Source of the DNA: Candidatus Saccharimonas aalborgensis
Lineage (GTDB): Bacteria > Patescibacteriota > Saccharimonadia > Saccharimonadales > Saccharimonadaceae
Assembly (NCBI RefSeq): GCF_000392435.1
Contig: NC_021219.1
Location: forward strand, 510,001-542,000
Direction: 5' to 3'
DNA length: 32,000 nucleotides
Below the pieces are notes generated by a model. That model did not search any database. It saw only the letters and a list, made by a program, of their open reading frames with translations, and was not told where the DNA came from. Positions within the stretch are counted from its first letter, which is position 1; each line of letters opens with the position of its first letter. Below, piece after piece: positions 1 to 32,000 of this stretch. The position numbers and the translations under genes were made by a program.

Positions 1-665
1 GCTCTATCACAGTACTCACTTACCGACGCCATATCATGCGTAACAAGTATAACTGTCTTACCTGTATTCTTTAGTGTCTTAAAGTAAGTAAAACACTTCT
101 TTTGAAAGTCAGCATCACCCACGGCCAACACTTCGTCTACTACTAAGATATCCGCCTGTGCCATTGTTGCGCAGGCGAAGGCGAGTCGAACTTGCATGCC
201 GCTACTGTAATTCTTTAGTTTCTGCTCCATGAAGTTTCCGAGCTCAGCAAATTCTACTATCTTTTGATAATTCTCATCTATTTCGTGCCGCGAGAAACCG
301 AGAATCGCACCGTTAAGGTAAACGTTTTCTCTCCCGCTAAGTTCGGGATTAAACCCAACCCCTAACTCAATAAATGAGACTAGCTTACCGTCTATATTGA
401 CCGATCCCTTTGTTGGCTGGTAGATACCAGATATTATTTTCAGCAGTGTGCTCTTACCACTTCCGTTTCTCCCGACGATTCCGAAAAATTCACCCTTCTT
501 GACCGTGAAATCAACTCCAAGCAAGACACGATATATGTTATTCCCGCGTCGTTTCTTTATATTTGTGGTTACTACTCTCTTGAGAGAGTTCGTATCTTCT
601 ACTGGGAGGACAAACTCTTTTGTCACCCCTCTTACTGTTATAGCGGCCTCGACACGTGCACTCAT
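1..665 (-). CDS. ABC transporter ATP-binding protein, glycan/teichoic-acid exporter type (TagH/Wzt-like); C-terminus runs off the window
   Basis: Absent from the ORF track because it is open at the window edge. My translation of the minus strand from the ATG at 665 gives MSARVEAAITVRGVTKEF... It carries Walker A GRNGSGKSTLL (441-476), ABC signature YSSGMQVRLAFA (about 181-222), Walker B ILVVDEVLAVGD (about 121-160) and an H-loop VTHD near the edge. The start abuts the stop of the permease gene. Confidence 0.85.
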   Translation of the reverse strand, partial: MSARVEAAITVRGVTKEFVLPVEDTNSLKRVVTTNIKKRRGNNIYRVLLGVDFTVKKGEFFGIVGRNGSGKSTLLKIISGIYQPTKGSVNIDGKLVSFIELGVGFNPELSGRENVYLNGAILGFSRHEIDENYQKIVEFAELGNFMEQKLKNYSSGMQVRLAFACATMAQADILVVDEVLAVGDADFQKKCFTYFKTLKNTGKTVILVTHDMASVSEYCDR

Positions 666-666
666 G

Positions 667-1494
667 TTATACGTTCTCCGCAAAAAAAGCTGACTTCTTT
701 ATATAATAACGATACCCTAACACCAGTGTAGCAACAGAAACGAGAGCGGGTACTATCGTTAAGAGTAGAGGGTAGGATGTATTAAATGCAGTAATCACAT
801 GGTCATGTGGCACTAAAGCGTATCGTGCCCCTTGAATTGACTGGGTAACCGGACTTGCTAACATTATCGTAGCGATACTCGCCGGTACATACTGATATAA
901 CGGGTAAAGAATGGGGGTGAAATAAAATGCTGCTTGCATAATTACATCCCAGATATGATTAATATCTCTATACTTCACATATATTGCACTGAGAAAAAAA
1001 CCAATTCCCATGGCAAATGCCGCCATCTCAAGCATAAATAGGAAAAAAGTTGGAAGATACCAAGTGAGTGGCACGCCAAGAAATATCATAAAGACAGCCA
1101 CAATTGATAAATTAATGATCACGTTGATCATTGCCGAAAGAGTTGATGATACAATAATGACCGTTTTGGGGAAATTAACCTTGCGAATCAAGTCTCCTTT
1201 TGCGACCACGGCACCTATACTACTGCTTGTAATCTCTGCAAACATATTCCACAGTATGATGCCGAGAAGTAAGTAAAGACCATAATATGGTATATCTCCC
1301 TTTACTCGCATAAAGTTTACGAGAATGATATACAGGATACAAAACATTGCAAGTGGTTTGAGAACGCTCCACAAATAACCAAGTACTGATCCTTGATATC
1401 GAAGCTTGAAGTCGGTTTTCACAAACTCCTTGAGAATTATCATGGAGTAGTTTGCCTTCTTCATTTTTGCTCTATCGTCTTTTATTTTTACCAC
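667..1494 (-). CDS. ABC-2 type transporter permease (TagG/Wzm-like)
   Basis: 275 aa with about six hydrophobic helices. The N-terminal segment FKLRYQGSVLGYLWSVLKPL is typical of ABC-2 polysaccharide/teichoic-acid export permeases. It lies directly upstream of, and is coupled to, the ATPase gene. Confidence 0.8.
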   Translation of the reverse strand: MVKIKDDRAKMKKANYSMIILKEFVKTDFKLRYQGSVLGYLWSVLKPLAMFCILYIILVNFMRVKGDIPYYGLYLLLGIILWNMFAEITSSSIGAVVAKGDLIRKVNFPKTVIIVSSTLSAMINVIINLSIVAVFMIFLGVPLTWYLPTFFLFMLEMAAFAMGIGFFLSAIYVKYRDINHIWDVIMQAAFYFTPILYPLYQYVPASIATIMLASPVTQSIQGARYALVPHDHVITAFNTSYPLLLTIVPALVSVATLVLGYRYYIKKSAFFAENV

Positions 1495-1520
1495 ACTCCC
1501 ATAATACCATTGATCTCTAG

Positions 1521-1529
1521 TGATATAAT
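1521..1529 (+). promoter_or_regulatory. Extended -10 element TGaTATAAT, 6 nt upstream of the ATG at 1536 (leaderless-type arrangement)
   Basis: TG at 1521-1522 and TATAAT at 1524-1529. The spacer cagcct contains no Shine-Dalgarno. The whole divergent intergenic region is only 41 bp. Confidence 0.4.
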
Positions 1530-1535
1530 CAGCCT

Positions 1536-2633
1536 ATGAGAAATAAGGATCGTCTTCGGCTGCGCATATGTGACTCGTCGCCCTACGATAACCAACGTTC
1601 CGGTGTGGGTAATTACTCACATTTACTAAGGCAAGCCTTCGAGGGTTCAAGTAAGGTAGTCCTCTCGCCACCCCGTATTTTCATATCAAAGAAAATATCG
1701 GGCTACTTGTACCGACTAATGGAAAAGCTGTACAGTCATGGATTTCCCGTTCCCTATGATATTCTCCTTCCACAGGCTGACCTTACCCTTTTTACAAACT
1801 TCTCGACATGGCCAACCCTACGCACCAACTCTGTGATGACCGTTGTACACGACCTTACCTACATCAACTACCCAGAGGTTGTCGAGAGAAAGAATCTTGC
1901 TCACTTGAGGAGAGTTGTTCCTCGCAGCATCACTAGAGCGGACACTATCATCACGGTCTCAGAATCAATGAAAAAAGAGATATGTAATGTGTTCGCGATA
2001 CGTGATGACAAGGTAATAGTGACGAGGATTCCACCTTCACCGGAATTTTCTATAAAATCTAATAAGGACGTTCATAGTATTTATCGCATTCCAGCCGGGA
2101 AATATTTTCTCTTTGTTAGCAACTTAGAACCTAGAAAGAACCTTAAGGTGCTTATCAAAGCGTATCGTTTACTCCCCGTCTCTATCCGAAACACATACTC
2201 ACTTGTTATTGCGGGTGGCAAGGGATGGAAATTTGAAGAAACACAAGCGCTGATCGACGAGCCGCTTGACGTGGGTACGGTTTGTCAGGTAGGATTTGTT
2301 GATCAATCCGATCTTCCAGCTCTTTTTCAGAAAGCGTCGCTATTCGTTATGCCATCATTATATGAGGGATTTGGCATGCCCATCGTTGAAGCTCTTGCAA
2401 GCGGCTGCAAGGTTGTTGCATCCGATATACCTGTTTTTCACGAATCGGGCGGAGGAGCTATCCACTATGCTAATCCACACGATGAAAGCGACTTTGCGTC
2501 TAAAATTATTCACGCCATCAAAACACCCCTTGACAATAACGCGGTACGCAAGCATTTGGCCACACTCACTTGGGATAGTAATGTTGAAACTATCCTTGAT
2601 GGATATAGAGCAACCGAAGATCTCAAGAATTAA
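1536..2633 (+). CDS. Glycosyltransferase family 1 (GT4-type, retaining)
   Basis: 365 aa. The C-terminal motif PSLYEGFGMPIVEALASGCKVVASD is the E-x7-E region typical of GT4 enzymes. The N-terminal GVGNYSHLL resembles the GT4 N-domain. Confidence 0.85.
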   Translation: MRNKDRLRLRICDSSPYDNQRSGVGNYSHLLRQAFEGSSKVVLSPPRIFISKKISGYLYRLMEKLYSHGFPVPYDILLPQADLTLFTNFSTWPTLRTNSVMTVVHDLTYINYPEVVERKNLAHLRRVVPRSITRADTIITVSESMKKEICNVFAIRDDKVIVTRIPPSPEFSIKSNKDVHSIYRIPAGKYFLFVSNLEPRKNLKVLIKAYRLLPVSIRNTYSLVIAGGKGWKFEETQALIDEPLDVGTVCQVGFVDQSDLPALFQKASLFVMPSLYEGFGMPIVEALASGCKVVASDIPVFHESGGGAIHYANPHDESDFASKIIHAIKTPLDNNAVRKHLATLTWDSNVETILDGYRATEDLKN

Positions 2634-2714
2634 CCCATAGTCAATGATTCAAGATGATTAATCTGTACTCATAGTGGCACATGAAAGAAATTTTATTTTA
2701 TACTAATAGAATAA

Positions 2715-3779
2715 ATGTTGTTACTAGAGTATGAGGCTAAGGAGATTATCAATAGAGAAGGGGTTGCCACTCCCTCGTCCTACAGAATCTTCTCTCATGA
2801 CACATCTCCTACTACTGTTTCTTTTCCTTGTGTCATAAAATCACAGGTTCCTACTGGCGGCAGAGGAGAAGCCGGTGGAATATGGGTTGCTGAGAGTAAA
2901 AAACAGCTTCTCGGCATAACTCAGGCATTATTTTCGCTCTCTATAGGGGGTTACACACCTTCAAGCCTTTTGATCGAGGAACAGTTAGAGATTGAGCGAG
3001 AATTATACCTTTCACTGTCGCTCAATCGCTTAACAGCCTCAATTGAACTAGTTGCGCACGCTCATGGTGGCGTCGAAATCGAATCACGAGATGATTTTTT
3101 TACCGCTCAGCTGGACGAACGCGAGTTCAGTAAGGTTGGTGAATCCCTGGCGGAGATATACTCTCTAGAGAATAAAGCTTTTTTGCTCTCCGAACTTGTG
3201 GCGATTCTTTATCAAGTATTTTGTAAACAGGACGCCATTCTTCTTGAGATAAACCCTCTTGTTCTTACTTCATCTGGTGACCTTGTGACGGCAGATTGTA
3301 AAATGATCGTTGATGACGATGCCGCGTTTCGTCACCCCGATTGGTCGTTTGAGGAAATGAGCAAACCAAGCAACTATGTGGTATTAAACGAATATGGTAC
3401 CGTCGCAACAATGGCAAATGGAGCAGGTCTTGCAATGGCGACTGTTGACACGGTTCAGGCCTCAGGGTTGGTGCCAGCAAATTTTTTGGATATTGGCGGT
3501 GCCGCAACTATTGAAAGTATTGCTAATTGCTTTGAAAAAATTGTGGAACTACCAAAGATTTCAGCGATCGTTATCAATATTTTCGGCGGAATCGTCCGCT
3601 GCGACGATGTGGCAAGAGCTATCATTGCGGCTCGGCAGCAAATACCATCTTTACCAAAGCTGTATATTCGACTCGCGGGTACAAATGCCAATGAAGCCGA
3701 ATTAATTCTTGGCGAGAGCGGAATTACCTTGTATAAAACCATCGAAGAAGCTATTAAGGAGCTATCTCAAAATGGATAA
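2715..3779 (+). CDS. sucC: Succinyl-CoA synthetase beta-subunit-like ATP-grasp protein
   Basis: N-terminus MLLLEYEAKEII (compare the SucC LHEYQAK motif). Also TGGRGEAGGIWV, MANGAGLAMATVD, NFLDIGGAAT and INIFGGIVRCDDVA, all recognisable SucC signature segments. At 354 aa it is slightly short. Confidence 0.8.
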   Translation: MLLLEYEAKEIINREGVATPSSYRIFSHDTSPTTVSFPCVIKSQVPTGGRGEAGGIWVAESKKQLLGITQALFSLSIGGYTPSSLLIEEQLEIERELYLSLSLNRLTASIELVAHAHGGVEIESRDDFFTAQLDEREFSKVGESLAEIYSLENKAFLLSELVAILYQVFCKQDAILLEINPLVLTSSGDLVTADCKMIVDDDAAFRHPDWSFEEMSKPSNYVVLNEYGTVATMANGAGLAMATVDTVQASGLVPANFLDIGGAATIESIANCFEKIVELPKISAIVINIFGGIVRCDDVARAIIAARQQIPSLPKLYIRLAGTNANEAELILGESGITLYKTIEEAIKELSQNG

Positions 3780-4638
3780 ATCAGTCTTTTTAGGAAAACG
3801 AGTAGTGGTACAGGGGATAACCGGCAGGCAGGGCAGATTTCATACTCAACGAATGCTTGAGTATGGAAGTTCGATTATCGCCGGTACTTCTCTATCAAAA
3901 GCTGGTACACGTGTGTGCGGCATACCGGTCTTTGCGTCGCTTGACGATATCAAGCAGCAGTTCTCGATTTCGATCGATATCTCTGTTATATTTGTGCCCG
4001 CACCCACAGCAAAAGCCGCCGTTATGGAGGCAATTAGAGCACAGGTCCCACTTATCGTCTGTATTACCGAACATATTCCTGTTCACGATATGTTGTATAT
4101 ACGGCAACAACTTGCCCATTCACAGTCGGTACTGATCGGCCCCAATAGTCCCGGGGTTCTGATGCCGGATAAGCAACTACTTGGTATTATCCCTGGTAGT
4201 TTTTCTACCGTGGGGACGACCGCAGTCGTAAGTCGAAGCGGTACCTTGACATATGAGGTGATGAGCCTGCTTACAGGGGCTGGTTTTGGCCAAAAATATA
4301 TTATTGGCATCGGTGGTGACATGATTCAGGGCAGCTCTTTCGTGGACTGTCTCGAGCTATTTGAACATGATGATGGTGTTGAACGAATACTACTCATCGG
4401 TGAGGTCGGTGGAACTGCCGAGATAGCCGCGGCTGATTATATTGCGTCATCAATGAGTAAACCAGTGTATGCCTATATAGCGGGGCAATGCGCTCCCCCG
4501 GGCGTACAACTTGGCCACGCTGGAGCCATCCTGGGTACTAATGCGCTCGAGAGCGCTCAGGCAAAGACCACGTACCTGGGCCGCTCAGGTGCGGTCACTG
4601 CCTCTAATCTTTCCCAGCTTATATCGATGATGAAATAG
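3772..4638 (+). CDS. sucD: Succinyl-CoA synthetase alpha-subunit-like protein (CoA-binding, phosphohistidine loop present)
   Basis: I place the start at ATG 3772 (MDKSVFLGKRVVVQGITGRQG, a SucD-type N-terminus), which overlaps the sucC stop by 8 nt (ATGGATAA). It has SRSGTLTYE and the catalytic loop GHAGAILG. The track start at 3709 would lie deep inside sucC. Confidence 0.85.
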   Translation: MDKSVFLGKRVVVQGITGRQGRFHTQRMLEYGSSIIAGTSLSKAGTRVCGIPVFASLDDIKQQFSISIDISVIFVPAPTAKAAVMEAIRAQVPLIVCITEHIPVHDMLYIRQQLAHSQSVLIGPNSPGVLMPDKQLLGIIPGSFSTVGTTAVVSRSGTLTYEVMSLLTGAGFGQKYIIGIGGDMIQGSSFVDCLELFEHDDGVERILLIGEVGGTAEIAAADYIASSMSKPVYAYIAGQCAPPGVQLGHAGAILGTNALESAQAKTTYLGRSGAVTASNLSQLISMMK

Positions 4639-4653
4639 CGTATACTAACATAT

Positions 4654-5604
4654 ATGAAGAAGTTGATTACAATACTTGTGCCTGCCTACAACGAGGAAGA
4701 GGTGTTACCCCTCCTCATGAAGCGGCTCGATAGCTTGACTGGCCAGTTGCCCAACTATAGTTGGGAGTTGTTATTCATCAACGACGGTAGTAAAGACAAG
4801 ACCGACGAAATGCTGCGCTCCTATGCAGAAAGTGATAGCCGCATCTCGTACGTTAATTTTTCACGAAACTTTGGCAAAGAAGCCGCGCTAATCGCTGGCT
4901 TTGACTACGCAAAAGGTGATGCTGTCGTCAATATCGATGCCGATCTACAAGACCCGCCGGAGCTTATTCCAGAGATGATTCGCTATTGGGAAGAAGGCTA
5001 CGATGACGTCTACGCAAAACGTCGCAGTCGCGCCGGTGAGACGTGGTTCAAGAAATTCTCGAGCCGCACCTACTACCGCATTCTCCAATCATCAACGCTG
5101 GTGCCACTCCAGGTTGATACGGGCGATTTCCGGCTCCTTAGTAAACGAGCCGTAGAGGCGATGAAGCAGTTTAGAGAGAGTGAGCGCTACACAAAAGGGA
5201 TGTTTAGTTGGATTGGTTTTAAGAAAAAAGAACTCTTATATGATCGTGATCCTCGGGCAGCGGGAATGGCAAAGCAAAATTATCGCAAGTTAATCAATCT
5301 CGCCATCGATGGCATCACCAGCCTCACCACTGCGCCGCTGCGCATCTCGACATATGTCGGTGCTTTCACCTCATTTGTGGCGTTTGTGTATATTGTTTAC
5401 CTACTTGTTCGTCCGTTGTTTGGAGTCCCGACCGTGCCAGGCTACGCCTCAACTTTGGCAGTGATATTGTTTCTCGGCGGTATTCAACTCCTCAGTCTCG
5501 GCATCATCGGCGAATATGTAGGACGAATATTTAACGAAACGAAGCGCCGCCCGCTGTATTTCGTCGAGACCTATCACGAAGGAGCGCATCATACTAAAAA
5601 ATAA
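4654..5604 (+). CDS. GT2 polyprenyl-phosphate glycosyltransferase (GtrB/CsbB/ArnC-like)
   Basis: ILVPAYNEEE, FINDGSKDKT and NIDADLQDPPE (the DxD region), plus two C-terminal TM helices ending GEYVGRIFNETKRRPLYFV. This is the typical architecture of bactoprenol-phosphate sugar transferases. Confidence 0.85.
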   Translation: MKKLITILVPAYNEEEVLPLLMKRLDSLTGQLPNYSWELLFINDGSKDKTDEMLRSYAESDSRISYVNFSRNFGKEAALIAGFDYAKGDAVVNIDADLQDPPELIPEMIRYWEEGYDDVYAKRRSRAGETWFKKFSSRTYYRILQSSTLVPLQVDTGDFRLLSKRAVEAMKQFRESERYTKGMFSWIGFKKKELLYDRDPRAAGMAKQNYRKLINLAIDGITSLTTAPLRISTYVGAFTSFVAFVYIVYLLVRPLFGVPTVPGYASTLAVILFLGGIQLLSLGIIGEYVGRIFNETKRRPLYFVETYHEGAHHTKK

Positions 5605-5629
5605 GCGCCAAGTTGGTCGCTTCGGCCTG

Positions 5630-6004
5630 GTGGGAATTATCAACACCGCGCTTGATATCGGCATCTTGTTTGTGTTGAAGTCACTCGGTGTACCGGTTAG
5701 CTATGCAAACGTTGTCTCAACTTCTGTTGCCTTTTGCTTCAGCTTTTTTGCAAACAAACTCTATACGTTTAACGGTCGCGAGGGCAATGTTGTACGCCAG
5801 ATGACATTGTTTATTGTCGTAACCCTATTTGGACTGTGGGTGCTACAAACCATTGTTATACAACTGACGCTTCCGCTTTGGGGCACACTCTTTAGCAACG
5901 GTCAACTCGCACTCCTTGCAGCCAAATTAGCTGCTACCATTGTGTCGCTTTCATGGAATTACACCCTCTACGAAAAACTAGTGTTTGCAAAGAAAGAACC
6001 TTAG
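5630..6004 (+). CDS. GtrA-family small polytopic membrane protein (start uncertain)
   Basis: Four TM helices with a C-terminal WNYTLYEKLVF, typical of the GtrA family. The frame is open from 5522, and the GtrA-like residues KRQVGRFGLVG lie upstream of the first canonical start (GTG 5630). Confidence 0.75.
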   Translation: MGIINTALDIGILFVLKSLGVPVSYANVVSTSVAFCFSFFANKLYTFNGREGNVVRQMTLFIVVTLFGLWVLQTIVIQLTLPLWGTLFSNGQLALLAAKLAATIVSLSWNYTLYEKLVFAKKEP

Positions 6005-6005
6005 G

Positions 6006-6407
6006 TTACTGCTTCAAAGAGGTGCCAACCCCATAGGCAATGTCTATTCCGTAGCGTAAGCAGACTGTAGCCTCGGGGTTAAACTTATCGGAATCTCTGT
6101 CACCACCCTGAGCAAAGATAAGCTGGTCGTCTTTATACTTCTCGTCAGTAGCTATGCTCTGCATCGTTTCGACTACTGGTGGGTCGTTGTCAATGGCTAG
6201 TATCACTTCATCAACAGCGCGCAGCGCCTTCATGATTCGATAGCGCTCATTTTCATTGAGTACGATCTTCCCCTTTTTTATGAGTTGCTGCTTGTCATTA
6301 TTTACAATAACAATCAGCCGATCACCGAGTGCCTTAGCACCTTCAATGAGATCGAGATGTCCACCGTGAAGCGGGCTGAAGTAACCACTAATAATAACTG
6401 TCTTCAT
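6006..6407 (-). CDS. Cytidylyltransferase-family nucleotidyltransferase (TagD / RfaE-domain-II-like)
   Basis: 133 aa. The GYFSPLHGGHLDLIEGAKALGDRLIVIVNND segment contains the HxGH motif of the cytidylyltransferase-like fold. Size and layout match small sugar/glycerol-phosphate nucleotidyltransferases. Confidence 0.75.
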   Translation of the reverse strand: MKTVIISGYFSPLHGGHLDLIEGAKALGDRLIVIVNNDKQQLIKKGKIVLNENERYRIMKALRAVDEVILAIDNDPPVVETMQSIATDEKYKDDQLIFAQGGDRDSDKFNPEATVCLRYGIDIAYGVGTSLKQ

Positions 6408-6539
6408 ATCATCAGTGTATCACAGCTCGCCCCGACAACCAGTTAGGTATTTGTTGTAAATTGGGTTCTAGCGTTTCGCCGTAAACACTCTTATAATAGG
6501 ATGAGAAATTCTGGAGGAACTAATGCACTGTAGGTATCT

Positions 6540-7886
6540 ATGTCCGATCTTATAAACAAAAAGTTGATCGATAAAGTCGCCAAGGCAACCTTTGTTCATA
6601 TTGTCACGATTGGCACTAAGCCCGATATCATCAAACAAGCCCCTCTCTACCATGAACTCATCAAGCGCGGCGAAACCGTGCTTCTATTTCACACCGGCCA
6701 ACATTACGATTACCGTTATAGTGGTGGTGTTGAGGAAGAGTTTGGCCTTGATGTCGATGTACGACTAAGTATCGATGGCAGCCTCGCTCAAAAAACAGCA
6801 CAAATGATTGATCAATTTGGCACTATTTTAACCTATTTGCTCGAACAGAAAAAAATACCTATTCCGTATGTTCATGGTGACACATCAACCGCTTCGGCAA
6901 TTGCCTATTCTGCAATGCTTCACGGGGTTGCATGCGTTCACGTCGAGGCGGGTATCCGTACTCTCACCCCGCGCGAAGCGATCTATCATTATTTTTACAA
7001 AGAATTTAAAGAGAATCGATTTGACTGGAACGAGTATTACCTCACGATGCAGGATATCGATACCTATAGCCGCGGTAGTATGGAGCCCTACCCCGAGCAA
7101 GTCAATACCCGCATGATCGAGCCAGCTTCGGGATTTTATGCGACACCTGTAGAAATTACAAAGGAGTTTTTGCTTTCAGAAGGATTTGAGGAATCAAAGA
7201 TAAGTGTTGTAGGAAACACAATAGCAGACCCCACACTTAAGGCGCTTCGAGAAGCTGAGAGCTCAGATATTTTTAGCCATTACCCACTCCTTGAGGCGGG
7301 TAACTTCGTCATGGTGTCGATTCATCGGCGCGAAACATTGAATGACAGGATGCGTTTTGTTGCAATTATGGACGCGCTTGAACTACTCGTGAAAGATGGT
7401 ATCAGGGTACTTTTTCTGTCGCTTAATGGTACAGAGCAGGCACTAGACCGATATAAACTCCGTACCAAAGTAATGAGCCTCGTAAAGAAATACCCCGAGT
7501 TGTTTATTTACTCTGAGGCATGGGCATACCACAAGGATGTTATTGCCGCCATGCGCCGCAGCGCGGTGGTAGCTTCTGATTCTGGCGGCTTTCAGGAAGA
7601 GGCAAATATTGTTGGGGTACCCTGCGTCACACTACGATATGGCTCCGATAGGGGTGAGTCGTTTATCGCAGGCGCAAATGTCCCCGCTCCTCCATTTGAT
7701 AGTGCCTTTATCGTCAGTATCATAAAGGGGGCCATGAATAATCAAGATATGATCTCAGTCGGTAATATTTATGGTGAGAATGTTTCAAAAAAGATCGTCG
7801 ATGGTGTATTGTCTCATCTTGATCCAGAAACTGGATTTTATATGCGCGAAGAACGCCGACTTGGGTTTACCTCATTTACTCAATAG
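6540..7886 (+). CDS. wecB: UDP-N-acetylglucosamine 2-epimerase family protein (WecB-like) with an internal insertion
   Basis: IGTKPDIIKQAPL, HTGQHYD and HVEAGIRT are recognisable WecB/MnaA motifs. At 448 aa it is longer than usual, with about 45 extra residues between HVEAGIRT and PYPEQVNTR. Confidence 0.75.
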   Translation: MSDLINKKLIDKVAKATFVHIVTIGTKPDIIKQAPLYHELIKRGETVLLFHTGQHYDYRYSGGVEEEFGLDVDVRLSIDGSLAQKTAQMIDQFGTILTYLLEQKKIPIPYVHGDTSTASAIAYSAMLHGVACVHVEAGIRTLTPREAIYHYFYKEFKENRFDWNEYYLTMQDIDTYSRGSMEPYPEQVNTRMIEPASGFYATPVEITKEFLLSEGFEESKISVVGNTIADPTLKALREAESSDIFSHYPLLEAGNFVMVSIHRRETLNDRMRFVAIMDALELLVKDGIRVLFLSLNGTEQALDRYKLRTKVMSLVKKYPELFIYSEAWAYHKDVIAAMRRSAVVASDSGGFQEEANIVGVPCVTLRYGSDRGESFIAGANVPAPPFDSAFIVSIIKGAMNNQDMISVGNIYGENVSKKIVDGVLSHLDPETGFYMREERRLGFTSFTQ

Positions 7887-7897
7887 CGAGAAAAGAT

Positions 7898-8992
7898 ATG
7901 CATATTGTTATCGAAGCACGCAATATAAACAGTTCGACCGGGCGCTATATTGAGCGCCTTGTGACGTATTTGCAAAAGATCGATACTACCAATACCTATT
8001 CAATCCTTGTCCCAACCAAGGATAAAGACTTCTGGAAACCCACAGCAAAAAACTTTAGTGTCAGGACGATTGATTTTGATAATTATTCGTTCGGTGAGCA
8101 ACTTGGCTTCAAGCGATACCTTAAGAAACTAAAGCCGGATCTTGTACATTTTACTATGCCGCAACAGCCGATCTTTTATCGCGGCAAGTCGGTTACAACA
8201 TTTCATGATCTCACCCTCCTCAAAACCTGGAACACTGATAAAAACTGGCTTGTGTATCACATAAAGCAGTTGGTGGGGAGGTTTGCCTTCTATTATACAG
8301 CTCACAATACAACCAGGATTATTGTTCCCTCTCAGTACACAAAAAGGGATTTATTATCTTTTAGCGGTATTACACCCAGCAAAATAACTGTTACGTATGA
8401 GGCGGCGGATGTTAGCCCGACTCGTCCGCGCGTTTACAAGACTCCTTTTAGTGAGTTCCTTTTGTACGTCGGTCAGCAAGCCGACTACAAGAATATTCGC
8501 CGTCTCGCCGAAGCACATCAACGACTCCTCCTAGACCACCCAACACTTGGGCTAATTTTAGCAGGTCGACTAAAAGATGATGCGAAGGCAAACCAGGCGT
8601 TCTTCAAAAAGCAAGGTTATAAAAATATTCATTTCACTGACTATATCTCTGACGAGGAGCGTGATTGGCTATATGCTCACTGCGCAGCTTATTGCTTCCC
8701 TAGTCTCATGGAAGGGTTTGGGCTTCCTGGTCTAGAAGCAATGACCTACGGGGCACCAGTTGTCGCGAGTAACGCGACCTGTATACCAGAGATACTCGGT
8801 GATGCCGCGCTATATTTTGATCCAAATAATACCGATGATATGGCTCAAACGATTGGACGCGTATTGGACGATCCAACCCTCAGAAAAGAGTTAATTGATC
8901 GTGGCCATAAACAAATAAAGAAGTATTCCTGGAAGCGAATGGCACAACAAACCCATGATGTCTACACTAGGGCAATCAACTCAAAGGGTTAG
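7898..8992 (+). CDS. Glycosyltransferase family 1 (GT4-type)
   Basis: 364 aa. It has PSLMEGFGLPGLEAMTYGAPVVASN (the E-x7-E region) and an overall layout like the 1536-2633 paralogue. Confidence 0.85.
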   Translation: MHIVIEARNINSSTGRYIERLVTYLQKIDTTNTYSILVPTKDKDFWKPTAKNFSVRTIDFDNYSFGEQLGFKRYLKKLKPDLVHFTMPQQPIFYRGKSVTTFHDLTLLKTWNTDKNWLVYHIKQLVGRFAFYYTAHNTTRIIVPSQYTKRDLLSFSGITPSKITVTYEAADVSPTRPRVYKTPFSEFLLYVGQQADYKNIRRLAEAHQRLLLDHPTLGLILAGRLKDDAKANQAFFKKQGYKNIHFTDYISDEERDWLYAHCAAYCFPSLMEGFGLPGLEAMTYGAPVVASNATCIPEILGDAALYFDPNNTDDMAQTIGRVLDDPTLRKELIDRGHKQIKKYSWKRMAQQTHDVYTRAINSKG

Positions 8993-9450
8993 GAACTTTT
9001 TTGGGCGATAATAACGTGCCGATCACGCCCCTCGCCCTCTGAAAATGTCCGTATGTCTTCGTACTCGGCAGCGACTCGATGGACAATTCGACGATCGGCT
9101 GCGTTTATGCGTGCGATATGCGAGCTGCCGGTTGCTCTCACTTCTTCTATCCAACCACGTGCTTTTTCGGCAATCTTTTCTTCACGCTGTTTTTTGTAAT
9201 CCGCTACATCTACGTTGACTCGCACAAGCTCGGCATTTTTGTTGCGCAGGGCCGTAGACACCATATACTGCAGGCTTCTCAGTGTCTCGGCATTCCTGCC
9301 GATAAGAATACTGTTGATATCAGATGATTCGATATATAGCTCGATGATATCGTCTTCGGCTTTCGCTGTAACGGCAATATTCTCACCAAAGAAAGAGATG
9401 ATATCCTGCAGAAATTTTTGTGCAAACTCGACTGATTGTTCTTGGTCCAT
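8989..9450 (-). CDS. jag: Jag/KhpB-type RNA-binding protein (KH plus R3H domains)
   Basis: C-terminal R3H-like segment AADRRIVHRVAAEYEDIRTFSEGEGRDRHVII, in the conserved position downstream of yidC. I chose the start at ATG 9450 (MDQEQS...), 1 nt after the yidC stop and preceded by AGGAGAAG. The track start at 9480 would lie inside yidC. Confidence 0.8.
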   Translation of the reverse strand: MDQEQSVEFAQKFLQDIISFFGENIAVTAKAEDDIIELYIESSDINSILIGRNAETLRSLQYMVSTALRNKNAELVRVNVDVADYKKQREEKIAEKARGWIEEVRATGSSHIARINAADRRIVHRVAAEYEDIRTFSEGEGRDRHVIIAQKSS

Positions 9451-9451
9451 C

Positions 9452-10396
9452 CTACTTCTCCTTCTTCCTGCGTGTATCATTGGCTTTTATTCGCGTAATG
9501 TGTGCCTCTTCTGTCTTTCTAGGTGGGGATGACTTAGGTATTTTTTTCGAGGCCTTTATAGGATTCTCATCGGCAATTATTTCAAGCTCCTCCGTGTCTT
9601 TACTGAGGAGATAGTGCTGTTGGGCTACGGCCACAAGGTTTGAAACTGTGTAATAGAGCGCGAGAGCACCCGGCAAACTAATCATAATAAGGAACATCAT
9701 TGCAGGCATAAACTTCGCCATGCCACTCATCATGGCAGCATTCATGTCCGTTTGATTTGTGCTTTTTCCCTCCGCCGCTTCGGCGACGATATCACGAAAC
9801 TTTTTCTTTACGGTTGACTGCGGCATCGTCTGCTTTGTAAGGATGTATTGGGTCGCCGCAGAGATAAAGGCAAGGAGGAGAAGGATGTAGTCTACACCGT
9901 GGTTTCCGAACGTTGTTTTTGTAAGGTCAATTACTCCCAGCATGGTGTTATTGAAACTAGCGGGAGTGTCAATAATCGCCTTTACAGAAGGAATTTGTTG
10001 AACGAATGGATAGGTGTAGTGGGCAAGCTGGTTGATATGGAGAGTAAAGACCTGGATAACTTGATAAAGTCCAATAAATATTGGTAGCTGGATGATAAGA
10101 ATAAGGATTGAGCGAAAAGGACTAATTCCATAACGCTTATAGAGATCCATCATCTGGCTCGCTTCTTGCTGTTTATCACCGGCTGCGCGCGCTTTTATCT
10201 TTGCTAGTTCCGGTTGAAGCTTGTGCATCGTGCGACTTTGATGAAGCTGGCTTCTCACGAGCGGATACATTAGTGTACGAATCAATATCGTGAATAGAAT
10301 AATCGCAACACCAAAATCCCCTCCCGGTACAATGCTATATAAAAGCACGAGAGCATTTAGGATAGGTTTTACAATGACATCCTCAAACATAATCAC
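9452..10396 (-). CDS. yidC: Membrane protein insertase YidC/Oxa1 family
   Basis: LIRTLMYPL, KLQPELAKIKA, MMDLYKRYGISPF and IIQLPIFIGLY are typical short (monoderm-type) YidC motifs. It sits in rnpA-yidC-jag synteny. Confidence 0.9.
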   Translation of the reverse strand: MIMFEDVIVKPILNALVLLYSIVPGGDFGVAIILFTILIRTLMYPLVRSQLHQSRTMHKLQPELAKIKARAAGDKQQEASQMMDLYKRYGISPFRSILILIIQLPIFIGLYQVIQVFTLHINQLAHYTYPFVQQIPSVKAIIDTPASFNNTMLGVIDLTKTTFGNHGVDYILLLLAFISAATQYILTKQTMPQSTVKKKFRDIVAEAAEGKSTNQTDMNAAMMSGMAKFMPAMMFLIMISLPGALALYYTVSNLVAVAQQHYLLSKDTEELEIIADENPIKASKKIPKSSPPRKTEEAHITRIKANDTRRKKEK

Positions 10397-10422
10397 TCCA
10401 CTGGTTACTGCATTCTAGTATA

Positions 10423-10782
10423 TCACTGGTCGACGGGTTTATACACACCCGTTTGTCGAAATGCGGTTTGGATAACTTCCGCAAGCTCCTGATGAGAAGC
10501 GGTGAGTGTCTCACCTGATATCACAATAACCGCGATATCATGTATTGACTGGAGGTGGGGTAGCTCGGCTCTGAGTATTTCATATATCCGTCGCCGTATT
10601 CGATTGCGGCCAACGGCGCTTTTATGAACTTTTTTGCTGACAACAACAGCAAACCGCGAATTGGCTCGGTGTGGGTTGTGTATATATTTGACCGTCAAAA
10701 GCCGAGAACGATAGGTGTCGGCTTTTTTATACACAAATTTTAGTGATCCGTGTCCATGAAACCGGTAGCTATTTTCTATCAT
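10423..10782 (-). CDS. rnpA: Ribonuclease P protein component
   Basis: 119 aa and basic, with the RNR motif region KSAVGRNRIRRRIYE. It lies downstream of rpmH. Confidence 0.85.
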   Translation of the reverse strand: MIENSYRFHGHGSLKFVYKKADTYRSRLLTVKYIHNPHRANSRFAVVVSKKVHKSAVGRNRIRRRIYEILRAELPHLQSIHDIAVIVISGETLTASHQELAEVIQTAFRQTGVYKPVDQ

Positions 10783-10801
10783 GCTAGTATCAGTATAACA
10801 G

Positions 10802-10833
10802 CAAAAAACCGCCTCGTTGGTGTGGGCGGTTTG
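10802..10833 (-). terminator. Intrinsic terminator/attenuator hairpin between rpmH and rnpA
   Basis: On the minus strand, AACCGCC (10831-10825) pairs with GGCGGTT (10813-10807) across an 11-nt loop. A T-run follows, six T counting the two in the stem (complement of A10803-A10808). Confidence 0.6.
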
Positions 10834-10852
10834 TTATTTCACCTGTCGTGTA

Positions 10853-10990
10853 CTAGATAGCGACCTTGGCGCGACCTTTGAGACGGCGTCGTTTTAGGAC
10901 AGCTCGTCCTGCTTTTGACGCAATGCGGGCTCGAAAGCCGTGAGTTTTAGCACGATGGCGTGTGTGTGGTTGATGGGTTCGTTTTGGCAT
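10853..10990 (-). CDS. rpmH: 50S ribosomal protein L34
   Basis: Below the ORF-track size cutoff. My translation is [45 protein letters not shown] (45 aa), which matches the L34 pattern KRTxQP...KxHGFRxR...GRxVLxxRRxKGR. Confidence 0.9.
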
Positions 10991-11233
10991 CTTGTATGAC
11001 AGTATACCCCCTTGGGTATATTTATTCAAGATGTAGTTGAAATAATAGCAATATTATTTGTTTGTTTGTTAATTTTCCACATCATTTCGTTATTTATCCA
11101 CAGTATTATAGATTAGGTGGTTAATTGTGGAAAAATATGTATTATTTTCTCTGCTACTTTCAATGTCACTGAGTGGTTGTGGAAAACTTTTATATACCGT
11201 ATAGTAGAGTTGTTGTTGTATGAAGAAAGTTGA
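10991..11233. other. oriC, dnaA-upstream DnaA-box cluster with AT-rich tract
   Basis: One perfect DnaA box TTATCCACA at 11094-11102. TTTTCCACA at 11073-11081, and its reverse TGTGGAAAA at 11126-11134 and 11178-11186. AT-rich run at 11041-11076. The region sits between rpmH and dnaA. Confidence 0.75.
11177..11205 (+). promoter_or_regulatory. Putative dnaA promoter whose -35 overlaps a DnaA box
   Basis: TTGTGG (11177-11182), a 17-nt spacer, then TATAGT (11200-11205). The DnaA box TGTGGAAAA at 11178-11186 overlaps the -35, an arrangement expected for autoregulation. Confidence 0.4.
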
Positions 11234-12601
11234 GTGAGGGAGATGTACCATTCGTTGTGGCAAAGTGTCTTGGGTGAGATAGAGTTGACTGTTTCTCACG
11301 CAAACTTTACGACGTGGTTTAAGAACACCGAGTTGCTCGAATGTTCTAGTGATCGAGTCGTCGTTGGTGTCCCAAATGTTTTTGCTATCCGTCAATTTGA
11401 AGTGAAATTTAATGATCAAATTGTCTCTATATTGAAAAAAAATGGTGTTGAGCCATTGCGCGTTTCTTACGTAGTTAAGACTGTGAAAAAAAGTATTATT
11501 AGTAGAGAGACGACGGCAAATAATAGTGAGTTAGACCATCGAGTTGATGATCTTCTCGATAAAAAACACCTGCCCTCTCAGCAAACCACTAGTTTAAACC
11601 CTCGATATACGTTTGATAGTTTTATTGTTGGCTCGAGTAATGATTTGGCATATACCGCCTGTCAAGCTGTCGCCGCAAACCCCGGCACTAAATATAATCC
11701 TCTTTTTATCTATGGGGGGGTTGGTCTCGGAAAAACTCACCTTCTCCAGGCGGTAGGAAATGAAATAGTAAAAAATAAGTCATCAACACGTGTTGTCTAT
11801 ATTAGTTCGGAAACTTTTGTTAAGGAGTTTTTGGAAAGTATTCGCTTCAAAAAAGCAGGTTTTTCAGATAAGTATCGTAATGTTGATGTTCTCATCGTTG
11901 ATGACATGCAGTTTATTGCCGGAAAAGAAAAGACCCAGGAGGAATTTTTTCATACATTCAATGCGCTTCATCAGTCAAACAAGCAGATCATTATCGGAAG
12001 CGACAAACCTCCTCGTAGCATCCCAACATTAACCGAACGCCTTCGTAGTCGGTTTGAGTGGGGCATGGCAATCGATATTCAGATGCCTGATTTTGAGACA
12101 CGCTGCGCAATCGTCGAGACCAAGGCATCTGCCGCGGGGATTGTCCTTGAGCGTGAAACAATCGAGTATCTTGCAAAAAATATTAAGACAAACATCAGAG
12201 AGCTTGAAGGTGCTCTCAATCAACTGTTAGCATATGCCGAAATGCGCGGCGTTTCACCAGACATTACCACTGCAGAGGGGCTGATCGGAAATGTGCGACA
12301 CTCTCGTCCACAACATGTCACCGCAAAACAGATAATTGATAAAACGGCGCGACATTTTCAGATCGACAGCAAAGAGATTTGCGGCGAAAAGCGTGACAAA
12401 CATATCGTCGTGCCACGACAGATCGCGATGTATCTCCTAAGGAGTGAGCTCCATCTCAGTTTCCCGCGGATTGCAAATGAACTGGGGAGAAAAGATCATA
12501 CGACCGCAATCCATTCTGTCGAAAAGATTGAGCGTTCAATCAAACTTGATTTCTTAATTCGTGAACAGGTAGCGGAGATTAGGGATAAACTATATGTATA
12601 A
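11234..12601 (+). CDS. dnaA: Chromosomal replication initiator DnaA
   Basis: Walker A GGVGLGKTHLLQA, Walker B/sensor region VLIVDDMQFIAGKEKTQEEFFHTFNAL, and a C-terminal DNA-binding helix region FPRIANELGRKDHTTAIHSVEKI. The start is either GTG 11234 or ATG 11243 (MYHSLWQ...). Confidence 0.95.
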   Translation: MREMYHSLWQSVLGEIELTVSHANFTTWFKNTELLECSSDRVVVGVPNVFAIRQFEVKFNDQIVSILKKNGVEPLRVSYVVKTVKKSIISRETTANNSELDHRVDDLLDKKHLPSQQTTSLNPRYTFDSFIVGSSNDLAYTACQAVAANPGTKYNPLFIYGGVGLGKTHLLQAVGNEIVKNKSSTRVVYISSETFVKEFLESIRFKKAGFSDKYRNVDVLIVDDMQFIAGKEKTQEEFFHTFNALHQSNKQIIIGSDKPPRSIPTLTERLRSRFEWGMAIDIQMPDFETRCAIVETKASAAGIVLERETIEYLAKNIKTNIRELEGALNQLLAYAEMRGVSPDITTAEGLIGNVRHSRPQHVTAKQIIDKTARHFQIDSKEICGEKRDKHIVVPRQIAMYLLRSELHLSFPRIANELGRKDHTTAIHSVEKIERSIKLDFLIREQVAEIRDKLYV

Positions 12602-12874
12602 CTTTTGTGTACAATCTGTGAATTGCTTGTGGACCTGTCCTGGTGAGGTTGGGGGATATACTTCCCCAACTAGCGGACCAGTTGTTCGTTTCACGGAAGG
12701 TTGGTGGGGAAAATTGAAGCATTATACTAAAACTCTCTACTCTTTTTCCGATGGTGTGTCCACGCTCCATCCACACAAGATATCTCTTTGGATTGGTGAC
12801 TTTCTCAGCTTTTCCACAGCTACTACTATTAAAGTCACCGTGGTTAGATTTATAAAAAGAAAGGAATAATAGTA
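12602..12874. other. oriC, dnaA-dnaN intergenic part: DnaA boxes, DnaA-trio-like repeat and AT-rich tract
   Basis: 273-bp non-coding gap. TTTTCCACA at 12810-12818 is followed after 1 nt by CTA CTA CTA TTA (12820-12831), then the AT-rich tagatttataaaaagaaaggaataatagtaa. Weaker boxes are CCATCCACA at 12767-12775 and TGGGGAAAA at 12705-12713. Confidence 0.6.
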
Positions 12875-13975
12875 ATGGAACTGTCTGTCACTCAGGAAAA
12901 TCTTACGAAGGCTCTTTCTGCAGCCAGTCGAGTTGCGACAAGTCGAGCGGGGCTTCCCATCCTTGGTAATATTTTATTTCGCACGGAAGGCACTCGGCTA
13001 CTTATTGCGGCAACAAATCTTGAGATTGCAACAGTTGTCTATATTGGAGCAAAAGTGGTAAAGCAAGGCTCACTCACTGTTCCAGCACGTATTGTATCGG
13101 AATTTGTAGCAAGCTTGCCTAAAGGAACTATCTCAATCAGTGTCAAGAAAAATCGGATGTCAATCAGTGCCGGTACCTTCAATTCAGTGATAAACGGTAT
13201 TGATGCGGAAGAATTTCCAGAATTACCATCGATTTCCGTAAAAAACACTGTCAAATATTCCATCAATACTAATGATTTCAAGCAGGCAGTAACACAAACA
13301 ATCATCACAAGCAGCAGCGATACCACACGCCCCGTACTAACAGGAGTCTATTGGCATTCGGTTGATGGGTCGCTGTATCTGGCAGCAACCGACGGCTATA
13401 GACTTGCTGAAAAAAAGCTTCTCAAGACAACTAGCCAGATATCCGCTATTATCCCCTCCTCAAGTCTTCAAGAAGTGCTTCGTGCTATCCATGAGTCGAC
13501 CGAGGAAATAGAAGTACTCATCGATAACTCACAGGTACTCTTTCGCGTCGGTGACACCGAGATTACAAGTCGACTTATCGATGGAAACTACCCCGACTAT
13601 CGGCAGCTCATACCTTCCTCATCGGAAACAGGGATAACACTTGAGACGAGCGAATTTATGAGACTCGTCAAAATAGCTGGTCTATTCGCTCGTGAATCCG
13701 GCGGAAGCATTACTGTCCAGGCCGAGGAACAAAACCAGCAACTTACCATCCAGTCCATCGCCTCTGAATATGGCGAGAACACCTCCTCCGCCAAAGCAGT
13801 TATCACGAATGACGGGCAAATTACCCTTAATTCTCGATATATTATCGATGCCCTATCTGTTATCGATGAACCGTCTATCACTTTCCGGTTTAGTGGCCGT
13901 CTCGCACCTTGTGTGATTAGTTCTTCAGAAAAAAGCTCCGACTATATCCACATCATTATGCCGCTAAAGAGTTAA
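12875..13975 (+). CDS. dnaN: DNA polymerase III beta sliding clamp
   Basis: 366 aa. It has TRPVLTGVYW, LYLAATDGYRLA, RLIDGNYPDYRQLIP and a C-terminal MPLKS, typical DnaN motifs. It sits in dnaA-dnaN-recF synteny. Confidence 0.95.
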   Translation: MELSVTQENLTKALSAASRVATSRAGLPILGNILFRTEGTRLLIAATNLEIATVVYIGAKVVKQGSLTVPARIVSEFVASLPKGTISISVKKNRMSISAGTFNSVINGIDAEEFPELPSISVKNTVKYSINTNDFKQAVTQTIITSSSDTTRPVLTGVYWHSVDGSLYLAATDGYRLAEKKLLKTTSQISAIIPSSSLQEVLRAIHESTEEIEVLIDNSQVLFRVGDTEITSRLIDGNYPDYRQLIPSSSETGITLETSEFMRLVKIAGLFARESGGSITVQAEEQNQQLTIQSIASEYGENTSSAKAVITNDGQITLNSRYIIDALSVIDEPSITFRFSGRLAPCVISSSEKSSDYIHIIMPLKS

Positions 13976-13979
13976 ATAT

Positions 13980-15041
13980 ATGATCTCTCATGTTCGAATT
14001 AAACACATTCGCAACCACAGAGATTCCCACTATAATTTTTCTCCCATAACTGTGTTGTATGGAAATAATGGGGTGGGTAAAACAGCAGCCCTCGAAGCAA
14101 TCCACATAGCCCTTATGGGTACAAGCTTCAAGGGAGTCGATAAAGATATCGTACAGCATAAAAAAGAGTGGTATAAAATTGATCTCGTAAGCGACAACCC
14201 ACAAATAACAAGAGCGGTCCGGTATATAAACCAAAAAAAAATATTCACAATCGATTCAAAAATATCAGCCCGACTTGGGGTGAAACAGAAGTTTCCGGTC
14301 GTATTATTTACTCCAGATGACCTAAGACTTATTAGTGGATCGCCAGCGCGACGGCGGCACTATATAGACCAGTTGATATGCCAAACTGAACCCCACTACA
14401 CTAGCATCCTCCGGCGCTACGATCGAGCACTTATGCAGCGAAATAAGCTTCTAAAGGGAGATCGACCGACTCGTGATGCGCTATTTCCATGGAATATCAT
14501 TCTTAGCGATACAGGTTCTCAGATCATTAACTTGAGAAATAAATATCTGGCAATTCTTGATGCATCACTTGAAGAACGCTACAACGAAGTGGCAGGGTCA
14601 GCGAATAGTGTTAAGGTTTTGTATACTCATGGCCCAACACAGACAACAGAATTACTTAGTGCGATCGAAAAATCTTTTGATGTAGATGTTCGTTACCATA
14701 CCACCACAGTAGGGCCACATCGTCACGACTTCACTATTCGCCTCAATCATCACGATGCAGATACGACTGCGTCGCGCGGAGAAATACGAACACTTATTTT
14801 GTCACTAAAATCGACCGAAGCAGGTATGATCGAAAAGTTGAAGAATGTCTCGCCAATAATTCTACTCGATGATGTATATGGAGAACTTGATAATGAGAGG
14901 CAACAGATGTTGCTCGTTTTATTTCGCAACAAACAACTTGTTATTACGTCGACACACCCACTTCAAACAGTACCCGCACAGACCACACAAATCGAGATAG
15001 CCCTATCTCAGACCGATAGTATTGACGGCGATCAAAATTGA
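13980..15041 (+). CDS. recF: DNA replication and repair protein RecF
   Basis: N-terminal IKHIRNHRD...LYGNNGVGKTAALEAI (Walker A), the signature-like ASRGEIRTLILSLK, and Walker B IILLDDVYGELD. Confidence 0.9.
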   Translation: MISHVRIKHIRNHRDSHYNFSPITVLYGNNGVGKTAALEAIHIALMGTSFKGVDKDIVQHKKEWYKIDLVSDNPQITRAVRYINQKKIFTIDSKISARLGVKQKFPVVLFTPDDLRLISGSPARRRHYIDQLICQTEPHYTSILRRYDRALMQRNKLLKGDRPTRDALFPWNIILSDTGSQIINLRNKYLAILDASLEERYNEVAGSANSVKVLYTHGPTQTTELLSAIEKSFDVDVRYHTTTVGPHRHDFTIRLNHHDADTTASRGEIRTLILSLKSTEAGMIEKLKNVSPIILLDDVYGELDNERQQMLLVLFRNKQLVITSTHPLQTVPAQTTQIEIALSQTDSIDGDQN

Positions 15042-15635
15042 GCGCGGAACCCCCGGCGTATTATCGAGAGTGAGCACGACCTGGGGTGAGCCGATAACTT
15101 TCCAAACCCCATTCATTTTTTGTGCAACAGCACGATAATAGCTTGATGGGTTTTGTCGATCCATTCCCTTTGGTGTTAGCACTACCCCAGCCCACTCACC
15201 TTTTTGGTATAGGGTAACACTATCAATCTCATAACCTGCCATGGCAGCGGAATACTGTTTAGTAAGGAGAGAGGTAATAGCCGGCTGCTCAGCAGTAGCG
15301 AGACCTCCAAGGTGTTGAGCAGAATACGACGGGTCAACAGCGACAGTTTCATCCTTTGAAACAGAAAAGCCTATTTTATCTTGTGCTATATCCTTTCCCT
15401 TGGGTATCAGATAATACTGACCTTCTTTTAGTCGTACACTCCCTGCTGACGATAGCTGTGCGATAACACTGGGCTTGTCGCTGTACTCAATATCTTCATA
15501 AACATCAATACCCGAGACGGTGGACGCAAAAGTAAAAGATATCGTATGGTAACGCAATAACTCACGAACACCCAGGGCGACCCCAATAACTAAGACAATA
15601 CTAATAATACTTGCGATGATTCTTTTTTGCGTCAT
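15003..15635 (-). CDS. Hypothetical bitopic membrane protein, last gene of the T4SS-like operon
   Basis: 210 aa with a single N-terminal TM helix (IIASIISIVLVIGVALGV) and a soluble remainder. Its start overlaps the upstream stop in ATGA (15632-15635). I recognise no family. Confidence 0.6.
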   Translation of the reverse strand: MTQKRIIASIISIVLVIGVALGVRELLRYHTISFTFASTVSGIDVYEDIEYSDKPSVIAQLSSAGSVRLKEGQYYLIPKGKDIAQDKIGFSVSKDETVAVDPSYSAQHLGGLATAEQPAITSLLTKQYSAAMAGYEIDSVTLYQKGEWAGVVLTPKGMDRQNPSSYYRAVAQKMNGVWKVIGSPQVVLTLDNTPGVPRSILIAVNTIGLR

Positions 15636-16273
15636 GGCGTAAAAGGATTTCTTTCATTATTTATTACAATTTTGTAATCAACAGGGTTGTACCCCCAGTT
15701 CGATATCTGATTTATGGCTGCGTTTCGATAGACGGCCGGCGCTGAGATAGTAAGAATGATCGAACTCCCCGATTGATCAGAAGGATCATTCTTGTACCCG
15801 ATAGTATATAACATTGTGTTATAGGGGAGGTTATCGACAATTGGGTTTTTACTACGAAACGTATCACCCTCATGATTTATTTTATTACCTATTACGCCCT
15901 CGACTATCAAATACTCTCCTGTGTTTGTTTGATACCACTTCTTGGCGTCGTCGCTCTTTGGTTCAAGCATCGCTGTGATAACCTGTTCGTCACTACTCTT
16001 GCCTTCTTTTACCTCATAGAGTTGTACTGATTGAGAGAACCCATCTTTTGTCACGGTAACACGGTGAGTGCCTGGGGTCAGATAAAGGGTTTTATCAGAT
16101 GTCTTTAAACCATCCACCATCACTGTTGAATCTTTTGGTGCAACATACACACCAATAGCCTGTTTGCCCGCCCTAGTAATAAGAGGAACTAAGAAGATGA
16201 TACACACCCCAAGCAATAGCACTACACTGGTGGCGATTATAGTACGAACCGTTAAAAATCGTTGAGTTTCCAT
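15632..16273 (-). CDS. Bitopic membrane protein with a PEGA-like domain
   Basis: N-terminal TM helix. VYVAPKDSTVMVDGLKTSDKTLYLTPGTHRVTVTKDGFSQS matches the PEGA beta-sandwich pattern. A strong SD AGGAGG (16284-16279) lies 5 nt before the ATG. Confidence 0.65.
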   Translation of the reverse strand: METQRFLTVRTIIATSVVLLLGVCIIFLVPLITRAGKQAIGVYVAPKDSTVMVDGLKTSDKTLYLTPGTHRVTVTKDGFSQSVQLYEVKEGKSSDEQVITAMLEPKSDDAKKWYQTNTGEYLIVEGVIGNKINHEGDTFRSKNPIVDNLPYNTMLYTIGYKNDPSDQSGSSIILTISAPAVYRNAAINQISNWGYNPVDYKIVINNERNPFTP

Positions 16274-16282
16274 ACCATCCTC

Positions 16283-17653
16283 CTACTTTTTCCTATACCA
16301 GGTGAAACCATCTTTTGTCAAACTTTCGCGACCCGCCATTGGTGCCCTTTCACAGAGTGAGGCAGAAGCAATTTTACTGTCGAACCCACTTATAGTCCCG
16401 ACGTAAATAAATGTATGACCACTTGAAATTGCAACATCACCCGGCTTTAGCGTGGCGGTATCGATAGACGAAGCGGTTCCGAGGTTTTGCCAGTGGGCGT
16501 CGAGCCAATTCTTTTGAGTATCGGTTGGACCAGCACCATCAGACAACTTCCCATTATAGTTATAACTTGTGTCCCAACCGCTATCGATAACGAGCCTTGT
16601 TACAAACGCCCCGCAATCAACAGCTACTCCATCAACCACATCTCCCCTCTTGGCACAAAAATCCACCGTTGCTCCAATATACATACCTATTTTTTGTGCC
16701 TTGTCAGCAGCAGTGGCATACTCTGGTTTGCGAGTGGTGTAGGGGGGTGTGTGATATTGGGGCCAAGCGTACGCGAGCGTTGCGGCAGAGAGATCACCGG
16801 GGGTAATAGGTGAGTCAGGAGAGCAGGTACCGGTTGACTGAGTAGTTGTACCTCCGGTTGTCGTACTTGCTCCTGCCGATGGAGTAGTTCCTTTGAGTTC
16901 GTCATATATTTTTTGACCATTATCGGCACGCTTTTGAGCATGAGCTGGACTTTGGTCCAATGGTCGTTCAAAGCTATAAAGCCAAACATCAGAGGCTGCC
17001 TTTATACTTGACGCCGCCTTGATAGAGTCCCACTCACTTGCGCCACTAACGCCATACCCAGAACGAACCGTTCGTGTCGTGCTTTCTTGGTAGAGAAAAT
17101 CGAGCTCAACGGCAAGAATCTTATCATTGTCCTCAACTGATATACCTTCGGGAACATACCCATTTGCTTTGGAGGTTGCTCCACCGTACTGTTTATTAAA
17201 ATACTTTGCCATAATGTCGGGGTATTTGGAGGTAAGTGCGTCGACAATCGCGGTTCTGCGCGGCCCCGTCCACTGAACGATCCCATAACCGCCCTTAGTA
17301 AAATCATTTATGTAAGTACCCTCTTGGCGAAATGGGCTAAAACCACTCTCTTGTTGAATATTTCCCAAAATACCGGCAGCCTGTTGGTCACTTAGGCCCT
17401 TTGAAATAAAGTAATTCCACATTTTTGCTACGTTACCACTACCGGAAACTTGGCTACCAGAGCTTGAGCTGCTACATGACGTGTTACCACCCTTTTGATA
17501 GATAAAAATGTTGTTTGTTGAGTAATCTGCCTCACTTAACGCCGAGACAGGTACACCAGAGACGGTGATAAGCAAACTAAGGAATAGTGTTCGAAGCCAA
17601 ACACCGGCGCGAAACAACACAGAGGTTTTAGTAGGGACTCTTTGGTAGTGCAT
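16283..17653 (-). CDS. Secreted two-domain cell-wall hydrolase (lysozyme-like N-domain plus NlpC/P60-like C-domain)
   Basis: N-terminal signal/anchor. AAGILGNIQQESGFSP...GGYGIVQWTGPRR resembles the phage-tail-lysozyme type muramidase family. The C-terminal VDCGAFVTRLV ... GDVAISSGHTFIYVG has the Cys/His spacing of NlpC/P60 peptidases. SD AGGAGG at 17665-17660. Confidence 0.75.
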   Translation of the reverse strand: MHYQRVPTKTSVLFRAGVWLRTLFLSLLITVSGVPVSALSEADYSTNNIFIYQKGGNTSCSSSSSGSQVSGSGNVAKMWNYFISKGLSDQQAAGILGNIQQESGFSPFRQEGTYINDFTKGGYGIVQWTGPRRTAIVDALTSKYPDIMAKYFNKQYGGATSKANGYVPEGISVEDNDKILAVELDFLYQESTTRTVRSGYGVSGASEWDSIKAASSIKAASDVWLYSFERPLDQSPAHAQKRADNGQKIYDELKGTTPSAGASTTTGGTTTQSTGTCSPDSPITPGDLSAATLAYAWPQYHTPPYTTRKPEYATAADKAQKIGMYIGATVDFCAKRGDVVDGVAVDCGAFVTRLVIDSGWDTSYNYNGKLSDGAGPTDTQKNWLDAHWQNLGTASSIDTATLKPGDVAISSGHTFIYVGTISGFDSKIASASLCERAPMAGRESLTKDGFTWYRKK

Positions 17654-18035
17654 CGAGCACCTCCTGTGGTATTTTTTTCCGTTGCTCAGAGGATAATTTA
17701 AACGGATTGTATGAAGTAAACCCTCTTTCGTTTGGCTGTTTATCCTCTAGGAGACGATATATCTCGTAGGGTTCATCGGGTTGACTAGATTTGTAGGTGA
17801 CGATATACCATCCGTTTTGAAATGGTTCGACAGACACAACCCTCCAATCCTCAAAACGCTCAGAAATAAAGGGCCTGAGTCCCTGCACAAACTCCGCGTC
17901 AGTATAGGGGGGGAGCTTACCTAAAATACTCTCACGATCTACAGCCGACTTTGAGGAAAAATATACTCCTACTAACACTGAAATTACAAGAATACACACC
18001 AAACCAGTCGCAATAATAACTACTCGTCGATTCAT
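17628..18035 (-). CDS. Small bitopic membrane protein (hypothetical)
   Basis: 135 aa with an N-terminal TM helix (VVIIATGLVCILVISVLVGVYF). Its ATG follows the upstream TAG stop directly (18038-18033). I recognise no family. Confidence 0.6.
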   Translation of the reverse strand: MNRRVVIIATGLVCILVISVLVGVYFSSKSAVDRESILGKLPPYTDAEFVQGLRPFISERFEDWRVVSVEPFQNGWYIVTYKSSQPDEPYEIYRLLEDKQPNERGFTSYNPFKLSSEQRKKIPQEVLDALPKSPY

Positions 18036-21000
18036 CTAGGTGCCTCTCCTAAAATCACTCAGTAGCGACGTTATATTTGTTGTTTTTACCGATGTCCAGC
18101 CGAGCGTGTTTGGATCAACCCACCCCTTGTAAGTTTGTCCCCAGTTATTCTCAACAAACGAAGCATCGCGCACATGGCCGTCATTGAGAACCTTGTTATT
18201 GCCAAGGTAGATGACGACATGTCCGCAACTACTTTTTGTGTAGAGGAGTATAGCGCCCTTTGGAGGGTTTCGATCAGTGTGCTGCTTGTCGGGGTTTTGA
18301 TTCCAAAGATCTATCGCACATGCGTAACCGTAGCGGGTTGCTGTTCCATGCCAGATATAGGATGTAACTCGCGCACATTGGCCAGCTCCCTCTAGGGTAT
18401 CTCCCACAGCCTGTTCACTCGCCATTGCGTTATAATAGACGTTGTCAAAACCGACCACTTGGCCATTATCGGTGAATTTTCCAGTACCAGCACCAATTGC
18501 AGTTGACGTGGACTGGCTCGTTGCCGCACTCGTAGTATCGGTTGCAAGCGGCTTAATGCCCGTCTCCATGCCGTCGACGACTGATTGGTCAATCAAATAT
18601 AACCTGAACATTTTCACCATTGTCGTGGCATTTTTTTGCTCATCATAGCATTCGGCAGGAAGTCGCTTCTCATCAGGCACAACTGTGCTGATTGCTTTTT
18701 CGTTTGCACCATCAATACATGTCTTCTTGAATGTATCAAACGCCGAACCAGCAACGGGATTACCGTCATTGTCGACATAGTTATTGTCTTTCATAAAGGT
18801 CGCTACAGACTCTGGCGAGGTGTTTTCTAGCATATTTACGTCATTGAAACCATAGATGACATTACAATAGGGGTCAGTAGCGAGACCCTTTTCTTTTACA
18901 TCAGGATCATCGCATTCATCCATTAACTTCTCCCTATCTGATATGTCTGCCATAGCGGTATCAAGTTGAACGCCGCCAGACCATGAAAAGAGCGACGTTG
19001 GCAAGTGACCGATAAGCTGTGGGTACTTAATAATATTGAACTTCGAAAAGAAATTACTGAGCGAGCTTGCGACTACACTTCCCGTAGAATAGGGGTTGTT
19101 AAAATCAAAGGTACCAGCAGCGGTGTTTTGATCTACAGAGTACTGAGCGATGTATGACTCGTTATAGCCGGCAAATGCAAGGTAACTTTTTCTGCTGAGT
19201 GGAGTGAGGGCCCGTGAAAGTGCGATACCGCCCGCAGCGGCACCCGCACCCATGGCGAGAGTATCAAAGGCAGCAACACCATTTTCCTCACCGGTAATGA
19301 CGGTGCCCGTGGCCAAGTGAGCAATATACGGAACGAAATATCGCTCGATGATGTAGCCAATGAGGAAAGATCCGACAAGTGAGGCGGCAAACTTGACAAG
19401 TTGCTTGCCCGCGTCTTTCAAGGTAGATTTGATGGCATCTTTGGCTAATTTTTCTGTAATTCTTTTGACGACCTGCTCGACGATCTTATTTATGAGTACC
19501 TTTGCACTCCCTCTTGCGGCAGCCATTGCGCCTTCTACTGCGACATTGCCCGTTCCTAGCGTTGTGATAGCAAGTATTACCTGGATAATAACCGATAAAA
19601 GAGCGGTCATGAATTGAAAGGCACCAGTAGTGGCAACATTACACATATCATTAAAACCGAGACTCTTCCCCGTTCCAGGCATTGTAAATGATAACTTATT
19701 CATGAAAAGAAGATACGCTACGAGAGCTGATAAAATGGCACCACCCGTAATGCCTGTTTGGATAGGCGTGTTAGTTGGCTTATCATACGCGCTCCAACTA
19801 TACGCAGTCGAATCCCCGAAATTATCTCCGTTTGCATCTGGTCTCTGCAGGATTTCCATCGGTATAGACACATCACTCGTTGCCGCATCCCCCGCCATTA
19901 CCATTTCGCCAGACGAAATAATTTGCGTTGCCCAACGCATTGCTACAGCGATACCCGCAAATTTAGCGAGATCAACAATAATCTTTGCATATTGATGCCC
20001 TTGGCACATCTCAGTAACAATTGCCGCAGGATTTAATGCACCGTTAATACCCTCCCATACCTTTGATCCAAGCTTTTTTTCGTAGGGTGCATGGTTCATT
20101 ATCTCTCCCATATCGCTTGGAGTACCTGCTGGATGACCATTTTCCAGGTCAGTCTTTAGGGTCTGTTTTTCTTCTTCTACGGCATCACTAAAGTCACCCC
20201 CATTTTGCCCCTGAGTGAGATCCTCGCCACCAGTTTCGGCTTCAGCTAGATTTTTTGATACTTCTTTGGCGCGAGTTTTTGGATCATCATCTTCACTTGT
20301 GGTTGTCCACTTCGGGTCACGTATAAGGCGCTTATCCTTGAAAAATGTGCTCGCAACCTTGTCTCGCCAGACGGCGGCCCGCGATGGATATACCCCCCGC
20401 ATAGTTTCTCTAAAGGTAGTATCGTTTGCAAGCTTGGTGCGAAAGTCTTTAGCACTAATTCGCTCCTGGACAAACTTACCATCATCCTTCATAGTCGATA
20501 ACCATTTCACACCAGAGTAACGCCCATCTTTATCTGGATTTACATAGTTACCATCCTTATCAATGAGTGAATAGCCAGCCTCATTTAATTTCCTTGCTTG
20601 ATCTTCACTCATAGAGCTATAGCGGCAAAACATCTTAATTCCCTGACTACACTTACCAGCCGTTGCGGTGTCGGTACCGCCAAAGATTCGGGATAGTAAT
20701 AAGCCATGAGAACGTGGCTCCTGTACCGAAGACATCGTGTCTACTTTGTCTTTTATGATCTGAACCGCATGCATAAGTCCCACGGGGCCGAGTGAAAAGA
20801 AGCCGCCTACACCCACAGCGCCAGCGAGAACGCCGAGAGGACCTTTCTTTTTGAGGAAATCAAAAACCTTTGCTTTTGTTGAGCCACCACCAGGCTTTGT
20901 GGGCTTGGTGACGTTATTGAGATAGTTGGCACTTGGGTTTTGCTCAGCAGCTCGGGCAATGTCAGTAGGATTATCTGCATTTGCAATAGCAGAGGAATTA

Positions 21001-21119
21001 CTCTCTGACTTCGTTGGTTCACCGTTAGATAATTGCTCTTTCTCTTTTAGGCTGCGAGCAGCAGGGCTAAAGTCATAGGCTTTATCAATTTCATCTTCAC
21101 GTTTTAGGGATGACGGCAT
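18036..21119 (-). CDS. Large polytopic membrane protein with a C-terminal CHAP-type peptidoglycan hydrolase domain
   Basis: 1027 aa with hydrophobic helices near residues 95-120 and about 455-640. The C-terminal GQCARVTSYIWHG ... SSCGHVVIYLGNNKVLNDGH matches the CHAP Cys/His pattern (GQC ... GHV). It sits directly downstream of virB4, as the hydrolase genes of monoderm T4SS loci do. Confidence 0.75.
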   Translation of the reverse strand: MPSSLKREDEIDKAYDFSPAARSLKEKEQLSNGEPTKSESNSSAIANADNPTDIARAAEQNPSANYLNNVTKPTKPGGGSTKAKVFDFLKKKGPLGVLAGAVGVGGFFSLGPVGLMHAVQIIKDKVDTMSSVQEPRSHGLLLSRIFGGTDTATAGKCSQGIKMFCRYSSMSEDQARKLNEAGYSLIDKDGNYVNPDKDGRYSGVKWLSTMKDDGKFVQERISAKDFRTKLANDTTFRETMRGVYPSRAAVWRDKVASTFFKDKRLIRDPKWTTTSEDDDPKTRAKEVSKNLAEAETGGEDLTQGQNGGDFSDAVEEEKQTLKTDLENGHPAGTPSDMGEIMNHAPYEKKLGSKVWEGINGALNPAAIVTEMCQGHQYAKIIVDLAKFAGIAVAMRWATQIISSGEMVMAGDAATSDVSIPMEILQRPDANGDNFGDSTAYSWSAYDKPTNTPIQTGITGGAILSALVAYLLFMNKLSFTMPGTGKSLGFNDMCNVATTGAFQFMTALLSVIIQVILAITTLGTGNVAVEGAMAAARGSAKVLINKIVEQVVKRITEKLAKDAIKSTLKDAGKQLVKFAASLVGSFLIGYIIERYFVPYIAHLATGTVITGEENGVAAFDTLAMGAGAAAGGIALSRALTPLSRKSYLAFAGYNESYIAQYSVDQNTAAGTFDFNNPYSTGSVVASSLSNFFSKFNIIKYPQLIGHLPTSLFSWSGGVQLDTAMADISDREKLMDECDDPDVKEKGLATDPYCNVIYGFNDVNMLENTSPESVATFMKDNNYVDNDGNPVAGSAFDTFKKTCIDGANEKAISTVVPDEKRLPAECYDEQKNATTMVKMFRLYLIDQSVVDGMETGIKPLATDTTSAATSQSTSTAIGAGTGKFTDNGQVVGFDNVYYNAMASEQAVGDTLEGAGQCARVTSYIWHGTATRYGYACAIDLWNQNPDKQHTDRNPPKGAILLYTKSSCGHVVIYLGNNKVLNDGHVRDASFVENNWGQTYKGWVDPNTLGWTSVKTTNITSLLSDFRRGT

Positions 21120-21145
21120 AGTATTAGTATATCCCCTTTATACAA

Positions 21146-22981
21146 CTATTGATTCCCTATCGCGGTTTGTTGTTGCAAAAGTGCACCAGGATTTGTAGTA
21201 ATGAGTTTCTGCTCGGTCTGACTGGCAATAATCTGTATATGGACATGGTTTTGACCCGCAAAGAAGAGACCTTGACCTACTGGGAAGTTTGAGAGTCGTT
21301 TGCGTTCTTCATCTGTTAATTTAAATACATCAGATAGCACATCGACAGCGCTGGTCGACTGTTTGAGGAGGAGCTGGAGAGAAGAGTTGGCGACAATCGC
21401 ACGCCCCATTTTGCTTCCCATGAAGTCTTCGACATCCTGGGTGATTGTAGTGAGACCAAGATAGTATTTGCGAGCACGCTTGGCGAGGCTAAAGAGGAAA
21501 TTGGCTGAGTCGTCATATTTCATAAGCTGCCAGGCTTCATCGACGATGAGCATACGCTTTTTTTGGATCGTGCGGGTGATGTTCCAGATATGGCTCAGTA
21601 CGATATACATTGCGACCGGTCGCAACTCGTCCTCGAGATCACGAATATTGAACACAACCATACTGTTATTGATATCAATATTTGATTGCTGAGAGAATAT
21701 ACCAGCAAATGTTCCGCTGGTGTATTTGCGTAGGCGCTGAGCGAGCTGAGGTCCGGTGCCCCCCATATGAAGGAGTGTATCGTAGAGATCACCGATCGTT
21801 GGCGGGGTAGAGTTATGGGTTAGTGGGTCACTGGTGATACCGGCGCGTGCATAGGTATCGATTAACCCCTGATCCAAGTCAGCTTCTTCGGCAGGAGTAA
21901 GCATGCCGATCGCCTGTCCGTTCACCACCGAGCCACCAAGCATGAGCCTGAAGAGGCCGTGTAGTGTGACGAGGTTCGCTCGGAGGGCGTCATCTGCCTC
22001 GTCGGTATCAATTACTTTTGGCAGGTCAAACGGATTGACGCGCGTATCGCTATTGAGGCTAAGTCGTATATAACTGCCGCCAACGGCATCACATAACTTT
22101 TGGTACTCGTTTTCAGGGTCGATAATGAGAATGTCCGCCCCCATCATCATAGTGCGTATTGCCTCGAGTTTGACGGTAAATGACTTACCTGCTCCAGACT
22201 TTGCGAAGACGACCATATTGGCATTTTCGAGCGAGTAGCGGTCAAAGATGACGAGGCCATTATTGTGCATATTTACCCCGTAAAGGACGCCTTTTTCTTG
22301 TGTCAGATCGGCACTTGTAAATGGAAAACTGGTTGATATCGCGCCCGTATTCATATTGCGGCGAATTTGTAGTTGGTCGGACATTTGAGGAATGGTGCTA
22401 TTGAGGCCCTGTTCTTGTTGGCTACCAGCTACCTTACTGTAGACTAGTTGTTGACCAAATAACGTTTCGATATTGTGCTGGATAAACCCGAGTTCTTCGA
22501 GGCTGTCGGCATAGAGTGTGACATACAGTCCAAAGCGGAAAAAGCGTTCAGCGCCAACCTGTAGCTGATCGCGCAATTCTTCGGCATCATTTAGTGCCGC
22601 CTCGCGCCCAGGGTCGCGCGTAAGTCCCTTTTCGGCGTTGATAGACATATCGGCTTCGAGCTGCGTTACTTTCTTGCGAAGATTATTGAGGACTACCTGT
22701 GTATCAACCGGGTAAATAAACATACTTATATCGATTACTTGGTCGATATTTATGAGCGAACTGAGCCAGCCCGTGTATAGTTCGCGGGGGTATCCGTAGA
22801 CATACATCGTTCGACCATACTTCGTTCCGACACGGAAATAACCTGAGTGAATCTCGAGACTACTTGGGGCGATGAGGTCTCGAAGTGTGGTCATACCCTT
22901 GAGAAAGGCTTGTTCGACCTCTACCTGCTCTCGCTCGCGTTGTTGAGCAGCAATATCAATAGGATCAAGCTTCTTTGCCAC
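21146..22981 (-). CDS. virB4: VirB4-family T4SS ATPase (C-terminal two-thirds of a canonical monoderm VirB4)
   Basis: Walker A VFAKSGAGKSFTVK and Walker B KRMLIVDEAWQLM. LIAPSSLEIHSGYFRVGTKYGRTMYVYGYPRELYTGWLSSL matches the conserved mid-region of Tn916-Orf16/TcpF/ConE-type VirB4. GTG start at 22981. Confidence 0.9.
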   Translation of the reverse strand: MAKKLDPIDIAAQQREREQVEVEQAFLKGMTTLRDLIAPSSLEIHSGYFRVGTKYGRTMYVYGYPRELYTGWLSSLINIDQVIDISMFIYPVDTQVVLNNLRKKVTQLEADMSINAEKGLTRDPGREAALNDAEELRDQLQVGAERFFRFGLYVTLYADSLEELGFIQHNIETLFGQQLVYSKVAGSQQEQGLNSTIPQMSDQLQIRRNMNTGAISTSFPFTSADLTQEKGVLYGVNMHNNGLVIFDRYSLENANMVVFAKSGAGKSFTVKLEAIRTMMMGADILIIDPENEYQKLCDAVGGSYIRLSLNSDTRVNPFDLPKVIDTDEADDALRANLVTLHGLFRLMLGGSVVNGQAIGMLTPAEEADLDQGLIDTYARAGITSDPLTHNSTPPTIGDLYDTLLHMGGTGPQLAQRLRKYTSGTFAGIFSQQSNIDINNSMVVFNIRDLEDELRPVAMYIVLSHIWNITRTIQKKRMLIVDEAWQLMKYDDSANFLFSLAKRARKYYLGLTTITQDVEDFMGSKMGRAIVANSSLQLLLKQSTSAVDVLSDVFKLTDEERKRLSNFPVGQGLFFAGQNHVHIQIIASQTEQKLITTNPGALLQQQTAIGNQ

Positions 22982-23859
22982 TAGATGATCCCCCCTGTTT
23001 GGGTCGGTGTGGGGAGTGTGCCGCCCTTACGGACATACGTTGCAGTAACGTTAGTAAAGTCGCCGAGCGGCTCACGCACGGCAGTATCGGGGTTATATAC
23101 GTTATAATACAACTCACCTAATTCTTTGGTTTTGAGTTGAACTGCGGTTATCCCCACTTGCATGAGGCCATTGATAACCGCATCGACGCGATTTTTTATC
23201 TCATCCTTTGCTTTTTCGTAGGTTGCTTTGTCGATTTTTACTACAGAACTTGATTGATTGGCCGAGGGGATAATTTTTCCAAAGAACCCCTTGCCCTTTT
23301 CGACAACGTTGCTGAGATCTCCAGCGGGTGAGAACGGGACAATTACAAAAAAGCTTTTATCCATAATATTTGCCTCTTGTGCTAGCACATCGATAAATTG
23401 GACATAATCGTCCATGAGGACATTGAGGAGCATATTTTCCTGAGTGCGGCGAATTCCCTCTAGCTTATCGAGGTAGGGACCAATGTCGACGCGCTGTGAA
23501 CGGATAAATATTTGGATGGGAAAATACAGTGCATTGAGAAAGTTCTGATAACTAAACTCAACCCCCTCTCGTTCGCGCGAGCTCATGAGATCAAAATTAA
23601 TCGACTTACAGGCGATAACTGCCCGGAAACTTCCGTCGGCCATGATGATCATATTTTCACGAATCTCAGATAGTAGCAGACTATTCTGGGTGCTGACCGG
23701 ACGTTTTGGCTGCTGGCCAGGGGTTTTTTGATTTGACTGCGGAAGCTGTGGAGCAACTGGGGGCTGAAATTGTTGCTGAGAAGCATCAACAACACCAATA
23801 TTCGGTGCTGCTTGCTGGGGTTGAACTGGACTTTGTTGGTTGTTTGGTGGCACTCCCAC
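22981..23859 (-). CDS. VirB4 N-terminal-domain-like protein with a Pro/Gln-rich leader (separate ORF)
   Basis: IRENMIIMADGSFRAVIACKSINFDLMSSREREGVEFSYQNFLNALYFPIQIFIRS follows the pattern of the first domain of monoderm VirB4 proteins (DG..y..v.....iNf.L.s..E......F...L....iQ). Its stop overlaps the next start by 1 nt (TAGTG). Confidence 0.6.
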   Translation of the reverse strand: MGVPPNNQQSPVQPQQAAPNIGVVDASQQQFQPPVAPQLPQSNQKTPGQQPKRPVSTQNSLLLSEIRENMIIMADGSFRAVIACKSINFDLMSSREREGVEFSYQNFLNALYFPIQIFIRSQRVDIGPYLDKLEGIRRTQENMLLNVLMDDYVQFIDVLAQEANIMDKSFFVIVPFSPAGDLSNVVEKGKGFFGKIIPSANQSSSVVKIDKATYEKAKDEIKNRVDAVINGLMQVGITAVQLKTKELGELYYNVYNPDTAVREPLGDFTNVTATYVRKGGTLPTPTQTGGII

Positions 23860-23882
23860 TCCCTTTATGCCAAGCTATCTAT

Positions 23883-24920
23883 CTAGTGCAGCGAGATGAC
23901 AACTTCTTGTTCGTCGTCACGCTTTTTCTTGCGACGTTCAGCCTCGTGAGCAATCGTCTCGATAGATAAATCGGTGTTATTTGCAAGATTAATTATATCA
24001 GGATCGACCCCGTTTCCGCTAGTGGTTGGAGTAGTATTTGTTTCGGGATTTACTATAGGAACTTGCGGCTGAACTGGTACCTGAGGCGGTACGGTTGGAG
24101 GCGGAGGTGACTGGGCGACGAGGGGCTGGATAACACTTTGATGAATATTAGAGGGATAAGGACTTGCCTGGTGGAGAGCCGCCAGATCACTCGCCGTTAC
24201 GGCTGCTGCCTGCGCAGGAGCAATTGTCAATGAGGCGTATGGGTCAGCGACGGGTGGGGTCGGGGGTGACACCTGTGTTTGCACAGAAGGTGTTACTTGT
24301 GTGGCTACATTTGAAGGCACAGTTTGAGGCGCGCGCATATGTTCGACAACTTCTTGACGACGACGAGCGTCGGACTGAGAGATCATAGTATCAATCGACT
24401 GCGCGATACCTCCTTGAGTATCCATGATATCGACAGTTTGCTGCGCCTCAAGAAACACATCGCTCACCATATTGCTGCCACTACCAGGTGTTGCCGCATG
24501 ACGAATGGCCCACCCCTCAGTATCAGCAATATTCGCGAGGTACGAGAGCCGACGTTCTGCTTCTGTCTGCGATAGGTCCTTGGTGCGCTGGACCTCAACA
24601 ACCTTTGGTGCAGTAATCTCTACGAGTGATTCTATACCATCGGGTATCCAGAGGCGTCTGCGCGGCTTGAGATAGTACGACAACAGTGCTGCCATGTATA
24701 TCTCCATCGGCTGGTCTTTGCGCAGTGGCAAAGCAAGTGCACCAAAAAAGACGATGATCGGTAGCGGAATAATCGCCAGAGGGACAAATAATTGCGCGAG
24801 TCCCCAGGCGAGGGTAATACTTATAGCAACAATGATGAGGTAGATAAATTGGCGAAAACTAAAGGGACCAATGAGTTTATCGTCTGCTTCAACATCTTGA
24901 GCTACTTTATAGACGGCCAT
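23883..24920 (-). CDS. PrgI/VirB3-like membrane protein with a long C-terminal extension
   Basis: N-terminus MAVYKVAQDVEADDKLIGPFSFRQFIYLII followed by two TM helices, the PrgI-family (VirB3 analogue) pattern, directly upstream of virB4. At 345 aa it has a Pro/Gln/Val-rich tail, versus roughly 120 aa in the PrgI-type proteins I recall. Confidence 0.65.
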   Translation of the reverse strand: MAVYKVAQDVEADDKLIGPFSFRQFIYLIIVAISITLAWGLAQLFVPLAIIPLPIIVFFGALALPLRKDQPMEIYMAALLSYYLKPRRRLWIPDGIESLVEITAPKVVEVQRTKDLSQTEAERRLSYLANIADTEGWAIRHAATPGSGSNMVSDVFLEAQQTVDIMDTQGGIAQSIDTMISQSDARRRQEVVEHMRAPQTVPSNVATQVTPSVQTQVSPPTPPVADPYASLTIAPAQAAAVTASDLAALHQASPYPSNIHQSVIQPLVAQSPPPPTVPPQVPVQPQVPIVNPETNTTPTTSGNGVDPDIINLANNTDLSIETIAHEAERRKKKRDDEQEVVISLH

Positions 24921-24928
24921 ACAAACTC

Positions 24929-27900
24929 CTACGGTGTGCCACCACTACCTGGCGTATTTCTATCAGCTAAACCGTCTCTAATCTGGTCAGCATGAGCTCT
25001 AATCTGTTCTGATTCGTAATCACTCAAGAATCTTCCACCTACTTTACCGACAGAACCGTCTTTTGTGACTGACTGCTGTCCGGCAACATGGCGGGCCTTA
25101 CCATCAGCACCAACGTTAACTAAATCTCCTATATCAGAGTAGCCACCTGATCCGCTTGAGCTACTTGTTGCTGACGACGTTGCACTTGAGGGGACTGCAG
25201 GAGCAGGATTTGCAGGAGCAACTTTAGCACCGAGACTGGCATGGGGGATATTGAGTACGCCCGGGGTACCTACTGCAGCTCCGCCGGCTGCACCACTCGC
25301 TGGGGGTGCGCTAGGGCCAGGACTTGCGCCGCCTCCTGATGGAGGTGGGGGTGGTGCTTGATTTGGCATCGGCATTTGGCCAGCACCACTCCCAGAAGTC
25401 CCCGTAGCAGCCGCTGCCGCTCCGGCAGGGGTACTTGGGCCGTTCGTCCCTGCTACACCGCGCAGAACATTTCTTTTATTCTCATTAAGATTTTGCCAAA
25501 CATTGGGATTGTCCATCATACCCTGTGCTCGTGCTGCATCCAATCCCCCCGAGCTAACAGCAGCTTTAAGCTGGACTTCACTCTGACCCGCAAGCTCAGC
25601 ATCCGTAAGTCCGGAGTAGGTACCCGCAGCACCGTCAAAACTCGACAGCGTGCCCGACGAGTAGCTCCATGAGTTCACGGCGGCATCACGACTCTTTACA
25701 CCAGCCGCACTAAGGTCAGACATCAACTTTTGGACCGTTGTACTGCCTTTATCAAAGCCCTTTTTACCTTCAGCGTTCACAATGCCCTTATGGAGATTAT
25801 CCATTCCCTTCGCACCGCCCGCCAACAATATTGACTGGGCAGCCCTCGCACGTACGGTGTCTCCTTCGGCAATAGCTTTTTCATATACTTTTTGGGCCTC
25901 GTCTAGTTTTTGCTCTTCTTTCCATCCTTTTTGCATCCGTATCGCCTCATCGGCAACTTCCTTTTTCTCCATCTCGGCCGCCACACCGGCACCATGGGCT
26001 GAGAGTTTGCCACCATAATTCTTGCCAGTGAGTCTGTTGATACCCTTATAATATTTCGCACCCAGACCGTTCCCATGCCCACCGAGCGTCTGAGCTCGTT
26101 TGAGTTGTTGGTTACGCTGACGCTGCTGGCTCATAGCGCCAAGCATAGAGGTGTCGTTCCATTTCTTGCCAATGCGGCTATTTGCCTTGGAGCTGGCTTT
26201 GCTGAGCATAGCACCTACTGATCCGGCGGCTGCCAGTGCATTTTTGAGGAGAGGCAGGACAATGAGAAGCGGAATGGCAGAGACACCGAGCGCTCCAACT
26301 CCCAGCGCTGTTTTCGTGGCAGTCGCGTTTGCATCAGTCCCACTAACACCGTTTGCGGCAGCAGATAGTATCGTTGAGGCTAATTTGCTCGCGCCAAACA
26401 CTAACGCTACGATAGGAAATAGCAGGAGAAGTGTAGAAAATAACTTGTACCATTTTTTGAACAAATTCTCAGTATTCGGCAGTAGGTATGCGACAAATGC
26501 GAGCGGCGAGATGACGATGAGTAGTATGATAAGCGCTTGCCGACCAATGAGTATCAATACGGTCAAAGCAAGGGCGAGGAGTGCCGCGAGTACGACTGGG
26601 GTAGATACAGACAGGAGTAATGCGATTGCCGCAACTCCAAGACCAGTCATCCCCAGGATACCGCCGATCGTGTCGAGCCACTTATTCGATGAGGACGCTG
26701 CCGCTGCGGCTCCCGGGTCGGTTACGGTGACCGACAGTAGACTACTGAGGCTATATCCCAGCATATTACTGATATCGACAGCCAACTGGCATACATAATA
26801 CGAGACGTTGACAAGGATTGCCGCCACGATGAGCTTAGGAAGCATCTTCTTTATACCATAGTTTGTTATACCAATGCTCGATATCTGTGAGAATATGATA
26901 ATCAAAAAGGCAAGGACGAACGCTGCGTTTGCATAGTTGCGGAATTGCTGCCATGCAGTAAAGGTACCCCCGTTTTGGTCAGTTACCTCCTTGTTGACTA
27001 CGAGTGCCATACTAATGTAATTTTGTGCACCATCATTGACGGTTGCCATGAAATTCATTATGGGGCAGACGAGCCAGCCAATACTCTTGATGACACAAGT
27101 GGGTTTTGAGCCATTTGTGCTCCCGGCAGCATTTGGGTCTGATGCGTATTTTTGTCCATACTTACATGCGGTGTTCTCTGCGGCTTTTGTTGCGGGTGGA
27201 TAAGTGGTATCACAAAAAGCAGGGTCAGATTTATTTTTTAGTCCGTCTTCACACGCGGTCCTTTCTGCCTGAGATAACTTATACTTACTCGCACAGGTTT
27301 GAGCGGCGGTCGGGTCATTCTGGACGTAGGTAAGGTAATTGTTAGCATATTTGTCGGCGAGATTTGAAAGCGATTCACAGTTTTGCTGACCGCCCCCTTC
27401 GTTATCTATTTCACTTGAGTTTGATCCTGATATTGGAGCAAGAACAGGGATCTGCTTTCCTCTACCCAATTCAGTTCTATAGAATTTTTCAATTAGCTGG
27501 GTATTGTCATCACTTGGAGCGTGGATGATATAGCCAGTATCGCCCTTTTCCATTGTAGCTGGGTCGTATGTAGCCTCATTGGTCACCTTACAGGCAGTTT
27601 TAAATGACTTAATGAAATAGTTATACTTAACATACCCCTCTGGCGTAAATGGATTGGCGCCCACCTTTTGTTTAATGGTGTTAAAGAAATCGCGCTCATG
27701 CCCCTGTATTATCCAGTCACCATCGCCAGTTCTGCAGTCACTATTGTTCTCGCGTTTTACCCCGATATCGCAAATAAATTCTTTTCCAGATGTCCAGCCG
27801 AGAAATCCAAGTGCTTCTCTCATCTTTGATCCATCATTGCAGTTTCTCTCCCCACCCGGGTCAATGAATGTTCCGATTTGCGTGTCTTTTGATCTAAAAA

Positions 27901-28108
27901 AAACAAAATCATTAACACTCGAATCAGCCTTACCGCTCGCATAAGCAAGACACGAATAGACGTAACTGGCATATGCCCAGGCTTTACCCTTATCGTCTAT
28001 AGAGCTGCTTGTGTATGAAAGTGCAAAAAGTGAGGGGGCGGTGAGTATAGGAGTAAATAGGGTTATAATAACCCCTCCCAGTACAGTAAACAATCCAAAT
28101 CGTTTCAT
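24929..28108 (-). CDS. Giant VirB6/TrbL-like polytopic membrane protein, paralogue 1
   Basis: 1059 aa. It has a signal peptide and an N-terminal ectodomain of about 340 aa with 12 Cys. The multi-TM core contains RQALIILLIVISPLAFVAYLLPNTENLFKKWYKLFSTLLLLFPI (a TrbL/VirB6-like loop-helix pattern). The C-terminal tail of about 400 aa ends in a Pro/Ala/Gly/Ser low-complexity segment (about 25140-25460). Confidence 0.7.
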   Translation of the reverse strand: MKRFGLFTVLGGVIITLFTPILTAPSLFALSYTSSSIDDKGKAWAYASYVYSCLAYASGKADSSVNDFVFFRSKDTQIGTFIDPGGERNCNDGSKMREALGFLGWTSGKEFICDIGVKRENNSDCRTGDGDWIIQGHERDFFNTIKQKVGANPFTPEGYVKYNYFIKSFKTACKVTNEATYDPATMEKGDTGYIIHAPSDDNTQLIEKFYRTELGRGKQIPVLAPISGSNSSEIDNEGGGQQNCESLSNLADKYANNYLTYVQNDPTAAQTCASKYKLSQAERTACEDGLKNKSDPAFCDTTYPPATKAAENTACKYGQKYASDPNAAGSTNGSKPTCVIKSIGWLVCPIMNFMATVNDGAQNYISMALVVNKEVTDQNGGTFTAWQQFRNYANAAFVLAFLIIIFSQISSIGITNYGIKKMLPKLIVAAILVNVSYYVCQLAVDISNMLGYSLSSLLSVTVTDPGAAAAASSSNKWLDTIGGILGMTGLGVAAIALLLSVSTPVVLAALLALALTVLILIGRQALIILLIVISPLAFVAYLLPNTENLFKKWYKLFSTLLLLFPIVALVFGASKLASTILSAAANGVSGTDANATATKTALGVGALGVSAIPLLIVLPLLKNALAAAGSVGAMLSKASSKANSRIGKKWNDTSMLGAMSQQRQRNQQLKRAQTLGGHGNGLGAKYYKGINRLTGKNYGGKLSAHGAGVAAEMEKKEVADEAIRMQKGWKEEQKLDEAQKVYEKAIAEGDTVRARAAQSILLAGGAKGMDNLHKGIVNAEGKKGFDKGSTTVQKLMSDLSAAGVKSRDAAVNSWSYSSGTLSSFDGAAGTYSGLTDAELAGQSEVQLKAAVSSGGLDAARAQGMMDNPNVWQNLNENKRNVLRGVAGTNGPSTPAGAAAAATGTSGSGAGQMPMPNQAPPPPPSGGGASPGPSAPPASGAAGGAAVGTPGVLNIPHASLGAKVAPANPAPAVPSSATSSATSSSSGSGGYSDIGDLVNVGADGKARHVAGQQSVTKDGSVGKVGGRFLSDYESEQIRAHADQIRDGLADRNTPGSGGTP

Positions 28109-28156
28109 AGTGCCTATGATTATTTAATCATGTCTAGTATAAAAATACTATTGAAT

Positions 28157-28186
28157 CAAAAGTCCCCTTGATTAAGAGGACTTTTG
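28157..28186 (-). terminator. Hairpin downstream of the lipoprotein gene (possible terminator or processing site)
   Basis: CAAAAGTCC (28157-28165) pairs with GGACTTTTG (28178-28186), a 9-bp stem with a 12-nt loop. The U-run is inside the 3' arm rather than a separate tail, so termination efficiency is uncertain. Confidence 0.4.
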
Positions 28187-28210
28187 ACATGTATGACGAT
28201 AAGAACCTAA

Positions 28211-29092
28211 CTAACTGGGGGTATTGGGAAGTTTTTTAAATCCACTATTACCTTCGGGGGTTGTAGAATATAGCGTCCACTCAAATCCCTCTCCTCCACC
28301 GACTTTAGGAAATGATGTACCAATGACTTGCCATTGACTAACTGTGGTATCACCCTTGGCATTCAGGGTCTTCCGCCACTCATTAGCCGTATTATTAAAA
28401 CTAGATGATTCCTCTCCCCATGCTGTGCTGTACAAATACTCATCACTGCCACTACGGTCTTTGATATTACCACTGAAGTCTAACATTGCTTGCTTGGCGC
28501 GCAAGTATTCTTGAGAATCACAGGAAGAGTATACGATAGCGAGCATTCTTATTGCATCAAGTCGGTTCTCGGGGCGAACCGTGCCGTCGGGATTAGTGAG
28601 GATATGCCACGCTGTTGCCTCTTTATTGACCTTTTGAACAATAATCGATTGCGCATCGGAGCTACTTGAAGGGTTACCATAATTCGCAAACGGTACAAAT
28701 TTTTCACTAGTTAGTCTCATTAATTTAATTTGTTGCTCCGCATAGGGGCCATAAACACGAAACAGAAACTCGCCATAACGTTCTCGTTGCGGTCCTTTCA
28801 GATTCTCAAATGGTGAGATATCGTCGCTAGCATGGATATCTTTAATGAACTTCTGATCCTCTGCTGAGAGCGCTTTGTAGGCTTCGCTGTCAATTATTGT
28901 TTTTGGATTGAGCTTATCAACTGTCTGAGTAGTTTTCTCGGGGGTGCTCGCACCAGGCGTCTGTGAGGCGCTGGCGGTTGGGCGGTTGTCAGCCGAAACG
29001 GTTTCTGGACCACACGCAGTTGTGCCGAGGGCGACAGTGGTCGCAAGAGCGAAGCCAGCGCCGAGTCGTTCAAAAGTAGATCGTTTTACCAT
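28211..29092 (-). CDS. Lipoprotein (hypothetical) embedded between the two VirB6-like genes
   Basis: I chose the start at ATG 29092 (MVKRSTFERLGAGFALATTVALGTTAC). This gives a lipobox-type signal ending in Cys, followed by a Thr/Ser/Pro linker. SD AAGGAG at 29110-29105. The track start at 29146 lies inside the promoter. Confidence 0.75.
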   Translation of the reverse strand: MVKRSTFERLGAGFALATTVALGTTACGPETVSADNRPTASASQTPGASTPEKTTQTVDKLNPKTIIDSEAYKALSAEDQKFIKDIHASDDISPFENLKGPQRERYGEFLFRVYGPYAEQQIKLMRLTSEKFVPFANYGNPSSSSDAQSIIVQKVNKEATAWHILTNPDGTVRPENRLDAIRMLAIVYSSCDSQEYLRAKQAMLDFSGNIKDRSGSDEYLYSTAWGEESSSFNNTANEWRKTLNAKGDTTVSQWQVIGTSFPKVGGGEGFEWTLYSTTPEGNSGFKKLPNTPS

Positions 29093-29134
29093 GATAATGA
29101 GTTTCTCCTTATTGAAATTATCACGAATGTATAC

Positions 29135-29163
29135 ATTATACACCAAAGGTATGAAAATGTCAA
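29135..29163 (-). promoter_or_regulatory. Consensus sigma-70-type promoter for the lipoprotein gene
   Basis: On the minus strand: TTGACA (29163-29158), an exact 17-nt spacer, then TATAAT (29140-29135). It starts 22 nt after the upstream gene's stop and lies about 40 nt before the ATG at 29092. Confidence 0.65.
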
Positions 29164-29184
29164 TATACCATAAGCATCGGTGTG

Positions 29185-32000
29185 CTAAATGACGATACCG
29201 GCATCGCGCAGTGCTTTTGCCATGACCTCGCGAGACGACTCTGGTGTGTCGCGACCAACCGTCGGACTGGTGAGGATATCGCGCGTACCATTGAGCATAC
29301 CCGCAAAGTTCTTGTCGAACTTGTCGTCGAAGGTAGAGACAACTTTTTGGTAGCGCGGATCACTGGTACCACCATACATCCCCTCGAAGAGCTCAAACAT
29401 TGCGCTGCGGTGCCGGGCAAACTCGGCTTGGTCGGCGGGGTCAGCACTCCGCTTGAGTGAGCCAAGCTTGTACAAGATATCAAGTGCTTCAAAGTTGGCA
29501 CCTGCCAAGTTATCGGTCTTGATACGGCCCTCAAAGATCTGGCGCATCGCGTGCATATTTGTACTATCAATACCATTGAAGTTACCTTTGACAATTTCGT
29601 TGAAAGTAACGTCATTGATAAATGGTGCAAGGCGTTGGATGCCCGAACCGATCGCCTCACTCTTGACCGAGAGTCGATGGGCGTAGTTGACACCCTTGCG
29701 GTAGACAACATTGCCGGAGCTATCAAGTTTGACACTGCCGTCGGGGTTGGTGTCGACAACCTTTGACCCAGTTTCGTTGAGGATGGCCATCTTTTGAGCG
29801 TACGAGCCCTCTTTGAATTGGGTAACGATCGCCGCCTCTTTGACATATTCGTCACCAGCATCAAATTCGTGAACGTTGCCACTGTCGTCGACGGCCCGAA
29901 TAACTGTCCCCTTACCCTTTGCCGCAAGTGATTGGTATTGGCCGCTTTCGAGTTTAAAGTGTTTCATCAATTCACCAGCCGCAGCGGCTTGCTTGCCCCA
30001 CTCACTGCGTCCTTCAGAAATTGCACCAGCCAGGACATTGTCTTTGTGACCAATTCCGGTCGCATACTCATTGAGTGACCTGCCGTCAATAGCGCGGACC
30101 TGACCGCTAAAGATTGGCTTACCGTCAGCATCGCGGCGAATCACGCCGTGCTCGTCGCGCTGGTGGACTTGGCCATTGCTGAGTAGTTCGTCATTGATTT
30201 GGTTCTTGAGTCGGTGTTCGGCCTGAGATTTTCGGATAGCGGTGAGAGAGATTCCCTCGGCTGTCTCAAAGGCAGTGGCTGCGAGTTGCTGCATCGCAGG
30301 GGTGGCAATAGGTGCGTGGCCCACGCGCAGCTCATCGTAGGCCGCTTCAATTTGTTCGCCGGCAAGTTTGGCCCGATCGCCCGCCAAGCGGACACTCAGT
30401 TCCTTTTCAAGCTCTGATGCGTCTGTTTTTATCTTGACGTGCCAGTTTTCGTCCAAACTATGCTGGATACGCTGTTTATCCCGTTCAGTTTGGCGAGTGG
30501 CGGTATCAATGCGTCGACCTTCCATCGAGTCGTTAAAGAGGTTGTCATAGGTAGATTCGTTTACTTTTTTCCATGCTTCACGACGACGACGGTTATAGTT
30601 GACGTTACGTGTGGTACGATTTGCCCAGTTGTTACGACCCTTGCCGGCGAGTACGCGGGCTTTTTCTTGCTCGGCCCGCTCCTTTGCCCAGTTGCGAGTA
30701 CGATCCATAATGCCAGCTTTTGGATTATTGACCATACCGGCAATGCGCCCAAGGAGTGATCCGCTAAACTTAATGAGCATTGGTGTAATAGCAACCGGTG
30801 CTATCTGAACGGCCATACCGAGGATAATGAGGTTAAATGAGTCGGCGTTTTGTATGATGGCCATGCCGGCAAGTTGTGAGCCACCAAATATGACGGCAAA
30901 TATCGGGAACATCAGGAGCATTGTAGTGAGTAGCTCGCGCCATTTTGTGAAGTATTTTTCGGTATTTGGGAGGATGTAGGCGACAAATGCTAGCGGTGAG
31001 ACGATGATGAGAACAGTGATGAGTGCCTGTCGAGCTGCCATTACCAGGAGTGCGACGAGAACAGCCATCAATATCCCAACCAGGATCGGTATCAAGAGGT
31101 AGAGGGCGCCAGGGAGTGAACCGCCGAGGACGACAAACTTAGCGTAGAGTCCCAAGGCAGTGACCGCTGTTCCTCCTGAGAGGACAGCACTTGCAACACT
31201 TGACCAGCTGAGTGCAGTGATGTTGCCATAGTTTTCGGTAGTGCTCATGGCGTTGAAAATACCAAGGAACATATCGTGAATCGCATAGCCAAGATAATTT
31301 GAAACGTCTACTGCCAGTGCGCAGATCCAGTATGAGATGTTTACGAGAACGGCGGTGATAATGAGGCGAGGCAACATTTTTTTGATACCGTAGTTGCTGA
31401 TACCGACATTTGATATCTGAGAGTAAATAACAACCAGAAATGCGACGACGAAGAGAGCGTTGGCGATATCTCGTACGATTACCCACATCCTGTAGAGAGA
31501 GTTAGTAGTCGAGGTTTGGACTGGGCGGACGGTGAGAAATGACGACAACGCGTTATAGAGGTGGTCCATGCCGCTTGCTAAGAAATTGACGATCGGACAG
31601 ATAAACCAACCCAGGCCATTAGTGACTGATCCACTACAGGTGCTGGGGGTGGGAGAACTGGTGTTGTTTGTAATGCCGTTGACGATAGCAACGGCGACAG
31701 GTGGTGAAGGATTGCTATACTGGCCAGAATTGAAATCATACACAATGTACTGTGCGCTCGTTGCCTTGGTGGGATCTTGAGCTGTGTCAATGATAATCGC
31801 CTCACGTTTGTTGGTTTGAGGATTTTGGAATTCAAAGACGTGCGTTCCGACCGGTAATTGGCGGCTATCACCAGCTTGAATATCGGCAGTTTGGGTGAAA
31901 CTGCCGTTATTGTAGGTGATGGTGTTTCCGTTACGGACCGCATCGGCGGCGCTAACAGGGGCACTAAGCAAGAGATTGCAGGAAAAAACAGCCACAAGGA
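29185..32000 (-). CDS. Giant VirB6/TrbL-like polytopic membrane protein, paralogue 2; N-terminus runs off the window
   Basis: More than 936 aa. Its core aligns with paralogue 1: GWFICPIVNFLASG vs GWLVCPIMNFMATV; ISNYGIKKMLPRLIITAVLVNISYWICALAVDVSNYLGY vs ITNYGIKKMLPKLIVAAILVNVSYYVCQLAVDISNMLGY; RQALITVLIIVSPLAFVAYILPNTEKYFTKW vs RQALIILLIVISPLAFVAYLLPNTENLFKKW. The visible N-terminus ...VAVFSCNLLLSAPVSA/ADAV looks like the end of a signal peptide. The C-terminal domain is non-membrane and about 490 aa. Confidence 0.7.
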   Translation of the reverse strand, partial: LVAVFSCNLLLSAPVSAADAVRNGNTITYNNGSFTQTADIQAGDSRQLPVGTHVFEFQNPQTNKREAIIIDTAQDPTKATSAQYIVYDFNSGQYSNPSPPVAVAIVNGITNNTSSPTPSTCSGSVTNGLGWFICPIVNFLASGMDHLYNALSSFLTVRPVQTSTTNSLYRMWVIVRDIANALFVVAFLVVIYSQISNVGISNYGIKKMLPRLIITAVLVNISYWICALAVDVSNYLGYAIHDMFLGIFNAMSTTENYGNITALSWSSVASAVLSGGTAVTALGLYAKFVVLGGSLPGALYLLIPILVGILMAVLVALLVMAARQALITVLIIVSPLAFVAYILPNTEKYFTKWRELLTTMLLMFPIFAVIFGGSQLAGMAIIQNADSFNLIILGMAVQIAPVAITPMLIKFSGSLLGRIAGMVNNPKAGIMDRTRNWAKERAEQEKARVLAGKGRNNWANRTTRNVNYNRRRREAWKKVNESTYDNLFNDSMEGRRIDTATRQTERDKQRIQHSLDENWHVKIKTDASELEKELSVRLAGDRAKLAGEQIEAAYDELRVGHAPIATPAMQQLAATAFETAEGISLTAIRKSQAEHRLKNQINDELLSNGQVHQRDEHGVIRRDADGKPIFSGQVRAIDGRSLNEYATGIGHKDNVLAGAISEGRSEWGKQAAAAGELMKHFKLESGQYQSLAAKGKGTVIRAVDDSGNVHEFDAGDEYVKEAAIVTQFKEGSYAQKMAILNETGSKVVDTNPDGSVKLDSSGNVVYRKGVNYAHRLSVKSEAIGSGIQRLAPFINDVTFNEIVKGNFNGIDSTNMHAMRQIFEGRIKTDNLAGANFEALDILYKLGSLKRSADPADQAEFARHRSAMFELFEGMYGGTSDPRYQKVVSTFDDKFDKNFAGMLNGTRDILTSPTVGRDTPESSREVMAKALRDAGIVI

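Follow-up and report, generated by a model that had tools for sequence, protein, structure and literature searches.

Described relatives of the locus

Type IV secretion system (T4SS) genes of Saccharibacteria were described by McLean 2020, who proposed nutrient or effector transfer and drew an analogy to Ptl. In Southlakia epibionticum (ML1), the locus SEML1_0004-0019 was essential by Tn-seq and was found to be missing a coupling protein and a relaxase (Wang 2023, Cell; PMC10633639), while Quinonero-Coronel 2025 reported FATA ancestry, the lack of relaxases and proximity to dnaA. The published interpretation is that the system is non-conjugative and possibly pilus-forming.

We analysed a 32,000-nt stretch (the window) from Ca. 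Saccharimonas aalborgensis, in which ORF reading places eleven minus-strand genes, A-K, in an unbroken run from 15003 to the window edge at 32000 (Table 1). The VirB4 gene product has an exact match in the 1.0-Mb chromosome CP065015.1, and gene J matches at 100% a protein assigned by name to Ca. S. aalborgensis. We propose, with a probability of roughly 80%, that this locus is the chromosomal, core-genome, vertically inherited T4SS of Saccharibacteria, serving the epibiotic host interface. It encodes a VirB4 ATPase split into a TrsD-like protein and VirB4 proper, a PrgI/VirB3 protein, a pair of very large paralogues resembling VirB6/TrbL, two cell-wall hydrolases of modular build, and five accessory proteins of the envelope. 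ML1 has the same order (recF, K, J, I, G, VirB4, TrsD-like, PrgI, C, B, A) and, beyond A, the same divergent pilin array, Hsp20, ComF-like PRTase and tRNA-Ser. Since the cluster matches SEML1_0004-0013 of S. epibionticum gene for gene and that locus is Tn-seq-essential, and since the missing relaxase and the position near dnaA were published in 2025, this kind of system is already known and our finding is a rediscovery, albeit of a biologically important machine. An earlier note on this DNA had called the apparatus uncharacterised, which the three papers make outdated. In S. epibionticum, Tn-seq called the C-to-K orthologues essential, along with the pilins, and the B orthologue dispensable; the calls for the K and C orthologues are ambiguous, with many insertions persisting (Wang 2023, PMC10633639).

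With the MPF-FATA systems (CTn2 CD1110, pCF10 Prg/Pcf, pGO1 Trs and ICEBs1 Con) the locus shares a VirB4 that passes the curated cutoff of the CD1110 family, PrgI, a detached, TrsD-like N-domain of VirB4, polytopic VirB6-like proteins, a bifunctional muramidase and cysteine peptidase like CwlT/PrgK, and the absence of VirB7/9/10 homologues. Unlike them, it has no T4CP, relaxase or adhesin, possesses a VirB2-like pilin array and two extended VirB6 paralogues, and occupies a fixed chromosomal site by oriC; moreover, the relative that was tested needs the Saccharibacteria system to grow. Pilins are normally absent from Gram-positive T4SSs. Because five or six genes for VirB2-like pilins, arrayed divergently, adjoin the cluster just beyond position 32000, its earlier description as a minimal, monoderm-type machine survives only as MPF-FATA-like ancestry; neither "minimal" nor "purely monoderm-type" holds. 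Bordetella Ptl, Brucella VirB and H. pylori ComB likewise work without a coupling protein or relaxase, Ptl and VirB moving proteins and ComB importing DNA. In contrast to the window's locus, however, these machines belong to diderms and have a VirB7/9/10 core in the outer membrane, and their sequence relation to it is limited to VirB4, VirB2, VirB3 and VirB6.

Table 1 Features of the T4SS locus and its oriC-proximal flank (window coordinates)
Feature	Position	Strand	Basis or remark
DnaA-box cluster, four boxes	11073-11186	context (+)	DnaA-box scan
dnaA	11234-12601	+	
dnaN	12875-13975	+	
recF	13980-15041	+	convergent with gene K
Gene K, 210-aa bitopic protein	15003..15635	-	AF2 + Foldseek
Gene J, 213-aa bitopic protein	15632..16273	-	AF2 + Foldseek
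Gene I, CwlT-like two-domain wall hydrolase, 456 aa	16283..17653	-	PF18013
Gene H, 135-aa bitopic protein	17628..18035	-	ORF
Gene G, membrane-anchored, 1027 aa	18036..21119	-	borderline NlpC/P60 C-terminus
Gene F, VirB4 ATPase, 611 aa	21146..22981	-	NF045971 + PF19044
Gene E, TrsD/TraC-like, 292 aa	22981..23859	-	weak profile match + position
Gene D, PrgI/VirB3-like, 345 aa	23883..24920	-	PF12666
Gene C, second extended VirB6/TrbL-like protein, 1059 aa	24929..28108	-	paralogue of A
Hairpin, 15 bp, terminator-like, then U-rich stretch	28155..28188	-	folding
Gene B, 293-aa lipoprotein, signal MVKRSTFERLGAGFALATTVALGTTAC	28211..29092	-	PGAP call of 293 aa in L001
Sigma-70 consensus promoter TTGACA-17-TATAAT, perfect 12/12	29135..29163	-	promoter scan
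Gene A, extended VirB6/TrbL-like polytopic protein	29185..32000	-	truncated by window edge

Components of the machine

VirB4 (gene F), carrying Walker A GAGKS and Walker B LIVDEAW motifs, matched NCBIfam NF045971 (CD1110 family) at 380 bits (E = 2e-113, cutoff 325) and PF19044 (E = 1e-29), and its identity is 86-91% across 80 Saccharibacteria species loci. Gene D, which carries two TM helices near its N-terminus and a tail rich in Pro and Gln, matched PF12666 PrgI at 39.7 bits (E = 7.5e-10, cutoff 27; median identity 53%, 75 loci), so that both assignments proposed earlier lie above their cutoffs. Its orthologue SEML1_0010 is essential (Wang 2023, PMC10633639). The VirB4 match to the 752-position CD1110 profile is confined to positions 167-733. 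Judged by profile matches and position, gene E is the detached N-terminal domain of VirB4: it matches NF041427 TrsD (E = 1e-4, far below cutoff), has a precomputed PF26593 TraC-like match, and its stop codon shares 1 nt with the VirB4 start (TAGTG), as it does in ML1. Its median identity is 66%.

The two large membrane proteins are paralogues, their TM cores being 41% identical over 316 aa (E = 2e-50). The window holds 936 aa of gene A, whose full length is 944-962 aa (complete form in loci L001/L007); after a signal/TM segment come an extracellular N-domain and a TM core of ~5 helices, and ~500 aa at the C-terminus make up a hydrophilic domain. Gene C has six or seven predicted TM segments and an Ala/Pro/Gly-rich C-terminal domain. 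The VirB6/TrbL identity put forward in the earlier note stands at the family level, where 14 of 41 orthologues match Pfam TrbL (best E = 3e-6) and the full-length gene A of L001/L007 has a precomputed PF19590 TrbL_3 match. It does not extend to significant hits for the window's own proteins: C scored 16.2 bits against TrbL (cutoff 25.9), hmmscan returned no match for the window portion of A, and a PDB-sequence profile search found no VirB6. In ML1, the A orthologue SEML1_0013 was identified as TrbL/VirB6 by Foldseek (Tn-seq NE at P0, ES at later passages P1-P2), and the C orthologue SEML1_0011 is annotated "type IV secretion system protein" (Wang 2023, PMC10633639).

Of the wall hydrolases predicted in the earlier note, the lysozyme was recovered clearly, the NlpC/P60 enzyme was borderline and the CHAP domain was not called by Pfam. 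Gene I consists of a signal/TM segment, a lysozyme domain (PF18013, 102.9 bits, E = 2e-29; weak match to phi29 gp13 lysozyme) and a C-terminal Cys/His papain-like peptidase without a Pfam match in the window's protein. PF18013 was present in 24/24 orthologues, in which C347 and H413 are nearly invariant, and a few orthologues match CHAP, NlpC/P60 or C39. The essential orthologue SEML1_0006 is annotated with two lysozyme domains and a cysteine proteinase (Wang 2023, PMC10633639); it spans 643 aa, versus 456 aa and one lysozyme domain here.

Gene G combines a conserved trunk of ~850 aa, with ~4 TM helices and eight invariant or near-invariant (>=90%) Cys, and an NlpC/P60-like module with QC and GHVVIY motifs (18-22 bits, cutoff 23). 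Its ML1 orthologue SEML1_0007, which is essential, ends instead in a DD-peptidase (Wang 2023, PMC10633639). The trunk family comprises 438 cluster representatives, and orthologue C-termini are M23, VanY, CHAP, Amidase_3, glucosaminidase or EEP domains. This swappable C-terminal enzyme cassette (~0.57 kb) on the protein after VirB4 may be new: the DNA of loci L047 and L054 is 98.2% identical, breaks to no similarity, and is then 91% identical again. The pattern recalls polymorphic toxins and modular endolysins, in which a near-identical trunk likewise carries a swapped, discrete catalytic cassette at its C-terminus; unlike in polymorphic toxins, the G trunk is a polytopic T4SS-associated membrane protein rather than a domain for toxin delivery, G has no evident immunity gene, and the modules are mostly wall hydrolases.

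The remaining genes encode small envelope proteins. Gene H, for which profile searches found no family, is lineage-specific (a homologue in only 1/80 loci) and extra relative to ML1, where genes 0007 and 0006 abut. Gene J is predicted to form a TM helix, a PEGA/transthyretin-like beta-sandwich, a helical hairpin and a small beta-beta-alpha-beta domain (AF2 pLDDT 86; PEGA, 20.3 bits, cutoff 20.8), and gene K a TM helix, a prealbumin-like beta-sandwich and a C-terminal helix plus 4-strand domain (pLDDT 89). These models agree with the ML1 domain annotations: SEML1_0005 (J), which is essential, is annotated identically, and SEML1_0004 (K) is prealbumin-like plus BT0923-like (Wang 2023, PMC10633639). 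Neither J nor K is VirB8-like: Foldseek returned only beta-sandwiches, namely transthyretin-like/PEGA sandwiches for J, and no VirB8/PrgL for K.

Proposed function and competing explanations

By analogy with the known families, the split VirB4 (E and F) would dock on PrgI/VirB3 (D) and the VirB6-like A and C in the cytoplasmic membrane, and this assembly would power the building of a channel and a VirB2-type pilus, the latter from the pilins encoded just outside the window. The membrane-anchored hydrolases G and I could cut peptidoglycan to let the structure cross the wall, and probably also attack the host's own wall where the two cells meet, while bitopic J and K and lipoprotein B may build the extracytoplasmic part or hold it together. 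VirB4, G and I all carry catalytic motifs. We infer that the activity is most likely hydrolase-assisted conduit formation and protein export toward the host. A T4SS that would serve the epibiotic host interface rather than conjugation agrees with the published genetics on the orthologous locus.

An ordinary or decayed ICE, with relaxase, T4CP and integrase just outside the window, is very improbable and already largely refuted, although NF045971 is typical of Firmicutes conjugative transposons and a tRNA-Ser lies ~4 kb beyond the pilin array. As the earlier note had stated for the 17-kb run, none of the three genes occurs there; the rest of the window and the ~6 kb past its edge likewise hold none, only pilins, Hsp20, a ComF-like PRTase and small ORFs. 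The opposite flank is recF-dnaN-dnaA-oriC, and the window shows neither tRNA genes nor a sharp compositional break. The order [A-(B)-C-D-E-F-G-I-J-K]-recF-dnaN-dnaA recurs in ~60 of 80 Saccharibacteria species loci, where VirB4 is more conserved than DnaA (median identities: VirB4 88%, DnaA 75%, DnaN 63%, RecF 42%), and the orthologous locus is essential. On this sequence evidence, the T4SS cluster is a core gene set and not a mobile element, given the order and position kept in ~60 species and the lack of an integrase, relaxase or T4CP in the window and the ~6 kb beyond it. A T4CP homologue for this system may be encoded elsewhere in the genome, outside the window and the ~6 kb scanned; distant t4cp genes occur in many Patescibacteria (Quinonero-Coronel 2025).

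Host nucleic acids, nucleotides or other metabolites might instead be imported by the T4SS and its pilus into a cell unable to synthesise them, as by H. pylori ComB or archaeal Ced, a possible but rather unlikely function. ComB-type uptake systems also lack a T4CP and relaxase at the locus, a review speculates on uptake via the pilus, and a 2026 preprint describes a patescibacterium that feeds on host RNA and bears tube-like structures, possibly T4SS pili. The ComF-like gene adjoining the pilin array, weak VirB4 matches to CedB/CedD and the EEP nuclease/phosphatase fused to G orthologues in 11/41 family representatives would also fit import. A Pfam search, however, found no EEP domain in the window's own G, the ComF-like gene is non-essential in ML1, and the CedB/CedD matches are far below cutoff. 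Furthermore, deletion of comEC in S. epibionticum kills competence and not viability, yet the T4SS is essential, so its essential role is not ComEC-dependent DNA uptake. Still less probable is a machine for adhesion or envelope assembly only, making a VirB2-type attachment filament without cargo translocation. The essential, sequence-divergent pilin array fits variable surface recognition, and canonical T4SS substrate transfer uses a T4CP, which the locus lacks; however, a filament would need neither two big VirB6-like channel proteins nor a pair of essential wall hydrolases, and type IV pili already supply adhesion in these bacteria.

Gene layout and the lipoprotein gene B

The co-directional run claimed in the earlier note was borne out by the ORF listing, with eleven rather than twelve ORFs, the first (29185 to the edge) being cut by the window. 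The junctions it quoted match the sequence exactly (ATGA, 15632-15635; TAG|ATG, 18033-18038; TAGTG, 22979-22983). Gaps of 8-26 nt elsewhere do not hold throughout the locus: the final 26 nt of H overlap the start of I, and gene B is flanked by spacers of 92 nt (38 nt with the longest ORF) and 102 nt. The 3' end of K overlaps convergent recF by 39 nt. The placement beside oriC among core genes was confirmed, with dnaA, dnaN and recF directly adjoining, the DnaA-box cluster 3.8 kb away, and 17 DnaA-box matches in the window against 8.1 expected.

Gene B evolves fast; an iterative HMM search recovered 45 positional orthologues, which lie between the VirB6-like pair, and its sequence matched nothing in Pfam, NCBIfam or PDB. 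The positional orthologue SEML1_0012, with a TAT-type rather than a lipoprotein signal, is annotated NTF2-like (ECOD e4ec6, i.e. TraM of pIP501) and is non-essential (Wang 2023, PMC10633639). By positional orthology only, gene B is a candidate VirB8/TraM-like (NTF2-like) component.

That the genes form a single operon is doubtful, since the gaps around gene B hold a promoter and a terminator-like hairpin. The promoter is the sole 12/12 consensus among the 23 promoter-like sites of the region, and its -10 element ends 43 nt upstream of the B ATG. The 15-bp hairpin, which a strict terminator scan does not call, begins 22 nt downstream of the B stop codon, and the 107-nt B-C spacer containing it folds with an MFE of -27.4 kcal/mol (z = -4.4; 0/200 shuffles as stable). 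This separate consensus promoter and terminator-like hairpin of a lipoprotein gene between VirB6-like genes may be new.

Composition of the type IV secretion cluster

Genes A to K form a type IV secretion (T4SS) cluster on the minus strand, with A nearest the window edge and K nearest recF. Re-reading of the sequence confirmed the co-directional run described in an earlier note on this DNA and reproduced exactly the three stop/start junctions that it quoted; the number of ORFs was revised from twelve to eleven, the first of which, A, is truncated by the window edge and is found at full length in L001 and L007, related loci that encode identical proteins and extend past the edge. Three gene pairs overlap (J/K by 4 nt, E/F by 1 nt and H/I by 26 nt, the 3' end of H covering the start of I), G and H abut directly as TAG-ATG with neither gap nor overlap, and the other close neighbours, gene B excepted, are separated by 8, 9, 23 or 26 nt. 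K and recF are convergent and their 3' ends share 39 nt (15003-15041), leaving no space for a terminator between them.

Features of the cluster and of the adjacent dnaA-dnaN-recF genes; median identity is that to the window protein across the best 80 of 552 VirB4 relatives
Feature	Position	Strand	Size	Assignment	Match or model	Median identity (%)
A	29185-edge	minus	944-962 aa	putative "extended VirB6", paralogue of C		41
Promoter of B	29163-29135	minus		TTGACA-17-TATAAT	12/12 consensus
B	28211-29092	minus	293 aa	lipoprotein	no family by sequence
Hairpin	28155-28188	minus	15 bp	terminator-like, starts 22 nt downstream of B stop
C	24929-28108	minus	1059 aa	putative "extended VirB6", paralogue of A		36
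D	23883-24920	minus	345 aa	PrgI/VirB3	PF12666, 39.7 bits (cutoff 27)	53
E	22981-23859	minus	292 aa	probably TrsD/TraC-like, candidate for the missing VirB4 N-domain	weak TrsD match, precomputed PF26593	66
F	21146-22981	minus	611 aa	VirB4	NF045971 (CD1110 family), 380 bits (cutoff 325)	88
G	18036-21119	minus	1027 aa	membrane trunk + NlpC/P60-like module	22 bits (cutoff 23)	28
H	17628-18035	minus	135 aa, one TM helix	unassigned family, lineage-specific
I	16283-17653	minus	456 aa	lysozyme + Cys/His peptidase	PF18013, E = 2e-29	32
J	15632-16273	minus	213 aa	bitopic beta-sandwich	AF2 pLDDT 86	31
K	15003-15635	minus	210 aa	bitopic beta-sandwich	AF2 pLDDT 89	26
recF		plus				42
dnaN		plus				63
dnaA	11234-12601	plus				75

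The signature ATPase of the system is F, a FATA-related VirB4 that also matches PF19044 (E = 1e-29) and retains an intact P-loop (GAGKS) together with the DEAW motif. It covers only positions 167-733 of the 752-position NF045971 profile; positions 1-166 are missing. The preceding gene, E, scored 22 bits against the TrsD model NF041427 (cutoff 200), and its stop overlaps the VirB4 start (TAGTG) in a position and manner identical to those of its orthologue SEML1_0009 in Ca. Southlakia epibionticum (ML1). D provides a VirB3/PrgI homologue adjoining virB4.

The transmembrane cores of A and C are 41% identical over 316 aa (E = 2e-50), and both proteins combine 5-7 TM helices with large hydrophilic domains, a membrane architecture that fits VirB6/TrbL. 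Searched with their own sequences, A and C gave matches at or below threshold, or none, to Pfam TrbL; among their orthologues TrbL was the only recurrent family (14 of 41, best E = 3e-6), and a profile search of PDB chains with the A/C family returned no VirB6 match by sequence. For full-length A (L007:6036-8924) a precomputed PF19590 TrbL_3 match is listed; it was not reproduced, hmmscan against current Pfam-A giving nothing at E <= 0.01.

Cell-wall hydrolases in the VirB1 role lie downstream of virB4, represented by I, G and modules found across their families. I scored 102.9 bits against PF18013. Its C-terminal domain, in the window's own sequence, had no Pfam match even at E = 1, so that NlpC/P60 or CHAP is unsupported there by Pfam; the peptidase assignment is made because of conserved Cys/His residues (C347 and H413 are nearly invariant) and because of the orthologues, a few of which match CHAP, NlpC/P60 or C39. 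In different species the I orthologues have acquired extra modules (alignment A7, n = 24), among them Amidase_3 (6/24), glucosaminidase (3/24), GH43, GH3, M23 and EEP.

Each of the two proteins at the recF end was modelled with a TM helix followed by a β-sandwich, PEGA/transthyretin-like in J, where a small α/β domain follows, and prealbumin-like in K, where it is joined by a helix plus four strands. A VirB8-like/PrgL fold in either was rejected, as Foldseek against the PDB gave only transthyretin/PEGA-type β-sandwich matches; a weak match of the J/K models to an F-type outer-membrane core chain (7oko_3, E = 0.02, probability 0.57) was treated as noise. When PDB chains were searched by profile or sequence, nothing meaningful came back for J, K, B, G or the A/C family. 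Detection of K homologues required alignment-seeded searches, a single-sequence search having returned only 4 proteins. A homologue of H was detected in just one of 80 related loci, and H has no ML1 counterpart.

Genomic position, flanks and conservation

The left half of the window is made up of core genes. The minus strand encodes jag/khpB, yidC and rnpA, the plus strand dnaA, dnaN and recF, and this half also has genes for envelope glycosyltransferases and a succinyl-CoA-ligase-like pair. Immediately upstream of dnaA, at 11073-11186, are four DnaA boxes that include a perfect copy (TTATCCACA), and the window as a whole has 17 DnaA-box matches versus 8.1 expected. This box cluster is the probable oriC, and some 3.8 kb separate it from the near end of the secretion cluster (15003). 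The boxes lie in a stretch of 37% GC, and a further box is found at 12810 in the dnaA-dnaN spacer. The succinyl-CoA-ligase-like pair (2715-4638; ATP-grasp_2/Ligase_CoA and CoA_binding/Ligase_CoA), set amid glycosyltransferase and GtrA genes, is a surprising neighbour in a genome thought to be without a TCA cycle.

Contigs carrying identical proteins gave a view of about 6 kb past position 32000. Just beyond the edge, five or six genes for VirB2-like pilins (PF18895, best E = 4e-13) form an array, which supplies the pilin component near virB4 from outside the window. The array is divergently transcribed, starts about 100 nt upstream of A (L007:3558-5928, L001:1-801), and its genes are divergent in sequence. 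The pilins are followed by Hsp20, a ComF-like phosphoribosyltransferase, tRNA-Ser, small ORFs and a bestrophin-like gene.

These flanks bear directly on the possibility that the locus is an integrative conjugative element. The earlier note had reported no relaxase, coupling ATPase or integrase in the 17 kb of the cluster, and this holds for the window and for the 6 kb beyond it: no relaxase (MOB) family was present in any ORF, no type IV coupling protein (VirD4/TcpA) was found at the locus, and no integrase was detected. Distant, non-essential t4cp genes are reported in relatives (Quinonero-Coronel et al. 2025). The window contains no tRNA genes, and its composition profile shows no clear foreign-DNA signature. 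Synteny points the same way. A VirB4 scan with one genome per species identified 552 relatives, the best 80 of which (L011-L090), nearly all Saccharibacteria, were analysed; the order A-(B)-C-D-E-F-G-I-J-K-recF-dnaN-dnaA recurs among them wherever the contig is long enough, and the position next to recF-dnaN-dnaA is kept in about 60 species. Such a fixed, syntenic site near dnaA is that of the MPF-FATA-derived T4SS of the Patescibacteria clade, for which the same position has been reported (PMC12102498). On flanks and synteny an integrative conjugative element was rejected, and the locus is a genuine, correctly recognised T4SS.

Rates of divergence within the same genomes agree with this assignment. 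DnaA, DnaN and RecF are all less conserved than VirB4, the exposed parts of the cluster evolve fast, and BLAST essentially fails to detect B and H across the best 80 loci. High VirB4 conservation combined with fast-evolving exposed parts marks this as a core machine inherited vertically, not as a mobile element. Two short contigs among these loci, L012 (JBLMYW010000009.1) and L076 (JAQBNP010000297.1), encode a VirB4 that is 88-90% identical to the Saccharibacteria protein and belong to MAGs with the labels Acidobacteriota and Flaviaesturariibacter, which most likely reflect binning contamination.

Correspondence to the ML1 locus and proposed working

The gene-for-gene match of the cluster to the ML1 locus SEML1_0004-0019 extends into the flank, where the pilins, Hsp20, the ComF-like gene and tRNA-Ser come in the same order. 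Wang et al. (2023, PMC10633639) found the ML1 T4SS to be essential for epibiotic growth and closest to Gram-positive conjugative systems, with essential pilins and no recognisable coupling protein or relaxase. In their Tn-seq data the pilin genes and the ML1 genes corresponding to C through K were called essential; for the counterparts of K and C the call is ambiguous owing to the many insertions that remain in them. The A orthologue was called non-essential at passage P0 and essential at P1 and P2, and the B orthologue is the only non-essential gene of the cluster. The domains assigned to the J and K orthologues in their structure-based table agree with our AF2 results.

The locus had been described across Saccharibacteria by McLean et al. 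(2020), who proposed nutrient or effector translocation. Quinonero-Coronel et al. (2025) reported FATA ancestry of VirB4, a repertoire of TrsD, PrgI, VirB6 and pilins, near absence of relaxases and proximity of the T4SS to dnaA. A 2025 review places the Patescibacteria system in the T4SS superfamily as the first T4SS found essential for its carrier, likely key to the epibiotic lifestyle, and a 2026 preprint describes tube-like structures, possibly T4SS pili, where a patescibacterium meets its host. The composition, context and function suggested in the earlier note were therefore right in substance but not new: locus type, composition, the missing relaxase and coupling protein, dnaA proximity and essentiality are all already published, and the S. 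aalborgensis locus was probably included in the published surveys. While the system matters biologically, the finding itself adds little to this work; a gene-by-gene map from the S. aalborgensis locus to the genetically characterised one of ML1 may be of use.

What was observed directly is which parts are encoded, that the locus keeps its position, that no DNA-processing genes lie close by and that the catalytic motifs are intact. From family knowledge and ML1 genetics, we propose that the TrsD-like and VirB4 ATPases, PrgI and the two VirB6-like proteins would form a membrane translocon that assembles a VirB2-type pilus, that G and I would open peptidoglycan, that J, K and B may contribute an extracytoplasmic part, and that the whole machine would serve the host interface. 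A serious rival is that the T4SS would work as an import device; against it, ComEC-dependent DNA uptake is not what makes the system essential.

Gene B and the G cassettes

The promoter of B is the sole perfect match among 23 promoter-like sites in the region, and 43 nt separate the end of its -10 element from the downstream ATG used by PGAP. On the other side, the 102-nt B-C spacer contains the 15-bp hairpin; a 107-nt stretch comprising this spacer and the B stop codon folds with an MFE of -27.4 kcal/mol (z = -4.4). With such a promoter and hairpin, the cluster probably comprises more than one transcription unit. B belongs to a highly divergent positional family; all 45 members have a Pro/Thr-rich linker and a signal of lipoprotein or TAT type. 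No sequence match to known families was found, VirB8-like/NTF2 having been sought; the structure-based table of Wang et al. (2023) lists SEML1_0012, the positional orthologue of B, as NTF2-like (ECOD e4ec6, TraM/VirB8-like fold). B looks like an independently expressed, fast-evolving insert, and its apparent status as a separately transcribed, dispensable element may be of use, as may the higher conservation of VirB4 than of DnaA.

The lead most worth following comes from G, whose trunk family, clustered at 50%, comprises 438 representatives. Among 41 representatives, the domains recognised by Pfam were M23 (15), EEP nuclease/phosphatase (11), VanY (4), CHAP (2), NlpC/P60 (2), Amidase_3 (1) and glucosaminidase (1). 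Tails were classed against reference tails; single linkage merges the M23 and CHAP classes. In oral sister species, trunk residues 1-760 are 99-100% identical and the tails unrelated, with CHAP-like or VanY cassettes on near-identical trunks. Similarly, the trunks of L045 and L055 are 93% identical over 793 residues and their tails unrelated, and the DNA of L047 and L054 is 98.2% identical up to a break, lacks similarity for about 570 nt and then resumes at 91%. The swapped cassette measures about 0.57 kb; the C-terminal module lies at 18036-18540 in the window and at about 14240-14880 in both pairs.

The change at the C terminus of G is, from these alignments, a discrete cassette replacement, which suggests selection on enzymatic specificity, plausibly directed at host walls. 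That G, anchored in the T4SS, carries interchangeable enzymatic "warheads" aimed at the host, an idea for which we found no description in the searchable literature, we consider unlikely, at perhaps one chance in five. Should the cassette match the chemistry of the host wall, it would help to set host range, and cassette swapping offers a concrete, testable handle on host specificity.

EEP forms of G might feed nucleotide scavenging; the window's own G has no EEP domain. In the 11 EEP-type representatives, one to three Exo_endo_phos domains follow the trunk and precede an M23 peptidase at the end of the protein, as at L036:11929-16635, L088:11942-16513, L019:11865-15965 and L081:11863-16689 (P0075-P0221).

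Follow-up and report, generated by a model that had tools for sequence, protein, structure and literature searches.

The window analysed here, a stretch of 32,000 nucleotides whose source match is Candidatus Saccharimonas aalborgensis, encodes two oversized VirB6-type membrane subunits of the Saccharibacteria T4SS, which we call p1 (B-type) and p2 (A-type). They probably serve as "extended VirB6" subunits in the monoderm-type T4SS that this group carries on the chromosome close to the origin, and by position they correspond to SEML1_0011 (p1) and SEML1_0013 (p2) of Southlakia epibionticum ML1. The pair is not new—the same two genes have been catalogued and scored as essential in this cultivated relative. 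Both proteins have one layout: a signal peptide, an N-terminal domain predicted to be extracytoplasmic, a core with the VirB6 fold and roughly five long hydrophobic helices, and a helical C-terminal domain common to the two.

A sequence-only reading of the window had described two giant paralogues with a common polytopic core in a T4SS setting, and this description holds. The open reading frames are present on the minus strand (24929-28108 and 29185-31995), BLASTP aligns p1 with p2 at 35% identity over 418 aa (E 7e-65), restricted to the hydrophobic core, and VirB2-like pilin, PrgI/VirB3, TrsD and VirB4 genes lie around the pair (Table 1). The part of p2 inside the window amounts to 936 aa, which is the version used for the AF2 model; the missing part is the first 26 residues, signal peptide only. 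Both are real genes: their homologues number from hundreds to thousands, and comparisons of close strains give a dN/dS of 0.03-0.13; p2 has at least 5258 homologues, many with full-length coverage at ~40% identity.

Table 1. The VirB6-type gene pair, its domains and its neighbours (positions in the window)
Feature	Position	Strand	Evidence
p1, B-type extended VirB6-like protein, 1059 aa	24929..28108	-	ORF; TrbL match; TrwI fold match; B clade of core tree
p1 signal peptide or N-terminal anchor, aa 1-30	28019..28108	-	N-terminal Lys/Arg, then hydrophobic stretch
p1 Cys-rich ectodomain, aa 31-340	27089..28018	-	Cys count, AF2 pLDDT, conserved Cys columns
p1 VirB6-like polytopic core, aa 341-640	26189..27088	-	Hydropathy, AF2 helices, 35% identity to p2 core
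p1 helical tail domain, predicted cytoplasmic, aa about 700-890	25439..26011	-	AF2 all-helical, pLDDT about 95; hhalign to p2 C-terminal domain
p1 disordered Ala/Gly/Ser/Pro-rich C-terminus and short terminal helix, aa 891-1059	24929..25438	-	AF2 pLDDT, composition
p2, A-type extended VirB6-like protein, 962 aa full length	29185..32000 (first 26 aa beyond window)	-	ORF; TrbL_3; TrwI fold match
p2 small beta-rich ectodomain, window numbering aa 18-119	31639..31944	-	AF2 strands
p2 VirB6-like core, window numbering aa 120-424	30724..31638	-	BLASTP, hydropathy, AF2
p2 long-helix (coiled-coil-like) linker, aa 425-605	30181..30723	-	AF2 helices; Lys/Arg-rich start
p2 conserved C-terminal globular domain, aa 606-936	29185..30180	-	pLDDT about 97; family-wide conservation
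Intervening 311-aa lipobox protein, likely start 29092	28211..29146	-	ORF; slot counterpart of SEML1_0012
PrgI/VirB3-like protein, directly downstream of p1	23883..24920	-	Pfam PrgI, E 7.5e-10
TrsD/TraC-like protein (VirB4 N-domain-like)	22981..23859	-	NCBIfam TrsD, E 1e-4; precomputed PF26593 TraC-like
VirB4 ATPase, monoderm CD1110 type	21146..22981	-	NCBIfam conju_CD1110, 380 bits vs cut-off 325
Cell-wall hydrolase genes: 1027-aa membrane protein (weak NlpC/P60 match), 135-aa protein, 456-aa phage-tail-lysozyme protein	16283..21119	-	Pfam

Several searches point to VirB6/TrbL, the identity that the sequence-only reading had given to the cores, and none placed them in an unrelated transporter family. 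The Pfam TrbL family (PF04610, gathering cut-off 25.9 bits) matches p1 below that cut-off at residues 418-611, with E 0.0094 and 16.2 bits for the full protein, or 22.3 bits for the core alone. For p2 there was no TrbL match in the Pfam scan; a precomputed match to TrbL_3 (PF19590) is on record. Three relatives exceed the TrbL cut-off (P0026, 37.0 bits; P0049, 26.7; P0112, 26.4), and TrbL, matched at E <= 0.01 by 18 of 75 cores, was the sole recurrent family among the seven found in that set. When the models were compared to the PDB with Foldseek, TrwI/VirB6 (8rtd_L) ranked first for both p1 and p2, with a probability of 0.99 and with E values (0.061-0.075) and TM-scores (0.41-0.42, normalised to the target) that are weak in absolute terms; further TrwI chains fell within the top 13 matches. 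A core profile searched against PDB sequences returned TrwI as its only match (E = 3), and the profile of the full A-type alignment returned chance-level matches only. The p1 core motif SPLAFVAYLLPNTE..F.KW is aligned by HMMER to GPLFILALIWQPTHRFFDQW of TrwI, and the BFVD matches of p2 include proteins named TrbL/VirB6. Hydropathy peaks and AF2 models show at least five long hydrophobic helices in the core, including one of 46-49 residues that resembles the long helices of TrwI. Both p1 and p2 combine five or more such helices with large hydrophilic domains, and so fit "extended VirB6", a recognised class defined by at least five hydrophobic helices and at least one large hydrophilic domain (PMC12857230).

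The Cys-rich domain had been read as exposed, and the predicted topology agrees—a signal peptide, a positive-inside pattern and five AF2 membrane helices put this domain outside and the tails of both proteins inside. Cysteines are absent from both tails, and 12 of the 13 in p1 lie in its ectodomain. The predicted N-out/C-in arrangement would agree with that of Agrobacterium VirB6, for which Jakubowski and colleagues are said to have found in 2004 an N-terminus outside and a C-terminus in the cytoplasm. Helix counting is an unsafe guide to topology, because only two of the VirB6 hydrophobic helices in R388 actually cross the membrane (PMC9259494).

Everything outside the core had been thought to differ between the paralogues, which is borne out for the N-terminal ectodomains (no detectable homology by hhalign, 13% probability) and is wrong for the tails. 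Alignments of the B-type and A-type tails match in hhalign with 96.2% probability (E 2.2e-9, 197 columns), over residues about 688-887 of p1 and about 665-956 of p2. Since the tails are homologous, the C-terminal extension predates the duplication. Whole-chain Foldseek searches found no fold match for either ectodomain or either tail domain, the p2 C-terminal globular domain having none in the PDB; matches to nuclear receptors and karyopherins were dismissed as helical noise (probability <0.2). In Southlakia, SEML1_0011 and the p2 counterpart SEML1_0013 each carry a C-terminal domain that DPAM calls ARM-repeat-like, matching the common tail domain of p1 and p2.

Further features distinguish the individual proteins, and in these, too, much of the first description was accurate. 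The p1 ectodomain (~310 aa) has the 12 cysteines attributed to it, at positions 53, 90, 113, 125, 173, 244, 272, 286, 299, 315, 338 and 348; such a concentration within residues 31-350 has a binomial P of 5e-6. Columns 53, 90, 113, 125, 173, 244 and 315 are kept in 12-20 of 21 B-type proteins, and AF2 models residues 30-260 with a pLDDT of about 80-90. Among 1.84 billion representative proteins the ectodomain has only 22 matches, nearly all N-terminal in proteins of ~900-1100 aa, and a profile search of PDB sequences and scans of Pfam and NCBIfam returned no match. A host-binding role for this domain is speculation. The p1 tail (~420 aa) contains ...APPPPPSGGGASPGPSAPPASG... and SSATSSATSSSS. 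Residues 890-1028 have a pLDDT below 40 and are followed by a helix at 1030-1049 (AF2); the disordered C-terminus is dominated by Ala, Gly, Ser and Pro (A26 G26 S20 P19 of 138 residues) and seems specific to the Saccharimonas group, other B-type tails being shorter, mostly 258-345 aa. In p2, the short ectodomain (about 100-150 aa) and the Lys/Arg-rich start of the tail (about 528 aa) were likewise found as described. Its ectodomain strands span residues 19-106 (AF2, pLDDT 55-85), the linker helices are modelled at 429-449, 457-488, 491-524, 526-557 and 566-605, and the core contains a cysteine pair, C120/C133, that is invariant across 120 family members.

The genes for p1 and p2 appear to belong to a single operon in which the gaps are short; however, they are not strictly adjacent, because a gene for a 311-aa protein lies in between. 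In 20 tandem loci this slot encodes very divergent secreted or anchored proteins. The Southlakia occupant, SEML1_0012, is NTF2-like/VirB8-like and non-essential (PMC10633639). A PDB profile search with the 311-aa protein gave signal-peptide and low-complexity matches and no VirB8/NTF2-like match, so that a VirB8/NTF2-like nature is suggested by its position, which matches that of SEML1_0012. Divergent from p2 and upstream of it are 5-6 T4SS_pilin genes (VirB2-like), and the hydrolase genes are ordered as SEML1_0007 and SEML1_0006. The cluster contains no VirB9, VirB10 or VirB11, and the Saccharibacteria T4SS has been described as a monoderm-type system (PMC12102498). Saccharibacteria are tiny bacteria that live on other bacteria, and they carry this T4SS near the replication origin. 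An ICE or plasmid origin is unlikely: the cluster adjoins dnaA-dnaN-recF and occupies the same place in another genus. No relaxase or integrase was found among the scanned ORFs of the window and its flanks.

The order of the window locus is the same in S. epibionticum ML1—dnaA-dnaN-recF, two small genes, a lysozyme gene, a large hydrolase gene, VirB4, a TrsD-like gene and PrgI, followed by genes for a ~1000-aa protein, a ~280-aa protein and a ~1090-aa TrbL/VirB6 protein, a divergent pilin array, Hsp20 and a PRTase. SEML1_0013-0012-0011 matches the order p2-311 aa-p1, a putative orthology drawn from gene order, lengths and domain calls. The genus is another one, and the lengths differ: 998 and 1088 aa in Southlakia against 1059 (p1) and 962 aa (p2). 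Tn-seq in S. epibionticum scored SEML1_0011 as ES/ES/ES and SEML1_0013 as NE/ES/ES, and both as essential (Wang et al. 2023, Cell, PMC10633639, Tables S1-S2); the pair is not discussed in that paper. If both paralogues are needed, as these scores suggest, they are probably not redundant.

Across 81 Saccharibacteria loci, A-type proteins occur in all 81 and B-type proteins in 24. All 81 A-type cores and 22 of 23 B-type cores fall into pure clades of the core tree; the cores form two old orthologous groups, whose duplication is old and took place inside Saccharibacteria. The two types also keep different genetic company, the A-type being tied to the VirB2-like pilin array and the B-type to PrgI-TrsD-VirB4. 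Pilin genes lie upstream of the A-type gene in 54 of 69 loci, and the B-type gene is nearly always directly upstream of PrgI. Where tandem loci include a downstream flank, PrgI-TrsD-VirB4 follows the pair, with the B-type gene next to PrgI except in L053 and L068.

Other systems resemble this pair in part. TM7x (Nanosynbacter lyticus) has two adjacent predicted virB6 genes, TM7x_00055 and TM7x_00060 (bioRxiv 10.1101/2022.03.25.485537), which likewise lie in a T4SS region with pilin-like genes; however, its predicted virB8 is beside the pair rather than between, and stage-dependent expression has been reported there. R388 TrwI/VirB6 (PDB 7O3V, 8RT9, 8RTD) is the best structural match of the p1 and p2 cores; like them, it has long hydrophobic helices and a Pro...Trp motif. 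TrwI forms a pentameric stalk base that is the site of pilin assembly (Mace et al. 2022, PMC9259494), a role that fits the linkage of the A-type to pilin genes. In contrast to p1 and p2, TrwI has 342 aa, lacks both a signal-peptide-led ectodomain and a large C-terminal domain, and works in a diderm system with VirB5 and VirB7-11.

Among monoderm systems, ICEBs1 ConG is an example of an extended VirB6 whose C-terminal domain is predicted to be extracellular (bioRxiv 10.1101/2021.01.25.428195). Like p1 and p2, it joins a polytopic VirB6-like region to a C-terminal domain that is large and hydrophilic, and its system also includes genes for a PrgI/VirB3-like protein, VirB4 and cell-wall hydrolases; however, ConG-type systems lack pilins and have only one VirB6 copy, and the ConG C-domain is predicted outside whereas the p1 and p2 tails are predicted inside. 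TcpH of Clostridium pCW3 we take to be another monoderm extended VirB6. To the families of this ConG/TcpH type, p1 and p2 gave no NCBIfam match at E <= 0.1 and no Pfam match. In a survey of Patescibacteria VirB6, most were recovered with the MPF_T VirB6 profile, and PrgH matched only 12 of 480. Rickettsiales encode five enlarged VirB6 proteins with a TrbL core, RvhB6a-e, of 674-1154 aa (Gillespie et al. 2009, PMC2653234), and the sequence-only reading had drawn this parallel. It is apt insofar as a greatly enlarged VirB6 is duplicated in a bacterium that depends on a host and has a reduced genome; however, it is an analogy only, as the Rickettsiales have five copies in a diderm P-type system, and here there are two with a gene between in a system of monoderm type (CD1110 VirB4, PrgI, TrsD). 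The resemblance is convergent, because the p1/p2 duplication is internal to Saccharibacteria.

By analogy with the R388 structure (PMC9259494), the p1 and p2 cores would oligomerise in the membrane into a stalk base, which would recruit pilins, template pilus growth and form part of the translocation path. More tentatively, the basic, Cys-free tails may be cytoplasmic, with their common helical domain docking onto VirB4/TrsD or receiving substrates, and the two different ectodomains might occupy the position held by VirB5 in diderm systems, building a wall-spanning or pilus-proximal part. The B-type ectodomain might be stabilised by disulfides, and the A-type and B-type proteins could either form a mixed assembly or perform separate steps. 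The T4CP homologue of the Saccharibacteria system is not linked to it and, in S. epibionticum, is non-essential (PMC12102498). A bolder proposal, which we regard as a long shot, is that the tail domain, on its long-helix arm beside VirB4, is a substrate receptor or ATPase-docking module that replaces this dispensable VirD4-type coupling protein in an essential, non-conjugative T4SS; the unrelated ectodomains would form a mixed stalk, with the disulfide-scaffolded B-type domain positioned like VirB5, at the base or tip of the pilus, and contacting the host cell.

Other explanations deserve weighing. Possible, if doubtful, is that p1 and p2 are alternative stalk subunits, each used at its own stage of the life cycle (one at host encounter, one in stable attachment), and not partners in one assembly: TM7x_00055 is higher at initial encounter and TM7x_00060 in stable symbiosis (bioRxiv 10.1101/2022.03.25.485537), and most A-type-only loci with enough flank have the A-type gene beside the pilin array, away from VirB4. 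These expression data, however, come from a preprint on another species, both paralogues scored as essential in S. epibionticum co-culture, and p1 and p2 lie in one apparent operon. Unlikely, in our view, is that the long-helix linker and C-terminal globular domain form an extracellular, wall-spanning stalk that shows the conserved domain at the cell surface. The ConG precedent would favour this, as would the ~175 residues of long helices in p2, which could span a cell wall, and the fact that not every hydrophobic helix of a VirB6 has to cross the membrane; yet the stretch that follows the last hydrophobic helix is strongly basic, Lys/Arg occur in all three predicted inside loops, the tails lack the cysteines so abundant in the p1 ectodomain, and a signal peptide followed by an odd number of AF2 membrane helices implies a C-terminus inside.

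A still harder case to make, and quite improbable, is that the Cys-rich ectodomain of the B-type acts as a host-recognition adhesin under diversifying selection, with p1 mainly setting host range. Predictions place the domain outside the cytoplasm; it is confined to the B-type and shows at most 32% identity outside the genus, and in close strains p1 is far more diverged than p2 (82-88% against 98.5-99.5% identity). However, comparing the ectodomain with the core across strains, a check proposed in the sequence-only reading, revealed no excess variability: within p1, identity is 89% in the ectodomain, 81-89% in the core and 65-83% in the tail domain, and ectodomain dN/dS is 0.09-0.13. A hypervariable ectodomain is therefore rejected for close strains. 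The divergence of p1 comes with a high dS that is common to VirB4, TrsD and the 1027-aa gene, which fits recombination between lineages, not positive selection; moreover, the Cys scaffold is conserved, and no adhesin-like fold or domain was found by Pfam, PDB sequence search or Foldseek. We give almost no credence to the cores being permeases of an unrelated transporter (e.g., ABC-2 type) that merely sit beside T4SS genes. KEGG K01992 is assigned to SEML1_0011 and SEML1_0013 in the Southlakia tables, and ProtNLM gives a weak "ABC transporter permease" (0.575) for SEML1_0013; against this, p1 and p2 have no ABC-2 Pfam match, none of the seven families in the 75 cores is ABC-2, the top structural matches are VirB6, and the genes keep their linkage to those for pilins, PrgI and VirB4 across species.

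Read as extended VirB6 subunits, p1 and p2 are the two largest membrane parts of the Saccharibacteria T4SS, the first T4SS reported to be essential for its own carrier bacterium; its cargo and transport mode are open in the literature (PMC10633639, PMC12857230), and reviews say that it is not understood what VirB6 extensions do. To this, our analysis adds two old orthologous groups with one conserved, probably cytoplasmic, domain common to both; an A-type usually beside pilin genes, and a B-type with a conserved cysteine scaffold that is tied to PrgI/VirB4; and an ectodomain that, in the comparison of close strains, is no fast-evolving antigen. The domain boundaries are now concrete for deletion and swap work in the genetically tractable S. 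epibionticum.

The two genes encode extended subunits of the VirB6 family, belonging to the type IV secretion system (T4SS) of Saccharibacteria; the two are not identical, differing in their predicted outside domains and in their linkage to partner genes, but share a predicted inside domain. The nearest named relatives of paralogue 1 come from Candidatus Saccharimonas aalborgensis and Saccharimonas sp. The sequence-only reading had described two giant VirB6-like paralogues, paralogue 1 (p1) with a 12-cysteine N-terminal ectodomain and paralogue 2 (p2) with a short ectodomain and an Arg/Lys-rich tail start—an observation that is real and, for the most part, accurate. The BLASTP match between them (35% identity across 418 residues, E 7e-65) covers the hydrophobic core only; 12 of the 13 p1 cysteines lie within residues 31-350 (binomial P 5e-6); and the p2 ectodomain is indeed short, its tail running to about 528 aa with a Lys/Arg-rich start. 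The full p2 gene, read from public contigs with an identical p1, encodes 962 aa; it extends past the window end, and the part absent from the window is the first 26 residues only, i.e. the start of the signal peptide. The p1 tail is rich in Pro, Gly, Ala and Ser; G+C content is ~52-53% at window 24929-26000 vs ~45% for the whole window, coinciding with this Ala/Gly/Pro-rich, disordered tail. An ORF overlapping the p1 core and linker on the other strand is probably spurious.

Features of the paralogue pair and its surroundings (window positions)
Feature	Position	Strand	Length	Remark
p1 (B-type) ORF	24929-28108	-	1059 aa	
p2 (A-type) ORF	29185-31995	-	936 aa within window	
Intervening ORF	28211-29146	-	311 aa	between p1 and p2
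ORF overlapping p1	26151-26798	opposite to p1	215 aa	
PrgI/VirB3		-		operon downstream of p1
TrsD/TraC-like protein	22981-23859	-	292 aa	operon downstream of p1
VirB4, CD1110-type		-		operon downstream of p1; 380 bits
VirB4, seemingly split region	21146-23859	-		
Membrane protein		-	1027 aa	operon downstream of p1; weak NlpC/P60 match
Phage-tail-lysozyme protein	16283-17653	-	456 aa	operon downstream of p1
Succinyl-CoA ligase beta/alpha-like genes	2715-4638	+		

That the cores are VirB6, as first proposed, is supported by lines of evidence that all agree, none of them strong singly. Against Pfam TrbL, p1 scores 16.2 bits at full length and 22.3 bits when reduced to its core, below the cut-off of 25.9; some relatives exceed it (37.0, 26.7 and 26.4 bits), TrbL is matched by 18 of 75 cores with no other recurrent family among the 75 scanned, and p2 has a precomputed TrbL_3 match on record. 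AlphaFold2 models (mean pLDDT 69 for p1 and 81 for p2, with high values in the cores) both have as top PDB match the plasmid R388 TrwI/VirB6 chain 8rtd_L (probability 0.99, E 0.06-0.075, TM ~0.41), with more TrwI chains lower in the lists; matches among viral models include proteins named TrbL/VirB6. TrwI is also the sole match of the core profile among PDB sequences, at E = 3, in an alignment that pairs SPLAFVAYLLPNTE..F.KW with GPLFILALIWQPTHRFFDQW.

Outside the core, everything had been said to differ. This holds for the ectodomains, which are unrelated and are the sole parts of the pair that are; it does not hold for the tails, since B-type (p1-like) and A-type (p2-like) tail alignments match with 96.2% probability (hhalign, E 2.2e-9), pairing p1 ~688-887 with p2 ~665-956. 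The models are confident here (pLDDT ~95 and all-helical for p1 700-890; ~97 for p2 600-936), and the p2-type domain is conserved at full length in thousands of homologues. The tails are homologous, and the extension therefore predates the duplication.

The duplication itself is old, as A-type and B-type cores form separate, pure clades in a neighbour-joining tree (81/81 and 22/23, respectively). Among 81 loci—80 Saccharibacteria species loci from a genome scan and the window's own—two copies occur in 24 and one in 57, with one extra weak match by profile search. B-type ectodomains span 160-370 aa and mostly hold 6-10 cysteines, not counting the conserved pair where the core begins to adjoin them; conservation in 12-20 of 21 proteins is seen for seven cysteine columns. 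A search of 1.84 billion representative proteins with the p1 ectodomain returned only 22 relatives, nearly all N-terminal in proteins of ~900-1100 aa.

The usual gene order is A-type, a variable ~300-aa gene, B-type and PrgI-TrsD-VirB4, with B-type ahead of A-type in two loci. Directly upstream of A-type, 54 of 69 loci carry 5-7 divergent pilin genes; after A-type, PrgI, TrsD and VirB4 are all absent in 37 of 38 single-copy loci (those with at least 8 kb downstream). In a large group of closely related Saccharibacteria MAGs (L008-L050), A-type and pilins are followed by ABC-2 transporter and ribonucleotide reductase genes instead of VirB4 (e.g. L031 6988-21276), so the T4SS genes are split across the genome there. 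The A-type gene appears to stand alone in 15 loci, e.g. in Microsaccharimonas, with no detectable pilin genes and no PrgI, TrsD or VirB4 within the available flank of up to 10 kb (L043, L046, L048, L049, L057, L065, L070, L071, L074, L075, L078, L079, L082, L083, L084). One locus (L088 1-9898) has the identical B-type allele (P0004) and the intervening gene, with housekeeping genes (RRF, prenyltransferase, M50 peptidase) upstream replacing the A-type gene and pilin array—either a rearrangement or a misassembly.

The window also encodes dnaA, dnaN and recF, and 5-6 T4SS_pilin genes lie past its end, divergent from p2; the cluster is the monoderm-type T4SS that has been described close to the origin in Patescibacteria (PMC12102498) and that Southlakia epibionticum was found to require for epibiotic growth (PMC10633639). 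VirB4 seems split: the TrsD/TraC-like ORF overlaps by one base a 611-aa ATPase ORF whose match to the CD1110 VirB4 model is limited to positions 167-733. The lysozyme counterpart in a close strain (L087 20483-22474) has 663 aa and an extra Amidase_3 domain. Elsewhere in the window, the succinyl-CoA ligase-like genes sit within a glycosyltransferase and UDP-GlcNAc 2-epimerase gene cluster.

Gene order in S. epibionticum matches exactly (Wang et al. 2023, Table S2; PMC10633639): SEML1_0010 is PrgI; SEML1_0011 (~998 aa) has 'Type IV secretion system protein' as best structural match and an ARM-repeat-like domain at 746-995; SEML1_0012 (~278 aa) is NTF2-like, with a match to the fold of TraM, which is VirB8-like; SEML1_0013 (~1088 aa) is TrbL/VirB6 with an ARM-repeat-like domain at 806-1085; and SEML1_0014 to SEML1_0019 are pilins. 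Tn-seq scores are ES/ES/ES for SEML1_0011, NE/ES/ES for SEML1_0013 and NE for SEML1_0012 (PMC10633639). A gene pair of this kind is thus already on record for S. epibionticum and for Nanosynbacter lyticus TM7x, and p1 and p2 correspond to it in Saccharimonas; what is new here is some comparative detail. The intervening protein, whose slot corresponds to that of the non-essential NTF2-like/VirB8-like SEML1_0012, combines a Pro/Thr/Ser linker with a lipobox-like signal (…ALGTTAC|GPE). Across 20 tandem loci the proteins in this slot are 280-380 aa long and have a signal/lipobox or a membrane anchor; they are connected through weak pairwise matches at a mean identity of only ~17%. Extended VirB6 proteins form an established class, with no role known for the extensions (PMC12857230), and are exemplified by ICEBs1 ConG in monoderms (bioRxiv 10.1101/2021.01.25.428195) and Rickettsia RvhB6a-e (674-1154 aa) in diderms (PMC2653234). 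The parallel drawn with Rickettsiales is convergent; the cluster here is monoderm-type.

In Agrobacterium, VirB6 places its ectodomain outside and its tail inside. The same topology is predicted for p1 and p2 from an N-terminal signal peptide and five long membrane helices in each model, Lys/Arg in all three loops predicted to face inward, a strongly basic segment beyond the last helix and cysteine-free tails, with the caveat that just two hydrophobic helices of R388 VirB6 span the membrane (PMC9259494). That precedent would allow extracellular tails, a reading we consider unlikely given the same basic segments, inward Lys/Arg loops and absence of tail cysteines. Use of p1 and p2 as alternatives at different stages is somewhat unlikely, though it would fit TM7x, whose two predicted virB6 genes differ in stage-specific expression (bioRxiv 10.1101/2022.03.25.485537).

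The Cys-rich domain had also been put forward as a host-binding candidate, and the one testable prediction of that idea, an ectodomain more variable than the core, failed. Between the window strain and two close relatives (L085, L087), p2 is 98.5-99.5% identical (dS 0.07-0.22, dN/dS 0.03-0.04) and p1 82-88% (dS 0.5-1.0, dN/dS ~0.12). Within p1, identity is 89% for the ectodomain (dS 0.45-0.62, dN/dS 0.09-0.13), 81-89% for the core (dS 0.70 in one comparison, the other saturated; dN/dS 0.10 where computable) and 65-83% for the tail domain, the most variable part (dS 0.92 in one comparison, the other saturated; dN/dS 0.12 where computable). High dS (0.5-1.0) is common to B-type, VirB4, TrsD and the 1027-aa gene, and low dS (0.02-0.22) to A-type, the 311-aa gene and PrgI; this mosaic suggests recombination tracts within the cluster, exchanged between lineages, and argues against a surface antigen undergoing diversifying selection. 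Given these ratios, a positively selected adhesin is quite improbable.

By analogy with R388 (PMC9259494), the cores of p1 and p2 would form the base of a membrane stalk, recruiting pilins and templating pilus growth, which fits the linkage of A-type to pilin genes. More tentatively, the shared tail domain might dock to VirB4/TrsD or receive substrates—the T4CP homologue of S. epibionticum is unlinked and non-essential (PMC12102498)—and the ectodomains might replace VirB5, with a part in bridging the wall or in host contact.
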